DNA of 62,886 nt, the filler included. It is 6 parts of 6 records of this genome, joined end to end, with 100 filler letters (N's around TTAATTAATTAA, not from the genome) between each part and the next. Parts side by side here need not be neighbours in the genome. Positions count along the whole stretch, not along the records: positions 32,309 to 54,104 come from SRR31147125_2528; 5 more parts are not named here. One strand, written 5' to 3'. Shown piece after piece: positions 1-62,886 of the stretch; position 1 is the stretch's first letter, and every line of letters starts with the position of its first letter. The position numbers and the translations under genes were made by a program. Under the pieces are notes generated by a model. It searched no databases. It worked only from the letters and a program-made list of their open reading frames with translations, and had not been told where the DNA came from.

Positions 1-2
1 TT

Positions 3-953
3 TTTAAAACATACATATATAGCGAAAAAGAGAAGCTTGTCGATATCCACATCTCAGGGCATAGACCCGATGCTATTTATTTGAATTATAAAAAAATAAA
101 CGATAAAAATGCCAGTCTTTCACGGGGAAATAATTGTTTGCTTATTCATTATAAAAACATTGAACCTACAGCCATTGGCAAGGGCGGACACCCCATCGAC
201 AACAGAACAAGGTCGGCCGTAGTACTAATGGATGAAGGCAGCATACTAAGCGACAAAAAACCAATTTCCATGCTTTGGTATGGTCAGGATGGGGTAAACA
301 CCTACGATATTTACAAAGAGAACAAAAAAATCGGGTACTATCGTTTTACTGCTCCACCCGGATTGCAAAAAATAGAGAGTACGGCGTTCGGAAATGTAAA
401 AGCCTGGGTAGATGGTAAACAGCTGAGGTTTGAAAAGACCGATGAAACAAGCGAAGGGTCTTGCAATTACACCTTTTTCCTGGAAGCTAATAGCCCAAAT
501 AATGTCGACGTATGCCTTGAGGTAGAACACCAATCTGGGTATTACAAGGGAAGGACATTTCCCGAACCATTAAAACTTACCTGCGGAAAAGGGCACATAG
601 AAACAGGCGATTGGTCGGAATCAGAAGTACTAAAATGCTACTCGGGAGGATTATGGTACAGAAAAAACATAAAATTGAGCAAGAAGGAAATAGCTAAAAA
701 TATCTCGATTGACCTTGGAGAAGTTGCAGCTTCGGCAGAAGTACACATTAATGGTAAAAAGGTGGGCGTTTGCTTGAAAAAACCCTTCCGACTCGACATA
801 AAAGATTATGTAAAAGAAGGTGATAACTATTTCGAGATATTGGTTTACAGCACACTGGCTAACCATTATTATACCATACCAACACCGGCAAATTATAAAA
901 CATCATTTACAGCAGGTTTAGTTGGGCCGGTAACACTTTGTTCCGAGAAGTAG
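3..953 (+). CDS. 5'-truncated glycoside hydrolase; C-terminal GH2/GH106-type galactose-binding-like (sugar-binding) domain
   Basis: Frame is open from base 3. The C-terminus has YSGGLWYRK...IDLGEVAASAEVHINGK...PFRLDI...EGDN.FEILV.STLAN...GLVGPV, the typical tail of GH106/GH2-like enzymes. Confidence 0.6.
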   Translation, partial: FKTYIYSEKEKLVDIHISGHRPDAIYLNYKKINDKNASLSRGNNCLLIHYKNIEPTAIGKGGHPIDNRTRSAVVLMDEGSILSDKKPISMLWYGQDGVNTYDIYKENKKIGYYRFTAPPGLQKIESTAFGNVKAWVDGKQLRFEKTDETSEGSCNYTFFLEANSPNNVDVCLEVEHQSGYYKGRTFPEPLKLTCGKGHIETGDWSESEVLKCYSGGLWYRKNIKLSKKEIAKNISIDLGEVAASAEVHINGKKVGVCLKKPFRLDIKDYVKEGDNYFEILVYSTLANHYYTIPTPANYKTSFTAGLVGPVTLCSEK

Positions 954-1220
954 TAACCTGAATTCGATTGAGATTATTAAAAATTACAATAAATAACTGT
1001 ATTGGTTGCTATATACTCAGTACTGGTAATTTGTTTTATTCTTGCGCAATATTTCAGCAAAAGATTGCCCAATTTGAGAAAGGGTTTTGGGTGAATAATG
1101 GTGACTTTCGTGAGGTGTTAGAATTTGCATAGAAGATAATTTAAACTCCGGGGCTAAACTTATTTGGTAGGAAGGAAAGCGCCGGAGTATTCTTTTCAAC
1201 TCAACTAAACAAGGCCACTT

Positions 1221-1670
1221 ATGAAAGCAAAAGCTATATTTTTTTTATTGACGATTATTCCCTTGCTATTTTTTTCGTGTAAAAACAATGAAAACGAAAA
1301 AGCAGCTTTGATGCAGGCCATCGAAGACTACGAAAATGCCTGGGCAGCCGGCGATTTTTTAACCGTAGAATCGTTTTTTGCCGATAGTGCCAAACGCCTG
1401 CACACCGAACCCTATGTTTGGGACAGAAAAGAGATAAAACGTTATTTTGAAGAAAGGGCTGCACAAGAAAAAGACAGCACAAAAACTTTTGTAAAAAACG
1501 CCTGGAAAAAAGACCGCGAATACCTTGAAATTCGTGTGGAAGGAAATATTGCTTACGATGTTTTTACCACCGAAAAATTTAAAGCTCTGCATATTTGGGA
1601 AAAACAACCCGACGGTTCCTGGAAAATAAAATACGACATGGGAATGTTGAATTATCCTTGTGATAATTAA
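1221..1670 (+). CDS. NTF2/SnoaL-like (DUF4440-type) lipoprotein
   Basis: Lipobox LFFSC; AWAAGD...FFADSA...IWEKQPDGSWKI pattern of the NTF2 fold. Confidence 0.7.
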   Translation: MKAKAIFFLLTIIPLLFFSCKNNENEKAALMQAIEDYENAWAAGDFLTVESFFADSAKRLHTEPYVWDRKEIKRYFEERAAQEKDSTKTFVKNAWKKDREYLEIRVEGNIAYDVFTTEKFKALHIWEKQPDGSWKIKYDMGMLNYPCDN

Positions 1671-1697
1671 GATTTAAAAACTACATAACTAAACCTA

Positions 1698-3572
1698 ATG
1701 AACAAATTATTTCAATTCATCCTGATCGTTTTATTTACAGCATGTATTTCATGCCAAACAAAAACCAAAGACACTCTCCCACCATTATCAAATGTTGCTC
1801 CGCAAACCGTCGACGAACTTTGGGCAGATTTCGATCCGAGGGCAGAACCGCTCGATACAGAAATTCTTTATGAATGGGAAGAAGATGACGTAATTATGAA
1901 AGTTCTTCGATACCGGGTTGGAATTTTTAAAGGACAAAAAGCCAAAATTGCTGCTATTTACGGTTATCCCAAAGGAGCGAAAAACCTTCCGGGATTGTTG
2001 CAAATTCATGGTGGCGGGCAATATGCCGATTATCGTGCTGTGCTTACAAATGCTAAAAGGGGTTATGCAACTTTATCTATTTCGTGGGCAGGGCGCATTA
2101 ACGCTCCCGATTATAAGGTTACTCCCAACGAAGTAAAATTATTTTGGGAAAACGATACTGCTAATGCCAATTACAAATTAACAACCGATTGGGGCGCATT
2201 GGACGCTTACCATGCGCCTTGCCGAAATGCAGATAATAATTTTGCTTATGTTGAGGCTAACACATGGACACTCGATTCCATTGAGTCGCCACGAAATAAT
2301 AGTTGGTTTTTGGCATCTCTTGCAGCTCGGCGAGGTTTAACTTTTTTAGAGCAACAGCCACAAGTTAACCCAAATAAATTAGGCGTTTACGGGCATTCTA
2401 TGGGAGGGAAACTTACTGTTTTAACAGCTATTGATCCAAGGGTGAAAGCTGCAGCCCCTTCATGTGGCGGTATTAGCAATAACGACAATGAAAATGCACT
2501 TTACCAGAAGACAATTGCCGATAATGCCTATTTGAAAAAGATTATTTGTCCAACTATTTTTTTGAGCCCAACAAACGATTTTCACGGGCATTTGCAAGAT
2601 ATTCCAAAAGCCATCGGCTTGATTAAAACCGACGATTGGCGCGTAGCAAGTTCCCCACACCACAGTCATCAGGATCATGGAAATTTTGAAGTTGCCGGCT
2701 TGCTTTGGTTCGACCAGTATTTAAAAGGTGAATTTACTTATCCGGAAACACCAAAAACGAAATTGGTTTTAAAAACGGAAAATGGAACTCCAAAGTTTAC
2801 AGTAAGCCCCTATGCTTCAATAAAAATACTCGAAGTAGAAGTGTATTATACACAACAAGCTGATTTTGTTGACGATGTGCCGGAAAGGGAACATCGAAAA
2901 AGTCGTTTCTGGCAATATGTTAAAGCCGAAAAAAATGGTGATACCTGGATAGCTGAATTACCACTGGCAAGTAATGGGAAAAAGCTTTGGGCTTATGCAA
3001 ATGTGCGTTATAAATTGAATGAACCGGTTACCGGTGCCGGGTATTATTACCGTATTTATACAGTTGATAATTTCAATTTATCTACTTCAATTAATGTTGC
3101 CACACCCAAACAATTAAAAGAAGCTGGTGTAAAAACAACTTTAAAACCATCGCTTTTTATTGAAGATTTTAAAGGCGATTGGCAAAAGGATTGGTACGCC
3201 TATAAACCCGACAAATGGGAACTGGCAACCCACAAAATTTATAATGAACTCTGGAAAGCGCCTGAAGGTGCAATGTTGGAATTTAGTCTACGGTCTGAAG
3301 AACCCAACGTTTTGGTGTTAGCTTCTAATTCTTATGCTGCAGAAATTCAGCTAAAAGGAGGAAATAAATGGCAAACATTTAAAGTATCCGCATCTGATTT
3401 GAAAAATGCTTTTGGCACATCACTAAAAGACTGGTCAGTAGCAAAAGAACTAAAATTTTGTGCCAACGGAAGTTTTAAAGAAAAGGCTGAAGGCGAAACC
3501 CAGAAAATGGAACTGGGTGCAGAATGGAAAGGGGAGAAGCCGGAGTTTAGTAATTTATGTTGGTTAAAATAA
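1698..3572 (+). CDS. alpha/beta-hydrolase (dienelactone hydrolase/acetylesterase-like) lipoprotein with C-terminal carbohydrate-binding-like domain
   Basis: IHGGG oxyanion motif, GHSMGG nucleophile elbow, lipoprotein-type N-terminus; sits among CAZymes. Confidence 0.7.
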   Translation: MNKLFQFILIVLFTACISCQTKTKDTLPPLSNVAPQTVDELWADFDPRAEPLDTEILYEWEEDDVIMKVLRYRVGIFKGQKAKIAAIYGYPKGAKNLPGLLQIHGGGQYADYRAVLTNAKRGYATLSISWAGRINAPDYKVTPNEVKLFWENDTANANYKLTTDWGALDAYHAPCRNADNNFAYVEANTWTLDSIESPRNNSWFLASLAARRGLTFLEQQPQVNPNKLGVYGHSMGGKLTVLTAIDPRVKAAAPSCGGISNNDNENALYQKTIADNAYLKKIICPTIFLSPTNDFHGHLQDIPKAIGLIKTDDWRVASSPHHSHQDHGNFEVAGLLWFDQYLKGEFTYPETPKTKLVLKTENGTPKFTVSPYASIKILEVEVYYTQQADFVDDVPEREHRKSRFWQYVKAEKNGDTWIAELPLASNGKKLWAYANVRYKLNEPVTGAGYYYRIYTVDNFNLSTSINVATPKQLKEAGVKTTLKPSLFIEDFKGDWQKDWYAYKPDKWELATHKIYNELWKAPEGAMLEFSLRSEEPNVLVLASNSYAAEIQLKGGNKWQTFKVSASDLKNAFGTSLKDWSVAKELKFCANGSFKEKAEGETQKMELGAEWKGEKPEFSNLCWLK

Positions 3573-3692
3573 TAATTAATGGAGTTAAACCAAATTGGCC
3601 ACGATTAAATAGCTTTTGTCTTATTGCCGGGACTAAAACCGGCTCAAAAAAATCAATTTGGATTTTTAAGTATCAATCATAAAAACTATAAC

Positions 3693-5177
3693 ATGGTAAA
3701 ATTTTTTTCTCTTTTGTTGTTATCAAATTTAATTTTTTCTCTTTGCGGAACTTCTCAAAATGTAATTGATCCCTATGCCGAAACAGGTGGAACAGATACT
3801 GAAATAGAACAAGTTATAATAAAGATAAATCCTTCACAAATTAATGTGCTTTCAGGAATCAATGCAGTGACGGGGACAAACCTAAAAGAGAATATCGCAA
3901 ATTACATGTATCTGTGGACCAATTCCATTGATAACGATCCGTATTATTTTACATGGAATGTTAAATCCCGAAAACCGGGGACGTACGACGTAACTGCAAT
4001 TTTTGCAGGGGAAGATGCAAAATTAGATCTCTCTTGTAATGGTAAAACAATTCAAAAGGAAGGAACTCATACCGACTGGTCCAGAATTTCATTGGGAACC
4101 ATTAAATTAAATAAGGGCTTCAACGAAATAGAGCTAAAAGTACAAGCTAAAAAGGATATAAAATTAGCAGGTATTGAGTTGACTCGTCCGGATGTAAAAG
4201 GCAAGATGGTAGAGGAGGCGTTAACGATGCGGCAAAGTGCCGACTGGTTTAAAGATGCCGGTTATGGTTTAATGTTTCAATGGACAAACAGGGCTACATC
4301 AAAACAAGGTAATGCAATAAAAAATTGGGAGGATAAAATAAACGATTTTGATGTAGAAGGGTTTGTTGATTTGGTTGAGAAATCGGGTGCCAATTATGTA
4401 ATTTGGTCAATAACCTGGGGACAACAATATATTTCGGCACCAATTAAATCGCTTGATAAATTAATTGAAGGACGCACAACCAAACGCGACCTTTTAGGAG
4501 AAATGGCTAACCGTTTAGCTGAGAAAGACATTAAATTGATTTTTTACTACCATTACGGTTACGATTGTTATCATTCAAAAGACTCTGCCTGGATGGAAGT
4601 TGCCGGAGGATACTACGAGGATAAGACGAAATTGTATAAGAATATTTCAAATATTGTGAGCGAGGTTGGAAAGAGGTATGGAAATAAATTGCATGGTTGG
4701 TTTTTCGACGGAGGCCGACGCTACTACGATAGTCACTTTGATGGTACCTCCTCCGATGGAATTTTGAGTGCCTCATTTATAGATATAACTCAAGCAGCAC
4801 GAACCGGAAATTCCAAACGAATAATAGCATATAATTCCCGGATATTACCGCGTTCAACAGAGTTTCAGGATTTTTACGCAGGAGAAGGGCTTCGACAGTT
4901 CACTGACCTTGATGAGGGCGTTTTCCCCAAAGGTAAATATGAAGGATTGATGGCGCATAGTTGTTTTACACTTGAAGAAAGATGGGGGCATATTGAATGG
5001 AATAAGGAGATTACTAAACCTAAATATTCGGTTGAGCAATTAGTGGAACGTATCCGTTCCGCACAAAAAAACAGGTATCCACTATCTATTAATTTGGAAA
5101 TGTATGAAGACGGGACTGTTTCTCATGAATCGGAGGAATTACTAGAAAAAGTTAGAATAGAAATTAGAGGGAAGTAA
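3693..5177 (+). CDS. GH29-like alpha-L-fucosidase with N-terminal beta-sandwich domain
   Basis: WFKDAGYGLMFQW, RDLLGEMA, LIFYYH, GWFFDG (nucleophile Asp motif). ATG 3693 gives a signal peptide. Confidence 0.6.
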   Translation: MVKFFSLLLLSNLIFSLCGTSQNVIDPYAETGGTDTEIEQVIIKINPSQINVLSGINAVTGTNLKENIANYMYLWTNSIDNDPYYFTWNVKSRKPGTYDVTAIFAGEDAKLDLSCNGKTIQKEGTHTDWSRISLGTIKLNKGFNEIELKVQAKKDIKLAGIELTRPDVKGKMVEEALTMRQSADWFKDAGYGLMFQWTNRATSKQGNAIKNWEDKINDFDVEGFVDLVEKSGANYVIWSITWGQQYISAPIKSLDKLIEGRTTKRDLLGEMANRLAEKDIKLIFYYHYGYDCYHSKDSAWMEVAGGYYEDKTKLYKNISNIVSEVGKRYGNKLHGWFFDGGRRYYDSHFDGTSSDGILSASFIDITQAARTGNSKRIIAYNSRILPRSTEFQDFYAGEGLRQFTDLDEGVFPKGKYEGLMAHSCFTLEERWGHIEWNKEITKPKYSVEQLVERIRSAQKNRYPLSINLEMYEDGTVSHESEELLEKVRIEIRGK

Positions 5178-5244
5178 CGATTGTTGAAAAATCCCTTTGT
5201 AAAAACGCCAACGCTCGATAAACTTTACGTAATAAACTAAAATA

Positions 5245-7427
5245 ATGAAGAATTTAACTTTAATAATCATTCTACTTTTTTTTGCAGCTATTACAAATGC
5301 ACAATCAATTAAAATTAACGGAGACACTCCTGGATAATTAGTGAGGCAGATTACGAAAATATACCCATCCAGAAAGCAATTCGTGATGCTGAGCGCGATT
5401 GGTATAAAGTTTTTGGTTATCCTCCAGTGATATTTAAGAACGAACCTTCCAATAGCTGGGATGGTCCTGTAATTATTTTTGGTTCTGAAGAAAATACCAA
5501 AGATCTAATTTCGGTAGATGTACCCAAGGGCACAGAACAATTTCATCTTACTTTAGGGAGAGTAAAAAGTGGAAATTCTGCGCTTGTTGCCACCGGTTCT
5601 GACACAAGAGGTACTATTTTCGCTATTTATACTTTTTGCGAAGAAGTATTGGGAATAGATCCCATGTATATTTTTACCGATAACATTCCCAAAAAACAAT
5701 CAGAAATTGAACTGGCTGCTGACTTTAATATTATATCCGAAACGCCAACTTTTGAATACCGTGGCTGGTTTATCAACGATGAAGAATTGCACGACGGAAT
5801 GCACCGTGATCCGCTGGGGGGAAATGTGATTTCAATGGAGTGGATGGATAAAATTCTGGAAACGCTATTGCGTTGCAAGTGTAACATGATTGCGCCTGAG
5901 TCGGCTCCATATTCGGATGCTACAGTTTACGAGCTATGCAAACGTCGCGATGTCGTAATTACCTTTCACCATATCCTTCCCGTTGGTCTGAACATGATGG
6001 ATTGGCCCAAAGGAGTACCGTTTTCTTATATCACGCACAAAGATATTTTGGAAGACGCCTGGCGTAAATCGGCGAAGGTTTTGGCTGACAAAAAGGTGGG
6101 CTGGACGATAGGCTTCCGGGGCGAGTCAGACGGAGCATTCTGGAACAGCGATCCGGCTGCGCCAACCGATGAACAGGGGCGCGCCGATGTAATTTCAGAA
6201 GCAATGCATAAGCAGGTGGAAATCATTCGTGAAGTGGATCCTGATGCAACGATTATTGCGGCACTTTGGAATGAGCTTGGTGAATTTTACAACAAGGGAA
6301 TTCTGAAAGTTCCTGAAGGTGTTTGCAAAATGTTTGCCGATGATGGTCGTGGTTTTATGCGCGATAAAGGCGATGGTTCAGACCTCGACCCGGGCGATGG
6401 ACTTTATTACCACGTAATGATGATGATGTTAACCCAAAATCGTACGACAGAGGCGGTTCCGCCATCACGCATTTACAGCGAACTAAAACGTTATGTCGAC
6501 AAAGGAGCTACAAAATATGCAATCATCAACGTAAGTGGAATTCGTCCGGCTGCCATGTCGGTGGAAGCCATTAGCGATTTTCTATGGGATGCAGAACCTG
6601 CTCTAAGTAAAACTCCCGAAGAAGCCATGGAAGAATATCTGCTGGATTGGTATACCAAAGAATTTTCGCCAGAGCTGGCACAGAAACTAACAGATTTACG
6701 TCTGCATTATTACGACATACCGTACATGCGAGAACATATGCCGGTTCAAGGGCGTTGGAAAGGTGCACGTGCAGAGCACCTCTTGCAATTCTTAACTCAG
6801 GGATTACTTGCGAATATTCAAAGTGCTATGGACAAAGACATTCCGTTGGCAGAGGTTCATGAGCTAAATAAAAGACGGAGGTGGAGTGTGAATTTGGAAG
6901 ATGCAAAAGAGCCTCTTGCTGAAACTGCCGGGTTTTTCCCAGAGCTTTGGAAATCTACCTTGCAAATAGAAGATGAAATTCCTGCTGATCGCAAGGATTA
7001 CTACCAGTTTCATTTTACTTACCAGGTGGCAGTACATAAGTACTCTAGTGAAATACTGGCTTTGGTTTGCAATGCCTATGAAGCCTTTGAAAAAACAACA
7101 GATAAAGCTGCTTTCAGCAAAGAAATGGAAAGGGCATTGGAACTGATGGAAATAATTATTGCTGAAGCTCACAAAGCGGAGTATGGCAATTGGGATACGA
7201 TGTTTATGCATGTTCGTTTAATGGATTTGTTTAAAACACGTTTGATGCTAAAAGCTACAATTGCAAAAATTAATGGCGAACCATTTACCGCAGAAAAACG
7301 AGGCTGGTGGGGCGGCTCATTTTGGGGCTCAGCCCAGGAGTACATGCAACATGGCGATGGAACGTTTCCTTATTTTCATAAACATTCCGGGGCTGGATTG
7401 GATGTGTTGGAAGATAAGAAACAATAA
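5245..7427 (+). CDS. GH115-like glycoside hydrolase (one apparent frameshift near 5328)
   Basis: GSDTRGTIFAIY and FEYRGWFINDE motifs. The signal peptide MKNLTLIIILLFFAAITNA from ATG 5245 joins the 5427-7427 frame if one C is restored at actcctgg. Confidence 0.6.
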
Positions 7428-7435
7428 ATACTTAA

Positions 7436-8899
7436 ATGATGAAAAACCTGACTTTTACCCTAATGCTGCTCGTTTTTGCAATAACAGCCTCCAGTCAGCA
7501 AAAAACCGACATTTATAATATTAAAAATTTTGGAGCAATTGGCGACAGCATAACCATGGAAACCAAAGCCATTCAAGCGGCAATTGATGCCTGCCACGAA
7601 AATGGCGACGGCACCGTTCGGGTGCCTGCCGGTAAATTTCAAACCGGAACCATCCGCTTAAAAAGTAATGTTACCCTTTCGCTTGATTATGGTGCGTACT
7701 TGTTGGGAAGCACCAATCTTGCTGATTACGATACTACGGTTAGCCCAACGCGTGAAGGAAACCGAGAGTGCATGATTTTTGCCGAAAATGCTTCTAATAT
7801 TAGCATTGAGGGGCTGGGGGTAATTGATGGAAGGGGCTCGTACCTGAATTTTCCGCGCGACAACAATAAGAAAAACAGAAGACCGCGACCTCGTTTAATG
7901 CGCATGGAAAACTGTACGCAACTTAAGTTTGCAGGTGTTACTTATAAAAATCCTGCATTTTGGGGAATCCATTTGGTCGATTGTAAGCATATTCATTTTG
8001 ATGCTGTTACTGTTCGTTTCAGAAATAATAATTACAACAACGACGGCCTCGACCTGGATGGTTGCGAGAAAGTGCTAATTGAGAATTGTGACATCAATGC
8101 CGGCGACGATGGCATTTGTCTGAAGAGCTCGCTTAATCCGTGTAAAAATATTGTTGTGCGAAATTGCAGGGTAACCAGCAACACAGCTCCGCTAAAATTT
8201 GGAACCTCATCATTTGGTGGCTTCATAAATGTAAAAGTTACCAACTGTTATTTTTACGACTGTCCCATGGGGGCCATCAAACTACAATTGGTTGATGGTG
8301 GAAGATTGGAAAATGTGGACATCTCGCGCATAACAATCGAAAATTCGGGTAGCCCTGTTTTTATCCGTTTGGGAAACCGTGGCAGGGTTTATACCAAAGA
8401 CTATGATGTTGAATTTATTGCCAATGTCGGTGGGAAAGAAGAAGGAGTACCTGTTGGAATCCTTCGAAACATTCGTATTAGCGATGTGGTGGCGGAGGTG
8501 GTGTATCAAAGTCCTGAAGACGAAGCTAAAGCACCCTATAAGAGAGAAGACCTTGCCAAACAAAACATAACACCGGAAAAACTGGTTGAAAAGCAAAAGT
8601 CACGTTCAGGACCAATAATGATTACCGGTATTCCGGGACATTATGTGGAAGATGTTATTTTGGAAAACATTACAATCTCATATCCGGGAGGTGGAACGGC
8701 AGAAGATGCACAACGTGTAGTTCCTGAGGATGAAAAAAAATACCCCGAACAGTATTTTTTTGGGGTGTTACCCGCTTGGGGGGCTTATGTAAGGCACGCC
8801 AAAAACATTCAATTTAAGAATGTAAAAATGATCACACACAATCCCGATGCACGGAAAATGATTGTGCTGGATGATGTGGAAGGATTTGTAAATAAGTAA
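7436..8899 (+). CDS. GH28 polygalacturonase-family glycoside hydrolase
   Basis: FGAIGD...AIQAAID, NNDGLD, GDDGICLKS, KFGT motifs; signal peptide. Confidence 0.85.
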   Translation: MMKNLTFTLMLLVFAITASSQQKTDIYNIKNFGAIGDSITMETKAIQAAIDACHENGDGTVRVPAGKFQTGTIRLKSNVTLSLDYGAYLLGSTNLADYDTTVSPTREGNRECMIFAENASNISIEGLGVIDGRGSYLNFPRDNNKKNRRPRPRLMRMENCTQLKFAGVTYKNPAFWGIHLVDCKHIHFDAVTVRFRNNNYNNDGLDLDGCEKVLIENCDINAGDDGICLKSSLNPCKNIVVRNCRVTSNTAPLKFGTSSFGGFINVKVTNCYFYDCPMGAIKLQLVDGGRLENVDISRITIENSGSPVFIRLGNRGRVYTKDYDVEFIANVGGKEEGVPVGILRNIRISDVVAEVVYQSPEDEAKAPYKREDLAKQNITPEKLVEKQKSRSGPIMITGIPGHYVEDVILENITISYPGGGTAEDAQRVVPEDEKKYPEQYFFGVLPAWGAYVRHAKNIQFKNVKMITHNPDARKMIVLDDVEGFVNK

Positions 8900-8942
8900 T
8901 AATGAAACGAGCATGTAAAATATTCACACCCAAGAGGATGAT

Positions 8943-9042
8943 NNNNNNNNNNNNNNNNNNNNNNNNNNNNNNNNNNNNNNNNNNNNTTAATTAATTAANN
9001 NNNNNNNNNNNNNNNNNNNNNNNNNNNNNNNNNNNNNNNNNN
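8943..9042. other. artificial contig linker (N44-TTAATTAATTAA-N44)
   Basis: All-frame stop linker flanked by Ns; identical linker recurs five times. Confidence 0.98.
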
Positions 9043-9138
9043 TGCGCGATGGCATCATTAACGACTCTGGCAACGTTAATATTGATTGGTTTAGGGTTGA
9101 TAAATAAAGCCGCAACTAAAAGAATTAGTAAGTAAAAA

Positions 9139-9176
9139 ATTGGTTTTCTAAGAATCTTTTAACTTAGAAAACCAAT
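9139..9176. terminator. stem-loop, probable terminator of an upstream truncated gene
   Basis: 14-bp inverted repeat ATTGGTTTTCTAAG/CTTAGAAAACCAAT just after a truncated reading frame containing NIDWFRVD. Confidence 0.55.
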
Positions 9177-9594
9177 CTATTATCCAAACAAACACCTCCA
9201 GTTTCTTTCAATTAATATTTATTTTCACTCATAACACAAATAATAATAAAAATTCACAATGAAAAACCTTGTATTTATTGTTGAATATTTGTTAACTCCA
9301 CCTAATATTTCCATTGAATAACCACCACCAAACACAAACTAAACAGTTATGCAACAACAACTTACAACCCACAAAAAGAAGATGTTAATATACACACATA
9401 TTTAAGTCAATTTAACACGGTTGCATCGTCCTAATGATTGCTATAATTGCAATGTTTCGTATTTGAACTTAATATGAAGTTTTGATGAAAATTTAAGTTC
9501 TTATTCAAAGAAATATTAAAACTTCTTACTAAAACTAACTTGAATATTTCGTGTAGAGAGAATAAAAATTTTGCTGAATTAAAAATTACTAGCT

Positions 9595-12576
9595 ATGAGA
9601 AGAATTATACAAACATTTTCCAATTTTGGATTTGCTTCAAAATCCATTTATTCAATTTTATTTATTTTAACGTTTGCTTTTACTGCGCAAGCACAAAGTT
9701 TTGTAAAAGGTATTATAAGTGATGCTGGAGACAATGTTCCCTTACCAGCTGCTACCGTATTAATTAAAGGAACTACCAACGGTACAATAACCGACGCTAA
9801 TGGAGAATATGTACTAAGATTAACCCCGGGAACACATTTAATCGAATTTTCTTATCTCGGTTTTGACACACAAGAACAAGAAATAACCATTGACAAAGAC
9901 GAGACAGTTGAGTTAAATATAAAACTTGCTCTTTCTTCATTTACTGGTGAAGAAGTTGTAATTACCGCTCAAGCAAGAGGCCAGTTAGCAGCAGTTAACC
10001 AGCAGCTTCGTTCTAACCAAATTATGAATGTTGTATCTGCAGAGAAAATTCGCGAATTACCAGATGAAAATGCAGCACAAGCAATTAGCCGTCTTCCTGG
10101 TGTTCACCTTGACGGTTCTAAAGTTGTAATTCGTGGTGTTGAGCCTAAGATGAATAAGATCATGATTAATGGCGTTGAAATGCCATCTACTGAAAGGGAT
10201 AGTCGTGCAACTGACCTTGGTATGATATCCGCTAACATGTTATCAGGAATCGAAGTTGTAAAAACTTTGACACCCGATATGGATGCTGATGCAGTTGGTG
10301 GTGTTGTTAATATGAGATTACGTGAAGCTTCGGAAGGATTACACTTTAGTTTAACATCTCAAAACACCTACAATCAACAAGAAGAATACATGAGCAAGTA
10401 TATGGTATGGGGTGATGTTAGTAATCGTTTTCTTGACAACCGTTTAGGTGTTATTCTTAATGTAAATGTAGATAAACGTCAAGATGGTGATGATTGGTAC
10501 AGCAAAGGATATGAAGCAATAACAGGCACCGACTCTGAACTTGGCGAAGGATTATACAGGTATGTTAACCTGAACGTTTACGATGATTATGATGTATCAA
10601 CTAATTTTGGTGGCTCTTTAGTAATCGATTTTGATCTACCAAACGGTCAAATTATTTATTCTGGAATGTTGAGCTCATCTACCCCAGACGAAACACAATA
10701 CACTGATAATATGAATTGGGGCGGGCAAAGTGCTAACTATCGTCGTATTCATTTAGATCGCGCAAAATATAATCGAGACCTTATGAACCACACACTAAGG
10801 TTTGAGCAAAACTTCGGAATTTTTGACTTTGATGCAAGTATTTCAAATGTCGCTGTCCAACATGAAGATGATTACAGGTATAGAGCCAGGTTTGCAGAAT
10901 CTGGTTCTATTTCTGCTTTCGATATTATAAATACTGAAATAGGTGATGCTAACTACTTATTAACAATGCCTACATGGGAAATCTATGATTATCAAAATGA
11001 AGGATTTTTAGATAATATGCGCATCAATGACATGAATTTCACTGATAGAACATACAGTGAAGAACAATGGTTAGGTGATTTTAACGTGAAAGTTCCTTTG
11101 AATATTTCTGATAAAATTGACATCGAATTAAAAGCTGGTGGAAAATATAAAAAGAAAGACCGGAATTATGATGAATTGTCATTAACATATTATAATAATA
11201 ATGTACAGGAAGTAAACCAAAGTGTTGCCGACTGGCTAATGGAAACAGTAGGTCACGCCCCTGGTGACGGAACATTATATTTTAGAGATTTCAGAGACTA
11301 TGGTTATACGCCTAACGGCGAGTACATGAGCGGAAATGGTGCTAGATTAGACGCAGTTGTTGATGCTGATTTAATGGATGACTTAATGCTAAACCAAATT
11401 GACCTTAATCTAACGACCACACCAATGGATCAAACCGTTGATATGGTAAGAAACGACTATTGGGGTTGGGAAACTTATACTGCCGGATATTTAATGGGAA
11501 CAATTAATATTGGTAATAGGTTAACACTTATTCCTGGGGTAAGATACGAGAAAGTTCATAAAGAATATACTGCTCCAAAAGTTGAATATCGTACCATGAA
11601 TATTTATCCGGTTCATGATACATTAACACGACCTGTTGATAATGAAAATTTCCTTCCTCACTTTCATGTACGATTCAAAGCAACTGATTGGTGGGATATC
11701 CGTTTCTCTTACAATAACACACTAACCAGACCTGATTACAGGTATGCAATTCCTTATGTATTTTATAATACAAGTGATGCTACAGGTGTAGCTGGAAATC
11801 CATATCTAAAACCTGCAGAATCAGAAAACATTGATGGTAATTTTACTTTCTATTCACGCAAATTAGGTTTATTTACAATTGGTGGTTTCTACAAAACTTT
11901 ATCAAACGTCTTCTATTCACAACCTACTATTTTAAGGAATCTTCCAGACTCAACAATCTTGGCTGAATTTCCTATTGATCAGTATACTTCACTTGGAGCT
12001 GGTACAACAACGTTTTATATCAACAGTGGCCACAAGGCTAATATTAAAGGGTTGGAAGTAGAATGGCAATCAAATTTGAGCTGGCTTCCATCACCATTTA
12101 ATGGGTTAGTTTTTAATGCTAACTATACTCACGTTTGGTCTGAGACTAAATACGACCAACATCGTGAAAAAAATGTGATTCTGCCATATCCTCCTTACTT
12201 TGGAAAAGAAGAAGACGACACCACCTACACAAACCGTTTGTTACAACAAGCAGATGATATTGCTAATGTTTCTGTGGGATATGATTATAAAGGATTTTCT
12301 GCTCGTATTTCTTTCCGATACCAGGGTAATGTTGTAAGCGATATTGCTACACGTTCTGAATTAAACGAATATACAAAACCGATTTATAAATACGATTTAG
12401 TTGTGAAACAACAAATCCCTATTAAATCTGCCGATTTTGAAATATTCTTAAACGCAATAAACTTTACTAATGTACCTACTGGACGTTATATTGACTATCC
12501 AAATAGGGGTAAATCAACTACCTATCAAAGATATTCAGGACGCCAATTCCAATTAGGGCTCAGGTTAAAATATTAA
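9595..12576 (+). CDS. TonB-dependent receptor (non-SusC type) with N-terminal carboxypeptidase-regulatory-like domain
   Basis: GTTNGTITDANGEY, EEVVITAQARGQ, ELPDENAAQAISRLPGV plug, TPDMDADAVGG, GNPYLKP, C-terminal GRQFQLGLRLKY beta-strand. Confidence 0.92.
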   Translation: MRRIIQTFSNFGFASKSIYSILFILTFAFTAQAQSFVKGIISDAGDNVPLPAATVLIKGTTNGTITDANGEYVLRLTPGTHLIEFSYLGFDTQEQEITIDKDETVELNIKLALSSFTGEEVVITAQARGQLAAVNQQLRSNQIMNVVSAEKIRELPDENAAQAISRLPGVHLDGSKVVIRGVEPKMNKIMINGVEMPSTERDSRATDLGMISANMLSGIEVVKTLTPDMDADAVGGVVNMRLREASEGLHFSLTSQNTYNQQEEYMSKYMVWGDVSNRFLDNRLGVILNVNVDKRQDGDDWYSKGYEAITGTDSELGEGLYRYVNLNVYDDYDVSTNFGGSLVIDFDLPNGQIIYSGMLSSSTPDETQYTDNMNWGGQSANYRRIHLDRAKYNRDLMNHTLRFEQNFGIFDFDASISNVAVQHEDDYRYRARFAESGSISAFDIINTEIGDANYLLTMPTWEIYDYQNEGFLDNMRINDMNFTDRTYSEEQWLGDFNVKVPLNISDKIDIELKAGGKYKKKDRNYDELSLTYYNNNVQEVNQSVADWLMETVGHAPGDGTLYFRDFRDYGYTPNGEYMSGNGARLDAVVDADLMDDLMLNQIDLNLTTTPMDQTVDMVRNDYWGWETYTAGYLMGTINIGNRLTLIPGVRYEKVHKEYTAPKVEYRTMNIYPVHDTLTRPVDNENFLPHFHVRFKATDWWDIRFSYNNTLTRPDYRYAIPYVFYNTSDATGVAGNPYLKPAESENIDGNFTFYSRKLGLFTIGGFYKTLSNVFYSQPTILRNLPDSTILAEFPIDQYTSLGAGTTTFYINSGHKANIKGLEVEWQSNLSWLPSPFNGLVFNANYTHVWSETKYDQHREKNVILPYPPYFGKEEDDTTYTNRLLQQADDIANVSVGYDYKGFSARISFRYQGNVVSDIATRSELNEYTKPIYKYDLVVKQQIPIKSADFEIFLNAINFTNVPTGRYIDYPNRGKSTTYQRYSGRQFQLGLRLKY

Positions 12577-12715
12577 TAACCTGAGAACCCCTTAAGAAAT
12601 AGTTACACAAATTTATAACTAATAAGAAAGGAGGTAATCAAACACAACAACAGTAAGTATTACATTAAATTTTAAATTTCAAAACATTATTATTTATTAA
12701 CTTAAATTAACAACA

Positions 12716-14523
12716 ATGAAAAAAATTTACTTTGTTTAGTTCTTATGATGAGTATTGGAATTCTTTTAATTAACAATACGCAAGCTCAAACTTGGAATGA
12801 CGTTGTTCAGCAAGATAAAGGTGATACACTTGTAGTAAAAGGTTTTGTTTCTGCAGGTGGTGTTCTTAATTCACTTTATATTGCTATTGCTGGTGATACA
12901 ACTGCTACAGGAGAACGTACAAATCCGAATCGTGTATATGAAACAATACCTGGAGAATCTTACATACAGGATGGAACATATGAATTTGATGCTACCATAC
13001 CTAATCTTGTAATAACAGCTCCTGAAGTTGATAGAAATGGAACTACAATGCCTCCACTTCACATTAAAACAACTCAGGTAGACGGTTCTTTCGATAAGAC
13101 TATTTTCCAGACTCCTGGCAATTTGTATATCGAAAACCAATACTTTGCACTTGCACTTACTAATGAAACATTAGATCGTGAATTTGCAAGAGCTGAAGGT
13201 ATTGGAGCTCGTATGGAGTACCATAACTGTATTTTTGAGTTTACAAACTGGGTATTACACTTCCCTCGTGCTGCTCATCAAACTTTTAAATTTACCGATT
13301 GTTTATTCCTAAATGTTGGTAATGAACCTACATTAGAAAAAGGTCTTGTATTTGACTCCTGGATGCCAGTTGACACTCTATGGTTCGAAAACAATACTGT
13401 TCTTAATGCTGGTGGTATGGCAATTGCTAGACCTGATAATGCACCTAGTTTTTCCTACTTCAATCACAATACATTTGTGAACATGACATTGAATCCATTC
13501 TTATGGTTCTCTCAAGCAGAAATGATTGCAACAAATAACTTGATTATTAATACAGGTATGTGTCCTGATTACCCTGGATTCTATGAATTCCACGAAGATG
13601 AAGATCAACTACCTAAAGGAATTATCAATGTTGACACATTAGAAGCTGACTGGGTTTCAACTCACTGGGCTGATGGTTATCCAACAGCAGATGTTACACT
13701 AACAGATTCAGAACGTAAAATCTTAGTGGACAGAAACAACACTTGGTGGGATTCTCGTTTCATGGATATGTATACAAACAATGAACTTCCTGCATTTCCT
13801 GATACAATAAATCAAACATGGGCACATCAAATGTTTAACATGAACACACGTACACAAGCTATGTTTGATGATGATGCGGCATATCCATATTTTGTTGAAG
13901 GTAGTTGGTACAATGTTGAACCTGATTTTGCAAATAACCAAGATTTAGTTACAGAATGGAAATCATTTATCATCTCAAACTCAACACCAGGAGAACCTGG
14001 CGGTGGAGATAACATGCCATGGTGGAGAACAGAAGGCAGAACAAATATTACAGTTCCAGATTGGCCTCCATTAGCTGATTTAAGTTATACAGATGCAACA
14101 TTGATGTCTGGAGGTATCAATAATTTACCTATAGGTGACTTAAACTGGTTCCCAGCTAAAAAAGCAGAATGGGAAGCAATGGGAGAAACCGCATTATTAT
14201 TAGATGCTCTTTCAAATGGAGAACTTGTTCCAACAGGAATTAATGATAGAATTAGTACTGAAATTAATGAAGTATCTGTATATCCAAATCCAGTTACTAA
14301 TGTTTCTAGTGTTCAATTTGAATTAGCTAATGCTTCTAATGTAGAAATGGTATTATATAATATAGTTGGTGAAAAAGTAAGGGTTATAAACTTAGGAAAC
14401 CGTTCTCAAGGTATCCACGAAGTAACTCTTAACAAAGGTGGTCTTAGCTCAGGTATGTACATCTTACAAATTAATACTGAGTTAAGTAAAGCTGGTTACG
14501 CAACTAAAATTACAATCAAATAG
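12716..14523 (+). CDS. T9SS type A sorting-domain protein with probable beta-helix body (apparent frameshift in A-run at the start)
   Basis: C-terminal VYPNP...LYNIVGEKV...LSSGMYILQI...KITIK secretion tail. ATG 12716 restores the signal peptide MKKNLLCLVLMMSIGILLINNTQA if the A7 run is A8. Confidence 0.8.
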
Positions 14524-14558
14524 TAGTTAGTTAGAGATTGTGGACTTGATGATTATTG

Positions 14559-14590
14559 AAGAGGGGCGATCTAAGATCGCCCTTTTTTGT
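14559..14590 (+). terminator. Rho-independent terminator
   Basis: GGGCGATC-taa-GATCGCCC followed by a T-run. Confidence 0.8.
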
Positions 14591-14633
14591 TTAAATCCAA
14601 CCATACATATTTTAAAATTCCATAACATACAAA

Positions 14634-15780
14634 ATGAAAAAGCTAGTATTAGTATCCTTTCTTATTATTATGATTCTTAGTACCAACGCACAAGAAAAAT
14701 GGTACTACACCCACGAAACATCAGAACCTGAGTCTGTTAGTTTTGAGCCTACACAACGTATATTATATACGGTAAAAAACACACTTGATATGGAACGTAA
14801 AAACTGCCCCATTACAATCAAACGTTCGGAATTTCCCATGCCTGATATTCACGAAATGTGGGTAACAATTGTTGATCCTTCAATGACTCCCTATGAAGGA
14901 CCTGATGAAGAAACCCTTAAAATTTACGGTGGTCACCAATTGCGTGCTGAGGTAAATGGACATGCTATATTTCACCAATTAGATGATATAGACAAAGATG
15001 GGATTTGGGATGAACTTTTCTTTCAAACCAATCTAAATCCTTCTGAAGAAAAAACATTTTACATCTATATTGGAGAAAACATACAGGGATGGAATAAACA
15101 CCGCACACATGCCAATGTAGGAAGTTATTGCAGGCACCAAATGCCATTTTGGGAATCAGAAAATGTAGGTTGGAAAATTTGGTTTGCCAACTGTGTTGAT
15201 GTGTATGGTAAAAGAAAACCTATACTCATGTCTCATCACCTTTACATGGATAACCTAGACGGGTATGGAGTATCTGCAATCAACCACGACTGGGGTTCTG
15301 ACATACAAGGTGTTGCCGGGACAATGGGTGGCGGTGCAATCTGCCTCTACGAATACCCGGATATACCCGATTCTATTACTTTACCTCGTTTTACACCTAC
15401 AAGAGAAAAACTCGCATCTCATTCATTATGGAATGCCGGACAAATTAGCGATACAAGGTACGCCTATGAAGTTGTGGTTAATGGCCCTATCCGATCTATG
15501 ATAAAAATCAAAACCATGAATTGGAATTCAGGTGCCGGCAGCTATGAATTAGAACAGTATTACACGGTATATGCCAACCAGAGCTACTCAACGTGCGATG
15601 TTTATTACAAAAATTTTCAACCTAAAAAAAATGGTGTTCTAATGGGCTGTGGAATGCGCAAAAAACCAGATGAAGAAAGCTTATTTCAAAAAGATGGGAT
15701 AATTATCTCTTCCGGTCCTGAAAAAGTACGAGATCAGAAAATATTGATGACAGGGAAGAACTCACTTTGCCTTTTATAGG
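14634..15780 (+). CDS. DUF4861-family protein (3'-truncated at contig end)
   Basis: QLDDIDKDGIWDEL, WESENVGWKIW...DVYGK, VVNGPIRS motifs; signal peptide. Confidence 0.6.
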
Positions 15781-15880
15781 NNNNNNNNNNNNNNNNNNNN
15801 NNNNNNNNNNNNNNNNNNNNNNNNTTAATTAATTAANNNNNNNNNNNNNNNNNNNNNNNNNNNNNNNNNNNNNNNNNNNN
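15781..15880. other. artificial contig linker
   Basis: N44-TTAATTAATTAA-N44. Confidence 0.98.
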
Positions 15881-15881
15881 C

Positions 15882-16499
15882 GAATTAATTATTAGCGATG
15901 TAATGATGCCAGTGATGGATGGAATTGAATTTTGTAGCAGACTTAAGAAAAATATTCAAACCAGCCACATTCCTATTGTTTTGCTAACTGCTAAGAATAT
16001 GGTTGAAAGTTGGATTGAAGGCTTAGAAACTGGTGCTGATGATTATATTCCTAAACCCTTTAATTTAGAAATTTTACAGATTAAAATGCGTAACTTGATT
16101 GAATCGCGCAGAAGAATAAAACAGATGTTTAGCAGTCCTGAACAGTTTTCTGCCGAACAATTAGCCCCAAACACAATAGATAAGGATTTTCTGGAGAAAG
16201 CTTACCGCATTTTGGAAAAAAATTATACAGAACAAGTATTTTCAGTAGAACAGTTTGCTCAAGAAATGTTTGTGAGCCAAAGCCTCTTGTACAAAAAAAT
16301 AAAAGCGTTGGCTGATTTAAATATCACTGATTTTATTAATTCGTACAAACTCAAAAAGGCAATTGAATTGATAAAAACGAGCAAAAAGCCGATCTCAGAG
16401 ATTGCATTTGAAGTTGGTTTTAACGACCCTAAATATTTCAGTCGGGTATTCAAAAAGTTCTATGGTATGAGTCCGAGTGAGTTTTCAAAGACAAACTAA
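15882..16499 (+). CDS. C-terminal REC + AraC-HTH part of a hybrid two-component system (5'-truncated)
   Basis: IISDVMMPVMDG, SHIPIVLLTAK, GADDYIPKPF, ISEIAFEVGFNDPKYFSRVFKK; lies upstream of susC. Confidence 0.9.
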   Translation, partial: ELIISDVMMPVMDGIEFCSRLKKNIQTSHIPIVLLTAKNMVESWIEGLETGADDYIPKPFNLEILQIKMRNLIESRRRIKQMFSSPEQFSAEQLAPNTIDKDFLEKAYRILEKNYTEQVFSVEQFAQEMFVSQSLLYKKIKALADLNITDFINSYKLKKAIELIKTSKKPISEIAFEVGFNDPKYFSRVFKKFYGMSPSEFSKTN

Positions 16500-16644
16500 A
16501 ACAGCTGAATAACAATAGCCTTATACCGTCTTTTGTTACTTTTCCTAATTTGTCCTCTTTCTTTCTTAATTAGTCCTCCCCTTTATTCGCAAATCAAAAT
16601 AATTTTACAATTGGAATTAAAAGATTTAACCAATTTAATTAATT

Positions 16645-19600
16645 ATGAAGAAAAACTTAATTTATCTATTGTCGTTCTTTTTCCTGTTCATTTCAGGAAT
16701 AAGTTTCGCGCAACATACCATCACAGGTGTGGTTTATGATGCCGGGAATAATTCGACACTCCCTGGCGTTAATGTAGTCCAAAAAGGAACAGTTGTTGGT
16801 ACAATAACTGATATTAACGGAAATTACTCCCTCACCGTTGACGATGAAAATGCAACCCTTGCATTTTCCTTTATTGGTTTCGATTCGCAAGAAGTTGCAG
16901 TTAATGGTCAAACAACAATCGATGTTCAACTTGTACAAAACATTTCTGATATTGACGAAGTAGTTGTAATTGGTTATGGTACTCAAAAGAAATCTGACTT
17001 AACTGGGGCAATTGGTATCGTAGATGTTGAAGAGATGGCACAAACTGCCACTAACGATGTTGGGAAAGCTTTGCAAGGTAAAATAGCAGGTGTAGCCGTT
17101 CAGGGATCAGGAGAACCGGGAGCATCACCCAAAATTAAAATCAGAGGTATTGGTTCTTTTGGAGATAATTCTCCATTATATGTTGTTGATGGGGTTTTTG
17201 CTCCTATTAATGACATTCCAATGTCATCGATTAAGTCAATGCAGGTTTTAAAAGATGCTTCGGCTGCTGCCATTTATGGATCGAGAGCTGCAAATGGAGT
17301 CGTAATTATTACAACAAACCGTGGTAAAAGCGGTGAAACTAAGGTTAACTATTCCGGTTATATTGGAGTTCAGAACATTACTCAACGTTATGATATGGCT
17401 AACCGCGAAGAATATCAAATGTTGGTAAATGAGGCTACTGAAAATGCAATGTACTTTGATCCGAGTTTGGTAATAAAACCAGCGAATGACCCGAATTCGC
17501 CTTTTTATGTGAACAACATCGATACTGATTGGCAGGAAGAAGTATTTAAGCCGGGTAGAATTACAGATCACAACATTTCGATTAGTGGTGGAAACGATGT
17601 TTCAAATTTCAATATTGGCTTGAACTATTTTGATCAAACTCCGACAGTTGAAGGTCGTGGTCCGTCTTATACTCGTTATGGTGTTTCTATTACTTCTGAT
17701 CATAAAAAAGGGAAATTTAAATTTGGTGAATCATTCCATTATACACTGGCTGATCAGGCTCTTATGTCGTTTGTGCATGATGCTACAATGATGAACTATA
17801 CGGTAAATGCTATTCCAACACTTCCGGTATATGATGACTCTACGATTGATGGATATGGAAGTGCAAGTCAAACCATACACGGTTCATACACTGCTAACGT
17901 AATTGGAATGAACAGTATGATTGAAAGTGAAACACTACGTGGTCGTCTAATTGGAAATGTTTATGGTGAATATGACATTACATCAGGCTTAAAATATAAA
18001 TTGAGCTTAAGTTATGAGCGTACAGATTGGAGAGATCATCATTTCAAACCTGTACATGACTTAGGATGGTTTTATGTAAATAATATTGCCAAACTGGATG
18101 ATAACCGTGGTTACGGATCAACAGGAACTATCGAACAAACGCTTTCGTACAATAAAGAAATTGGGAAATTGAACTTAAATGCTTTGGCAGGTCATAGTGC
18201 ATTGAATTCAAAATATCAAGAAACTACGGTCATGCTGAAGGTTTTTCTGAACCTTACTTTAAAATGCTTAGTAATGGTGAATCAACCAGTGCTAAAAGTG
18301 ATGAGTTCGAATCACGCCTTGTCTCATATTTTGGACGAGTAATTTTAAGTTATGATGATAAATATTTGGTAACTGGTACTATTCGTCGCGATGGTTCTTC
18401 ACGTTTTAGCCCAGCAAATAAATGGGGAATTTCCCTTCAATTGCTGTTGCATGGAAAATGCAAAACGAAGACTTTATGGCTTCTGCGAAAGATGTGATAA
18501 GCGAATTGAAAGTGAGAGCAAGTTATGGTATTTTGGGTAACCAAAACATTGACGACTACTTGTATCAGGGCTTTATAAACCCGTATGCACAATATGTACT
18601 TAACGGGCAGGCTGTGCCAGGTGCTTCTCAGTATATTCCGTCATCACCCGATGTTAAATGGGAACAATCAATTTCAACAAACGTTGGTGTTGATGTGGGC
18701 TTTTTCAATAACAAGCTTACACTTAATGTGGACTATTTCGACCGCACAGTTGAGGATATGTTGTATCGGGTAGTTACCCTGGCCATTTGGGATGGTACGA
18801 TTGGGAATCACCGGTAATTAATAACCTTTCAATTAAAAATTCAGGTTTTGAATTTGCTACTACTTTCCGTGATGTGAAGGGTGATTTTTCCTATTCTATT
18901 TCTGCAAATGCATCCACATTAAAAAATGAAGTGCTTTCGTTAGGTTATGGAAGTAACCCTATTTATGGTGACATGAGCCGTACTGATATTGGTGGCGAAG
19001 TAGGAGAGTTTTATGGTTGGCAAGTAGAAAAGGTTTTCAAACTCAAGCAGAAATTGATGCTTTAAATGCCAGTTCCCCAATTGGTCGTTATCAGGAGGTA
19101 GATACGCGTCCTGGAGACTTTATGTTTAAAGATATTAATGGTCGTGATGCAAATGGGGATTTGACCGGGACACCTGATGGTAAAATTGATGATGATGATC
19201 GTACTTCTTTAGGAAGTGCTATTCCAAACTTATATTATGGATTTAATTTTAATGCCATGTATAAGAACTTTGATTTTACGCTTTCAGCTAATGGAGCATC
19301 AGGAAACTTGGTTAACAATGCTGTTCGAAGGGGAATTGAAAGTGGAGCCGGATGGGACAATTATGCAGCAAGCCTTTGGACCGTTGGACCCCAAGCAATA
19401 CCGATACAGGTCGCCCTCGTGTTGTAATGTATGACCCAAATAAAAACAATAGAGATTCTGATTATAGATTAGAAGATGGTAGTTATTTGCGAATTGCAAA
19501 TGTTGAATTAGGCTATAATTTTTCATCTGATATTCTTGAGAAGGTAAAAATGTCATCATTGCGTATTTATGTATCGGCTCAAAACCTACATACATTTACT

Positions 19601-19753
19601 AAATACTCTGGCTTCGATCCAGATTTTAACAACGATGGATTGTTCGACAGGGGTACAGATCAAGGAGCAGAACCTAATAAAGTTTTTACAACTTACTCTG
19701 GAGGTTTACCTAATCCACGTACTTTCTTGGTAGGTGTAAAAGTTGGATTTTAG
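16645..19753 (+). CDS. susC: SusC/RagA family TonB-linked outer membrane protein (five apparent single-base frameshifts)
   Basis: DEVVVIGYGTQKK, LKDASAAAIYGSRAANGVVIITT, RRDGSSRF, LKVRASYG, KDINGDGKID-like, EDGSYLR and PNPRTFLVGVKVGF spread over six consecutive overlapping ORF pieces. Confidence 0.9.
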
Positions 19754-19774
19754 TAACTGAAAAAGAAATATAAA

Positions 19775-21310
19775 ATGAAAAATATAAAAAAATATCTATT
19801 ACTATTTGTTGTTGCGGTTGCCTTTACTGCATGCGACCAGGAATGGCTGGAGCTGAGCAACCCGAATTTACAGACAACTGAAACTTTCTGGCAAACAGAT
19901 GATGATTTTATGAAAGGAGTTAGTGCTGCATATCAATCGCTAGCTGTTTATGATGGTAGTTTTCTTCGATTTGCATCATTTGCTTTAGATGCGCGAGGTG
20001 ATGATGTATGGAGTCCAAGTCCATGGGATGTGCTTTCGAATACTGGATCTTTTAAATTGGCCAATAACTCCATTATGCAGAACTGGCTGTGGATTGCCTT
20101 TTTTGGGGTAAACCACCGTGCAAATCAGGTATTAGATTACATTGATGAAGTAGAATTTGAAAGTTCATCAAGAAAAGATCAGTATAAAGGAGAGGCGTTA
20201 TTCTTACGTGGATTAGCAAATTATTATCTGGTGACATTCTTCGAAAATATTCCCTTGGTAACAACAAGTGTTTATGTGGATAACGATCAGGATTATTTTC
20301 CAACACAGGCAAGTCCTGAAGAGGTTTGGGCGCAAATAATTTCCGATTGGACAGAAGCTTCAAATTTATTGCCAGCAACTTATGATGCTAGTGAAACCGG
20401 ACGTGCAACAAAAGGTGCAGCATTAGCCTATTTAGGGAAAGCATACTTATTTAATCACGATTATACCAATGCTGAAACTCAGTTTGAAAAGGTAAGAAGC
20501 ATGGGATATCAGCTGGTATCTAATTATGCCGATAATTTTAATGAAGCTGGTGAAAATAATTCAGAATCTATTTTTGAAATTCAATTTTCTCGTGAGGTTG
20601 GAGGTACTGTATTAGGATGGGTTGGAGCACCTTCTGCTGATTGGTCTTTAACAACAGCAAGGGCAATTACTTATACTATGAGCCCATTTGGTTGGGGAGA
20701 TGCAGCATGTACTCAATGGATTTTTGATGAATTCAAAGAGGAAAAAACGATTGATAATGAAGATGACCCTCGTTTAAGAACTTCAATTTTTTACGCAGGA
20801 GATGTATTGTACGGACAAAATTTTGATGATGTGTTTTTTGCTACACCTGATGCTCTTGGTGTTAAAAAGTATTCAAACTATGATTCTGGTCGTCCGGATG
20901 AAAAAGATTGGCGTTCAGGTATTAATGAGCGTTTGATGCGCTATTCAGATGTATTATTAATGCTTGCTGAATGTAAAATACAACTTGGCGATGTACCAGC
21001 AGCTGCTGATTTGATTTCAATTGTTCGGAACCGTGCAAATTTACCTGATAGAACTTCAGAATTTGCAAGTATGACTAAAGAGCAAGTTATGGAACAACTT
21101 GCCCATGAACGTGCATTGGAATTCTGTTTTGAAGGTCATCGTTTCGATGATATTAAACGTTGGGGTTGGTTAAATGATGCAACGATGCTTCAAGAATTAC
21201 AATCACGCGATAGCGAATTTCTTGGCTATGTATCTGGTCGTGAATTTTTCTCAATTCCTCAGGCACAAATTGAGGTGAACGGTAACTTCGTTCAAAATGA
21301 TGGGTATTAA
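19775..21310 (+). CDS. susD: SusD/RagB family lipoprotein
   Basis: Lipobox FTAC; GEALFLRG, GRATKGAA, NSESIFEIQF, MRYSDVLLMLAE, ERALEFCFEGHRFDDIKRWG, QNDGY. Confidence 0.93.
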   Translation: MKNIKKYLLLFVVAVAFTACDQEWLELSNPNLQTTETFWQTDDDFMKGVSAAYQSLAVYDGSFLRFASFALDARGDDVWSPSPWDVLSNTGSFKLANNSIMQNWLWIAFFGVNHRANQVLDYIDEVEFESSSRKDQYKGEALFLRGLANYYLVTFFENIPLVTTSVYVDNDQDYFPTQASPEEVWAQIISDWTEASNLLPATYDASETGRATKGAALAYLGKAYLFNHDYTNAETQFEKVRSMGYQLVSNYADNFNEAGENNSESIFEIQFSREVGGTVLGWVGAPSADWSLTTARAITYTMSPFGWGDAACTQWIFDEFKEEKTIDNEDDPRLRTSIFYAGDVLYGQNFDDVFFATPDALGVKKYSNYDSGRPDEKDWRSGINERLMRYSDVLLMLAECKIQLGDVPAAADLISIVRNRANLPDRTSEFASMTKEQVMEQLAHERALEFCFEGHRFDDIKRWGWLNDATMLQELQSRDSEFLGYVSGREFFSIPQAQIEVNGNFVQNDGY

Positions 21311-21327
21311 TAGTTGATTTGGAATAT

Positions 21328-21362
21328 GAATAGGTAAGTTGATATAAAGAACTTGCCTATTC
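21328..21362 (+). terminator. intergenic stem-loop after susD
   Basis: GAATAGGTAAGTT/AACTTGCCTATTC inverted repeat. Confidence 0.5.
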
Positions 21363-21381
21363 TTCTATTTTTTAAAGTCAG

Positions 21382-22376
21382 ATGAAAACATTATTCAATA
21401 TTTTAATCAATTTCACGATACTTTTATTTTTCAGGCTTGTACTGATAAAGTATCATTGAAAAGTGATGATGATAAAAATCAAAAAGGTGAGTTGAAAATC
21501 AACAATCCGATTATCAGAGATAAGTATACCGCCGACCCGGCAGCTTTAGTGCATAATGATACTGTTTATTTATATGCTGGTCATGATGAAGCCCCTGTCG
21601 ATCATGGTTTTTATCTGATGAATGAATGGCTTGTGTATTCTTCAACCGACATGGTAAACTGGAAAGAGCACCCGGTACCGTTAAAAGCAACTGATTTTTT
21701 ATGGGCAAAGGGAGAAGCTTGGGCTGCACAGGTAATTGAGCGTAATGGTAAGTTTTACTGGTATGTTACTGTTGAACATGGAAGCATTCATGGAAAGTCA
21801 ATAGGTGTAGCAATATCCGATAATCCAACCGGACCATTTAACGATGCGCTTGGAAAGGCATTGGTTACAAACGATATGACCACTAAATATACCCAGATAA
21901 CTTGGGATGATATTGATCCATCTGTTTTTATTGACGATGACGGGCAGGCCTATCTGTTTTGGGGCAATACAGTTTGCTATTACGCAAAGCTTAAAGAAAA
22001 TATGATCGAGCTGGATGGTGAAATTCATACGATCGACTTGCCTTACTTTACCGAAGCTCCCTGGATTCATAAACGTGGAGAATGGTTCTATCTTTCATAT
22101 GCTTACCAATTTCCTGAAAAAACGGCTTATGCTATGAGCAAATCAATTACTGGTCCATGGGATTATAAAGGAATTTTAAATGAACTGGCAGGGAACTCTA
22201 ATACCAACCATCAAAGTATTATCGAATATAAGAACAACTGGTACTACATTTATCACACAGGTGGGATTCAACCCCATGGAGGTAGTTTCAGAAGGTCTGT
22301 TTGTATCGATCAGCTTTATTATAATCAGGACGGAACAATGAAAAGGGTTGTTATGACCTCAGAAGGAATTCAATAA
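21382..22376 (+). CDS. GH43 beta-xylosidase/arabinofuranosidase-type lipoprotein (apparent frameshift in signal peptide)
   Basis: TADPAA, AWAAQV, IDPSVF, TEAPW, TNHQSI motifs. ATG 21382 joins ...FQAC lipobox if one base is restored in a T-run. Confidence 0.85.
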
Positions 22377-22387
22377 AACAAAACAAA

Positions 22388-22703
22388 ATGAAACAATTAA
22401 TTATCTTATTCATTACACTGGCTATTTTTTCAGGAAGGTCTTTTTCTCAGAATATCGTTGTTCACGACCCTGTGATGATACAGGCAAATGATGTCTATTA
22501 TTTGTTTTGCACAGGAATGGGTATTAGCGTTTGGTCATCAACTGACATGAAAAACTGGGAACAGGAAAAGCCGATATTTAGTAAAGCACCCAAGTGGGCA
22601 GTAGAAGCCGTAACGGATTTTAAAGGGCATATTTGGGCTCCTGATATTGCCTATTTTAACAACCAGTATTACTTATACTATTCGGTATCTTCATTTGGAA
22701 AAA
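22388..22703 (+). CDS. GH43 endo-1,5-alpha-L-arabinanase (3'-truncated)
   Basis: VHDPVMI...YYLFCTG...HIWAPDI...YYLYYSVSSFG, characteristic of GH43 arabinanases. Confidence 0.8.
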
Positions 22704-22803
22704 NNNNNNNNNNNNNNNNNNNNNNNNNNNNNNNNNNNNNNNNNNNNTTAATTAATTAANNNNNNNNNNNNNNNNNNNNNNNNNNNNNNNNNNNNNNNNN
22801 NNN
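22704..22803. other. artificial contig linker
   Basis: N44-TTAATTAATTAA-N44. Confidence 0.98.
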
Positions 22804-23072
22804 TTTTTTCTGGTTTTTCTTTCATTCTTTTCAACCTTCCTTTCGAAAGACCCTGTGAGTAATCCTATAAAGCCTTTTACATTCGAGAAAGCCTGATCCA
22901 AATATGGATAGTTTTTGTGAAGATCTTTGCTTTTTGCAAGATCTTCAACCGTTTCGATTCCCTTTTGTGTTAGCGAAAGGGCTTGGTGTGCTAATTGTCC
23001 TAAGGCCTCATTTAGATTGAACTCTTCATTCTTCGGTGTGGAGGTTCTTTTTTTCTTTTTTGTCATGACCAA
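22804..23072 (-). CDS. hypothetical protein (truncated)
   Basis: Open frame running into the linker, GAGGA-like RBS; no recognisable motif. Confidence 0.45.
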
Positions 23073-23274
23073 AGATCCTCTTTATATGGTTAAATTCTCT
23101 AAAACCAACAGTTGCGGCAACAATTGCCAGGATTATTATTATTTCGACCCAACCAAAATTGCTGAATATACCGTTATTTAAAAACATTTAACGCGCCCTT
23201 TCTTGCGTCATAAAAATCTATGACCGCGTCAAAATGCTAGCATGCGTATTGGGGTTTGTCTAGTTGTTTGTTTT

Positions 23275-23721
23275 TTAGTCGGCTGCGTGATCGTTTAGGT
23301 GTTTGTTGTGTGTAAAATAGTTGATTGGGAGGGTTTCTTTGTCTTTAATGTGAAAATATATAAGAATTACATTTACATGGGCAATTACTGTTAAAAGGAT
23401 AATGGCAAAGTAGAGGACAAAAATGGGGGCTCCAATAAGTAAAAGTAGTGAAATAACAGCTATAATATAGGACGTTGGAACAAGTACTTTTCTGAAGCTT
23501 AACCTTATGCCTTCATATCTTGCAGCATTTTTATACCATTTCATGGTGTCGCAAATTTTTATAAAAAGGTATTCGGCGATGTAGATGAATAGTGCTATCT
23601 GTTGGTACCATTTTCTTCCGCCCGGCCACCATGTAATGAGCAGTAGAGCTGTGAAGATTATTCCGAGAATCTCCATGATATAGACGATCTTGCTCTCTCT
23701 ATTGAAGAATAGTTTTAGCAT
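23275..23721 (-). CDS. hypothetical integral membrane protein
   Basis: About four hydrophobic segments; overlaps the upstream gene's 3' end. Confidence 0.6.
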   Translation of the reverse strand: MLKLFFNRESKIVYIMEILGIIFTALLLITWWPGGRKWYQQIALFIYIAEYLFIKICDTMKWYKNAARYEGIRLSFRKVLVPTSYIIAVISLLLLIGAPIFVLYFAIILLTVIAHVNVILIYFHIKDKETLPINYFTHNKHLNDHAAD

Positions 23722-25507
23722 TTTTCGAAATTCCTTTAACCAACCTGTTTACAAGCCATATATTTGAGTCTAGAGCATATGGCGGTGTGTATTGATTTTT
23801 AGAGGGTTCTCTCTTTTGCCCTTCAAGTTTATTGCTTATATCCTTGAGTTTGACAAGGAGTTCTTTTTCTTTAGATTTTTTTGGCCTTTTTGACTTTGCA
23901 GCTCTGTTGATTCGACTGTTTTGGATTCTATATTTAAAGAGATGTCTACCATCTATATTCTTTTTGTCTTCCTTGAGGCCAAACCAGTCTAGAATGGTTG
24001 GGTAAAGGTCTGTTGTTCTTGCAAAACTGTATTTACCGCCCGGAATTTTGGGACCTCTGAGCATGAAAAATATATGCATGTCTTCTTTTATTATAGAGCC
24101 GTGTGTGCCGTGTTTGTGTCGAAAAAAAGACCATTCATCTTCAGGTATTATGTAGATATCTCCCGATCTTCCATCTGCAAATATTTGTGATAATTGAATT
24201 ACACAATCTGGATAGGTGTGAGATTTTGTGAGTTCTCCCCATAAGTCTGCTGAGTAATACTTACCGTTTAAGAGTCTTCTTGCTTCTGAATTATTGATTA
24301 GAAGTGGGTCGCTGGAGTTGTTCTCAATAGTGTATCTATACCAATCTTCATCTTTTCCTGTAAACCAATCAATAGAGCCTTCACCATTTTTTGAAAATAT
24401 CTTAGTGTTGTTTGGACCGTTTCGAACAGCGATAAATTTAACTTTTTCAGATTCAGTCAGTTCTTTTATTAAATCTACTTTCCCTTTTTTTGTTTCTATA
24501 TTTCTCATTTCTTCAATTGTGGGAGGTATTCGCCATCCTTTTTTGCTCTTCACGTACAAATTAGCTGTTGCAATTCCCCTTACTCCAACAAAAACATCAA
24601 AATTATTTTTTCTTGGGTGACCATTGTGCACCTTGAGTCCAAGCTTTTTAATAAACTTCTTTAACCCAAATTTTTTGCGTTTGATTGAGTGCATTCCATG
24701 ATCTGAGGCTAGAATTATATAGGTTTTATCAAAGATGCCTTTTTTCTTAAGGAGGTCGACAAATTTTCCTATAAATTGATCAACCTGTTCAACGGTGTAG
24801 TCGAGTATTGGACTTTCTGCGCCATAGTGATGTCCGTGAACATCAGCACTGTATAGCCCAACTAGACTGAATCTTGGGATTAGGCTTATGTCTCTATCAT
24901 AAAAATGCATGATTTCACTGAAAGCATATTTATCGAGCATCTCTTCACTGCCTGAGGCATACATTGACCAAAATGGTCTAATTGGTGAAGATGGTCTTCT
25001 GTGTTTAACATTAGTATTAAAAGAAGAATAGATAGCTGTTGTTTCATATCCTTGAAGATGGTCAAAGATCGAAGATGGGTGGTGAAGTTCTTTTATTTCT
25101 GGATTGTTTAGGGCTTTGAAGTTTAGGAAATCTTCATTTAGCTGTTGTTGGCCTTTGATTGTAAAGTATTCAACAACCTCTTCGTTGGTTCTGTCAAATC
25201 GGTTTAGATAGGGAATTCCTGCATGTCCTGGGAAAAGCCCCGATACTAATGACTGATAAGCAAGGTTTGATGCTGAAGGGAATACGGTTGTTGCGTGTGA
25301 AAAATATGCGCCTTCGTCAATAAAGTATTTTTTGATGTTAGGAGCCAGGCCTTTATCTACAATGTTTTCAAAGATTTCATATTTTAGGCCGTCTAAAATT
25401 AAAATAATTCCGTAGACATCGTTAATTTGTTTTTTTTGGTTCGCAAAGATGTGAGCCGGCGCCAAGAAAAAAATGAGTAGTAGTATTGTGGCGATGAATT
25501 GTTTCAT
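23699..25507 (-). CDS. alkaline phosphatase superfamily (nucleotide pyrophosphatase/phosphodiesterase) secreted protein
   Basis: LILDGL, TVFPSAS, DVHGHHYG, SDHGM, GTHGS metal-binding motifs; signal peptide from ATG 25507. Confidence 0.85.
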   Translation of the reverse strand: MKQFIATILLLIFFLAPAHIFANQKKQINDVYGIILILDGLKYEIFENIVDKGLAPNIKKYFIDEGAYFSHATTVFPSASNLAYQSLVSGLFPGHAGIPYLNRFDRTNEEVVEYFTIKGQQQLNEDFLNFKALNNPEIKELHHPSSIFDHLQGYETTAIYSSFNTNVKHRRPSSPIRPFWSMYASGSEEMLDKYAFSEIMHFYDRDISLIPRFSLVGLYSADVHGHHYGAESPILDYTVEQVDQFIGKFVDLLKKKGIFDKTYIILASDHGMHSIKRKKFGLKKFIKKLGLKVHNGHPRKNNFDVFVGVRGIATANLYVKSKKGWRIPPTIEEMRNIETKKGKVDLIKELTESEKVKFIAVRNGPNNTKIFSKNGEGSIDWFTGKDEDWYRYTIENNSSDPLLINNSEARRLLNGKYYSADLWGELTKSHTYPDCVIQLSQIFADGRSGDIYIIPEDEWSFFRHKHGTHGSIIKEDMHIFFMLRGPKIPGGKYSFARTTDLYPTILDWFGLKEDKKNIDGRHLFKYRIQNSRINRAAKSKRPKKSKEKELLVKLKDISNKLEGQKREPSKNQYTPPYALDSNIWLVNRLVKGISKNAKTILQ

Positions 25508-25579
25508 TTGGGGCGGTGTAGCACTGAAAGCCTTGCCAGTCAAATTGTTATAAAAAACTAGTTGTGGTGTTCAGTCTTG

Positions 25580-27040
25580 TTAAAGCTTTTTGAAAAGGCT
25601 GTAGGTGTTTTGCGTGTTTGCACTTTTTTCAATTATATCAACAATATTGCTGTCAGCTTGGCTCAAGACGTACTCTATATGGGCTCTTTTGGGCGAATCG
25701 CCAGCAAGTTCAGAGTTTGGAATTTTACCTATAAGCGAACGAAGCTTTTTGAATTTTCTATTGAGAATTTTGACTCCAGCAAAGTCTTTATCTTTAAATG
25801 GAGTCATCTTTTTGGGAACAAAAGGAGTTGCAACAACTGTAATGCTTGGAGCCATTGTTTTCAGTTTTCTCTTTTCTAAGATTACAGTTCTTATCTTCTC
25901 AACAAGTTTTCCAATACTGTTGATGTCATCTTCTGTCTCTTCTGGCAGTCCGATCATAAAATATAGTTTTAGATTTGTTATTCCTGCTTGAGCCAAGAGG
26001 CCAACGCTTTGTATGATTCTATTTTCGGTAAGTGATTTGTCGAGAGTTTTTCTTAGGTGCTCAGACCCCGCTTCGATTCCAAGAGCTATTCGTTTGTGAC
26101 CCGACCTAAATAGTATTTTTGCAATTTCTTCAGTAATTCTGTTTGTTCTCAGTGATGAGAGTGAAAATGTGATTCCTCTATCTAATAGGTTGTTAGCAAT
26201 TTCTATAAAATTTGGATGGCCTAAAATGTCTGAACCGATGAGGCCTATGTGTTGTCTGTGTTTAACGCCGGCTTCTATAGATGTGAGTATTGATTCCTTG
26301 CTCCTTTGTCTGTGGGGTGAGTAGAGGTCTGGGGTTGCGCAAAATTTACAATTCCAGGGGCAGCCTCTTCCCGTTTCAACTAGGTGCATTCGACCAAACT
26401 CGGTGTCATTTGTCCATAAAGATTGGTATGTCGGATGTTTGTCCAGATTTTGGATGGTGTTTTTCTCAATTTTATCGAGATTCTCCAATTTTGGAATATA
26501 GATGGAGTTTATTTTCGCTAACTTTTCAAGCGCTTCATCTTTGTTGTTGGTGTCTTTGATGATTGTTGAAATGTCTGAAAAAAGAGTGTCTCCCTCTCCA
26601 ACAACAATTGCATCAAAAATTTCAGAAAGTGCTTCAGGATTAAGAGTGACTGATGGCCCCCCTGCTATAAAAAGAGGATGGGTGTTATCGCGTTCCAATC
26701 GTCTTAAGGGAATGTCTTCTCCGAATATTTTTGGAATATTAAGATAGTCCGCCTCAAAAGAGAATGTAAAGCAGGCCATGTTGAAGTCTGCAAGTTGCCG
26801 CTTGTTCTCAAGTGAATAAGGTTTTGTTTCTTCATTTGGCAGGAAAAAACGTTCTGCGACTATTTCTGGATCATTGTTAAAGTGTTTATACAATAGATGG
26901 ACTGCAAGGTTACTCATTCCTACAAAATAGGTGTTTGGGTAGACTATAGCGACTGGAGTTTTTCCTCCCCAATCCTTAACAATTGTTCCTTGTTCATTAT
27001 CTATTGTCATAAATATAGCTCTGCGTCGTGAATGGTACAT
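25580..27040 (-). CDS. radical SAM protein with N-terminal B12-binding-like domain
   Basis: GRGCPWNCKFC (CxxxCxxC), YPNTYFVGMSN, LKLYFMIGLPEET. Confidence 0.88.
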   Translation of the reverse strand: MYHSRRRAIFMTIDNEQGTIVKDWGGKTPVAIVYPNTYFVGMSNLAVHLLYKHFNNDPEIVAERFFLPNEETKPYSLENKRQLADFNMACFTFSFEADYLNIPKIFGEDIPLRRLERDNTHPLFIAGGPSVTLNPEALSEIFDAIVVGEGDTLFSDISTIIKDTNNKDEALEKLAKINSIYIPKLENLDKIEKNTIQNLDKHPTYQSLWTNDTEFGRMHLVETGRGCPWNCKFCATPDLYSPHRQRSKESILTSIEAGVKHRQHIGLIGSDILGHPNFIEIANNLLDRGITFSLSSLRTNRITEEIAKILFRSGHKRIALGIEAGSEHLRKTLDKSLTENRIIQSVGLLAQAGITNLKLYFMIGLPEETEDDINSIGKLVEKIRTVILEKRKLKTMAPSITVVATPFVPKKMTPFKDKDFAGVKILNRKFKKLRSLIGKIPNSELAGDSPKRAHIEYVLSQADSNIVDIIEKSANTQNTYSLFKKL

Positions 27041-27175
27041 TATAGCAGATAAGATCGTTTTCTATAATAGTAAATGTTTGTAAATACAATGTTTTTTGGG
27101 GTGATTATTTTTCGGAGTTAAGACTTGCATAAATTGGTTCGGAGCGATATTGCCTAATTATTAGGCAGGGGTGTT

Positions 27176-28297
27176 ATGGTATCAGTTACAGATACAATTT
27201 CAGATATGAAGCCGGTTCCGGCAGATCTTATGAGATCTTATAGGAGCAAGCTCGAAGGTGAGCTCGACTTTGTTGGCAAGTCGAGACATATGAAACAGAT
27301 CTTCGAGCAAATTTCCGAATATGCCTCAATAAAAAAACCTGTGTCGATTGCTGGCAATAAAGGCACAGGTCGAAAGATAATAGCTCAAACAATTCATCTT
27401 GAAAGTTCAGATTGGTGGAAGCCTTTTTATGAGATAGATTTAACAGGGATGTCGCTGGAAGATGCTTCAAAGGTGCTTTTTGGTTTTGAAGAGAGTCATA
27501 TTTTTTCTTCACAAGTAAAAAAGGAGGGTTATCTGACTCTTGCCTTTGGTTCTACGCTTTGTTTGAAAAATTTTGATAGATATTCAAAAGATGTTCAGTA
27601 TCTTCTTTGTGATTCCTCTTTTTCAAAAAAATTCAATGTTGTTGGAAGTGGCGAAGAAAAACCATTTGAATGTCGTCTGATCTTCACCTTACAACAATCT
27701 CCAGAGAGTTTAAAGAAAATCGAAATTATTGATGAGTCTCTGTGTGAGTTGGTTGAAGACAGGGTTATAACAATTCCAAGTTTGTCAAAAAGAAAAGATG
27801 ATATTATTCCTCTGGCAAATAAGTTTGTAGGCGATTGTTGTAGCGAATTTGAAATGCCTCTAAAGAAAATTTCAAAAGATGCTGAGAGGTGGCTTCGAAA
27901 GGCTCCTTGGTTGCAAAACATTATTCAGTTAAAAAAGAGTATTTTTAGAGCCTGTATAAACACTAAGGATAGTGTGTTGTATCCTCATCATTTTGCATTA
28001 GCTCATGAGGGGAATCTCGAGCGCTATCAGGAAAAGCAGTTAGAAGAACTTTCTATTAGTGATATTGTTGAGCAAAAGTTGGAATCATTTTTGGGAAGGC
28101 TTGGTTCTTTTGAAGCAAATCATCTTCATGAAGCCATTATGGATAGAGTTGAAGAGCCTCTGATTAAATTGGTTCTTGGTCATGTTAGAGGTAATCAGAT
28201 AAAAGCTAGCAGGATGCTTGGAATTAATAGAAATACGCTGAGAGCCAAGATAAAAAAATATAATGTTAAAATCCTAAAGGACGGGAGGGTTAAGTGA
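27176..28297 (+). CDS. degenerate sigma54-activator-type AAA+ domain fused to Fis-type HTH
   Basis: FVGKS..M, GNKGTGRK..AQTIH, IPSLSKRKDDIIPL, GNQIKASRMLGINRNTLRAK; GAFTGA and Walker B are not conserved. Confidence 0.8.
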   Translation: MVSVTDTISDMKPVPADLMRSYRSKLEGELDFVGKSRHMKQIFEQISEYASIKKPVSIAGNKGTGRKIIAQTIHLESSDWWKPFYEIDLTGMSLEDASKVLFGFEESHIFSSQVKKEGYLTLAFGSTLCLKNFDRYSKDVQYLLCDSSFSKKFNVVGSGEEKPFECRLIFTLQQSPESLKKIEIIDESLCELVEDRVITIPSLSKRKDDIIPLANKFVGDCCSEFEMPLKKISKDAERWLRKAPWLQNIIQLKKSIFRACINTKDSVLYPHHFALAHEGNLERYQEKQLEELSISDIVEQKLESFLGRLGSFEANHLHEAIMDRVEEPLIKLVLGHVRGNQIKASRMLGINRNTLRAKIKKYNVKILKDGRVK

Positions 28298-28992
28298 ATA
28301 CCGAGTCTGTGAACGAAAAACACAGAGTTGAAGATGCAGATAATAAGATTAAAGGTCTTTACGCTATTGTTGATAACACTTTTTCCCCAAATAGAAGTCA
28401 CTTAGAATTAGCAATAGATTATCTCTCCGGAGGATGTAAAATTTTACAACTAAGAATGAAGCGAGATGCCTCTGGAACAATCAGAAAAAATTATTGGGAT
28501 CGTGATGTTTTTGAAGTTGCTAAGAGTATTGCAAAGCTAAAAGCAAAATACGATTTCACATTTATTGTTAATGACTATGTCGACGTTGCAGCAGAAATTA
28601 GAGCTGATGGAATTCATGTTGGCGCAAATGATATGTCTATTGATAAGGTCAGGGAGAGAGTTGGAACCAGTTTTATAATAGGTTATTCTTCGCACTCTGT
28701 TGAAGAAGCTCTTTTGGCTGAAAAAGCTGGGGCTGGCTATGTTGCTCTTGGCGCCATTTTTCAGACTAAGACAAAGGGCCCTGGTCATCCTGTTCAAGGT
28801 ATCGAGAGTTTGAAAAATGTTGTTTCTAAAATAGATGTTCCTGTTGTTGCGATCGGCGGTATTAATAGAGAAAATATTGGTGAGGTTGTTTCAACCGGTG
28901 TTTCTTCAATTGCGATGATTACAGCGTTGTCTCAAGCAAAAGATCCTGTCTTAGAGACAAAATGGTATGTCGACTTCCTAAATAAGAGTTAG
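28294..28992 (+). CDS. thiE: thiamine-phosphate synthase
   Basis: LQLRMK, FIVNDYVD, DGIHVGAND, IGYSSH, TKTK, VVAIGGI. Confidence 0.92.
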   Translation: MNTESVNEKHRVEDADNKIKGLYAIVDNTFSPNRSHLELAIDYLSGGCKILQLRMKRDASGTIRKNYWDRDVFEVAKSIAKLKAKYDFTFIVNDYVDVAAEIRADGIHVGANDMSIDKVRERVGTSFIIGYSSHSVEEALLAEKAGAGYVALGAIFQTKTKGPGHPVQGIESLKNVVSKIDVPVVAIGGINRENIGEVVSTGVSSIAMITALSQAKDPVLETKWYVDFLNKS

Positions 28993-29013
28993 TTTTTTCA
29001 AAGCGAATAGTAA

Positions 29014-29766
29014 ATGAAAATTGTTTTAACAATAGCTGGGTCTGATCCTTCTGGCGGTGCTGGTGTTCAGGCGGATTTGAGAACGTTTGATTTTTTTGGT
29101 ATTAGAGGGCTTTCTGCAATTACGGCTATAACCTCTCAAACTGAAGAGAAGTTTTTATCATCGTTCAATGTTCCTTCGGATATTCTTTCTGCTCAACTTT
29201 TGTCCCTGAATAATAAATATAATATAGATGCTGTTAAAATTGGAATGATCGGGAGTTTAGAGAATTTGAAAGCGATTGCAGCATTTTTGAGTGAAATTGA
29301 TGATATCCCCGTTATTCTTGATCCCGTCTTATACTCTTCTACAAATTTTCCTCTCCTTGAAGAAAAAGCAATTCCCAGTTTGTCCAGTGAGTTTTTTCCA
29401 TATGTTTCGATTGTTACCCCAAATATTTCAGAAGCTTCAATTTTGTCTGGCTTAAAAATAGAAGGTTTGGATGGTATGGTAGAAGCCGCTAAGTTAATTT
29501 ATAAAAAACTCAGTAAGAATAATAGTAAGAACCCATTAGCTGTTATTGTTAAGGGTGGACATCTAGAAAGCAGGGCTGTTGATATTATTTATGATGGAAA
29601 AAACGTAGATCAAATTGATTCTAAACAGGCCTCAGGTTCTATTCATGGCTCTGGATGTGCGTATTCGTCAGCGTTAGCAGCTCACCTTGCTAACGGAGAA
29701 ATTCTTATAGATGCTGCTAAAAAATCAAAAGAGTATATCGTTGATTTGATTAGTCAGAAAAATTAG
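29014..29766 (+). CDS. thiD: hydroxymethylpyrimidine/phosphomethylpyrimidine kinase
   Basis: LTIAGSDPSGGAGVQAD, VKIGM, LDPV, TPNISEA, KGGH, HGSGC. Confidence 0.92.
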   Translation: MKIVLTIAGSDPSGGAGVQADLRTFDFFGIRGLSAITAITSQTEEKFLSSFNVPSDILSAQLLSLNNKYNIDAVKIGMIGSLENLKAIAAFLSEIDDIPVILDPVLYSSTNFPLLEEKAIPSLSSEFFPYVSIVTPNISEASILSGLKIEGLDGMVEAAKLIYKKLSKNNSKNPLAVIVKGGHLESRAVDIIYDGKNVDQIDSKQASGSIHGSGCAYSSALAAHLANGEILIDAAKKSKEYIVDLISQKN

Positions 29767-30614
29767 GGGAGCAATCCTTTGTATGCTTCCATGATTTTTT
29801 CTGTTACTGGTCCTGGAGCTTTTGTTTTTTCAGCAAGGTCTATTAGTTCATGAACTGGCAAGACTTCTGTTGTTGAGCCTGTTAAAAAGACCTCATCACA
29901 TGATTTTAAATCTTCTATATCAATTGTTCTTTCTGAAATGTCGATGTCTTGGCTTTCTGCTAATTGCATAACTATATGCCTGGTTACGCCCGGTAATACA
30001 CCTTCAGCTATGGGCGTTGTTAAGACCTTACCTTCTTTAATGATGAAGATGTTAGTGGAAGATCCCTCTAGTATTTTTCCTTCTGGCGTGCAGAAGAGGC
30101 CTTCGTCTGCATTGGCTTGAACAGCCTGGTCTCTCGCCATCATTTTGTTTAAATAATTTGTCGATTTCAAGTTTGCCATTATTGGATGGTCGCTAGGGAT
30201 GTCTTTGATGATAAGGACTCGAGCGCCTTTTGTGTAGAGTTCTTTTGGTCGTCCGCTAAACTCTTTACAAAAAATTGTGACATTTGTAGTCATCTTTTTT
30301 GGCTTTTTGATTCCGAAAGAGGCGCCAACTGGACTTATTGTGACCCTGACATAGGCATCCTTAATTTTATTGGCATTAATGGTTTTTAAAATTGCTTTTT
30401 CAAAAGAGTGCCTGTTCAGAGGAAGCTCAATGTTGAGTCGGGCACAATTTTTTTCTAACCTTTCATAATGAAGATCGGAAAAGGCTATATGTCCGTTATA
30501 AGTTCTTAATGTTTCAAATACACCCTCGCCATAGAGATAGCTTCTATCAAAAACTGAAATCATAGCCTCTTTTTCTGGGACGAGTTTATTATTAAGGTAA
30601 ACAGATCTAGGCAT
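29763..30614 (-). CDS. class IV PLP aminotransferase (PabC/IlvE/Dat family)
   Basis: DRSYLYGEGVFET, LKSTNY, EGSSTNIF, LPGVTR, DEVFLTGS; adjacent to a PabB-like gene. Confidence 0.88.
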   Translation of the reverse strand: MPRSVYLNNKLVPEKEAMISVFDRSYLYGEGVFETLRTYNGHIAFSDLHYERLEKNCARLNIELPLNRHSFEKAILKTINANKIKDAYVRVTISPVGASFGIKKPKKMTTNVTIFCKEFSGRPKELYTKGARVLIIKDIPSDHPIMANLKSTNYLNKMMARDQAVQANADEGLFCTPEGKILEGSSTNIFIIKEGKVLTTPIAEGVLPGVTRHIVMQLAESQDIDISERTIDIEDLKSCDEVFLTGSTTEVLPVHELIDLAEKTKAPGPVTEKIMEAYKGLLP

Positions 30615-30631
30615 TGTTGTTCTCCTGCTCT

Positions 30632-31999
30632 TTAGCTGAGATTGTTAATCTTCTTAAAAAGCTGTTTTAAATTATTTTTTGAGTTGAAATAGATTTCTTC
30701 TGGTTCTGTTGCTAATTCAATATTTTGTCCTGCGTGTATGTATGCAACTTGATCTTTAACTATCATTGTTCTTACTGCCATATTGAATTGGGATTTATTT
30801 CCTGTTCCTATATATCCCATAACGCCTGTGTAGACTTCTCTGCTTGAGGGCTCATTTCGGCGAAGCCATTCGTTTACAGAAATCTTGGGGACTCCAGTCA
30901 TTGAGGCTCCTGGCAAAGCTGCGAGAAGACAGTCTGTAAGAGGCGTGTTTTTATTGATAACTCCCTCGATTTTGTTCATTAGATAATGAGAACTTATGTC
31001 TGTCTTTATTTTTGAATTGTCAAAATCAGGCTTTTTAACGAGTATCTTTTCAAGTGAACTACCGTCTCCCATAATGATGGGGTCGTTAGCTGCTTTTGAA
31101 AGTTTGAGTTCGTTGATATTTATTCTGTCTTCAACCGCATTTTTTGACTTTAAAATACTTTTTTGAACGACATTGCATTCGAGTTTGTTGTTTAAAGTCT
31201 TTAAAAAACAAGTTGGTGAAGTCGAAAGGATCTCAAAAGAACCACATTTTAAATATGACGAGTAGGGTGATAAGTTTCGGTTTCTTAAAAGCTTATGTAC
31301 AGACCAAGGCTTGGGTCTGATGGGTGCATGAAATCTCTGAGCAACAGTTGCTTTCAACCACTCTTTTCTATTTAGATTTTTCTGAACTTCATTAATAGCT
31401 CTTACGTATTTTCCCTCTTCGAAGTTGGAGACGGGAGCCGGCATAATAGGTTTGATAAAAGAGCCGGTTTTTTCGTTATTGTATGTTATCTGAGACAGTA
31501 AGTAGTCACACTTTTCTTTTGCAATATCAATATTTGGTCTTAGGTTGTTATCAAGGCCCATCGAAGTTATAAAATAGTTTTCCTCAAAATGATCGAAGAC
31601 CAAGACAGTATCATAGAGTCCAAACCAGAGGTCCGGAATGTTACAAGCATCATAGTAGTCTTTTGATGATGTGTGAGGCCAATTGTGGCCGATAAACCCT
31701 ACAAGTCCGCCATGAAAAGGAAGATATGGATCGTGTGGTAGTGAATTCAATTCTTTTTCGAATCTTCGTAAGGCGTCAATTGGACTATCTATTGTAGTGT
31801 GGTCATCTATTGATATGAATCCGCCCTTGCTTGAGAATATCTTTATGGGATCAGTCCCAAAGAAACTGTATCTTCCGATGGAGTTATGTTCGCTAGCTGA
31901 ATCTAGAAAAAAACAATACGGTCTTGATGTAAGTTTATCTAATTTCTCTGGAGAGAAAGACTTGATTGGTATCTTGACCGTATATATGGACTTTTCCAT
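30632..31999 (-). CDS. PabB/TrpE-like chorismate-binding (MST) protein with eroded catalytic motifs
   Basis: FFLDSA...GRYS, PFHGGLVGF, PGASMTGVPK, REVYTGVMGY, NMAVRT retained; PIKGT, ENLMIVD and E..E...K not recognisable. Confidence 0.78.
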   Translation of the reverse strand: MEKSIYTVKIPIKSFSPEKLDKLTSRPYCFFLDSASEHNSIGRYSFFGTDPIKIFSSKGGFISIDDHTTIDSPIDALRRFEKELNSLPHDPYLPFHGGLVGFIGHNWPHTSSKDYYDACNIPDLWFGLYDTVLVFDHFEENYFITSMGLDNNLRPNIDIAKEKCDYLLSQITYNNEKTGSFIKPIMPAPVSNFEEGKYVRAINEVQKNLNRKEWLKATVAQRFHAPIRPKPWSVHKLLRNRNLSPYSSYLKCGSFEILSTSPTCFLKTLNNKLECNVVQKSILKSKNAVEDRININELKLSKAANDPIIMGDGSSLEKILVKKPDFDNSKIKTDISSHYLMNKIEGVINKNTPLTDCLLAALPGASMTGVPKISVNEWLRRNEPSSREVYTGVMGYIGTGNKSQFNMAVRTMIVKDQVAYIHAGQNIELATEPEEIYFNSKNNLKQLFKKINNLS

Positions 32000-32111
32000 T
32001 TCTTTATACGATCACAGAATGTTGATATAAGTCAATAAAATATAATAGTGATTTGTGAATTGTGAGTAGTGAATGCTTTTATTTGCTTAAGTTGAAGGAG
32101 GGCAATGTGCG

Positions 32112-32208
32112 GTCATTGCGAACCCTCTAGGGTGAAGCTCCTCCAAAGGCGGACACGAACCCAGGGTCCATAATTGTTTTATCTGGATTGCCGCGCTTCG
32201 CTCGCAAT
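32112..32208. repeat. interspersed palindromic repeat of the GTCATTGCGA...GGATTGCCGCGCTTCGCTCGCAAT(GAC) type
   Basis: Ends GTCATTGCGA and TCGCAAT are inverted complements; GC-rich in an AT-rich contig; lies at the contig break. Confidence 0.6.
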
Positions 32209-32308
32209 NNNNNNNNNNNNNNNNNNNNNNNNNNNNNNNNNNNNNNNNNNNNTTAATTAATTAANNNNNNNNNNNNNNNNNNNNNNNNNNNNNNNNNNNN
32301 NNNNNNNN
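32209..32308. other. artificial contig linker
   Basis: N44-TTAATTAATTAA-N44. Confidence 0.98.
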
Positions 32309-33188
32309 TTACAAAGTCAGAATTATTATTTACTTCTGAAGGTGGGTTGGGCATCTTTTCAAGTTCATTTGGTAATGGTTGCATTCTTCTTGGTGGCATC
32401 TTAATCCATATTTGGTTTTGTTCGATATTTGAAAACACCATATTATTCAAACCATATGTAAAAACATTTCCACAAACTTTATCCACTTGAATGTACTCAT
32501 CAAGATATATTATTTTGACTGAAAATAAGTCTACAACATCCCCATAACGCAATTGTTTTTTCTTTTTCTGTTCATCATTATAATCTATCAAAAAACTATT
32601 TACATATACCCCATTTGTGCTTCCCAAGTCTTCAACCCACATCTCACCAAAATCATTAAAATATAAAATACAATGCTGTGATGAAACTAGGTTTAACGCT
32701 GCATGATTAATACAGATATGACTTTTTTGCAATTTATTCTTATTCCTCATAATCTTGCTTGGAAAATCACTATTTGATTTATCAGAACCAATTGTTATTT
32801 CGCCTACACGATTTGTTAGAGCTGAACTCTGCATAATATCAACTAAAGTGTAATAGTTAGTTTCGCTTTGCTCACCAAACTCTAAATAAACAACGTGAAC
32901 ATTGTTATCTGCCAATACAAGATGAGCACTGTCTTTAGTTAGTTTTCCAACGCTCTCTACGTTGTTTTCGTGTTCATCAATAATCTCTACTGAAAAAAAC
33001 TTGCTATGCTTGCTAAGCATATAACGGTAACTCACTAACTCAGGAATCCAAAAATCATTATCAATATCACTCCCAACTGTTATCTGCTTTTTACCAAAGA
33101 CATCCGGATTAAACTCGTATGATTTTCTTGACGTATAGATTTTAATAATTCTTTCTTTTCTTCTCACAACGAAATCCTCACTTAACAC
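32309..33188 (-). CDS. FHA-domain protein, probable N-terminus of an EssC/YukB-like type VII secretion ATPase (truncated)
   Basis: Degenerate FHA (ITVGS) plus FHA (ITIGS...VSSQH...VEDLGSTNGVYVN...LRYGD), then IKMPPRRMQPLPNE...PNPP resembling the EssC post-FHA linker. Likely start is GTG 33167. Confidence 0.6.
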
Positions 33189-33240
33189 TTTTAGATATAT
33201 ATACTATCTATTAATCAAAGTTTAAATAGTAAAACTGTTA

Positions 33241-34158
33241 TTATACTCTCATTATAATTACTGTAGCATTATCTTGGTTCGGTATTGCTTTTTCTTTAAT
33301 AGATTCAATTATGCTGTCAACTATTCTTTTTACACTATAGTCTATTTTTAACAGCTCCTCTAAAATTTCTTTTTCAGATAGTGTATTTGTTACACCGTCG
33401 CTACACAGCAATACTAAATCGCCACTTTCAAGACTTATCGGTTTAGTAGAAATATCTAAAACATCTATTCCTCCCATTCCAATATAACTTATCAAAGCTC
33501 CTTTTTGCGGATGATTCTTAGCTTGCTCTTTATTTATTTCCCCCGTTTGAACCATCTTCGTAAGTTCGAGCTCATATGTATGATCTTCTGATATTTGAAT
33601 TAAACTATTGTTTTTTACTATATAAATTCTACTATCACCAACTGATGCCCAATACATATTGTCATTATCCAAAATAACACTAACTAAAGTTGTTCCCGTG
33701 TCTAAATTATAACCTTGCTTGTTTTCAAACTTTGCAATTTTATCATCGATTTTAAGGATAACAGTTTTGTAAAAATTATATGGATTCACTTTTGTTTCGC
33801 TATTCATAAAAACATCACATAAATATTCCACACCAGCTCCGCTAGCTACATCTCCATCCTCCATGCCGCCCATACCATCACATAAAACTGTTAATATCTG
33901 ACCATAGTTAGATTCAACTATTGAAAAATTGTCCTGTTGGTACTCCCTATTCCCTATATACGAATAGCCATACAACTCTTTGTTTTTTGTAATTACTGTT
34001 TGATTATACTTTTGATATATTTTAGGCGTTTTTGAGACTTTTTTACTAGTTAATCGCTGATAATTATTTCTTTTCAGTAATTTTTTTATTAAAAATATAT
34101 TCAAAATTATCAATAATAAAATTCCTGCTCCAATTAAATATAAGTTCATATACATCAC
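33241..34158 (-). CDS. PP2C-family Ser/Thr phosphatase with N-terminal membrane anchor
   Basis: IGNREYQQD, LCDGMGG, GTT, SVGDSRIY, EDH, LLCSDG, QDNAT. Confidence 0.92.
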   Translation of the reverse strand: MMYMNLYLIGAGILLLIILNIFLIKKLLKRNNYQRLTSKKVSKTPKIYQKYNQTVITKNKELYGYSYIGNREYQQDNFSIVESNYGQILTVLCDGMGGMEDGDVASGAGVEYLCDVFMNSETKVNPYNFYKTVILKIDDKIAKFENKQGYNLDTGTTLVSVILDNDNMYWASVGDSRIYIVKNNSLIQISEDHTYELELTKMVQTGEINKEQAKNHPQKGALISYIGMGGIDVLDISTKPISLESGDLVLLCSDGVTNTLSEKEILEELLKIDYSVKRIVDSIIESIKEKAIPNQDNATVIIMRV

Positions 34159-34165
34159 CGATTTA

Positions 34166-35794
34166 CTAATCTAAGTACTCTATAGTATGTTGCCCTACAC
34201 CTATCTTATCTCCAATACAAAGCTCTATCTTATCTGTAACTTCTTCACCATTTAAGAATGTTCCGTTTGTTGAATCATTATCCAATAAATACAATCCATC
34301 TTTATTCAATACAATCGTACAGTGTAATCTAGAAAGTTCATCGTCATCCAAATTTATATCAGCCTCTGAGCCTCTTCCAATTGTCAGCCTATCTACTATT
34401 ACTTCATTAATATCTATCTCATAACCATCAAGATCAGCGCACTTTAACCTAATCCTTACACCATCTGAAATTTTATTTTTGCTTAACATAATAATTATTA
34501 AAACAACTGTAATTAAGCCTAGTGCAATAAATACAATAATCAATCCCCACTTGACTTTTTCTACTTCCTGTTTTACTTCAGGAGTAAATGATACTTGTTG
34601 TCTATCTAATTTGTTTTTTTCCATCGAGTAATCTGATATTCCGTATGTCGACAATGTATACTCTTCATTTTTTAGCGAATCACTTAACTGCAACACAGCT
34701 TTCTTATCTTTATATGTCGAACTAATAATTGAAATACTATCCCCGCCAGCACTCTTCAATTCATAGCTACTAGCTTTTTCAGCATTTATCACTTTTTCAC
34801 TAAAATTAATGATAATCTTTTTCTCACCGTCATTCTTCACATTTGTAATCCTAGGCAATGATGTATCCTTAATATAGTCTGATAGTTGAACTGTCTTCGT
34901 ACCTTGCATACTTGATTCACCATCTGTAAACTCAACCTTAAGCGTTGCTTCATTTTGGGTTATCATATTATCACTTGATATACATTTAATAAAATAGCCT
35001 ATGTTAACATCAGTAAGAACATCATCAACACTTTTCTCAATTTCCTTTTCAAAGTATACATTCGCACCTGTGCTCCTAGATAATTCTCCCAACAGACTTA
35101 TATTTTCCGATTTTGATGAAGGCACCGCAACAGAGAAAATTGGAACTTCTGCTACTTCAACCTGTTTTCTAAATTCATTGTCAGTAACTCCTGCCTGAGA
35201 ATAGTCTTTGCCATCTGTAATTAAAATCATTACTTTTCTTTGAGGTAAATCCAAGCTGTCCGACTTTGCTATATTTACGGCTTTATAAACAGCGTCCTTG
35301 AATTTCGTTCCTTTGGAATTGTTCTTTAAGTTTTCAACCTTGTTTTTAGCTTGCTCTCTATCCTCTTCACCTTTTAGCAAAACATTTACCTGTTCTCCAA
35401 AAGTAATTAGAATAAATGAATCATTAACTCCTATACCACTAATCCATGTATTTAGTTTTGCTTTAACAATCTCAAAATCCTTTGAGCGTATTGATCCTGA
35501 AACATCCAAAAGAACAATATACGTATTTCCATTTTCGTTATTTCTAAAATTAGATATCTTTTTCACATCTAATTCTTCGTCTTGCAATATAACTTTTAAT
35601 TTTTGTGCATCAATGTTTCCTTTATTTACTACGTTTTGATCTTCATCAATAAATTTAAAATATACTTCAATCTCAGGCTTGTTAACTAACCCTTTCTCAA
35701 TATCAATCCTAGTAAAATCATCCTTAGCATAAGCAACACTAGATACGGAAAAAAATAATATTAAAAATAATAAAAAGCCACAAAAATTTTTCAT
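34166..35794 (-). CDS. secreted vWA + Ig-like domain, TM, cytoplasmic FHA protein
   Basis: Signal peptide; MIDAS DVSGS and ILITDG; INFSEKV Ig-like; TM; IGRG...SRLH...DSTNGTFLNG FHA. Confidence 0.88.
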   Translation of the reverse strand: MKNFCGFLLFLILFFSVSSVAYAKDDFTRIDIEKGLVNKPEIEVYFKFIDEDQNVVNKGNIDAQKLKVILQDEELDVKKISNFRNNENGNTYIVLLDVSGSIRSKDFEIVKAKLNTWISGIGVNDSFILITFGEQVNVLLKGEEDREQAKNKVENLKNNSKGTKFKDAVYKAVNIAKSDSLDLPQRKVMILITDGKDYSQAGVTDNEFRKQVEVAEVPIFSVAVPSSKSENISLLGELSRSTGANVYFEKEIEKSVDDVLTDVNIGYFIKCISSDNMITQNEATLKVEFTDGESSMQGTKTVQLSDYIKDTSLPRITNVKNDGEKKIIINFSEKVINAEKASSYELKSAGGDSISIISSTYKDKKAVLQLSDSLKNEEYTLSTYGISDYSMEKNKLDRQQVSFTPEVKQEVEKVKWGLIIVFIALGLITVVLIIIMLSKNKISDGVRIRLKCADLDGYEIDINEVIVDRLTIGRGSEADINLDDDELSRLHCTIVLNKDGLYLLDNDSTNGTFLNGEEVTDKIELCIGDKIGVGQHTIEYLD

Positions 35795-35803
35795 TTATTA
35801 CAC

Positions 35804-36550
35804 CTACCCTATTTTAACTACTATCGCAGAGTAATTATCCATTTTCTTTCTAATACCTTTTTTCTCAACTATTGACTTCATAGCCAACAGCCAATCATCA
35901 ATCTCAGAACTGTTTTCTAAACATCTAAGCATCTCTTTTTCAGTAATCAGCTCCCAAAAACCATCAGAGCATAGAAGAAATGCATCTCCACTTTTTATAT
36001 CTATTGGTTTTTCCAGCAACTCAAATTTATCTTTACCCTGCCAATCAGATCCCACAACTTTTAATAGGCGATTACGGTCCTCATGATTACGAATATCAGC
36101 TGGTTTTATTCTGCCGATTTGTACTAAGGCTTGCGGTACACTATGGTCTTTTGTCATATACTTTAGTGCTTTTCCACTAAACATATATAGCCTAGAATCA
36201 CCAATATGTCCCCAAAAGGCTTTATCACGTTCAATAGCTAAAACTACTAATGTTGATTTCGCTTTACTATTTTGCAATTCGTTTTGTATAACATCAATAA
36301 GCTGTTTTTGGCTGTTTCTAAAACTTAAAGCTGTTTTATCCTGAATATTCAATCTCTCTTTTTGTAAAAATGTCTCAACAACAGCATTTACACATATATT
36401 TGAAGCAACCTCACCATGCCCATGTCCACCTAAACCATCAGCAAGAATAAATAATTCAGTATTACCACATGTTGCAATCCTAATACTATCCTCATTACGT
36501 CTCATATTTCCTATATTTGTTATTCCTTTTGACTTTAAAAATATTGGCAT
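35804..36550 (-). CDS. PP2C-family Ser/Thr phosphatase
   Basis: RRNED, LADGLGGH..GEVAS, HIGDSRLY, TKDHS, LLCSDGFWE, DNYSA. Confidence 0.92.
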   Translation of the reverse strand: MPIFLKSKGITNIGNMRRNEDSIRIATCGNTELFILADGLGGHGHGEVASNICVNAVVETFLQKERLNIQDKTALSFRNSQKQLIDVIQNELQNSKAKSTLVVLAIERDKAFWGHIGDSRLYMFSGKALKYMTKDHSVPQALVQIGRIKPADIRNHEDRNRLLKVVGSDWQGKDKFELLEKPIDIKSGDAFLLCSDGFWELITEKEMLRCLENSSEIDDWLLAMKSIVEKKGIRKKMDNYSAIVVKIG

Positions 36551-36678
36551 ATAATTACATCCTGTTTTTTATATAATAATATTTTACACAATCTATTTGT
36601 AATTTTGTTACAGATGGATTATAATCGCTACATATTGGTTTAAAATTACATTTAATATCACCTAGTGAGAGGTATTTA

Positions 36679-37398
36679 TTGATGACTCATAACATATTAG
36701 TCCTAGAAGATAACGAAATTCAAAGACAACATTTAAAAAAAATAATCAATGCATATGATTTAAATTATCGTGCATACATATGCAAAAATATTTCCGAAGC
36801 CTTAGAAGTGTACAGCAAGAAAAGCATATCACTATATATCTTAGATGTTCATCTTGGCAATGAGAATGGAATAGAATTTGCAAAGTATGTAATAAAACAA
36901 AATAAAAATAATCCTGTGAAGCTTATCTTCGTATCTGCTCATAGACAATATGCTTTAAAGGCAATAAACGAAACCCATTGCTTTGACTATCTCTTAAAAC
37001 CTTATTCAAAATTTGATTTATATAAAGTAATGGCAGAAATAATGGATCTGCAAGTCAAAAAAAATACTGTACATCAATTTATCCACTTCTATATAAATAA
37101 ATATAAAATTAGTCTTAACATATATGATATTGTATATATTGAGTATATTGATAGAAAGTTAAATGTAGTAACCACAGATAAAAAATATTTGTGTTCTCGA
37201 AAATCGTTATCTACTATTACTCAAGAACTCGAAGATAACTCTATATATGATTTAGTCAGATGTCATAAATCTTATATGGTTAATAAAAAACATATTACTA
37301 AAATTAATATGAATTCGCGAAATTCACATATAAACACAATTAGAGGTAGTATACCTTCATCTAAAGTATATTTAGATAATATAAAAAATTTAATTTAA
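36679..37398 (+). CDS. LytTR-family response regulator (AgrA/VirR-like)
   Basis: ILVLED, YILDVHL..NG, FVSAH, DYLLKP; LytTR IVYIE...RCHKSYMVN. Confidence 0.92.
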   Translation: MMTHNILVLEDNEIQRQHLKKIINAYDLNYRAYICKNISEALEVYSKKSISLYILDVHLGNENGIEFAKYVIKQNKNNPVKLIFVSAHRQYALKAINETHCFDYLLKPYSKFDLYKVMAEIMDLQVKKNTVHQFIHFYINKYKISLNIYDIVYIEYIDRKLNVVTTDKKYLCSRKSLSTITQELEDNSIYDLVRCHKSYMVNKKHITKINMNSRNSHINTIRGSIPSSKVYLDNIKNLI

Positions 37399-37578
37399 TT
37401 CATTTCAGACCACAAAAAATCACATTTAATCCAACAATTAACTATCGTTTCTTGAATAGTGCTATTTTATTATATATAAATTTGTAGATATAACTCTATG
37501 ATTCAGTTATATATATATTGATATTTTGTCCTGTTTCATAGTTTGTTATTTTATATAATAATTTTTAGGAGGTACAAT

Positions 37579-40110
37579 ATGGATTTAAACTCTTTGTGTC
37601 ATAGTTGCTTAGAAGGCACAATTGTAAATGGTACATGTGATCAATGCGGATATTCAGGTGAGAATGATCAAGACAATTCTGTTTGTTTGCCAAAAGGTAC
37701 AATACTCAATGATAAATATGTTGTGGGTTCAGTATTAGGCATTGGTGGTTTTGGAATAACCTACAAAGCTATGGATTATAATTTGGGAATAAAATATGCC
37801 ATAAAAGAATTTTTTCCTGAAGGTCTTTGTATACGCCAAAACGATAACATATCTATACAAAAGTTTTCTGGAAGTGCTGGAGATGATTATGATTACGGTT
37901 TAGAAAGCTTTGTTCGCGAGGGCGAAACCATGGCTCTATTTAATAAGATTTCATCAATAGTAAAAATCCATAATTATTTTCATGAAAATGGAACTGCTTA
38001 CATTGCTATGGAGTATTTAGAAGGCGAAACTTTGAAATCTTACTTAAAAAAACTACCGGATGAAAAAATGCAGTGGAATGATGTAAAAGAATTTATCAAA
38101 CCTGTAATACAAGCTTTAAAAGTTGTTCATAATCATGGAATAATTCACCGAGATATAGCCCCTGATAATATCTTTATTACAAGTAATGGAGAAATAAAAG
38201 TATTAGACTTTGGTGCCGCAAGGCAAGCACTTGGTGACAAGTCAAAAAGTCTATCTGTTATTTTGAAACAAGGTTATGCTCCTCCAGAGCAATATACTTC
38301 AAGAGGTAAGCAAAAAGCATGGACAGATATATATGCTCTTGCCGCAACAATGTACAAAATGTTAACAGGTCAAACTCCGCCGGAAGCTATGGAGCGAATG
38401 ACTGGTGAATCAATGGATACACCAATTGAAATGGGTGCTGTAATTTCTGTAAGTGTTAACAATACAATAATGAAAGCATTAGAGTGCGAATACCAAAAGA
38501 GACAACCAAGTATTGATGAGTTCGAATTAGAATTATTTGAAAACGATGGTGAAATTGATATCAAAGCAATAAAAAAAGCAATTAGAAAGAAGAAAATGAA
38601 AAAGCGCATTATTCTTTTTTCTTCAGTTGCTGCAGGCTTAATTGCAATAGGCTTAGTAGTGTATTTCAGTTTTTCTAGTCCGAACGACATTACTGTATTG
38701 AGCAGAGTTGAAATACCTCCTGTAGTAGTATCGGATTTTGATAATGAGCAGTTTGAAAAAATTATCCGCGAATGCTTAAACAAACCAAATGGCGATCTTT
38801 ATGAACATGAGTTGTCTGAAATCACACACCTAACTATATATGGAGATGAGTATTACTCTATAAATAATAAGCAAGAATGGAATCTAGATTATTGGAGAGA
38901 TCACATCTATTATATTGATGGTGAAAAGCATAGTGGCAGTGGTAATTTTAGCAATCTCAATGACATAGACAAATTGCCAAATCTAACTGCTTTAGATGTT
39001 AGATTCAATAGCGTCTCTGACTTAACACCAATAATTGAGCACGGCAACATTAAATTTTTAAATCTAGCTTCAAATAAAATTACTGATATTTCTGCTCTTT
39101 CTGAAATTAATGGTTTAATTTCAGTAAACGTATCTGGCAACCCTCTGCCATTAGGTAGTACCACTTTATCTACAACTAAAGATATGATGGATAAAAAAAC
39201 AGTTATCATCAACCAAAGGTATAACGACAGATTAATTGCTGCAAATAGAAATCATTTTATTGCACTTGTTGATGATGGAACTGTTGCAGTGCACTCATCT
39301 GTAAAGGATAATTTAAAGCATCCAAAATACAAAATTGCAGACTGGACAAACATAGTATCAGTTGATAATGGATTAAATCATACAGTTGGGCTAATGGAAA
39401 ATGGGATTGCATTAGCAGTGGGTTCAAATGAGAAATATGGCCAATGCAATGTTCAAGAATGGAAAGATATTGTTGAAATAGTCTGTGGAGGTGCAATTTC
39501 AGTTGGCTTAAAAGAAGACGGTACAGTTACTGCAATAGGTTCAAACAGCGGAAGAGTTGACATATGGAATTGGCAAGATATCGTTTCGCTTGATGCATAT
39601 GATCAAGTTGTTGTTGGAGTAAAATCTGATGGTACAATAGAATCAACATACTGGTTTGGAAATTTGAAGTATCAAAACTATATATCTCAAAGAGAATATG
39701 AGTGGGAAAACATTGTAGATGTTGCAGTTGGAGCTAGACATACCGTTGGTTTAAAAAATGATGGTACTGTGCTAGCCGTTGGAAAGAATAGCGCAAAACA
39801 ATGCGAAGTATCGGAATGGACTGATATTGTTGATTTAGCAGCAGGTGAATTACATACTATTGGTTTAAAGTCTGACGGTACTGTACTGGCCACTGGTTGG
39901 ATCAAAGGCGGAAGGTGCGATGTATCTGACTGGACAGATATAATAGATGTAGATGCCTCTAGCGATTATACTATAGGTCTAAAAGCTGATGGAACTATAC
40001 TAGTTGCTGGAAACTCATATCTTGAAACCGAAATCGTAGATTGGAATATTAACAAACCGAGTAGCATTACTACTAACGAAGCTACTAAATTGGAGGAAGA
40101 TGTACAATGA
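37579..40110 (+). CDS. membrane Hanks-type Ser/Thr kinase with Zn-ribbon, short LRR block and RCC1/BLIP-II-like propeller ectodomain
   Basis: AGGAGG RBS before ATG 37579; CxxC..CxxC; GIGGFG, AIKE, HRDIAPDN, DFG, PPEQ; TM; LRR; repeated HTVGLKxDGTVxAxG..GQCxVxxWxDIV. Confidence 0.92.
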   Translation: MDLNSLCHSCLEGTIVNGTCDQCGYSGENDQDNSVCLPKGTILNDKYVVGSVLGIGGFGITYKAMDYNLGIKYAIKEFFPEGLCIRQNDNISIQKFSGSAGDDYDYGLESFVREGETMALFNKISSIVKIHNYFHENGTAYIAMEYLEGETLKSYLKKLPDEKMQWNDVKEFIKPVIQALKVVHNHGIIHRDIAPDNIFITSNGEIKVLDFGAARQALGDKSKSLSVILKQGYAPPEQYTSRGKQKAWTDIYALAATMYKMLTGQTPPEAMERMTGESMDTPIEMGAVISVSVNNTIMKALECEYQKRQPSIDEFELELFENDGEIDIKAIKKAIRKKKMKKRIILFSSVAAGLIAIGLVVYFSFSSPNDITVLSRVEIPPVVVSDFDNEQFEKIIRECLNKPNGDLYEHELSEITHLTIYGDEYYSINNKQEWNLDYWRDHIYYIDGEKHSGSGNFSNLNDIDKLPNLTALDVRFNSVSDLTPIIEHGNIKFLNLASNKITDISALSEINGLISVNVSGNPLPLGSTTLSTTKDMMDKKTVIINQRYNDRLIAANRNHFIALVDDGTVAVHSSVKDNLKHPKYKIADWTNIVSVDNGLNHTVGLMENGIALAVGSNEKYGQCNVQEWKDIVEIVCGGAISVGLKEDGTVTAIGSNSGRVDIWNWQDIVSLDAYDQVVVGVKSDGTIESTYWFGNLKYQNYISQREYEWENIVDVAVGARHTVGLKNDGTVLAVGKNSAKQCEVSEWTDIVDLAAGELHTIGLKSDGTVLATGWIKGGRCDVSDWTDIIDVDASSDYTIGLKADGTILVAGNSYLETEIVDWNINKPSSITTNEATKLEEDVQ

Positions 40111-43100
40111 CAACTAATTTCTGTTATAAATGTTTTAATGAGCTAAACGAAAATGAAAATACATGTCCAATTTGCGGATATACCTATCATGCTCAATCTG
40201 AAAATGCTGTAAATCTTAAACCTGGAACAATTTTGAAGGGAAAGTATTTAATTGGTGAAGTTTTAGGTCACGGTGGTTTTGGAATTACTTATATAGCAAT
40301 TGACTTAACTCTAAATATCAAGTATGCGATTAAGGAATTCTTCCCTGAGGGTTTATGCGGAAGAGGAAAAGATGAAGTAACTGTTCAATCCTATACCGGA
40401 ACAGATGGTGAAAACTACGAAAAAGGGCTTAATAGTTTTCTTGAAGAAGGTAAAACTATGGCTATGTTCAACAAGGTTGAAAGCATAGTTCAAATCGAAG
40501 AATACTTTGAAGAGAACGGTACAGCTTATATCGTTATGGAGTATCTTGACGGTGTAGATTTAAGCGCATATTTAAAAAAACAACCAAATAGTATACTCAA
40601 TTGGGAACAGACATCAACAATCATAAAGCCGATAATGACCGCTCTAGTTGAAGTTCATAAAAAGAAAATTATTCACAGAGATATTTCTCCAGACAACATT
40701 TTTATTACGAAAGACAATACAGTAAAATTATTGGATTTTGGTGCCGCTAGGCTTGCTTCAGAAGACAATCAAAAGAGTCTATCAGTTGTTTTAAAGCAAG
40801 GTTATGCTCCACCTGAACAATATTACACAAGAGGCGAGCAAGGTCCTTGGACTGATGTTTACGCTCTTTCAGCAACAATTTATAAAATGCTTACTGGTGA
40901 AAGACTTTGTGAAGCTATGGATCGTATGATGGGCGAAGAGTTAATTTCTGTGCAAGAAAAAGGCGTAGCTGTAAATGATATTGTTGATAAAGCAATGTCT
41001 ATTGCTCTCCGTGTTGACCATCAAAAAAGATACAAAAATGTTAAAGAATTTGAACGTGCAATATTTAGGTCATATACAATAAAAGAGGACAATTTATTTA
41101 ATATTCTTAAGTCTATCGCCAAAGAAAAGAAGCCTATCGGTGATAAGATTTCATATTTAAAAGCTCTTTTCATCGAAATTTGCATACTTGCTTATGATTC
41201 TACTATCAAAGGGGCAAAGTGGCTATGGAAGCAAATAAAAAGATACTATGCTAAACTGTTTATTAGGGAATTCAGAGATAGAAAATTCATTAAAAACTTT
41301 AGCATATCTACAGCATCTCTTGTTTTTACAATAACCGCATATATATTATTCTTCACTGGAGGTCCCCTTTCTTTAATCAACAATCCAAATCATGTTATTA
41401 AGTTCAATGACGAAGCGATTGAGCAAAGTGTTCGAGCATCTTTAAATAATTTTGAAGGAAATATATTATATAAAAATTTACAAGATGTTAAATCTCTTAG
41501 TATTGAAGCAGATGAAATTGACTCTGCTAAGGATTTGAGAAAGCTCTATAACCTGCAAGCTTTAAAGTTGAGTGAAGAATTTGTCTTGTCTAATGAATTC
41601 AAACAAAACAGAAGTGTCATCAAAAAAGTCTCGAAAGAAGGATATGTATATGTAGCTATCGATTCTATATCTAATCTAGATACTATAACAAAATCAGTTA
41701 GAGGTCTTGATGGGTTAGAAATATCTAACCTTTCAACTACTGATTACGAACATATAATTAATCTATTTGAAGATAAAGATTATACTTATTTATCATTAGT
41801 TAACTATGATTTAAACATAAATGTTAATGATATCGGCGGGTTAAAAAAACTTGAGGTATTAGAATTAAAACAAACAGAAGAAAATAACATTATAGATATT
41901 GATAACTTGGATTTTTTAAACTCAATAAATGCACTAAAATCTTTGTCAATAATCAACTGTAATCCAGTAGATTTATCTGTATTAAACCATAGTAGAACAT
42001 TAGAAAAACTTATAGTAAATGGCACAGTTTCTAATGAAATAGCAGGTATAACTGATATACTTCCTATTTCTAACTTCGCAAATCTAAAGGAACTAAGCCT
42101 GATAGACTGTTCTGGATTAAATGACTTATCTTCACTTTCAAGTTTAAAGCAATTAGAAACACTTAAATTAGTAAATGCATTTGAAGAAGAAGTAAACTTG
42201 ACTGACTTAATTCCAATTTCGAGAATGACTAATCTTCAGAGTCTTTCTCTTGAAAACTTTTCAAAACTAGAAGATATTAATCCTTTAAGTAACTTAACAT
42301 CGTTAAAGGAATTATCACTAAACAACTGTAGCTCTGTTAAAAATATCGATGCATTATTTAATTTTAAATCTCTATCATATCTAGATTTAAATAATTTAAA
42401 TAGTATTAAAGATATAGATGCCCTACAAGGATTAACAGATCTTTATTATCTTGATTTAACCAATTGTAGCGGTATTTTTTCAATAGATTCTATAAAAAAT
42501 AATACAAAAATTAGATATTTATATTTATCAAATTGTGTAAATATCAGTGATATTTCTGCAATAAAAGATTTTACTCAAATGAAAGATTTAAATCTATCCA
42601 AATGTAGTAAAATTGAAAACGTTGATGTTCTAAATGATATGAAAAAGCTTGTTAATCTTGATCTTACTGATTGTTTTATGATTTCTGATATTTCATCAAT
42701 CTCAAACTCAAGTGAGATTAAAAACCTCAGTTTAGATAATTGCCTAAACATAGATGATATTTCAGCTCTTTCAAAGTTAACTAAGCTTGAATGTTTAAAT
42801 ATTAATAACCTTACAAAAATAAATAGTGTTGATTCGATAAAGAATATGGGTAATCTAGCTGAACTCAAAATGGCATACTGTTATAATATATCAGATATTT
42901 CATGTTTTAGTAATCTAATCAATCTCGAAACATTGGATATAAGTTTTTGTAATAATATTTCTGATGTTTCTTCGATGCAGAACCTGACATCTCTTGTAAC
43001 GTTGAATGCAGAGAATTGCTATTCAATCAATAATATTGATGCTTTTTCAGAATTATCATCACTAGATTATTTAAATATATCAAATTCTGATTCCTTATCT

Positions 43101-45914
43101 GATATCTCTCCTTTATCTGATATACCTAACCTCAGTAATCTGAACATAAGTCGCTGTGATTATATTTCGGATATTTCTCCATTAGCAAATCTTAAAAACC
43201 TTAAGAAGTTGGATATCACAAAATGCAGAAGTTTAAGTAATCCTTCAGCAATTTCTAGTATTAGTAATCTTGAAGATTTAAGTATGGATATTAAATATCA
43301 AAAAGACTTGGAGGTTTTAAATGATTTAGGTTGTTTGACCGACCTTTATCTAAAACAAATTACTGATGAATATGAAAAGGTGGTTTCTATTGATTCAATA
43401 GGAAATTTAACAAGTCTAGAGTCGCTTAAGATGGATGGTTTTTCGGAAATAAAGAGTATAGAATTTGTTTCCGCTCTTGAGAACCTAAAAGCTATAAGTA
43501 TATACTCTTTTGATAAATTAGAAGATGTCTCCAATCTAAAAGATCTTAAAAGTATAACAGAGCTTTCTATTAACGGAAGCAAATATATTACCGATTTATC
43601 AGCAATTTATGAACTTGATAAAATCACATCGCTGAGTTTTATCGAAACAGGTGTTGACAACATAGATTTTTTGAGCAACTTTAAAAATTTAACATCACTT
43701 TCTTTTGGTAGCTATTGGGAGTCAGATACAATAGAAGATATTGAGCCAATAACTAATTTAACTAGTCTTAAGACACTATATATTTCTAATTGCAGCGGAA
43801 TAGAATCATTAAAACCACTTGAAAAATTAGTTAATATCGAAAACCTATATATTATAAATTGCAAAAACATAGCCGATATAAATGCTTTAGAAAGCTTAAC
43901 CAACGTAAAAGTACTGGATTTAACTAACTCATCTGGAATAACAAATGTATCTGCACTTGGAAATATGAAAAAGTTAACCGACGTGAAGCTTGATGTAAGT
44001 AGAACAAGTGATATTTCAGCATTTAAAAACTGGAAACAGGTTGAAAATCTTTCACTTTCAGCCGGCGAAAAATCTGTTAGTCCTTTGCTTTCAGTTGAAT
44101 CGTTAGAATATTTAAGAAATTTAAAAACTCTTTCTCTTGTAAATTTAAAACAATTAAGAGATATAAGTTCATTAAGCAAATTAAACCTTATTACTGATTT
44201 AACTATTAAGAATTGTTCATCAATTATAAATATTGATCCAATTTCTTCTTTAATAAGTATAAATAAACTCGATATTAGCAAAAATACTGCCTTATCGGAT
44301 ATCAGTGCGCTTAGCACATTGACCAACATAACTGATTTGAATATGAAAGACAGTAAAAGGATTAAAGATATCAGCTCGCTTCAAGATTTAACCAATTTAG
44401 AAAAACTAGAATTTGATGCATATAATGTCCCAGATTTAATGCCTTTAGCAGCTTGTAAGAAAATCAACTACATCGATTTATCAGGATTTGTTGAATACAT
44501 AGAAGTTGGCACTTGGAAATATGAGAAAGTAGAAGTGCCAATCACATTGGACCAATTAGAAGTTATAGATCATTTAACTGGTCTAAAAAGTCTAAACTTG
44601 TATCTTTGTGAATTAGAAGATATTGATATGGTATCTAATCTAAAAGATCTTTCTTATTTGACGATAGGCGAGTGTAAAAACCTAACTGATATATCTGCTA
44701 TTAATAATTTAAATTCTATAAAAGAGCTAAATATAACTGATTGTCTTTCTTTAGAAGAGTTCCCTACTGTTAGTAATTTGAATGAAATAGAATCATTAAG
44801 CGTAGATATGACAAAAATCGAAGATTTTTCTACACTAGCTGATTTATCATCATTAAAAGGCCTTAAACTTTCTGGTGGGTGGTATTATGACAGAACAAAC
44901 TGGGCAGCATCATATTATAACCAAATGAAGACAGAAGATATATCTTTTATTTCTAATATGAAAAATCTAGAATCTTTGGAAATCAGTGATACCAATCGTA
45001 TAAAAGATTATTCACCACTTAATAGTTTAACAAATTTGAAAAATTTAAACCTTTCAGCAAACTTTACTTTAACCTCATTAGAAGTTATTGATAATCTTAC
45101 AGAATTAAACACATTAAGTATTTATGGTTGTAGACGAATTAAAAATATTTCTTCTTTAAATAAATTAACCAATATTAGAGCACTTAGTATAAATGATTGT
45201 TTAGAGATCCGCGACCTAACATCGCTTGCTTCATTGACAAAATTAGAATACTTAGATATAAGTGAATGCAGAAACATTACAGATGTTACTCCTATTTCAA
45301 ATTTGCCTAATCTTGAAGAACTCGATATATCAGATTGGTCAAAATTAATTACTGATTTAACTCCTATTGGCCAGATTCCTAATTTGAGAAAACTAACATA
45401 TGAGTTTAAAAATAACTTAGATGATTTGACACCTTTAGGAAACCTTAAGAAACTAGAGAAATTTAACTTTGTAATAAAAAATTACAGAAGCAACACTTTA
45501 GCTGATCTTAGCTTTATCTCATCACTGGATGGGTTAAAAGAACTCTATCTAACAGCAAATTCACTATATGAGGGTATTGATTACTCTTACATTTCACAAG
45601 CTGAAAGCCTTGAAAACTTATACCTTGATGGCAAGGGTTGGAAATTCATCTTAGAACCGTCAGTGATACAAGATGTTCCAAACCTTTATATTAACCCTGA
45701 TTACTTAAGATCATTGGATGGAATAACAGAAATAGATGGTCTAAGTGGATTATGGATGGATACATCAATGGGTAAAACAAGGCGTATAAAGAAATATGAA
45801 GATTCTATTAATAAACTTACCGAAAATGAAGTAGTTATAAACATAGACGACTATAATGGTTTGTACGATACCTGGAACTACTCGCAAAATGAAAACGAAT
45901 TTTATTACGATTAA
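40107..45914 (+). CDS. membrane Hanks-type Ser/Thr kinase with very long leucine-rich-repeat ectodomain (1935 aa)
   Basis: Zn-ribbon, GHGGFG, HRDISPDN, DFG, PPEQ; TM; ~1450 aa of LxxLxxLxxLxLxxCxxIxDIS repeats; ATGA overlap with the upstream kinase. Confidence 0.93.
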   Translation: MTTNFCYKCFNELNENENTCPICGYTYHAQSENAVNLKPGTILKGKYLIGEVLGHGGFGITYIAIDLTLNIKYAIKEFFPEGLCGRGKDEVTVQSYTGTDGENYEKGLNSFLEEGKTMAMFNKVESIVQIEEYFEENGTAYIVMEYLDGVDLSAYLKKQPNSILNWEQTSTIIKPIMTALVEVHKKKIIHRDISPDNIFITKDNTVKLLDFGAARLASEDNQKSLSVVLKQGYAPPEQYYTRGEQGPWTDVYALSATIYKMLTGERLCEAMDRMMGEELISVQEKGVAVNDIVDKAMSIALRVDHQKRYKNVKEFERAIFRSYTIKEDNLFNILKSIAKEKKPIGDKISYLKALFIEICILAYDSTIKGAKWLWKQIKRYYAKLFIREFRDRKFIKNFSISTASLVFTITAYILFFTGGPLSLINNPNHVIKFNDEAIEQSVRASLNNFEGNILYKNLQDVKSLSIEADEIDSAKDLRKLYNLQALKLSEEFVLSNEFKQNRSVIKKVSKEGYVYVAIDSISNLDTITKSVRGLDGLEISNLSTTDYEHIINLFEDKDYTYLSLVNYDLNINVNDIGGLKKLEVLELKQTEENNIIDIDNLDFLNSINALKSLSIINCNPVDLSVLNHSRTLEKLIVNGTVSNEIAGITDILPISNFANLKELSLIDCSGLNDLSSLSSLKQLETLKLVNAFEEEVNLTDLIPISRMTNLQSLSLENFSKLEDINPLSNLTSLKELSLNNCSSVKNIDALFNFKSLSYLDLNNLNSIKDIDALQGLTDLYYLDLTNCSGIFSIDSIKNNTKIRYLYLSNCVNISDISAIKDFTQMKDLNLSKCSKIENVDVLNDMKKLVNLDLTDCFMISDISSISNSSEIKNLSLDNCLNIDDISALSKLTKLECLNINNLTKINSVDSIKNMGNLAELKMAYCYNISDISCFSNLINLETLDISFCNNISDVSSMQNLTSLVTLNAENCYSINNIDAFSELSSLDYLNISNSDSLSDISPLSDIPNLSNLNISRCDYISDISPLANLKNLKKLDITKCRSLSNPSAISSISNLEDLSMDIKYQKDLEVLNDLGCLTDLYLKQITDEYEKVVSIDSIGNLTSLESLKMDGFSEIKSIEFVSALENLKAISIYSFDKLEDVSNLKDLKSITELSINGSKYITDLSAIYELDKITSLSFIETGVDNIDFLSNFKNLTSLSFGSYWESDTIEDIEPITNLTSLKTLYISNCSGIESLKPLEKLVNIENLYIINCKNIADINALESLTNVKVLDLTNSSGITNVSALGNMKKLTDVKLDVSRTSDISAFKNWKQVENLSLSAGEKSVSPLLSVESLEYLRNLKTLSLVNLKQLRDISSLSKLNLITDLTIKNCSSIINIDPISSLISINKLDISKNTALSDISALSTLTNITDLNMKDSKRIKDISSLQDLTNLEKLEFDAYNVPDLMPLAACKKINYIDLSGFVEYIEVGTWKYEKVEVPITLDQLEVIDHLTGLKSLNLYLCELEDIDMVSNLKDLSYLTIGECKNLTDISAINNLNSIKELNITDCLSLEEFPTVSNLNEIESLSVDMTKIEDFSTLADLSSLKGLKLSGGWYYDRTNWAASYYNQMKTEDISFISNMKNLESLEISDTNRIKDYSPLNSLTNLKNLNLSANFTLTSLEVIDNLTELNTLSIYGCRRIKNISSLNKLTNIRALSINDCLEIRDLTSLASLTKLEYLDISECRNITDVTPISNLPNLEELDISDWSKLITDLTPIGQIPNLRKLTYEFKNNLDDLTPLGNLKKLEKFNFVIKNYRSNTLADLSFISSLDGLKELYLTANSLYEGIDYSYISQAESLENLYLDGKGWKFILEPSVIQDVPNLYINPDYLRSLDGITEIDGLSGLWMDTSMGKTRRIKKYEDSINKLTENEVVINIDDYNGLYDTWNYSQNENEFYYD

Positions 45915-45951
45915 TATTAATTATTGTTGAGACTAGATTAACAATAAGCAT

Positions 45952-45983
45952 ATAAGGCTCTCATTTTGTATGGGAGCTTTTAT
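45952..45983 (+). terminator. probable intrinsic terminator after kinase operon
   Basis: AAGGCTCTCAT/ATGGGAGCTTT stem followed by T-rich tail. Confidence 0.6.
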
Positions 45984-46238
45984 GTTACATCGCTATAGAT
46001 CAAAATGCATTCTTGTGATTTATTATTAAAATGTGATTATATACTAGCCTATAGCTTCACACCGATTTCTCATATTATAACTCAGTAAAAAGATTAACTA
46101 ATACTGACATTCAAATCAACCTGCTATATTACTACATTTAATATCATAAATTACATTTCGAATATTGATTATCAACATTTCCAGTGATATACTGTTATTA
46201 TTCTAGCATATATTAATTACTTAATAGAGGTTATTATT

Positions 46239-47504
46239 ATGGATCCCAACGTACCAATGTATATTATATGTACATTTATAACTAATTTTTCAATTGCATA
46301 TGGATTTTCATTTTTCAAGTCTGATTTTAAGCAAAGGTTTTGGCAATACTTTTTATTAGGACTTGGATTTGTTTGCCTTCAGTTAATTAATATATTTTCA
46401 GGCGTGTCTTTTGACACTGTATATGCTATTCCAATATCTTATGCTGGAATGATTGTTTTGTATTTTATAATTTTTAAAGAAAATATTATTAACACAATGT
46501 TATCCTTTTTTACAGGATACGTTCCAGTAATTCTTTGGGATATGATTACCCTTGCATTTATCGCACTTATTACTAAAGCCTCTGTAGTTGAGTTTTTATC
46601 AAATGATTGGAATCGTCTAGCTGTAGTTTCACTGTACCCATTTTTATATTTCTTACTTGGTAAATTCGTACCTTTTAAACGGTTTTTCGACTCATTAAAA
46701 GAATACCATCCTGTTATGTCTTTGATATCATCTAATATCTTGTTATATGTTCTATGCTTTATGTTATTAATTGAAGATATACAGACTGATGCTGAACCAT
46801 CTTTTTTCTATATATTCTTTTTGATAACTCTAGTTATTGGTGTAAACATAATGATGGTTCGCTCATTTATAAAAAACACAAACAAAATGAAACAAGCACA
46901 AGAATATAGTCATTTAAAAGAAGAAGTTACTCCTTTGATTCAGAATAATATACAGCAGCAACATGATTTTAAAAACCATTTAGCCACCCTCAAAACATTT
47001 ATAAATAATGAAAATTCTGTTGGAGTAAAATATATTGATTCGTTATCAAGTAGCTTGCAAAAAATTAATGAGTACTTAAAGTGGAACAACCCTATTTTAG
47101 GTGCATTAATTCAAAGAAAAATTCAAGAAGCAATCTCATTTGATATTAATTTCGAGACCATTTCGTTTGGCGTAGATGACCAGTTTCCTATTGAAGATTA
47201 TGAATTAGTATCTGTTGTCTCAAATTTAATTGACAATGCTTTAGAGGCGACTATATTACTACCTATTAATCAAAGAAATATTAATTTAACAATAGGAAGA
47301 GATACTAATTTATTTATTTCTGTCGAAAATTCATGTGATATAGATAATAAAATTCTGAATAGAATATTCCAGCGTAGTTTTTCAACAAAGAAAAATGGGC
47401 AAGGATTAGGACTATATAATGTAAAACAAATCGTAGAAAAAAGTAATGGTAAAATTGATGTATATCCTAAGGCAAATAACATTGAAATAAAAATAATATT
47501 TTAA
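46239..47504 (+). CDS. GHKL sensor histidine kinase (AgrC/VirS-like)
   Basis: Multi-TM N-terminus; QHDFKNHL H-box, SNLIDNALEA, FSTK..GQGLGL. Confidence 0.92.
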   Translation: MDPNVPMYIICTFITNFSIAYGFSFFKSDFKQRFWQYFLLGLGFVCLQLINIFSGVSFDTVYAIPISYAGMIVLYFIIFKENIINTMLSFFTGYVPVILWDMITLAFIALITKASVVEFLSNDWNRLAVVSLYPFLYFLLGKFVPFKRFFDSLKEYHPVMSLISSNILLYVLCFMLLIEDIQTDAEPSFFYIFFLITLVIGVNIMMVRSFIKNTNKMKQAQEYSHLKEEVTPLIQNNIQQQHDFKNHLATLKTFINNENSVGVKYIDSLSSSLQKINEYLKWNNPILGALIQRKIQEAISFDINFETISFGVDDQFPIEDYELVSVVSNLIDNALEATILLPINQRNINLTIGRDTNLFISVENSCDIDNKILNRIFQRSFSTKKNGQGLGLYNVKQIVEKSNGKIDVYPKANNIEIKIIF

Positions 47505-47537
47505 ATAAAAGCTTTAAAACAAAGGACATTATCTTAT

Positions 47538-48833
47538 ATGAATGATATGACAATAATGATAATATGTTTATTTCCAACAAATCTTTCTGTTGCGTTCGGT
47601 TTCTCATTTCTTAATTCTGATTTTAAAGAAAATTGGTTTAAATACTTGGTTCTTGGACTTCTTTTTGTTGGCATACAATGGATAATGGTTCTAACGGGTA
47701 TTGCCTATGACACTGTATATTCAGTTCCAATAGGATATATTTGCATGGTTTCATTTTACTATTTTCTTTTTAAGGAAAACTTAATTAATAGTATTCTTGC
47801 TTTTTTCATAGCAGGTATACCGCGAATTCTATATGAATACAGCCTGTTTAGCATTATAACAACATTTTTTAATGGCGATATGCTGCAAGTAATCAATAAT
47901 AATCAAAACCGTTTACTTATATGCTTTTCGTTCTTGCTACTATATATTATTCTAAAAATACTTGTTCCTTTTAAGCGATTACTATCTCCACTAGAGCCAC
48001 ATTTCCCCATAATTTCACTGGTTGGTGCTAACATACTTTTATATGTTCTATGCTATCGCCTTATGCTTGATAGCTATAGATTTGACCATATACCATCAAT
48101 ATCTTATTTCCTATTTCTTTTATTAGTAATAATGGCAATAAATGCACTAATGGTAGCAAGTTTTATAAAAAATTATAATGAAATGAAAAAAGTAAAAGAG
48201 TATGGAAAACTAAAAGAAGATGTACTCCCTCTTATTGAAAACAATATTCAACTACAACACGATTTTAAAAATCACCTTACTGCTTTAAAATTATCAATTG
48301 CAAATGACTATTCAAAAGAATCTCAATACATAGACTCTCTAACTGAAGAAATAAATAATAATAACGAACACATGAAATGGAACAACCCTATTTTAGGTGC
48401 TCTTATACATCAAAAGAAACAAGAGGCCTATTCTCTAGGAATCAAGTTCATTACGACCTCTCATCATGTAGATAATCAATTTCCTATTGAAGATTACAAC
48501 TTAATTTCAATGGTATCAAATCTTATCGATAATGCACTTGAAGCTATAAGTAATCTTTCTCCAGAAAAAAGAGAAGTATTTATGACTATTGGATCAGATG
48601 AAAAGTTATTTATTTCTGTTAGCAATACAGTCGATATTGATAAGATAGAGCTTAGCAAAGTCTTTAAAATGGGTTATTCCACCAAAGGCAAAAACAGAGG
48701 TCACGGTTTATCCTATGTCAAGAATATTGTTGATAAATCGAAAGGAGATATCGAAATCTATCCATTAAAAGATATGTTAGAAATTAAAATAACTTATGAT
48801 TATTCCAAAACTTCTGATACTTTGTCAACATAA
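47538..48833 (+). CDS. GHKL sensor histidine kinase (paralogue of upstream gene)
   Basis: QHDFKNHL, WNNPILGALI, SNLIDNALEA, YSTKG..RGHGL. Confidence 0.92.
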   Translation: MNDMTIMIICLFPTNLSVAFGFSFLNSDFKENWFKYLVLGLLFVGIQWIMVLTGIAYDTVYSVPIGYICMVSFYYFLFKENLINSILAFFIAGIPRILYEYSLFSIITTFFNGDMLQVINNNQNRLLICFSFLLLYIILKILVPFKRLLSPLEPHFPIISLVGANILLYVLCYRLMLDSYRFDHIPSISYFLFLLLVIMAINALMVASFIKNYNEMKKVKEYGKLKEDVLPLIENNIQLQHDFKNHLTALKLSIANDYSKESQYIDSLTEEINNNNEHMKWNNPILGALIHQKKQEAYSLGIKFITTSHHVDNQFPIEDYNLISMVSNLIDNALEAISNLSPEKREVFMTIGSDEKLFISVSNTVDIDKIELSKVFKMGYSTKGKNRGHGLSYVKNIVDKSKGDIEIYPLKDMLEIKITYDYSKTSDTLST

Positions 48834-49044
48834 GTTATTCCTACTGGAATCATGTTATCAATCGTCTTAAGTTGAATATTTGAACCGCGATGGTTTCTAT
48901 CAAACCTTATTACAAAATCTATATTTATAATAATTGAATATAAGTTTTCTGCTAATTTTTTATTATTCTCTAATATTAAAATATTTTGCAGTATTCTTAA
49001 TCTCTTTATCGTGTATAATTTTATTATATTATCTGTACAGCATA

Positions 49045-51131
49045 TTATTCAGGCAGTTTAACACCTTCAATTTCTGTTGCTCGTTCGGCATAGATATTGC
49101 CTCTATCCGCGCCTGTCGCAACAATAGTACCATTATTTTTTATTCCATATACACCTTCGAGACCAAAAGTAATAGCAACCAAATCTGTCCAATCCTGCAC
49201 ATGGCATCTATTACGATAGTTATTGCCCGATGCAACGGCTGTTCCATCTTCCTTTAATCCCAAGATAGTAGCATCAGCTATTTTAATATCTACAATATTT
49301 ACCCAGTCATCACAGTTTACTCTTTCCCAACCTGGTGCACTGCCTTCTAATATAGTCGTCCCATCCGCTTTCAAAGCGAAAAAGATCTTACCTGTATTAT
49401 CATTTAGCACCTTTACAATATTCTCCCAACTTTCAAAGTTGATTTTATATTTATTATCCCCTGTGTAAACAACACTTCCATCTTTTTTTATACCTACGAC
49501 AAGAGTTTTTCCTATATGTATATCTACAATATCCGTCCAACCATCAAAGTTAAATTCCTCTTCAAATCCACCTGTCCAAATAACCGTTCCATCACGTTTT
49601 ATACCAATCGTATAATTGTAATCTGCAAATACGTTTGCAATATCGCTCCAGTCTTCCACATCGCATTGCCCATATGTATTATCACCGACGGCAACAACCA
49701 TTCCATCAGACTTTAACCCAACCGTAGTAATGTCTGTACTTGCAATGCTTACTATATCTGTCCAGCTTTGAACATTCGTACTTCCGTTTCTGTTCCACTC
49801 TGATGCAACCACTCTTCCATCTGATTTTATACCAAAACTAGCATCTGGGGGACCCCTAGTTCCACCTGCTATTGCTACAACATCCGTCCAATCATCTACT
49901 TTGCATTGCCCTCCATCATTTGAACCAAAAGCAATCGCCGTTCCGTCCTCTTTCACAACAATCAAGTCGTCATTAATGGTCGCCCTTTCTAAATGTTGCC
50001 AATCATTTTCCAGCGAATACTGATATATCTCCACTTCTGTTTGTCGAATTTGCGCTTTACTGTCTTTATAACTTCCAAGCTCTTTGTAATTTTCTATCGC
50101 CATATAAAAATCGTTATTTTCACGATAGTTTGATGCTTGTATATATTTAGCTTCCAAAACTAACGTTTCGCTATCTTTATACTCTAATATCTCGTTGAAC
50201 GTTTGTATCCCATAATCAAATTCACCGCCACTTATCATGTTATTTGCATACTCATATTTTGAAGCAATGATTAAGTCCTCGCTGTCCTTATAGCCATCAA
50301 GTTCGGTTAAAAGCACTATGGCACTTTGATATTCACCATTGTTCTTATGCGATATTGCCTTTTGGTATTGTGATTCGGTGAGCAAGCTTTGGTTATCCTT
50401 ATACTCCAAGTTATCGCTAAAATATGAAATCGCCGTGTCATATTCACCCTTATTCATTTTTTCGACCGCATGATTGTACTTAATATTTGGATTTAGCAAA
50501 AAGAAGTATCCCACTAATCCAGCTGCTATAACCACAGCCGTTATTATTGATATTAGTCCGATTGTCTTTGATCTTCTTTTATTTTGCTTTTTTTCTTTGT
50601 GCGTTTTACTTGTCGCTTAGGCGTAGCATCTTCACTATCATTTTGAATTCTAAGCGTTTCACTCTTTGTATTATTGTTATATTTCTGATCGCTTCCTTTC
50701 AATTCATCTGGAAGTGTTCGAGCTATTAATTTCTTAAAATCATCGTCATTCATATCATGTTGCATAATCGCCTGATAAATTGAAGTATGCAATTTCCAAT
50801 CCAAGGGTAAATCGGTATCCTCAATACAAATGGCAAGGAAATCTTTTTCTGAACTCACCGCGGTAAACGCTTCTTTTTTAACATTGATTGAATTCACTGA
50901 GTTCTGCGAAATAAACACAATAAAATAACTACATTTATATAATGCTTGGGCAATTTCGTTGACCCATTCGTTACCTGGGTCTATCCCTTCGTCATACCAA
51001 AGGCGATAACCCATATTATGCAGTTTTTCCATGAGTGGGTATACTTTTTCAGCATCCTTATGAGCATAACTAACAAAAATATATGGTTCTTCGCCAGAAT
51101 ACGCGTCAAAGGGTATGTTTGCAATATCCAT
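49045..51131 (-). CDS. TIR-TM-TPR-like-RCC1-repeat membrane protein (one frameshift in A7 run at ~50588-50594)
   Basis: TIR (FVSYAHKD, WYDEGIDPG, NVKKE) in the 50553-51149 frame. Adding one A joins it to the QNKRRSKTIGLISIITAVVIAAGLVGYFFL TM and the YKDS-type TPR and RCC1 repeats of 49045-50535. Confidence 0.82.
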
Positions 51132-51185
51132 TTCAACCTCTTTACTCAATAATATATTATATCTGCTATTAAATTACTTCATTTA

Positions 51186-53272
51186 TCACTCGGGCAACTT
51201 AATGCCTTCCATGTACGTTTCCCCTTCTTTTGCAAACACCGAACTTTTAAAATCTCTATTCAGCCCTGTCGCGACAACCGTCCCATCGGATTTAAGCCCT
51301 ATAGTGTGCGTACTACTCACTTCCACATTGACTATATCCGTCCAATCCTCAACTTCGCATACACCATAAATGTTATTCCCTGCTGCCACAACCGTTCCAT
51401 CGCTCTTTAATCCAACAATATGGGTAACTTCATCAAAGTTGGCTTTCTTGATGTTCGTCCAACCTGTCATGTCGAATTCTAAATCATATAAATCAACAGC
51501 GGCAATGACAGTTCCATCTGTTTTATGCCCCGCAATATAAGCTTCCGAAACACCGATATCCATAATGCCTTCCCAGTCATCATAATTCAGCTTGCTTCTA
51601 TTCTTACCAGCCCAAAGAATACTACCATCTTCTTTTAACCCAACCGTAAAGCTACGTGCAGTGGATATCGCCACCACATCTGTCCAATTTTGGACATCGC
51701 ATTGCCCAAACGTATTATCCCCAGTCGCAACAACCGTCCCATCAGATTTAAGGCCAACAGTTCGCCAACGCTTATACGATAGACTTACAATATCCGTCCA
51801 ACCTTCAACATCACATTGACCGTAAGCATTCCAACCCGTAGACACGACTGTTCCATCCATCTTCAGTCCAAAACTGCAGTTTTCATCTGCCACAACCTCA
51901 ACAATATCCGTCCACTCCTCTACATTGCATTGTCCATATTTATTATTCCCCGTCGCAACAACTGTTCCATCCATCTTCAGTCCAAAGCTACAGTCACCCG
52001 CTGCCACTACGACCGCAATATCTGTCCAACCTTCTACGTTACACTGTCCCTCGCCATTGTCGCCAACGGCAAAACCCGTTCCATCTTCTTTCACTCCAAT
52101 AGAATGCATTTGCCCAGCTGCAATCGTTGGTCTTTCAATGTCTTTCCATTCTGTAGCAAGTACATTCTGGTATATTTCAACACCAGTTTGCTCCATTTGT
52201 TGTTTGCTGTCTTTATAGTCTCCAAGCTCAACGTAATTAGCAATTGCCCGATAGAATTTATTACTTTCACGATAATATTCCGCTTGCTGATATTTGGTCT
52301 CTAAAATCATCGACTCACTATCCTTGTATTCAGAAACATCCTCGAACATCTCAAGGGCCTTATCAAATTCGTTATTGTCCAAAACCTCATTAGCATATAG
52401 ATATTTGATTTCGGTCATCATTTCTTCGCTGTCTTCATAGTCGGGAATATCAGACAAAAGATCGATTGCTTTCTCATAATCACCATTATCTTTTAGTGAT
52501 ATCGCGCTCAAGTATTGAGATTTTAAAAGCATACTCTCATTATCTTTATAGTCAATATTTTTTTCAAAATACAAAATCGCTTCATCGTAGTTTCCAGCAT
52601 TCATCTTTTCTACAGCATTATTATAATTTGCTTCTGGAATGCGCAAAATGTAAATAGCCATATAGGCTGAAATAGCAAAAAGCCCAACCACAACTGAAGC
52701 AATCCATATTATCCTTTTGCCCTTTTTAGGCTTTTGTCTTGTTTTTTTAGATTCGCTAAGGCTTCGTATGTTGATATTATTGGTATTCTGCAAATCCACT
52801 TCTGTTTCTAAGTCGTTGTTTTGCGGAACAATATATCCTTCTCTTAAATCGTCAGAAAATGTCCTGCTAATTTTCTTTTCAAAGTTAGCATCAGACATAT
52901 TATATTGCAATATTGCTTGATAAATAGATGTGTTCATCTCCCAATCCATCGGTAACTTTACATCTTCAATATATATTGCTAAAAAGTTTTTATTAGTGCT
53001 AACAGCAGTAAACGCTTCTTTTTTTACATTGATTGAATTAAGCGAATTTTCTGAAATAAACACAATAAAATAACTGCATTTATATAACGCTTGAGCAATT
53101 TCGTTGACCCATTCGTTCCCAGGATCTATTCCCTCGTCATACCAAAGTCGATAGCCCAATGCAGTTTTTCCATTAAAGGATATACTGTTTCAGAATCCTT
53201 ATGCGCATAACTTACAAACACATACGGCTGTTCACCCGTATATGCTTCAAACGGTATTTTTGTTATGTCCAT
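51186..53272 (-). CDS. TIR-TM-TPR-like-RCC1-repeat membrane protein (one frameshift near 53160)
   Basis: ATG 53272 gives MDITKIPFEAYTGEQPYVFVSYAHKD, matching the paralogue; continues in the 51186-53159 frame: TIR, TM, YKDS repeats, 38-aa RCC1-like repeats. Confidence 0.85.
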
Positions 53273-53536
53273 CTAAAACCACCTAACTATTGTTTGTACT
53301 TATTAAAAAATGAGAATGTATTATTCATAATTTTGCATATTTACTTATTTATCAACAATAAAATAATACTAAACCAACATACAAAAGTCAATGAAGCACA
53401 CAAATAGCTATTACTAAAATGCAGGAATAAATAGTAAATTACGATTATTTGTTTAATCAGTTACATGATATACATAAATATTATTACACCAAATTCTATT
53501 CAGTTCTTTAAATCTATATACTTTACTGATGATAGC

Positions 53537-54103
53537 TTACCCCATAGGAATCTCAATACTGCTCATACGATTAAACACAACCCAGTCTGCATTTTCTGCC
53601 AATGCATCATATCCAATTTCGACAATAATCTTATCAAGCTTTTCATAATCATTTTCAGCATATGCCTTTTCAAACTCAACTTTTGCTTGAGTAAACACCA
53701 TGATCATTCTTTTATACTGACTTAGCTCAACATCAAATTTTCTTTGTTCAAAATAATTATAAAATACCGCACCAACAGATAAGAAAAAATCAACCGCAAA
53801 TAAGAATAAAGAATCAACAACTTCGATTCTTCCAAATTGAACTTGGAAAAATAATAGCACAGCTGATAAAATACCCAAAACAAACAGTGTATTTCTCACA
53901 CCTAAAAACCGTTTAATTTTATCTTTGTTTTCTTCACTCTTTTCACAAAAATAATCTATTTGTCCATTAATCCAGCATAGTTTTAGGTCATGATAATTTT
54001 TGCTTGGCGGATTCGCGCATAGTTCGTAGTTTATATCCATAGAAATATTCCGAATCGCTGCAAGCACCCATCCTAGTTCCCATTCATTCTTTCTAGAATA
54101 ATT
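53537..54103 (-). CDS. C-terminal part of a SLATT/DUF4231-like 2TM membrane protein (5'-truncated)
   Basis: WINGQIDYF, two TM helices, YKRM..VF..A, IGYDALAENADWV..R pattern; frame open to the contig edge. Confidence 0.5.
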   Translation of the reverse strand, partial: NYSRKNEWELGWVLAAIRNISMDINYELCANPPSKNYHDLKLCWINGQIDYFCEKSEENKDKIKRFLGVRNTLFVLGILSAVLLFFQVQFGRIEVVDSLFLFAVDFFLSVGAVFYNYFEQRKFDVELSQYKRMIMVFTQAKVEFEKAYAENDYEKLDKIIVEIGYDALAENADWVVFNRMSSIEIPMG

Positions 54104-54104
54104 A

Positions 54105-54204
54105 NNNNNNNNNNNNNNNNNNNNNNNNNNNNNNNNNNNNNNNNNNNNTTAATTAATTAANNNNNNNNNNNNNNNNNNNNNNNNNNNNNNNNNNNNNNNN
54201 NNNN
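54105..54204. other. artificial contig linker
   Basis: N44-TTAATTAATTAA-N44. Confidence 0.98.
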
Positions 54205-54205
54205 C

Positions 54206-54303
54206 GTATTAATCTAAACATAGTGGAATTTAAATCTTGGAAGTTTGCAAGATGACAATATAAAAAGTCACAAGTATTAATCTAAACATAGTGGAAGTCA
54301 TTA
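54206..54303 (+). CRISPR. trailer end of a CRISPR array: one full 30-bp repeat, 38-bp spacer, degenerate terminal repeat
   Basis: GTATTAATCTAAACATAGTGGAATTTAAAT (54206-54235); spacer 54236-54273; first 23 bp repeated exactly at 54274-54296 then diverging. The GTATT...AAAT form resembles type I-B repeats of low-GC anaerobes; the array is cut by the contig edge. Confidence 0.8.
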
Positions 54304-54426
54304 TCATCGATGTATTTAACGTGTTCAGGAGTAAGCATGTTATTGAGAAGGAAAGAGTTTGGATTTGTTTTTATCAGAGAAAAGCCTTTTAAGAATATTC
54401 ATAGTAAATCATATCATTAAAGTATC

Positions 54427-54454
54427 AAGCCTCCTTTGTTTTGGAGGTTTTTTT
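54427..54454 (+). terminator. intrinsic terminator downstream of CRISPR array
   Basis: AAGCCTCC-loop-GGAGGTTT then T-run. Confidence 0.7.
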
Positions 54455-54707
54455 ATGTACAAGAGCTTGAGGCTACTTTAAATTATTAAAGAAGTTTTCT
54501 AATAAATTGAGTGTTATTTTTATATGAAACTCTCTAATTTTTTCAAAAGAGTACAGAAAATAAACTTAATTGTTTTGCTATAAGATTAATTAACACTTTA
54601 TGTTATTTTTTTTCTGTTTGTATTGAATGAAAAACATAAAAAATGGTACAATTTGAGGTAACGAATACTATAAAAAAAGGATTAAAGAAGCTGAAAGGAA
54701 AAACGAT

Positions 54708-55619
54708 ATGAAAAAAACACTAATCTTGATGTTAATACTAATATCAACAATATTTATCTCTTGTACATCAATTGCAATGAAAAATAATAACGGAAGAGGA
54801 AAAGAAGTACTCAATGCTTTAAAGGACGCTTATCCAGACGATAACTTCTCATTTATCTATGGAATAACAAAAGAAAGAAGTATTGCAACAAATATAAGGT
54901 ATAGAGGAATAATTTATAGTGATAGGTTAAAGGAGCTTAATTATCCCAAAGGATTAGAAGTAGCATTTGAGAGGTTACCTCCAAATGAGGCTAGGCTAAG
55001 TAATGTAGTAAAGGCATATGAAGCTATGTTTTGGCAGGTAGAGATTGACAATATGGTAGAGAAGAAAGCGATAAAGTTATTCGGCGAGAAATGTAACTTA
55101 ATAAATGATTGGTCAATGAATCTTTGGAAATATAGGCATGTTAAAGGAAATATAGCTAAAGAAAACGTAAGTTATGATGATAAAAATGGTGCGTATGCAA
55201 CCATAGTAAATGTGTTTGTAAATGATTTAAAAACATTAGATATAGAAGAATACAAGCAAAAGACCTTTGAGTTATCAAAATATATTTATAATTATATGAA
55301 TTATGTAACATCACTTCAAATATATGTAAGGGATAATAGTTATTTTGAGAATTATGATTTAGTAGTGTCTAGTGTATATAAGCCTTTTAGGGCGAGAGCA
55401 GATATTAAAGCTATTTTAAATAAAATGGAAAATAAAGAAAAATTGTCTGAAATGGAAGAGATAACTTTAGTGAAGAGTTTTAGAAAAGGTGGATTAGATT
55501 ATGATAATACAAAATTTATAAAATTTGATTATTTTATCTATGAAATAGAAAAAATAGAAGATTTAACGTATGAAAAAACACTAAATACAAAAATTATAAA
55601 TAGAAAGGGAAGAAGATAA
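54708..55619 (+). CDS. lipoprotein of unknown function (candidate immunity protein)
   Basis: MKK + hydrophobic + IFISC lipobox; stop overlaps next start (TAATG). Confidence 0.75.
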   Translation: MKKTLILMLILISTIFISCTSIAMKNNNGRGKEVLNALKDAYPDDNFSFIYGITKERSIATNIRYRGIIYSDRLKELNYPKGLEVAFERLPPNEARLSNVVKAYEAMFWQVEIDNMVEKKAIKLFGEKCNLINDWSMNLWKYRHVKGNIAKENVSYDDKNGAYATIVNVFVNDLKTLDIEEYKQKTFELSKYIYNYMNYVTSLQIYVRDNSYFENYDLVVSSVYKPFRARADIKAILNKMENKEKLSEMEEITLVKSFRKGGLDYDNTKFIKFDYFIYEIEKIEDLTYEKTLNTKIINRKGRR

Positions 55620-57820
55620 TGAGGGATATAGTTTACGGGGGATTTGCACAATTAAGTTATTTAAACTGGCATAATTTAACGACTGAATTTTTGAATGAAG
55701 AGATGTATGGTAAAAGAGATTTAAAAACTTTATTCACAGGAAACTTGACTTTAAATCAAATTAAAACCCCAATATACGATAAAGAATGGAAACATGGGGA
55801 TGAGTATTATTTAAGAGAAGAAAATGGAAAAAGAATATATGACGCTAGGGATTCTAGGATTTTCTATTTGTACAGTGAAGACATTATTGAAGCTGAAAAA
55901 AATCCAAAATTTTCTGAAATTGGAGAATGGGAATTCCTATGTGCATATAATCATGAACAAATCAGAGCAGAAGCAGGAGGCATTATTGCATATAAAGATA
56001 GTGGATTTCAAGCTTCCGCCTTTAAAAAAGGAAATCAGGTAATGATCGCATATAGAGGAACTGATGAGGGATTTGATTGGGGGCGTACGAACCTTAGTTT
56101 AGGTACAAATAAATACGTAGATCAATTAACTTGTACTGCTTGGTTTTATGATAAAGTTAAAGAGTTGGCTGGAGAAAATGCAGAGATTCACATTACAGGT
56201 CATAGCTTAGGTGGTTGTCTTGCTCAATTTGCATTTATCTATTCAGAGTGTAAATGTGAAACGAAAACTTGGAATGGACTGGGAGTAGGTGGAGAGTTCA
56301 AGGATTTTAATATATTCTCAACAAACCTTAATCTTGCTTATGTTCGTGATACTTTGGAAGATTTAGATTTTTTAAATGGAGATATGTGGCAAGAAAAATG
56401 TATAAAAGCTAATAGTAGTGATATACATAACATTAGTAAAAGATATATTGAAAAACACAATAATCCACATGATTTTGATGACGGAACAGATCGATATATA
56501 AATCTCGATGAGAGTAAATGCGAAGTATTTGAAAGTGAGATATCGTTTAAACTAAAAGTCCTATATTTATTTCAATCAAACTATAATCGAGCCTGTTCAA
56601 GTTCTAAACTTGAAAATATATATTTTACTAATGATTTAACTCCTAATCTTCAAAAGAGAGCAGGGATAATTACAAAAGCAGATAAAGATTATGAAGAAAT
56701 AGAGGCTGATAAGGGAGATAGTAGCATTTTAAGAAAATTAAAGATGATATTTTTAAAAGCCCCTGCTGCTTATCATTCTGTTGCAAATTTTCTCGCATTC
56801 ATTGATGGAGAAGGGAATATTAAACAAGGTGTATTAAATGAAAATCATATTCTGAATGCTATTAAAACTTTACTTTTGAGCAAAGGAGTATCACAAAAAT
56901 CATTAAAGAGAATAATGGAAAAGGGAAAAATAAATAATGAACCTTTAAAATGGTTAAAAGATGGTATGGAGTCTACTGGTAAAAAGGATATTTATTCTAA
57001 AATGTTATTTGATGTAAAAACTCCTATCATGAAATACCATGATAAAGAAAAACCATGGTTTCAAACAGATGAAGAGTTCGCATACCTAGGTAAATTCTCT
57101 AATCTGTCAGAACTTGCAGGTGTTACATATGGAAGTCCGGAAATATTCAAACTTCGTATTGTTAAACTTGCAGATTTTAATCTCAGCCTTGACCCAGCAA
57201 GTCAAAACTTTATGGAGCAATATGAGGGTAAATATGGTCTTGATGAGAGAGAATCGCCTCTTTATCACTGTATAGATATATTAGACAAAAACAAACCACT
57301 CGCTGAAAGGTATAAAAAAGTATTTGTGTGGAACTTAGCATACCAACTTTTAGTTAGTGGAAAGAAATACCTAGCTAAAAATGGTGAAACAGTTGCAGAT
57401 AGAGATATTAGATTAGAAAACATAAAGGAACTCTTCGAGGAGATAATAGATGGTTATACAAAAACAAGCTATGAATCAGAAGTAAATGAAAGAAAAGCGG
57501 TTTGGCAAAAATGGGGTAATATGGAAACCTTAAAGAAATCCTGTGATTCAAAAGATCAACCTAATTTAATTAAATATATTGAAAGCTACGAAGAGGAGAA
57601 GGAAAAAAAGAAAGCTGCAAATGCAGAAAATGCTAAGGCTCATGAAGCAGCTAAAGAAAAAGAAGAAAATGATAAATTTTGTGCCAAACAAAGAGCATAT
57701 GAGAAACGAATGAAAGAAGTAGCAGTAAATAGAGAAGGTTTAGGTGGTCATGTAGCAACTTCACAAGGTTATTTTTCTAGGGATGAATACTATAATAAAA
57801 TAGAAAAGAGTACATTATAA
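55619..57820 (+). CDS. DUF2974/Lipase_3-like alpha/beta-hydrolase (putative phospholipase effector)
   Basis: SGFQASAF, IAYRGTD, ITGHSLGGCLAQ; no signal peptide; charged helical C-terminal extension. Confidence 0.8.
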   Translation: MRDIVYGGFAQLSYLNWHNLTTEFLNEEMYGKRDLKTLFTGNLTLNQIKTPIYDKEWKHGDEYYLREENGKRIYDARDSRIFYLYSEDIIEAEKNPKFSEIGEWEFLCAYNHEQIRAEAGGIIAYKDSGFQASAFKKGNQVMIAYRGTDEGFDWGRTNLSLGTNKYVDQLTCTAWFYDKVKELAGENAEIHITGHSLGGCLAQFAFIYSECKCETKTWNGLGVGGEFKDFNIFSTNLNLAYVRDTLEDLDFLNGDMWQEKCIKANSSDIHNISKRYIEKHNNPHDFDDGTDRYINLDESKCEVFESEISFKLKVLYLFQSNYNRACSSSKLENIYFTNDLTPNLQKRAGIITKADKDYEEIEADKGDSSILRKLKMIFLKAPAAYHSVANFLAFIDGEGNIKQGVLNENHILNAIKTLLLSKGVSQKSLKRIMEKGKINNEPLKWLKDGMESTGKKDIYSKMLFDVKTPIMKYHDKEKPWFQTDEEFAYLGKFSNLSELAGVTYGSPEIFKLRIVKLADFNLSLDPASQNFMEQYEGKYGLDERESPLYHCIDILDKNKPLAERYKKVFVWNLAYQLLVSGKKYLAKNGETVADRDIRLENIKELFEEIIDGYTKTSYESEVNERKAVWQKWGNMETLKKSCDSKDQPNLIKYIESYEEEKEKKKAANAENAKAHEAAKEKEENDKFCAKQRAYEKRMKEVAVNREGLGGHVATSQGYFSRDEYYNKIEKSTL

Positions 57821-57865
57821 CTAATAAAAAAACTACTTCCAACCAAAAAAATAACATTTTGACAC

Positions 57866-57894
57866 TTGATTTAAAACACGCCATATGCTAAACT
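57866..57894 (+). promoter_or_regulatory. sigma70-type promoter for the structured leader/XRE transcript
   Basis: TTGATT-17 bp-TAAACT with TG extended -10; predicted start ~57901, just where the first long-range stem begins. Confidence 0.6.
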
Positions 57895-58020
57895 TTAATT
57901 AAGGGAAGTTGCAAGTTGATTTAATAAATCATCACTATTTTCGCGAGAAAAAGGTTTTGATACATATAAATTAACTATTTATTGGCAACGCCGTTACAAC
58001 TAAATAAAATATAATGTATA

Positions 58021-58094
58021 AACGAAAAGCCCAGGTTCGGCAAAACCCAGGCTTCTCTAATCGCTACTAGGTAACGTACTACCGTTCGCGACTG
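58021..58094 (-). ncRNA. candidate ~73-nt cis-antisense sRNA with UUGCCG-loop terminator hairpin
   Basis: Starts just downstream of a minus-strand TGnTATAAT; two hairpins. The 11-bp stem 58027-58054 is fully paired only on the minus strand (2 G-U) and is followed by a U-rich tail. Confidence 0.6.
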
Positions 58095-58099
58095 ATACA

Positions 58100-58128
58100 A
58101 TTATAACACAACGATGCTGTTTTGAAAA
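58100..58128 (-). promoter_or_regulatory. antisense promoter
   Basis: Minus strand TTTTCA-17 bp-TATAAT with TG extended -10 (perfect TATAAT at 58100-58105). Confidence 0.65.
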
Positions 58129-58270
58129 GTCTAACTCTCGGCAAAGAGTGAAACTAACGAAACATCTATTTTGTTGTGGCAATCTACTATGAATGAGTTA
58201 TATATACCTCATTCCTGTTTTGTAATACAAAATTGGTAGATTTTAACTAATAATTGTTACATGTTGATAT

Positions 58271-58304
58271 GGTCAAGTGCTTACTTAGTACTTGACCTTT
58301 TTTT
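58271..58304 (+). terminator. intrinsic terminator/attenuator inside the leader
   Basis: GGTCAAGTGCT-tactt-AGTACTTGACC followed by T7. Confidence 0.8.
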
Positions 58305-58488
58305 ATTCTTATTAATACTCTAGCGAAATGAGACTGTAATGATTATTTATGTTGTAACGAAGTTAAAAATATGTAACTTCCCCAATAAAGTCGTGCTGTA
58401 GTAACATTTTTGTCTTCCAATGACAAATACTCACTCATTCATAGCTAAATACAGTATGGCTTCAAAATATAGCACAGGAGGGATATTT

Positions 58489-58809
58489 ATGGAAGGCTTC
58501 ACTATTAGTATAGAACGGAGACAAATTTTAGGTTTTCAGCTTAAGAGGCGTAGAATTATGAGAGAGATGAGTATCGGTGAGGTTCATTACAAAACTGGGA
58601 TAAATAGAAAATATATAAAAGCGTTGGAGAATGGAAAGATTACACTGATCAATCCCAAAATTTTAATTAAATTGGGTGATCTATTGGGTATTCACTATCT
58701 GTCACTATATATGATTATTGGCTATATCGAAACCTACGATTGCGCAAAAGTATTAACTAACTTTAATTACTACAACTGGACTGAAGAAGGAATTATGTAT
58801 GAAGAATAG
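58489..58809 (+). CDS. XRE/Cro-C1-type HTH transcriptional regulator
   Basis: GGAGG RBS before ATG 58489; LG..LKRRR...MSIGEV..KTGINRKYIKALENGK. Confidence 0.82.
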   Translation: MEGFTISIERRQILGFQLKRRRIMREMSIGEVHYKTGINRKYIKALENGKITLINPKILIKLGDLLGIHYLSLYMIIGYIETYDCAKVLTNFNYYNWTEEGIMYEE

Positions 58810-58860
58810 CAAACTACAGGTGCTTGTGGCGTTGGTTGTTGATTAATAACAAAAGAAGGT

Positions 58861-58895
58861 CCCCGCTAATTCAAATTGACCTTGAAATAGCGGGG
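58861..58895. terminator. stem-loop between convergent genes
   Basis: CCCCGCTA..TTCAA/TTGAA..TAGCGGGG inverted repeat. Confidence 0.55.
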
Positions 58896-58911
58896 AGGGG
58901 GGATTATTGGT

Positions 58912-59772
58912 TTAATTTTCAGGATTAAACCAATATTTTTCTACTTCAAATGGAACATCATTTGGAATTAATGGATTATCAACTTTAAAAATTTTACGAT
59001 TTTTAAAATTAGCCTGTTTTACAATATCAGAATAATATTCTAGCCAAATTTTTTCAAAAGTTCCATCATCTATCATCATATTTAATCCTTTTTCCAGTCT
59101 TTCAGCAAAGAGAGTATTTTTCTTAGCTGTGTAGAAATATCTTGGTAGAGGGTAATATAAGCATAAATCCTCTTCAACAGCTAAATTCGTCATATCAGGA
59201 CGTGCTTTTTTCTCTTTGAATGCTTCATGAACTCCTCTGGAGAATAGATCAAACCTATCACTGAGCAACATATTGAATAGACCCTCGTAAGTAGCTCCAC
59301 CGATTACTCTGAAATTATTTGCCTCCAAGATTTTTACATCTGACCATGTTCTTCCCTGTCCTATAGTAAACTTTTTGAGATCGTTCAGAGATGTAGTTCT
59401 GCTAAATTTAGCTTGATTCTTTTTGTCGATTAAGAATAACCGATATCCAAAGAGCCCTTTGTATAGAGGAATCTTAATAGGTAAAAGAGTATTATCCTTT
59501 TCCTTTGTTGCAGAAGTTTCAAAGATGAAATTATCTAATTTACCAATAAAATTAGGCGATGTAGCCCTCGATAAATTCATAATTGGTGATGGAACTAGCT
59601 TGAAACTTCCATATTCATTCTCTGTTTTTTCCATTGCTGTCTTTACCAATTCAAGAGGATACTTAAATCTAACATCTTTGTCAGATGAAGGCGCCCTGTA
59701 GGTAATAGTAAGATTTGCAAAACTTTCAACGGAAAATACCACCAGTAACATAAATAAAATACTTTTTTTCAT
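58912..59772 (-). CDS. extracellular solute-binding protein, family 3-like (paralogue 1)
   Basis: Signal peptide; PIKIPLYKGLFGYRLFLI, GQGRTWSD, RFDLFSRG, LYYPLPRYF; AGGAGG RBS. Confidence 0.8.
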   Translation of the reverse strand: MKKSILFMLLVVFSVESFANLTITYRAPSSDKDVRFKYPLELVKTAMEKTENEYGSFKLVPSPIMNLSRATSPNFIGKLDNFIFETSATKEKDNTLLPIKIPLYKGLFGYRLFLIDKKNQAKFSRTTSLNDLKKFTIGQGRTWSDVKILEANNFRVIGGATYEGLFNMLLSDRFDLFSRGVHEAFKEKKARPDMTNLAVEEDLCLYYPLPRYFYTAKKNTLFAERLEKGLNMMIDDGTFEKIWLEYYSDIVKQANFKNRKIFKVDNPLIPNDVPFEVEKYWFNPEN

Positions 59773-59926
59773 AACCAACCTCCTTATAGTGTAATTTAAC
59801 TTCTTATGTATTATACTTTCTTATTGCATGTAAAACCACTTAAAATTATTTTTTTATTTAATCGTGACTTATTAGCCCTTATTGAATTAAAATTCCTCAT
59901 TTATCCAAAGAGGAATTTAGGGTGAT

Positions 59927-60784
59927 TTAAGGTTTAAACCAATAATTTTCATTATCAAATGGAATATCATCTGGTAATAGTGGGTTATTTATTCTAAATA
60001 TTTTTCTGTTAGAAAAGTCGGCTTCTTTTATTATATCACCATGATATTTAAGCCAAATTTTATCAAATGAACCGTCATGAATCATTATATTTAACCCCTT
60101 CTCTAGCCTTTCAGCAAGGAGGGTATTTTTTTTCGCTGTGTAGAAAAACCTGGGTAAAGGATAGTATAGGCATAAATCCTTTTCAACTATTAGTTTATCT
60201 ATATCTTCTCTAACTAATTTCTCCTCAAATGCTTCATGAACTCCTCTGGAGAATAGGTCGAACCTTCCAGAGAGCAACATATTAAATAGTCCTTCATAAC
60301 TTCCTCCTGTTGTTACACTAAATCCTTCATTCCGAAGTATCTCAACATCTGACCAAGTTCTACCCTGCCCAATAGAGTAAGTTTTGAGTTTAGTTAATGA
60401 ATCTATTTTAGAAAATTCTTCTTGATTATCTTTGTTGATCAAGAATAGTCTATAACCAAAAAGTCCTTTATATATAGGAATTTTAATGGGAAGTAGTTGT
60501 GAATTTTTTTCTTTTGTCGCAGATGTTTCAAATATAAAATTTTCTAAAAGGTCTAGATAATATGGTGATGCAGCTCTAGCTAGATTCATAGGGGGAGAGG
60601 GAGCAAGGTAATATGCACCATACTCATTTTCGGTTTTTTTCATCGCTGTTTTGATTAATTCAAGAGGGTATTTATAACGAATATCCTTTGGTGCAGATGG
60701 AGCACGGTATGTAACAATCATACCTTTACCAAAAGTTATAGAAAAAAACAATAAAAATATTTTAAAAATAATAATTTTTTTCAT
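59927..60784 (-). CDS. extracellular solute-binding protein, family 3-like (paralogue 2)
   Basis: Same motifs as its neighbours; likely start ATG 60784 (MKKIII). Confidence 0.8.
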   Translation of the reverse strand: MKKIIIFKIFLLFFSITFGKGMIVTYRAPSAPKDIRYKYPLELIKTAMKKTENEYGAYYLAPSPPMNLARAASPYYLDLLENFIFETSATKEKNSQLLPIKIPIYKGLFGYRLFLINKDNQEEFSKIDSLTKLKTYSIGQGRTWSDVEILRNEGFSVTTGGSYEGLFNMLLSGRFDLFSRGVHEAFEEKLVREDIDKLIVEKDLCLYYPLPRFFYTAKKNTLLAERLEKGLNIMIHDGSFDKIWLKYHGDIIKEADFSNRKIFRINNPLLPDDIPFDNENYWFKP

Positions 60785-61011
60785 GGCAATTCCTTTCCAA
60801 AATGCTTGTGAAATTAATACTTTAGTTTGAATTTCCAACTAATGTATACACCAATTTACAGAAAAGCGCAAGTATTTAAATTATATATTTTTTATATTGT
60901 TTTCAACAGAATAATTCCTAGCCATTAATAACGATGAAAATTTGTGTTGAATTTGCTAGAAAGTAAATAGTAAGGTATTCGTTTCCTTATGTGGCTTAAG
61001 AATGTGTTTGG

Positions 61012-61875
61012 CTATTTTTCTGGATCAAACCAATAACTTTCATTATCAAATGGGATGTCATCGGGTAAAAGAGGATTTTTTATTTTAAATATTTTTCTGT
61101 TAGAAAAATCAGCTTTTTTTATTGTATCACCATGATATTCAAGCCAAATTTTATCAAATGAACCATCATTAATCATGATAGTTAGTCCTTTTTCTAATCT
61201 TTCTGCAAGTAGAGTATTCTTTTTTGATGTATAGAAATACCTAGGAAGTGGGTAATATAGACAAAGAGTCTTTTCGACACTTAGATTTTTTATATCTGGA
61301 CGAGCTTCCTGTTCTACAAAAGCCTCATGGGGACCTCTGGAGAATAGATCAAAACGACCTAACATTAGCATGCCAAATAGTCCTTCATAGCTTATTCCTT
61401 TAACTACTTTGAAATCATTATACTCAAGGATTTCTACATCTGTCCATGATTTTTCTTGTCCTATAGAGTATTTTTTTAATTCTTCAAGATTACTTATCTG
61501 TGAAAATTCCTCTTGCTTACGGCTGTCAATCAGAAATAATCTATAACCAAATAGCCCTTTATGTAATGGGATTTTGATTGGCAGAAGAGTTTCATTTCTT
61601 TCTTTGGTAACTGAAGTTTCAAAGATAAAGTTTTCCAGTGTTTCAATATAATTAGGTAAACTAGCTCTACCAAGGTTCATTTTGAGGGTAGGAACTATTT
61701 CAAAGTCTCCATACTCTTCATGTGTTTTTTCCATGGCGGTTCTGACAAGCGCTATTGAATACTCATGCCTAGTATCTCTCTCCGACAGTGGTGGTCTGTA
61801 AGTGATTGTCATAATGTCACTGAGTGTTGGAGAAAAGCCAACAACTAATAGAAAAATAAGGATAGCTTTTTTCAT
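61012..61875 (-). CDS. extracellular solute-binding protein, family 3-like (paralogue 3)
   Basis: Same motifs; GQEKSWTD variant. Confidence 0.8.
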   Translation of the reverse strand: MKKAILIFLLVVGFSPTLSDIMTITYRPPLSERDTRHEYSIALVRTAMEKTHEEYGDFEIVPTLKMNLGRASLPNYIETLENFIFETSVTKERNETLLPIKIPLHKGLFGYRLFLIDSRKQEEFSQISNLEELKKYSIGQEKSWTDVEILEYNDFKVVKGISYEGLFGMLMLGRFDLFSRGPHEAFVEQEARPDIKNLSVEKTLCLYYPLPRYFYTSKKNTLLAERLEKGLTIMINDGSFDKIWLEYHGDTIKKADFSNRKIFKIKNPLLPDDIPFDNESYWFDPEK

Positions 61876-61982
61876 AATTTGATCTCCTTTCGTATTACAG
61901 ATGTTTACTCATTTATTAATTTATTTATATTATACTATAATTGAGTGCTAAAAAACTTACAAATATTATTTTTAATATAAAT

Positions 61983-62028
61983 AAAAAATAGCCAAGTGTT
62001 GTTATTAGTTTAAACAATACCTGGCTAT
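61983..62028 (-). terminator. intrinsic terminator of IclR gene
   Basis: Minus-strand ATAGCCAGGTATTGTT/AACAACACTTGGCTAT stem then T6. Confidence 0.65.
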
Positions 62029-62050
62029 ATTTTTATTTGATTAATGTTAA

Positions 62051-62797
62051 CTAATATCCTAATTTTTTTGAGATATACTTACTTGTTTTTAATAACTCTG
62101 ATGATTCGAAATCAAGATCTCTCTTCTCTGTATAAAGTCCAGATATACTGATAGCACCAACTACTTCATGATCATAATTAAATATTGGAGCTCCTATACA
62201 GAGCATATGCTCCTCTACCTCTCTATGGTCGATTGAATAACCTCTGTCTCTTATTCTTTCGAGGTCTTTGATTAACTCCTCTTTTGACAGTGAGAACTCA
62301 GTTTTCTTTTCAAAAGACTGTATATCGATAAGTCTCTCTCTTTTACTTCTTTTATAATAAGCTAACATAGCCTTACCTAATGAGGTACAATACATAGGAT
62401 TAGTACTCCCAACACCAGAAGTTGTTATAATTGACTTTTCAGGTTCATATTTAGACATATAAACTATCTCTCCTGATTTTTCTATTGCATAAAATACAAC
62501 CTGCCCGGTTTTGTCAGCTAGTTCCTGTAGAGGTTTCTTGATTATATCAAAGATCTCCTTATTTATAGAGTAGCTGTTTCCTATTTGATAACTTTTTAGT
62601 CCAATTTTATAGATGTTCTCCTCAATAAATACTTTCTCTAACATTCCTAAATGGACAAGTGTTTCTAGGATATCATAGGCACTTGTTTTTGGTATCTGCA
62701 TTTTATCTATTATCTGTTTGATTGATAGCCCGTTTTTCTCTTTTGATAAAATCTCCATGATCTGTACGGATCTCTCTACCGTTCTGTTTATTTTCAT
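62051..62797 (-). CDS. IclR-family transcriptional regulator
   Basis: TVERSVQIME, IPKTSAYDIL, CTSLGKAMLA, RGYSID..E..CIGAPIF, GAISISG. Confidence 0.92.
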   Translation of the reverse strand: MKINRTVERSVQIMEILSKEKNGLSIKQIIDKMQIPKTSAYDILETLVHLGMLEKVFIEENIYKIGLKSYQIGNSYSINKEIFDIIKKPLQELADKTGQVVFYAIEKSGEIVYMSKYEPEKSIITTSGVGSTNPMYCTSLGKAMLAYYKRSKRERLIDIQSFEKKTEFSLSKEELIKDLERIRDRGYSIDHREVEEHMLCIGAPIFNYDHEVVGAISISGLYTEKRDLDFESSELLKTSKYISKKLGY

Positions 62798-62862
62798 AAA
62801 ATTCCTCACTTGAAATATAAAATTATCATTTATTTAAGCTTATATATTTAAGTTTGTAGAGC

Positions 62863-62886
62863 GTAGGGGCAATTCATGAATTGCCC
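62863..62886. repeat. GTAG-type REP palindrome
   Basis: GTAG + GGGCAATTCATGAATTGCCC perfect palindrome at the window end. Confidence 0.7.

Follow-up and report, generated by a model that had tools for sequence, protein, structure and literature searches.

The window analysed, a stretch of 62,886 nucleotides, consists of six contigs separated by blocks of N, and its signalling genes occupy exactly contig 5 (positions 32309-54104, 21.8 kb), which comes from a gut-type, Clostridia-like (Bacillota) genome. Pfam searches detected the domain architectures listed in a first-pass annotation across all 13 long ORFs of this contig, with the qualifications that both TIR genes are interrupted, that the SLATT assignment is weak and that the TPR repeats fall below the Pfam cut-offs. 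PADLOC, which the same annotation had proposed running, returned only generic kinase, PP2C and TIR matches. Hydrophobic segments and K/R counts predicted that the kinase, TIR, FHA and PP2C domains are cytoplasmic and that the vWA, LRR, TPR-like and RCC1 domains are extracellular. The genes fall into three adjoining signalling units, here called A (a PP2C, a vWA-Ig-TM-FHA protein, a TM-PP2C, the N-terminus of an EssC-like protein and, in the opposite orientation, two receptor Hanks kinases), B (a LytTR regulator and two AgrC-like kinases) and C (a SLATT-like gene and two TIR-TM-TPR-RCC1 genes), and the contig ends cut the EssC-like gene on one side and the SLATT-like gene on the other.

The sequencing depth was about 5x in the single run containing the stretch, the Logan contigs cover only short pieces of it, and the joined stretch mixes two compositional kinds of contig, contigs 2 and 3 carrying SusC/SusD genes of Bacteroidota type, all of which would fit a chimeric or mis-assembled contig with juxtapositions that are not biological. 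However, the two halves of contig 5 correlate in their tetranucleotide use (r 0.66), the gene order of unit A is repeated in other genomes, and the Logan pieces over the TIR region match the contig save for one homopolymer base, so that such an artefact is extremely improbable.

The minus-strand operon of unit A opens with a soluble PP2C phosphatase (35804..36550; PP2C_2, E 1e-13), from which the successive intergenic gaps are 9, 7 and 52 bp. The second gene (34166..35794, minus strand) encodes a signal peptide, a vWA domain (VWA_2, E 1e-14), an Ig-like domain (Big_5, E 6e-4), a TM segment and an FHA domain (E 6e-17), with a predicted topology that places the vWA domain outside and a canonical phosphothreonine-reader FHA domain inside. 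Its family comprises 244 representatives at E<1e-30, and in 30 members both the MIDAS residues of the vWA domain (D97/S99/S101/T163/D194) and the phosphothreonine-binding residues of the FHA domain (G473/R474/S488/H491/N510) were conserved. The third gene (33241..34158, minus strand) encodes a PP2C phosphatase (PP2C_2, E 4e-14; Stp1/IreP family, 170 bits, under the cut-off) with a single N-terminal TM helix at residues 6-24, preceded by no K/R and followed by six, and a cytoplasmic catalytic domain.

The last gene (32309..33188, minus strand), cut by the contig end, encodes 293 residues from the N-terminus of an FtsK/SpoIIIE ATPase of EssC-like type that carries an FHA domain (Pfam FHA, E 7e-11). 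The earlier guess that this was EssC was borne out, as the fragment aligned at 46% and 44% identity (coverage of the fragment 97% and 95%, respectively) with the N-termini of FHA+FtsK_SpoIIIE proteins of 1566 and 1569 aa, one of which matches the EssC model TIGR03928 over positions 3-1252 of 1296 with 690 bits, under the 778-bit cut-off. When aligned with the EssC proteins of two relatives (G078 and G264), the FHA domain of the contig carries GS in place of the phosphothreonine-binding GR; lacking the phosphate-binding Arg, this EssC may therefore not itself read phosphothreonine.

Both receptor kinases are encoded on the plus strand. The first (37543..40110) combines a Zn-ribbon, a Hanks kinase domain (Pkinase, E 5e-36), a TM segment at residues 356-374 (10 K/R before, one after), and an RCC1 propeller (RCC1_2, E 9e-28), as previously annotated, together with a short LRR block missed at that stage. 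The second (40107..45914; 1935 aa) carries a kinase domain (Pkinase, E 2e-33) and an ectodomain made up of LRRs and about 1500 residues long (LRR_4, E 3e-71 in 13 stretches); the cytoplasmic parts of the two are 52% identical. The catalytic-loop Lys is substituted in both (HRDIAPDN in the kinase-RCC1 protein and HRDISPDN in the kinase-LRR protein), and this unusual loop, HRDxSxxN, is common to the kinases of the contig and the flanking kinases of its relatives (27 S, 2 A and 7 K among 36 motifs found). Both genes lie on the strand opposite to the operon, between the response-regulator gene and the two histidine-kinase genes of unit B.

Unit B is an ordinary peptide-type two-component system. 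Its REC-LytTR response regulator (36679..37398, plus strand; Response_reg, E 4e-16; LytTR, E 9e-14) is oriented away from the PP2C operon, from which a spacer of 128 bp separates it. The first GHKL histidine kinase (46239..47504, plus strand; HATPase_c_5, E 1.5e-12) shows six hydrophobic segments and scored 46 bits against the AgrC model, under the cut-off, and the second (47538..48833, plus strand) is a paralogue with 49% identity to it, the two being predicted to have 5-6 TM segments.

In unit C, both TIR-TM-helical repeat-RCC1 genes are on the minus strand and are interrupted in this assembly, although their domains are those first annotated. Copy 1 (49045..51149; TIR_2, E 6e-21; RCC1_2, E 3e-14) appears as two ORFs (50553-51149 and 49045-50535) with a change of frame at an A7 run near 50587, between the TIR domain and the TM segment. 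Of the only run containing the stretch there is a second assembly, in which one extra base behind 50587 joins both ORFs; copy 1 is thus split only by homopolymer length and is read as intact there. Copy 2 (51186..53272; RCC1_2) is likewise divided into ORFs 53126-53272 and 51186-53159, by a 4-nt gap relative to copy 1 that falls within its TIR domain; this frameshift is real-looking, as the sequence is identical across the site in the second assembly (a Logan contig). The predicted fold of the receptor consists of a TM helix, helical repeats (pLDDT 83-96), which upholds the repeat fold of the region annotated as TPR, and a 7-bladed propeller; the best structural match of copy 2 was BLIP-II (TM 0.77). 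The SLATT-like gene (53537..54103, minus strand, with a frame open to the contig end) sits immediately upstream of TIR copy 2, in the same orientation. Its SLATT_1 match (E 1.4e-3, 19.1 bits) is below the Pfam cut-off of 26.3, whereas its 2-TM hairpin (segments 73-91 and 95-113) and its ESM-Atlas neighbours (0.96, partly SLATT_1 clusters) agree with the original label. Unit C is a separate TIR module with at least one damaged copy.

ThsB proteins are small and cytosolic. A TIR gene beside a SLATT gene, with cADPR as the signal, constitutes type VII Thoeris as described in the portion available of bioRxiv 10.64898/2025.12.03.692087, and unit C, which resembles it, could be a defence system of that kind. 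In such a system a cADPR-type signal produced by the TIR protein would open the SLATT membrane effector, and the role of TIR "sensor" would fall to a transmembrane receptor that surveys the cell surface. In addition to this published pairing and the gene arrangement, the TIR domain scored above the ThsB_TIR cut-off (22.5 vs 21.2 bits), matched the PADLOC ThsB models (E 7e-6 to 3e-5) and has an invariant Glu93 aligned to the Glu of NADase TIR domains. However, PADLOC gave no match for the SLATT-like gene, a family search found no SLATT_1 protein in 10 genomes with contig-type TIR genes, no SLATT-like ORF was present in 17 stretches around contig-type TIR domains, and the frameshift lies in the very TIR copy that adjoins the SLATT-like gene. 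Moreover, the TIR proteins of the contig are 700-aa receptors, unlike ThsB. A Thoeris-like role for unit C is therefore unlikely, although it would be compatible with the reading of unit A preferred below.

The conservation of these neighbourhoods was followed around the vWA-TM-FHA gene in 12 relatives, all of them Clostridia genomes (G001, G002, G048, G078, G117, G264, G267, G348, G351, G374, G456 and G547), with 80 RCC1 loci and 17 TIR stretches as controls (n=97). A PP2C gene was found in 12/12 neighbourhoods, a Hanks kinase in 10/12 and further FHA proteins in 10/12, compared to 2/97 controls for PP2C and 6/97 for the kinase (Fisher p 3e-14 and 1e-8, respectively), although kinship among the genomes compared means that these counts do not represent independent events. 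The PP2C gene is also immediately upstream of the vWA-FHA gene in five other genomes, and a kinase-FHA fusion, which the contig does not have, occurs nearby in 7/12 relatives. The ectodomains of the flanking receptor kinases are swapped among relatives (RCC1 in G001 and G002, PASTA in G456, G267 and G117, LRR_5 in G374), and PASTA kinases in many of them point to cell-wall sensing more than to detection of foreign cells. The EssC gene lies beside the vWA-TM-FHA gene in two of the 12 (G078 and G264) and on a separate contig in G267. The association of Hanks kinase, PP2C, FHA and EssC genes proposed from the contig is consequently a recurrent one.

The remaining parts did not follow the cassette. 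Around the vWA-FHA loci, TIR, AgrC-like kinase and SLATT genes were each found in 0/12, and LytTR genes were at background rate (2/12 vs 9/97 controls). Reciprocally, although TIR-RCC1 receptors are frequent in Clostridia MAGs, FHA was present in 0/27 TIR-RCC1 loci, TIR and kinase occurred together in 1/80 RCC1 loci, and none of 17 stretches around contig-type TIR domains held a kinase, FHA, PP2C or SLATT gene. The first-pass annotation had taken the whole contig as one receptor-immune system, to be discarded as chance juxtaposition if its genes did not co-occur in related genomes; by that criterion the TIR genes, the SLATT-like gene and the two-component system count as a juxtaposition. Neither unit B nor unit C accompanies unit A as a conserved partner, and the proximity of each is probably due to chance.

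A single pattern-recognition island of 13 genes, in which kinase, TIR and histidine-kinase receptors converge on secretion and a NAD-derived signal, would explain why every gene within the 21.8 kb is a signalling one and why kinase and TIR receptors use like ectodomains, with RCC1 parts 39% identical and a TM/helical-repeat/RCC1 module that, among the best 120 database matches, is joined to TIR in 31 cases and to kinases in 43. Nevertheless, this identity is no higher than that with proteins from other genomes (35-48%), a frameshift interrupts one TIR copy, and the co-occurrence test weakens the proposal; an integrated "immune island" is not supported and is highly improbable.

The preferred reading, to which we assign a probability of roughly 55%, is that unit A is a threonine-phosphorylation switch coupled to type VII secretion. 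A ligand outside the cell or on a cell surface would be bound by the RCC1 propeller or LRR ectodomain of the Hanks kinases, which would then phosphorylate their own threonines or those of partner proteins. The vWA-TM-FHA protein, its vWA/MIDAS facing outward, would use its canonical FHA domain to dock on those phosphothreonines, the resulting complex would switch the adjacent type VII ATPase EssC, and both PP2C phosphatases would reset the switch. The observations behind it are the domains present, their predicted topology, a gene neighbourhood that is conserved and physical linkage to EssC. The order vWA-FHA, PP2C, EssC is repeated in G078, and in G264 a full T7SS operon carries, on a single strand, YukD, EssC and three WXG100 genes, after which come the vWA-FHA, kinase, PP2C and LRR-protein genes; therefore, the earlier proposal of a module that senses the outside and controls secretion has genomic support. 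Against this coupling, adjacency to EssC is a minority feature among the relatives, the FHA domain of the contig's EssC has lost the phosphate-binding Arg, and whatever else belongs to the T7SS locus lies past the end of the contig; against a single switch, the kinases are on the other strand from the operon, amid two-component genes, their catalytic-loop Lys is replaced, and the contig has no kinase-FHA fusion.

Unit A could instead serve envelope homeostasis or growth control, as a Clostridial analogue of the actinobacterial FhaA/FhaB-PstP-PknA/PknB system, with the EssC adjacency incidental or secondary. This would agree with the PASTA domains on many flanking kinases of relatives (three such kinases flank the cassette in G456), with FhaB/FipA as the best NCBIfam match of the vWA-TM-FHA protein's FHA domain (51 bits, under the cut-off), with the parE/parC genes adjoining the cassette in G002, and with the trypsin-like, PrsW or DUF975 domains on other cassette FHA proteins, which suggest surface proteolysis or remodelling. 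Furthermore, EssC was not seen in most cassette-bearing genomes: a search in 10 cassette-type genomes gave only FtsK-sized matches in eight, and the enrichment of EssC was weak (2/8 cassette-bearing genomes vs 18/391 others, one-sided p 0.056). In contrast, the cassette is rare (8/399 genomes of the class, about 4/201 of the order), unlike a housekeeping system, its RCC1, LRR and PASTA ectodomains are freely swapped, as in diversifying sensor families, and it lies in or directly by a T7SS operon in the contig, G078 and G264. An envelope role is thus possible, if rather unlikely.

Coupling of unit A to type VII secretion also has published parallels. The T7SSe/f/j clusters of Bacillota include kinases, PPM phosphatases and FHA proteins, according to the accessible part of Garrett (2024, PMC11217815), and in Actinomycetes a threat-sensing kinase/phosphatase/FHA pathway with a surface beta-propeller controls Esx, according to that of Wang (2026, PMC13622651). 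The earlier statement that no characterised system has such a combination is outdated for its kinase-FHA-secretion part. Unit A would be a Bacillota counterpart of the T6SS TPP, and would likewise correspond to the T7SSe/j clusters and to the actinobacterial Esr-Esx pathway.

The six contigs of the window, which are separated by N blocks at 8943-9042, 15781-15880, 22704-22803, 32209-32308 and 54105-54204, fell into two groups by tetranucleotide use. TonB/SusC/SusD genes were found on contigs 2 and 3 and a rhamnogalacturonidase-like gene on contig 1, and the G+C content was 35-40% in contigs 1-3 and 31-37% in contigs 4-6, with 31.6% in contig 5 (32309-54104). The tetranucleotide use of contig 5 grouped with that of contigs 4 and 6 (r 0.55-0.61) and not with that of contigs 1-3 (0.43-0.50). 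As the two groups separate in this way, the window probably mixes two organisms, a Bacteroidota genome and a Clostridia-like genome, in a single bin. A Clostridia-like monoderm as the source of contig 5 is indicated by all that it carries: an EssC of the Bacillota type, the LytTR and AgrC-like genes, and proteins with relatives in MAGs of Oscillospiraceae, Acutalibacteraceae, Lachnospiraceae and other Clostridia. The stretch is covered by reads of only one public run, at about 5x depth, which Logan also assembled independently. As this run is probably the source sample, its reads give no separate evidence of presence or habitat. Contig 6 opens with a lipoprotein-like ORF of no family; the next ORF, of 733 aa, has a weak Mbeg1-like match (54708-57820), and both are unrelated to the genes of contig 5.

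Contig 5 is occupied by 13 long ORFs. The domains named for them in the first-pass annotation were confirmed by Pfam, with the corrections that the TIR copies are split and that the SLATT assignment is below threshold. From 36550 down to 32309, the minus strand encodes a PP2C, a protein composed of signal peptide, vWA, Big_5, TM helix and FHA, a TM-PP2C and an FHA fragment, with gaps of 9, 7 and 52 bp between the genes. About 1 kb from this operon, on the opposite strand, two membrane kinases with an extracytoplasmic C-terminal domain are encoded, a Zn-ribbon-kinase-TM-LRR-RCC1 protein of 855 aa, preceded by a REC-LytTR regulator on the same plus strand, and a Zn-ribbon-kinase-TM-LRR protein of 1935 aa, the gene of which overlaps that of the 855-aa kinase by 4 bp. 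The plus strand also carries two GHKL kinase genes, the products of which have 5-6 hydrophobic segments each. From 54103 down to 49045, the minus strand holds a SLATT-like ORF followed by two TIR-TM-helical repeat-RCC1 genes. From hydrophobicity and the counts of flanking K and R residues, the kinase, TIR, FHA and PP2C domains were predicted to be cytoplasmic, and the vWA, LRR, helical repeats and RCC1 to be outside the cell. Both receptor kinases start with a zinc-ribbon-like CxxC...CxxC motif (37543-37700 and 40107-40200), and the TIR-RCC1 receptors in the databases likewise start with such a motif. A scan for promoters and terminators was uninformative, as it gave 106 promoter-like sites where 103.5 were expected, and 3 terminators where 6.9 were expected.

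The reading that is best supported by the comparisons below is that contig 5 holds three separate units: unit A, formed by the minus-strand operon at 36550-32309 and the two receptor kinases; unit B, formed by the LytTR regulator and the two GHKL kinases; and unit C, formed by the SLATT-like ORF and the two TIR genes. The vWA-TM-FHA family, to which the central protein of unit A belongs, has 244 representatives at E<1e-30, nearly all of 560-630 aa, with conservation of the MIDAS and of the phosphothreonine-binding residues of the FHA domain. A word-based homologue search with the vWA-FHA protein returned 2 full-length matches only, and in whole-genome searches the family was present in about 4/201 genomes of one Clostridia order and in 8/399 genomes of the class. 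The neighbourhoods of the gene, up to ~18 kb on each side, were compared in 12 other Clostridia genomes by profiles iterated from the window domains, plus Pfam for selected ORFs. A PP2C gene was found beside vWA-TM-FHA in 12/12 genomes, a Hanks kinase in 10/12 (it was absent in G048 and G348), further FHA proteins also in 10/12 and a kinase-FHA fusion in 7/12, although these counts are not independent events because the genomes are related to one another. EssC and LytTR were each present in 2/12 genomes, and TIR, AgrC-like kinase and SLATT-like genes in 0/12. In 97 control stretches of the same class, made up of 80 RCC1 loci and 17 TIR stretches, the rates were 2/97 for PP2C, 6/97 for kinase and 9/97 for LytTR.

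The kinases that flank this cassette differ in their ectodomains, which were of RCC1 type in the genomes G001 and G002, of PASTA type in G456 (three of them), G267 and G117, and of BspA-type LRR in G374, and were of no assigned type in the other genomes; they are thus receptor kinases the ectodomains of which are interchangeable. A catalytic loop HRDxSxxN, instead of HRDxKxxN, is common to the cassette-linked kinases and the window kinases, one of the latter having A at this position. Among 36 ORFs with the motif (the kinases of the neighbourhood stretches L089-L139 plus those at 37543-45914 of the window), 27 had S, 2 had A and 7 had K, and the replacement of Lys by Ser or Ala may mark a distinct kinase clade. 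When the 855-aa kinase was used as query, no close relatives were detected in the genome or metagenome contig collections. In G002 (contig C16, L089/L090) and G001 (contig C1, L091), the cassettes are dense in FHA, with up to seven FHA-bearing ORFs, the outward parts of which differ (PrsW protease, trypsin-like protease, DUF975 and vWA). A kinase-FHA fusion and two PP2C genes also belong to these cassettes, at whose flanks up to three kinase-TPR-like-RCC1 genes lie in tandem.

The TM/helical-repeat/RCC1 module of the TIR receptors was very common, with 4857 matches among 8000 scored candidates, and within the best 120 matches it was fused to TIR_2 in 31 cases and to Pkinase in 43. A TIR/RCC1 alignment was used to collect 80 named RCC1 loci (L001-L080). 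Zn-ribbon-TIR-(repeat)-RCC1 genes, frequently as tandem copies, were present in 27 of them. These receptors of gut Clostridia are like the window proteins in their TM helix, YKD-type helical repeat and RCC1 propeller (36-40% identity over aligned rows), whereas the window proteins start directly with another TIR subtype and have no Zn-ribbon head. Relatives of this window subtype at E <= 1e-20 (33-43% identity) were found in 11/399 genomes of the class, often in several copies, and in 17 fetched stretches none of them was fused to RCC1 or located beside kinase, FHA, PP2C or SLATT genes. The subtype is carried by the stretches L170-L186, with 5-6 matches each in the genomes G218, G289, G311 and G318, and the C-terminal regions (150-550 aa) of these TIR proteins matched none of the domain profiles used. 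In 19/27 loci, the Zn-ribbon-TIR-TPR-RCC1 genes have as neighbour, frequently just upstream in the same orientation, a gene for a conserved four-TM protein of ~240 aa, which carries a C-terminal 'RYSDP' motif and matches no Pfam family (L009:1852-2589, L022:4508-5227, L067:2513-3301 and 16 more). This partner is absent from contig 5 and is unrelated to the SLATT-like ORF (hhalign probability 0.2).

The first-pass annotation had treated the whole contig as one integrated receptor and immunity island. The co-occurrence expected from such an island was seen for kinase, FHA and PP2C, and in a minority of genomes for EssC, and was missing for TIR, SLATT and the two-component genes, with TIR, AgrC-like kinase and SLATT never beside vWA-TM-FHA in the 12 genomes and with FHA in 0/27 and a kinase in 1/27 of the Zn-ribbon-TIR-RCC1 loci; the single island does not survive this comparison. 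The check with PADLOC that had been proposed gave generic kinase (PD-T4-6, mad6), PP2C and ThsB-like TIR matches only, and no defence system was called. This negative result also matters, as the eye-catching set of TIR, LRR-kinase and RCC1 genes is mostly adjacency and not a system.

The link of unit A to type VII secretion comes from the FHA fragment at the end of the minus-strand operon, which had been named EssC-like in the first-pass annotation, an identity that the following matches uphold. The 293 residues up to the contig end contain an FHA domain (Pfam, E 7e-11) and share 46% and 44% identity, at a coverage of 97% and 95%, with the N-termini of FHA+FtsK_SpoIIIE proteins of 1566 and 1569 aa. 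One full-length relative matches TIGR03928 EssC at positions 3-1252 of 1296 with 690 bits against a cut-off of 778; NCBIfam by itself gave no EssC call for the 293-aa fragment. The fragment can be aligned as far as the PPR...PxPPSE linker ahead of the TM helices in P0278, P0279, G078 and G264; in the window, the helices, like any WXG100 and YukD genes of the locus, would be located past the contig end. In its FHA domain, GS stands in place of the phosphothreonine-binding GR, with Ser, His and Asn retained.

The T7SS link of the cassette was seen in the window and in the genomes G078 and G264. In G078, the order vWA-FHA, PP2C, FHA-EssC is that of the window. In G264, a complete-looking T7SS operon runs into the cassette on one strand (L138:697-10477 plus L139, contig C47), in which YukD, EssC, WXG100, three more ORFs (one of them a TPR protein) and two further WXG100 genes are followed by vWA-TM-FHA, a kinase, a PP2C, a TPR-LRR protein and a large vWA/TIG protein of 1318 aa. 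A search for EssC in 10 cassette genomes gave FtsK-sized matches only in 8/10, and in G267 the EssC was on another contig. The base rate of EssC was 20/399 in the class sample, against 2/8 in cassette-bearing genomes (one-sided p 0.056).

The domains and predicted topology of unit A, its conserved neighbourhood and its adjacency to EssC were shown by these analyses, and they are best read as a phosphothreonine switch coupled to type VII secretion. In this switch, the receptor kinases would sense an outside ligand through their RCC1 or LRR ectodomains and would write phosphothreonine marks, which the canonical FHA of the vWA-TM-FHA protein would read and the PP2Cs would erase, with EssC as the putative output of the switch. 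As the FHA of EssC is without the phosphate-binding Arg, the vWA-TM-FHA protein is, from the residues conserved in each, more likely to be the reader than EssC itself.

Garrett et al. (2024, PMC11217815) described the type VII systems T7SSc-j, noted that T7SSe/f/j include kinases, PPM phosphatases and FHA proteins, and proposed a control by phosphorylation; of these systems, T7SSf and T7SSj are found in Clostridia. As far as the consulted sections of that paper describe these systems, unit A is like T7SSe/f/j in that its EssC-type ATPase with N-terminal FHA is accompanied by a PPM/PP2C phosphatase and by an FHA protein encoded separately, and like T7SSe/j in its membrane kinases with an extracytoplasmic C-terminal domain, which in TsjD is a TPR. 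The phosphothreonine-binding residues are only partly conserved in the EssC FHA of T7SSf (PMC11217815), a state which the window EssC, with GS for GR, resembles, whereas it does not have those conserved in T7SSe/j. Further differences from T7SSe/f/j are that the window FHA protein consists of an exported vWA-Ig, a TM helix and FHA, and is not of the DUF6382-FHA (TsxJ) type, that the ectodomains of the kinases are an RCC1 propeller and an LRR region of 1500 residues, that there are two phosphatases, and that the cassette is mostly without EssC in other genomes.

In actinobacteria, the control of Esx by a kinase/phosphatase/FHA pathway (Esr) has been shown experimentally (Wang et al. 2026, PMC13622651). 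In the consulted sections of that work, Esr includes vWA and MoxR and has as its sensor a beta-propeller at the surface, it adjoins esx genes in 40% of the 3502 cases, and its authors report it from Actinomycetes only; its FHA protein is sometimes fused to EccC, and its sensor domain is diversified. Unit A shares with Esr, so described, the Ser/Thr kinases, a phosphatase, an FHA output, a vWA protein, a surface beta-propeller and the link to T7SS, although the fusions differ (PMC13622651). By contrast, no MoxR ATPase, transglutaminase (EsrD) or Ig-filament EsrA was found by Pfam in the 13 ORFs; in addition, in the window the kinase itself carries the propeller, the vWA lies outside the cytoplasm on the same protein as the FHA, and the phylum is another one. 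The MoxR-vWA ternary conflict systems (PMC7159879), also considered, do not fit because contig 5 has no MoxR; here the vWA lies between a signal peptide and a TM helix.

Kinase+vWA (PpkA) and kinase+LRR architectures were already listed in 2005 (PMC1262709), the regulation of T6SS by threonine phosphorylation is cited in PMC11217815, and a vWA-kinase-FHA-PP2C operon of Deinococcus was reported in a 2026 preprint, as its consulted part states. A full-text literature search, which covered articles rather than supplementary locus lists, gave no published description of the Clostridial vWA-TM-FHA cassette or of kinase-RCC1 and TIR-RCC1 receptors, and RCC1 and LRR are unmentioned in the STK atlas preprint. 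In the threonine-phosphorylation pathway PpkA-PppA-Fha1 of P. aeruginosa, the T6SS is gated after translation by a Hanks kinase of the membrane, together with a PP2C and an FHA protein. Unit A has the same three components, with the vWA on the outer side of the membrane as in that pathway, but there the kinase bears the vWA, with a soluble FHA protein, whereas in the window the vWA is on the FHA protein, and the secretion system is of type VII in a monoderm. Unit A would work like known phosphothreonine-gated secretion, but it lacks features that define Esr (MoxR, transglutaminase) and T7SSe/j (the TsxJ type and a conserved EssC FHA).

Unit B is an Agr-like two-component system with no peptide genes on the contig. 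Its REC-LytTR regulator and polytopic GHKL kinases of HPK10 type are Agr-type features; no AgrB/AgrD-type peptide or processing genes were found among the ORFs of contig 5, none of the small ORFs within the 324 bp ahead of the first GHKL kinase gene was convincing as AgrD, and no LytTR-box-like direct repeats were detected in four intergenic regions. The genes of this unit bracket the two receptor kinase genes, and LytTR is near the cassette in other genomes only at the background rate.

In unit C, TIR copy 1 (49045-51149) appears as two ORFs in the window assembly, as the TIR ORF ends at 50553 and the TM helix is in another frame past an A7 run. Because the Logan contig has one extra base behind 50587, which places both parts in one frame, copy 1 is probably intact, with ~700 aa. 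TIR copy 2 (51186-53272) starts at 53272 and, after 37 residues matching copy 1, loses the frame through a 4-nt gap; as the Logan contig shows no gap relative to the window at this site, the frameshift looks like a real lesion. The copies are old paralogues, with 61% identity in the TIR, 45% elsewhere and 77.5% DNA identity over a 405-bp TIR-encoding match. An AlphaFold model of copy 2 (mean pLDDT 70.5) begins its membrane and outer part with a TM helix (155-187), which helical repeats (191-336; block-mean pLDDT 83-96) and then a seven-bladed propeller (346-632) follow. The top structural matches of the model were the secreted beta-lactamase inhibitor BLIP-II (Foldseek TM 0.77), UVR8 and the ectodomain of CRINKLY4 (TM 0.64). 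BLIP-II (PDB 3qi0/1jtd) and CRINKLY4 (7a0j) are secreted or extracellular seven-bladed RCC1-like propellers that bind proteins, and the plant CRINKLY4 also has the propeller-TM-kinase order; the likeness is structural only (23% and 17% identity, respectively), with no sign of a common ligand or descent.

Glu93 of the TIR domain was invariant in 11 sequences. In a profile search it was aligned to the Glu found in Cat1, in the bacterial TIR 7uxr and in TLR TIR domains, which we take to be the catalytic residue; by this invariant position, the window TIR domain looks competent. The adjoining SLATT-like ORF, with a frame open to the contig end, matched SLATT_1 of Pfam with E 1.4e-3 and 19.1 bits (cut-off 26.3); its ESM-Atlas neighbours (0.96) fall in clusters that are partly SLATT_1, it forms a 2-TM hairpin, and it had no PADLOC match. 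Thoeris type VII consists of a TIR and the SLATT effector ThsH, in the consulted part of the preprint (bioRxiv 10.64898/2025.12.03.692087), and unit C, in which a TIR gene with the aligned Glu adjoins a gene for a small SLATT-like membrane protein, resembles by analogy such a pair with a TIR of receptor type. However, compared with what that part describes, the window TIR is a single-pass receptor with an extracellular helical repeat and RCC1, and the SLATT is weakly recognised. Genome comparison gives the pairing no support, as TIR and SLATT were paired in 0/17 stretches around window-type TIR and the SLATT_1 family was found in 0/10 genomes carrying such genes, and the TIR copy that adjoins the SLATT-like ORF is the broken one.

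A wider reading, which we regard as unlikely, is that of a surface-receptor layer of Clostridia in which a kit of swappable ectodomains (RCC1 propeller, LRR, PASTA) feeds two cytoplasmic outputs, kinase/T7SS and TIR/SLATT. If this were true, the HRDxS kinases would write phosphothreonine to be read by the vWA-TM-FHA hub, and T7SS would be fired at neighbouring cells, so that the kinase arm would be to Bacillota what the contact or threat sensor Esr-Esx is to actinobacteria. The TIR receptors, with the same ectodomain, would answer a signal from outside with an NAD-derived messenger that acts on a SLATT pore, and the window would then hold both arms together, as a true Toll-like and receptor-kinase-like bacterial pattern recognition.

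Type VII secretion of Bacillota delivers antibacterial toxins, and to our knowledge the trigger for its firing is largely unknown. The conserved cassette of receptor kinases with ectodomains of a protein-binding kind, membrane-spanning vWA/FHA adaptor, two phosphatases and EssC is a concrete and testable candidate for a T7SS trigger pathway in gut Clostridia, and this proposed pathway would parallel the Esr-Esx pathway just reported for Actinomycetes.
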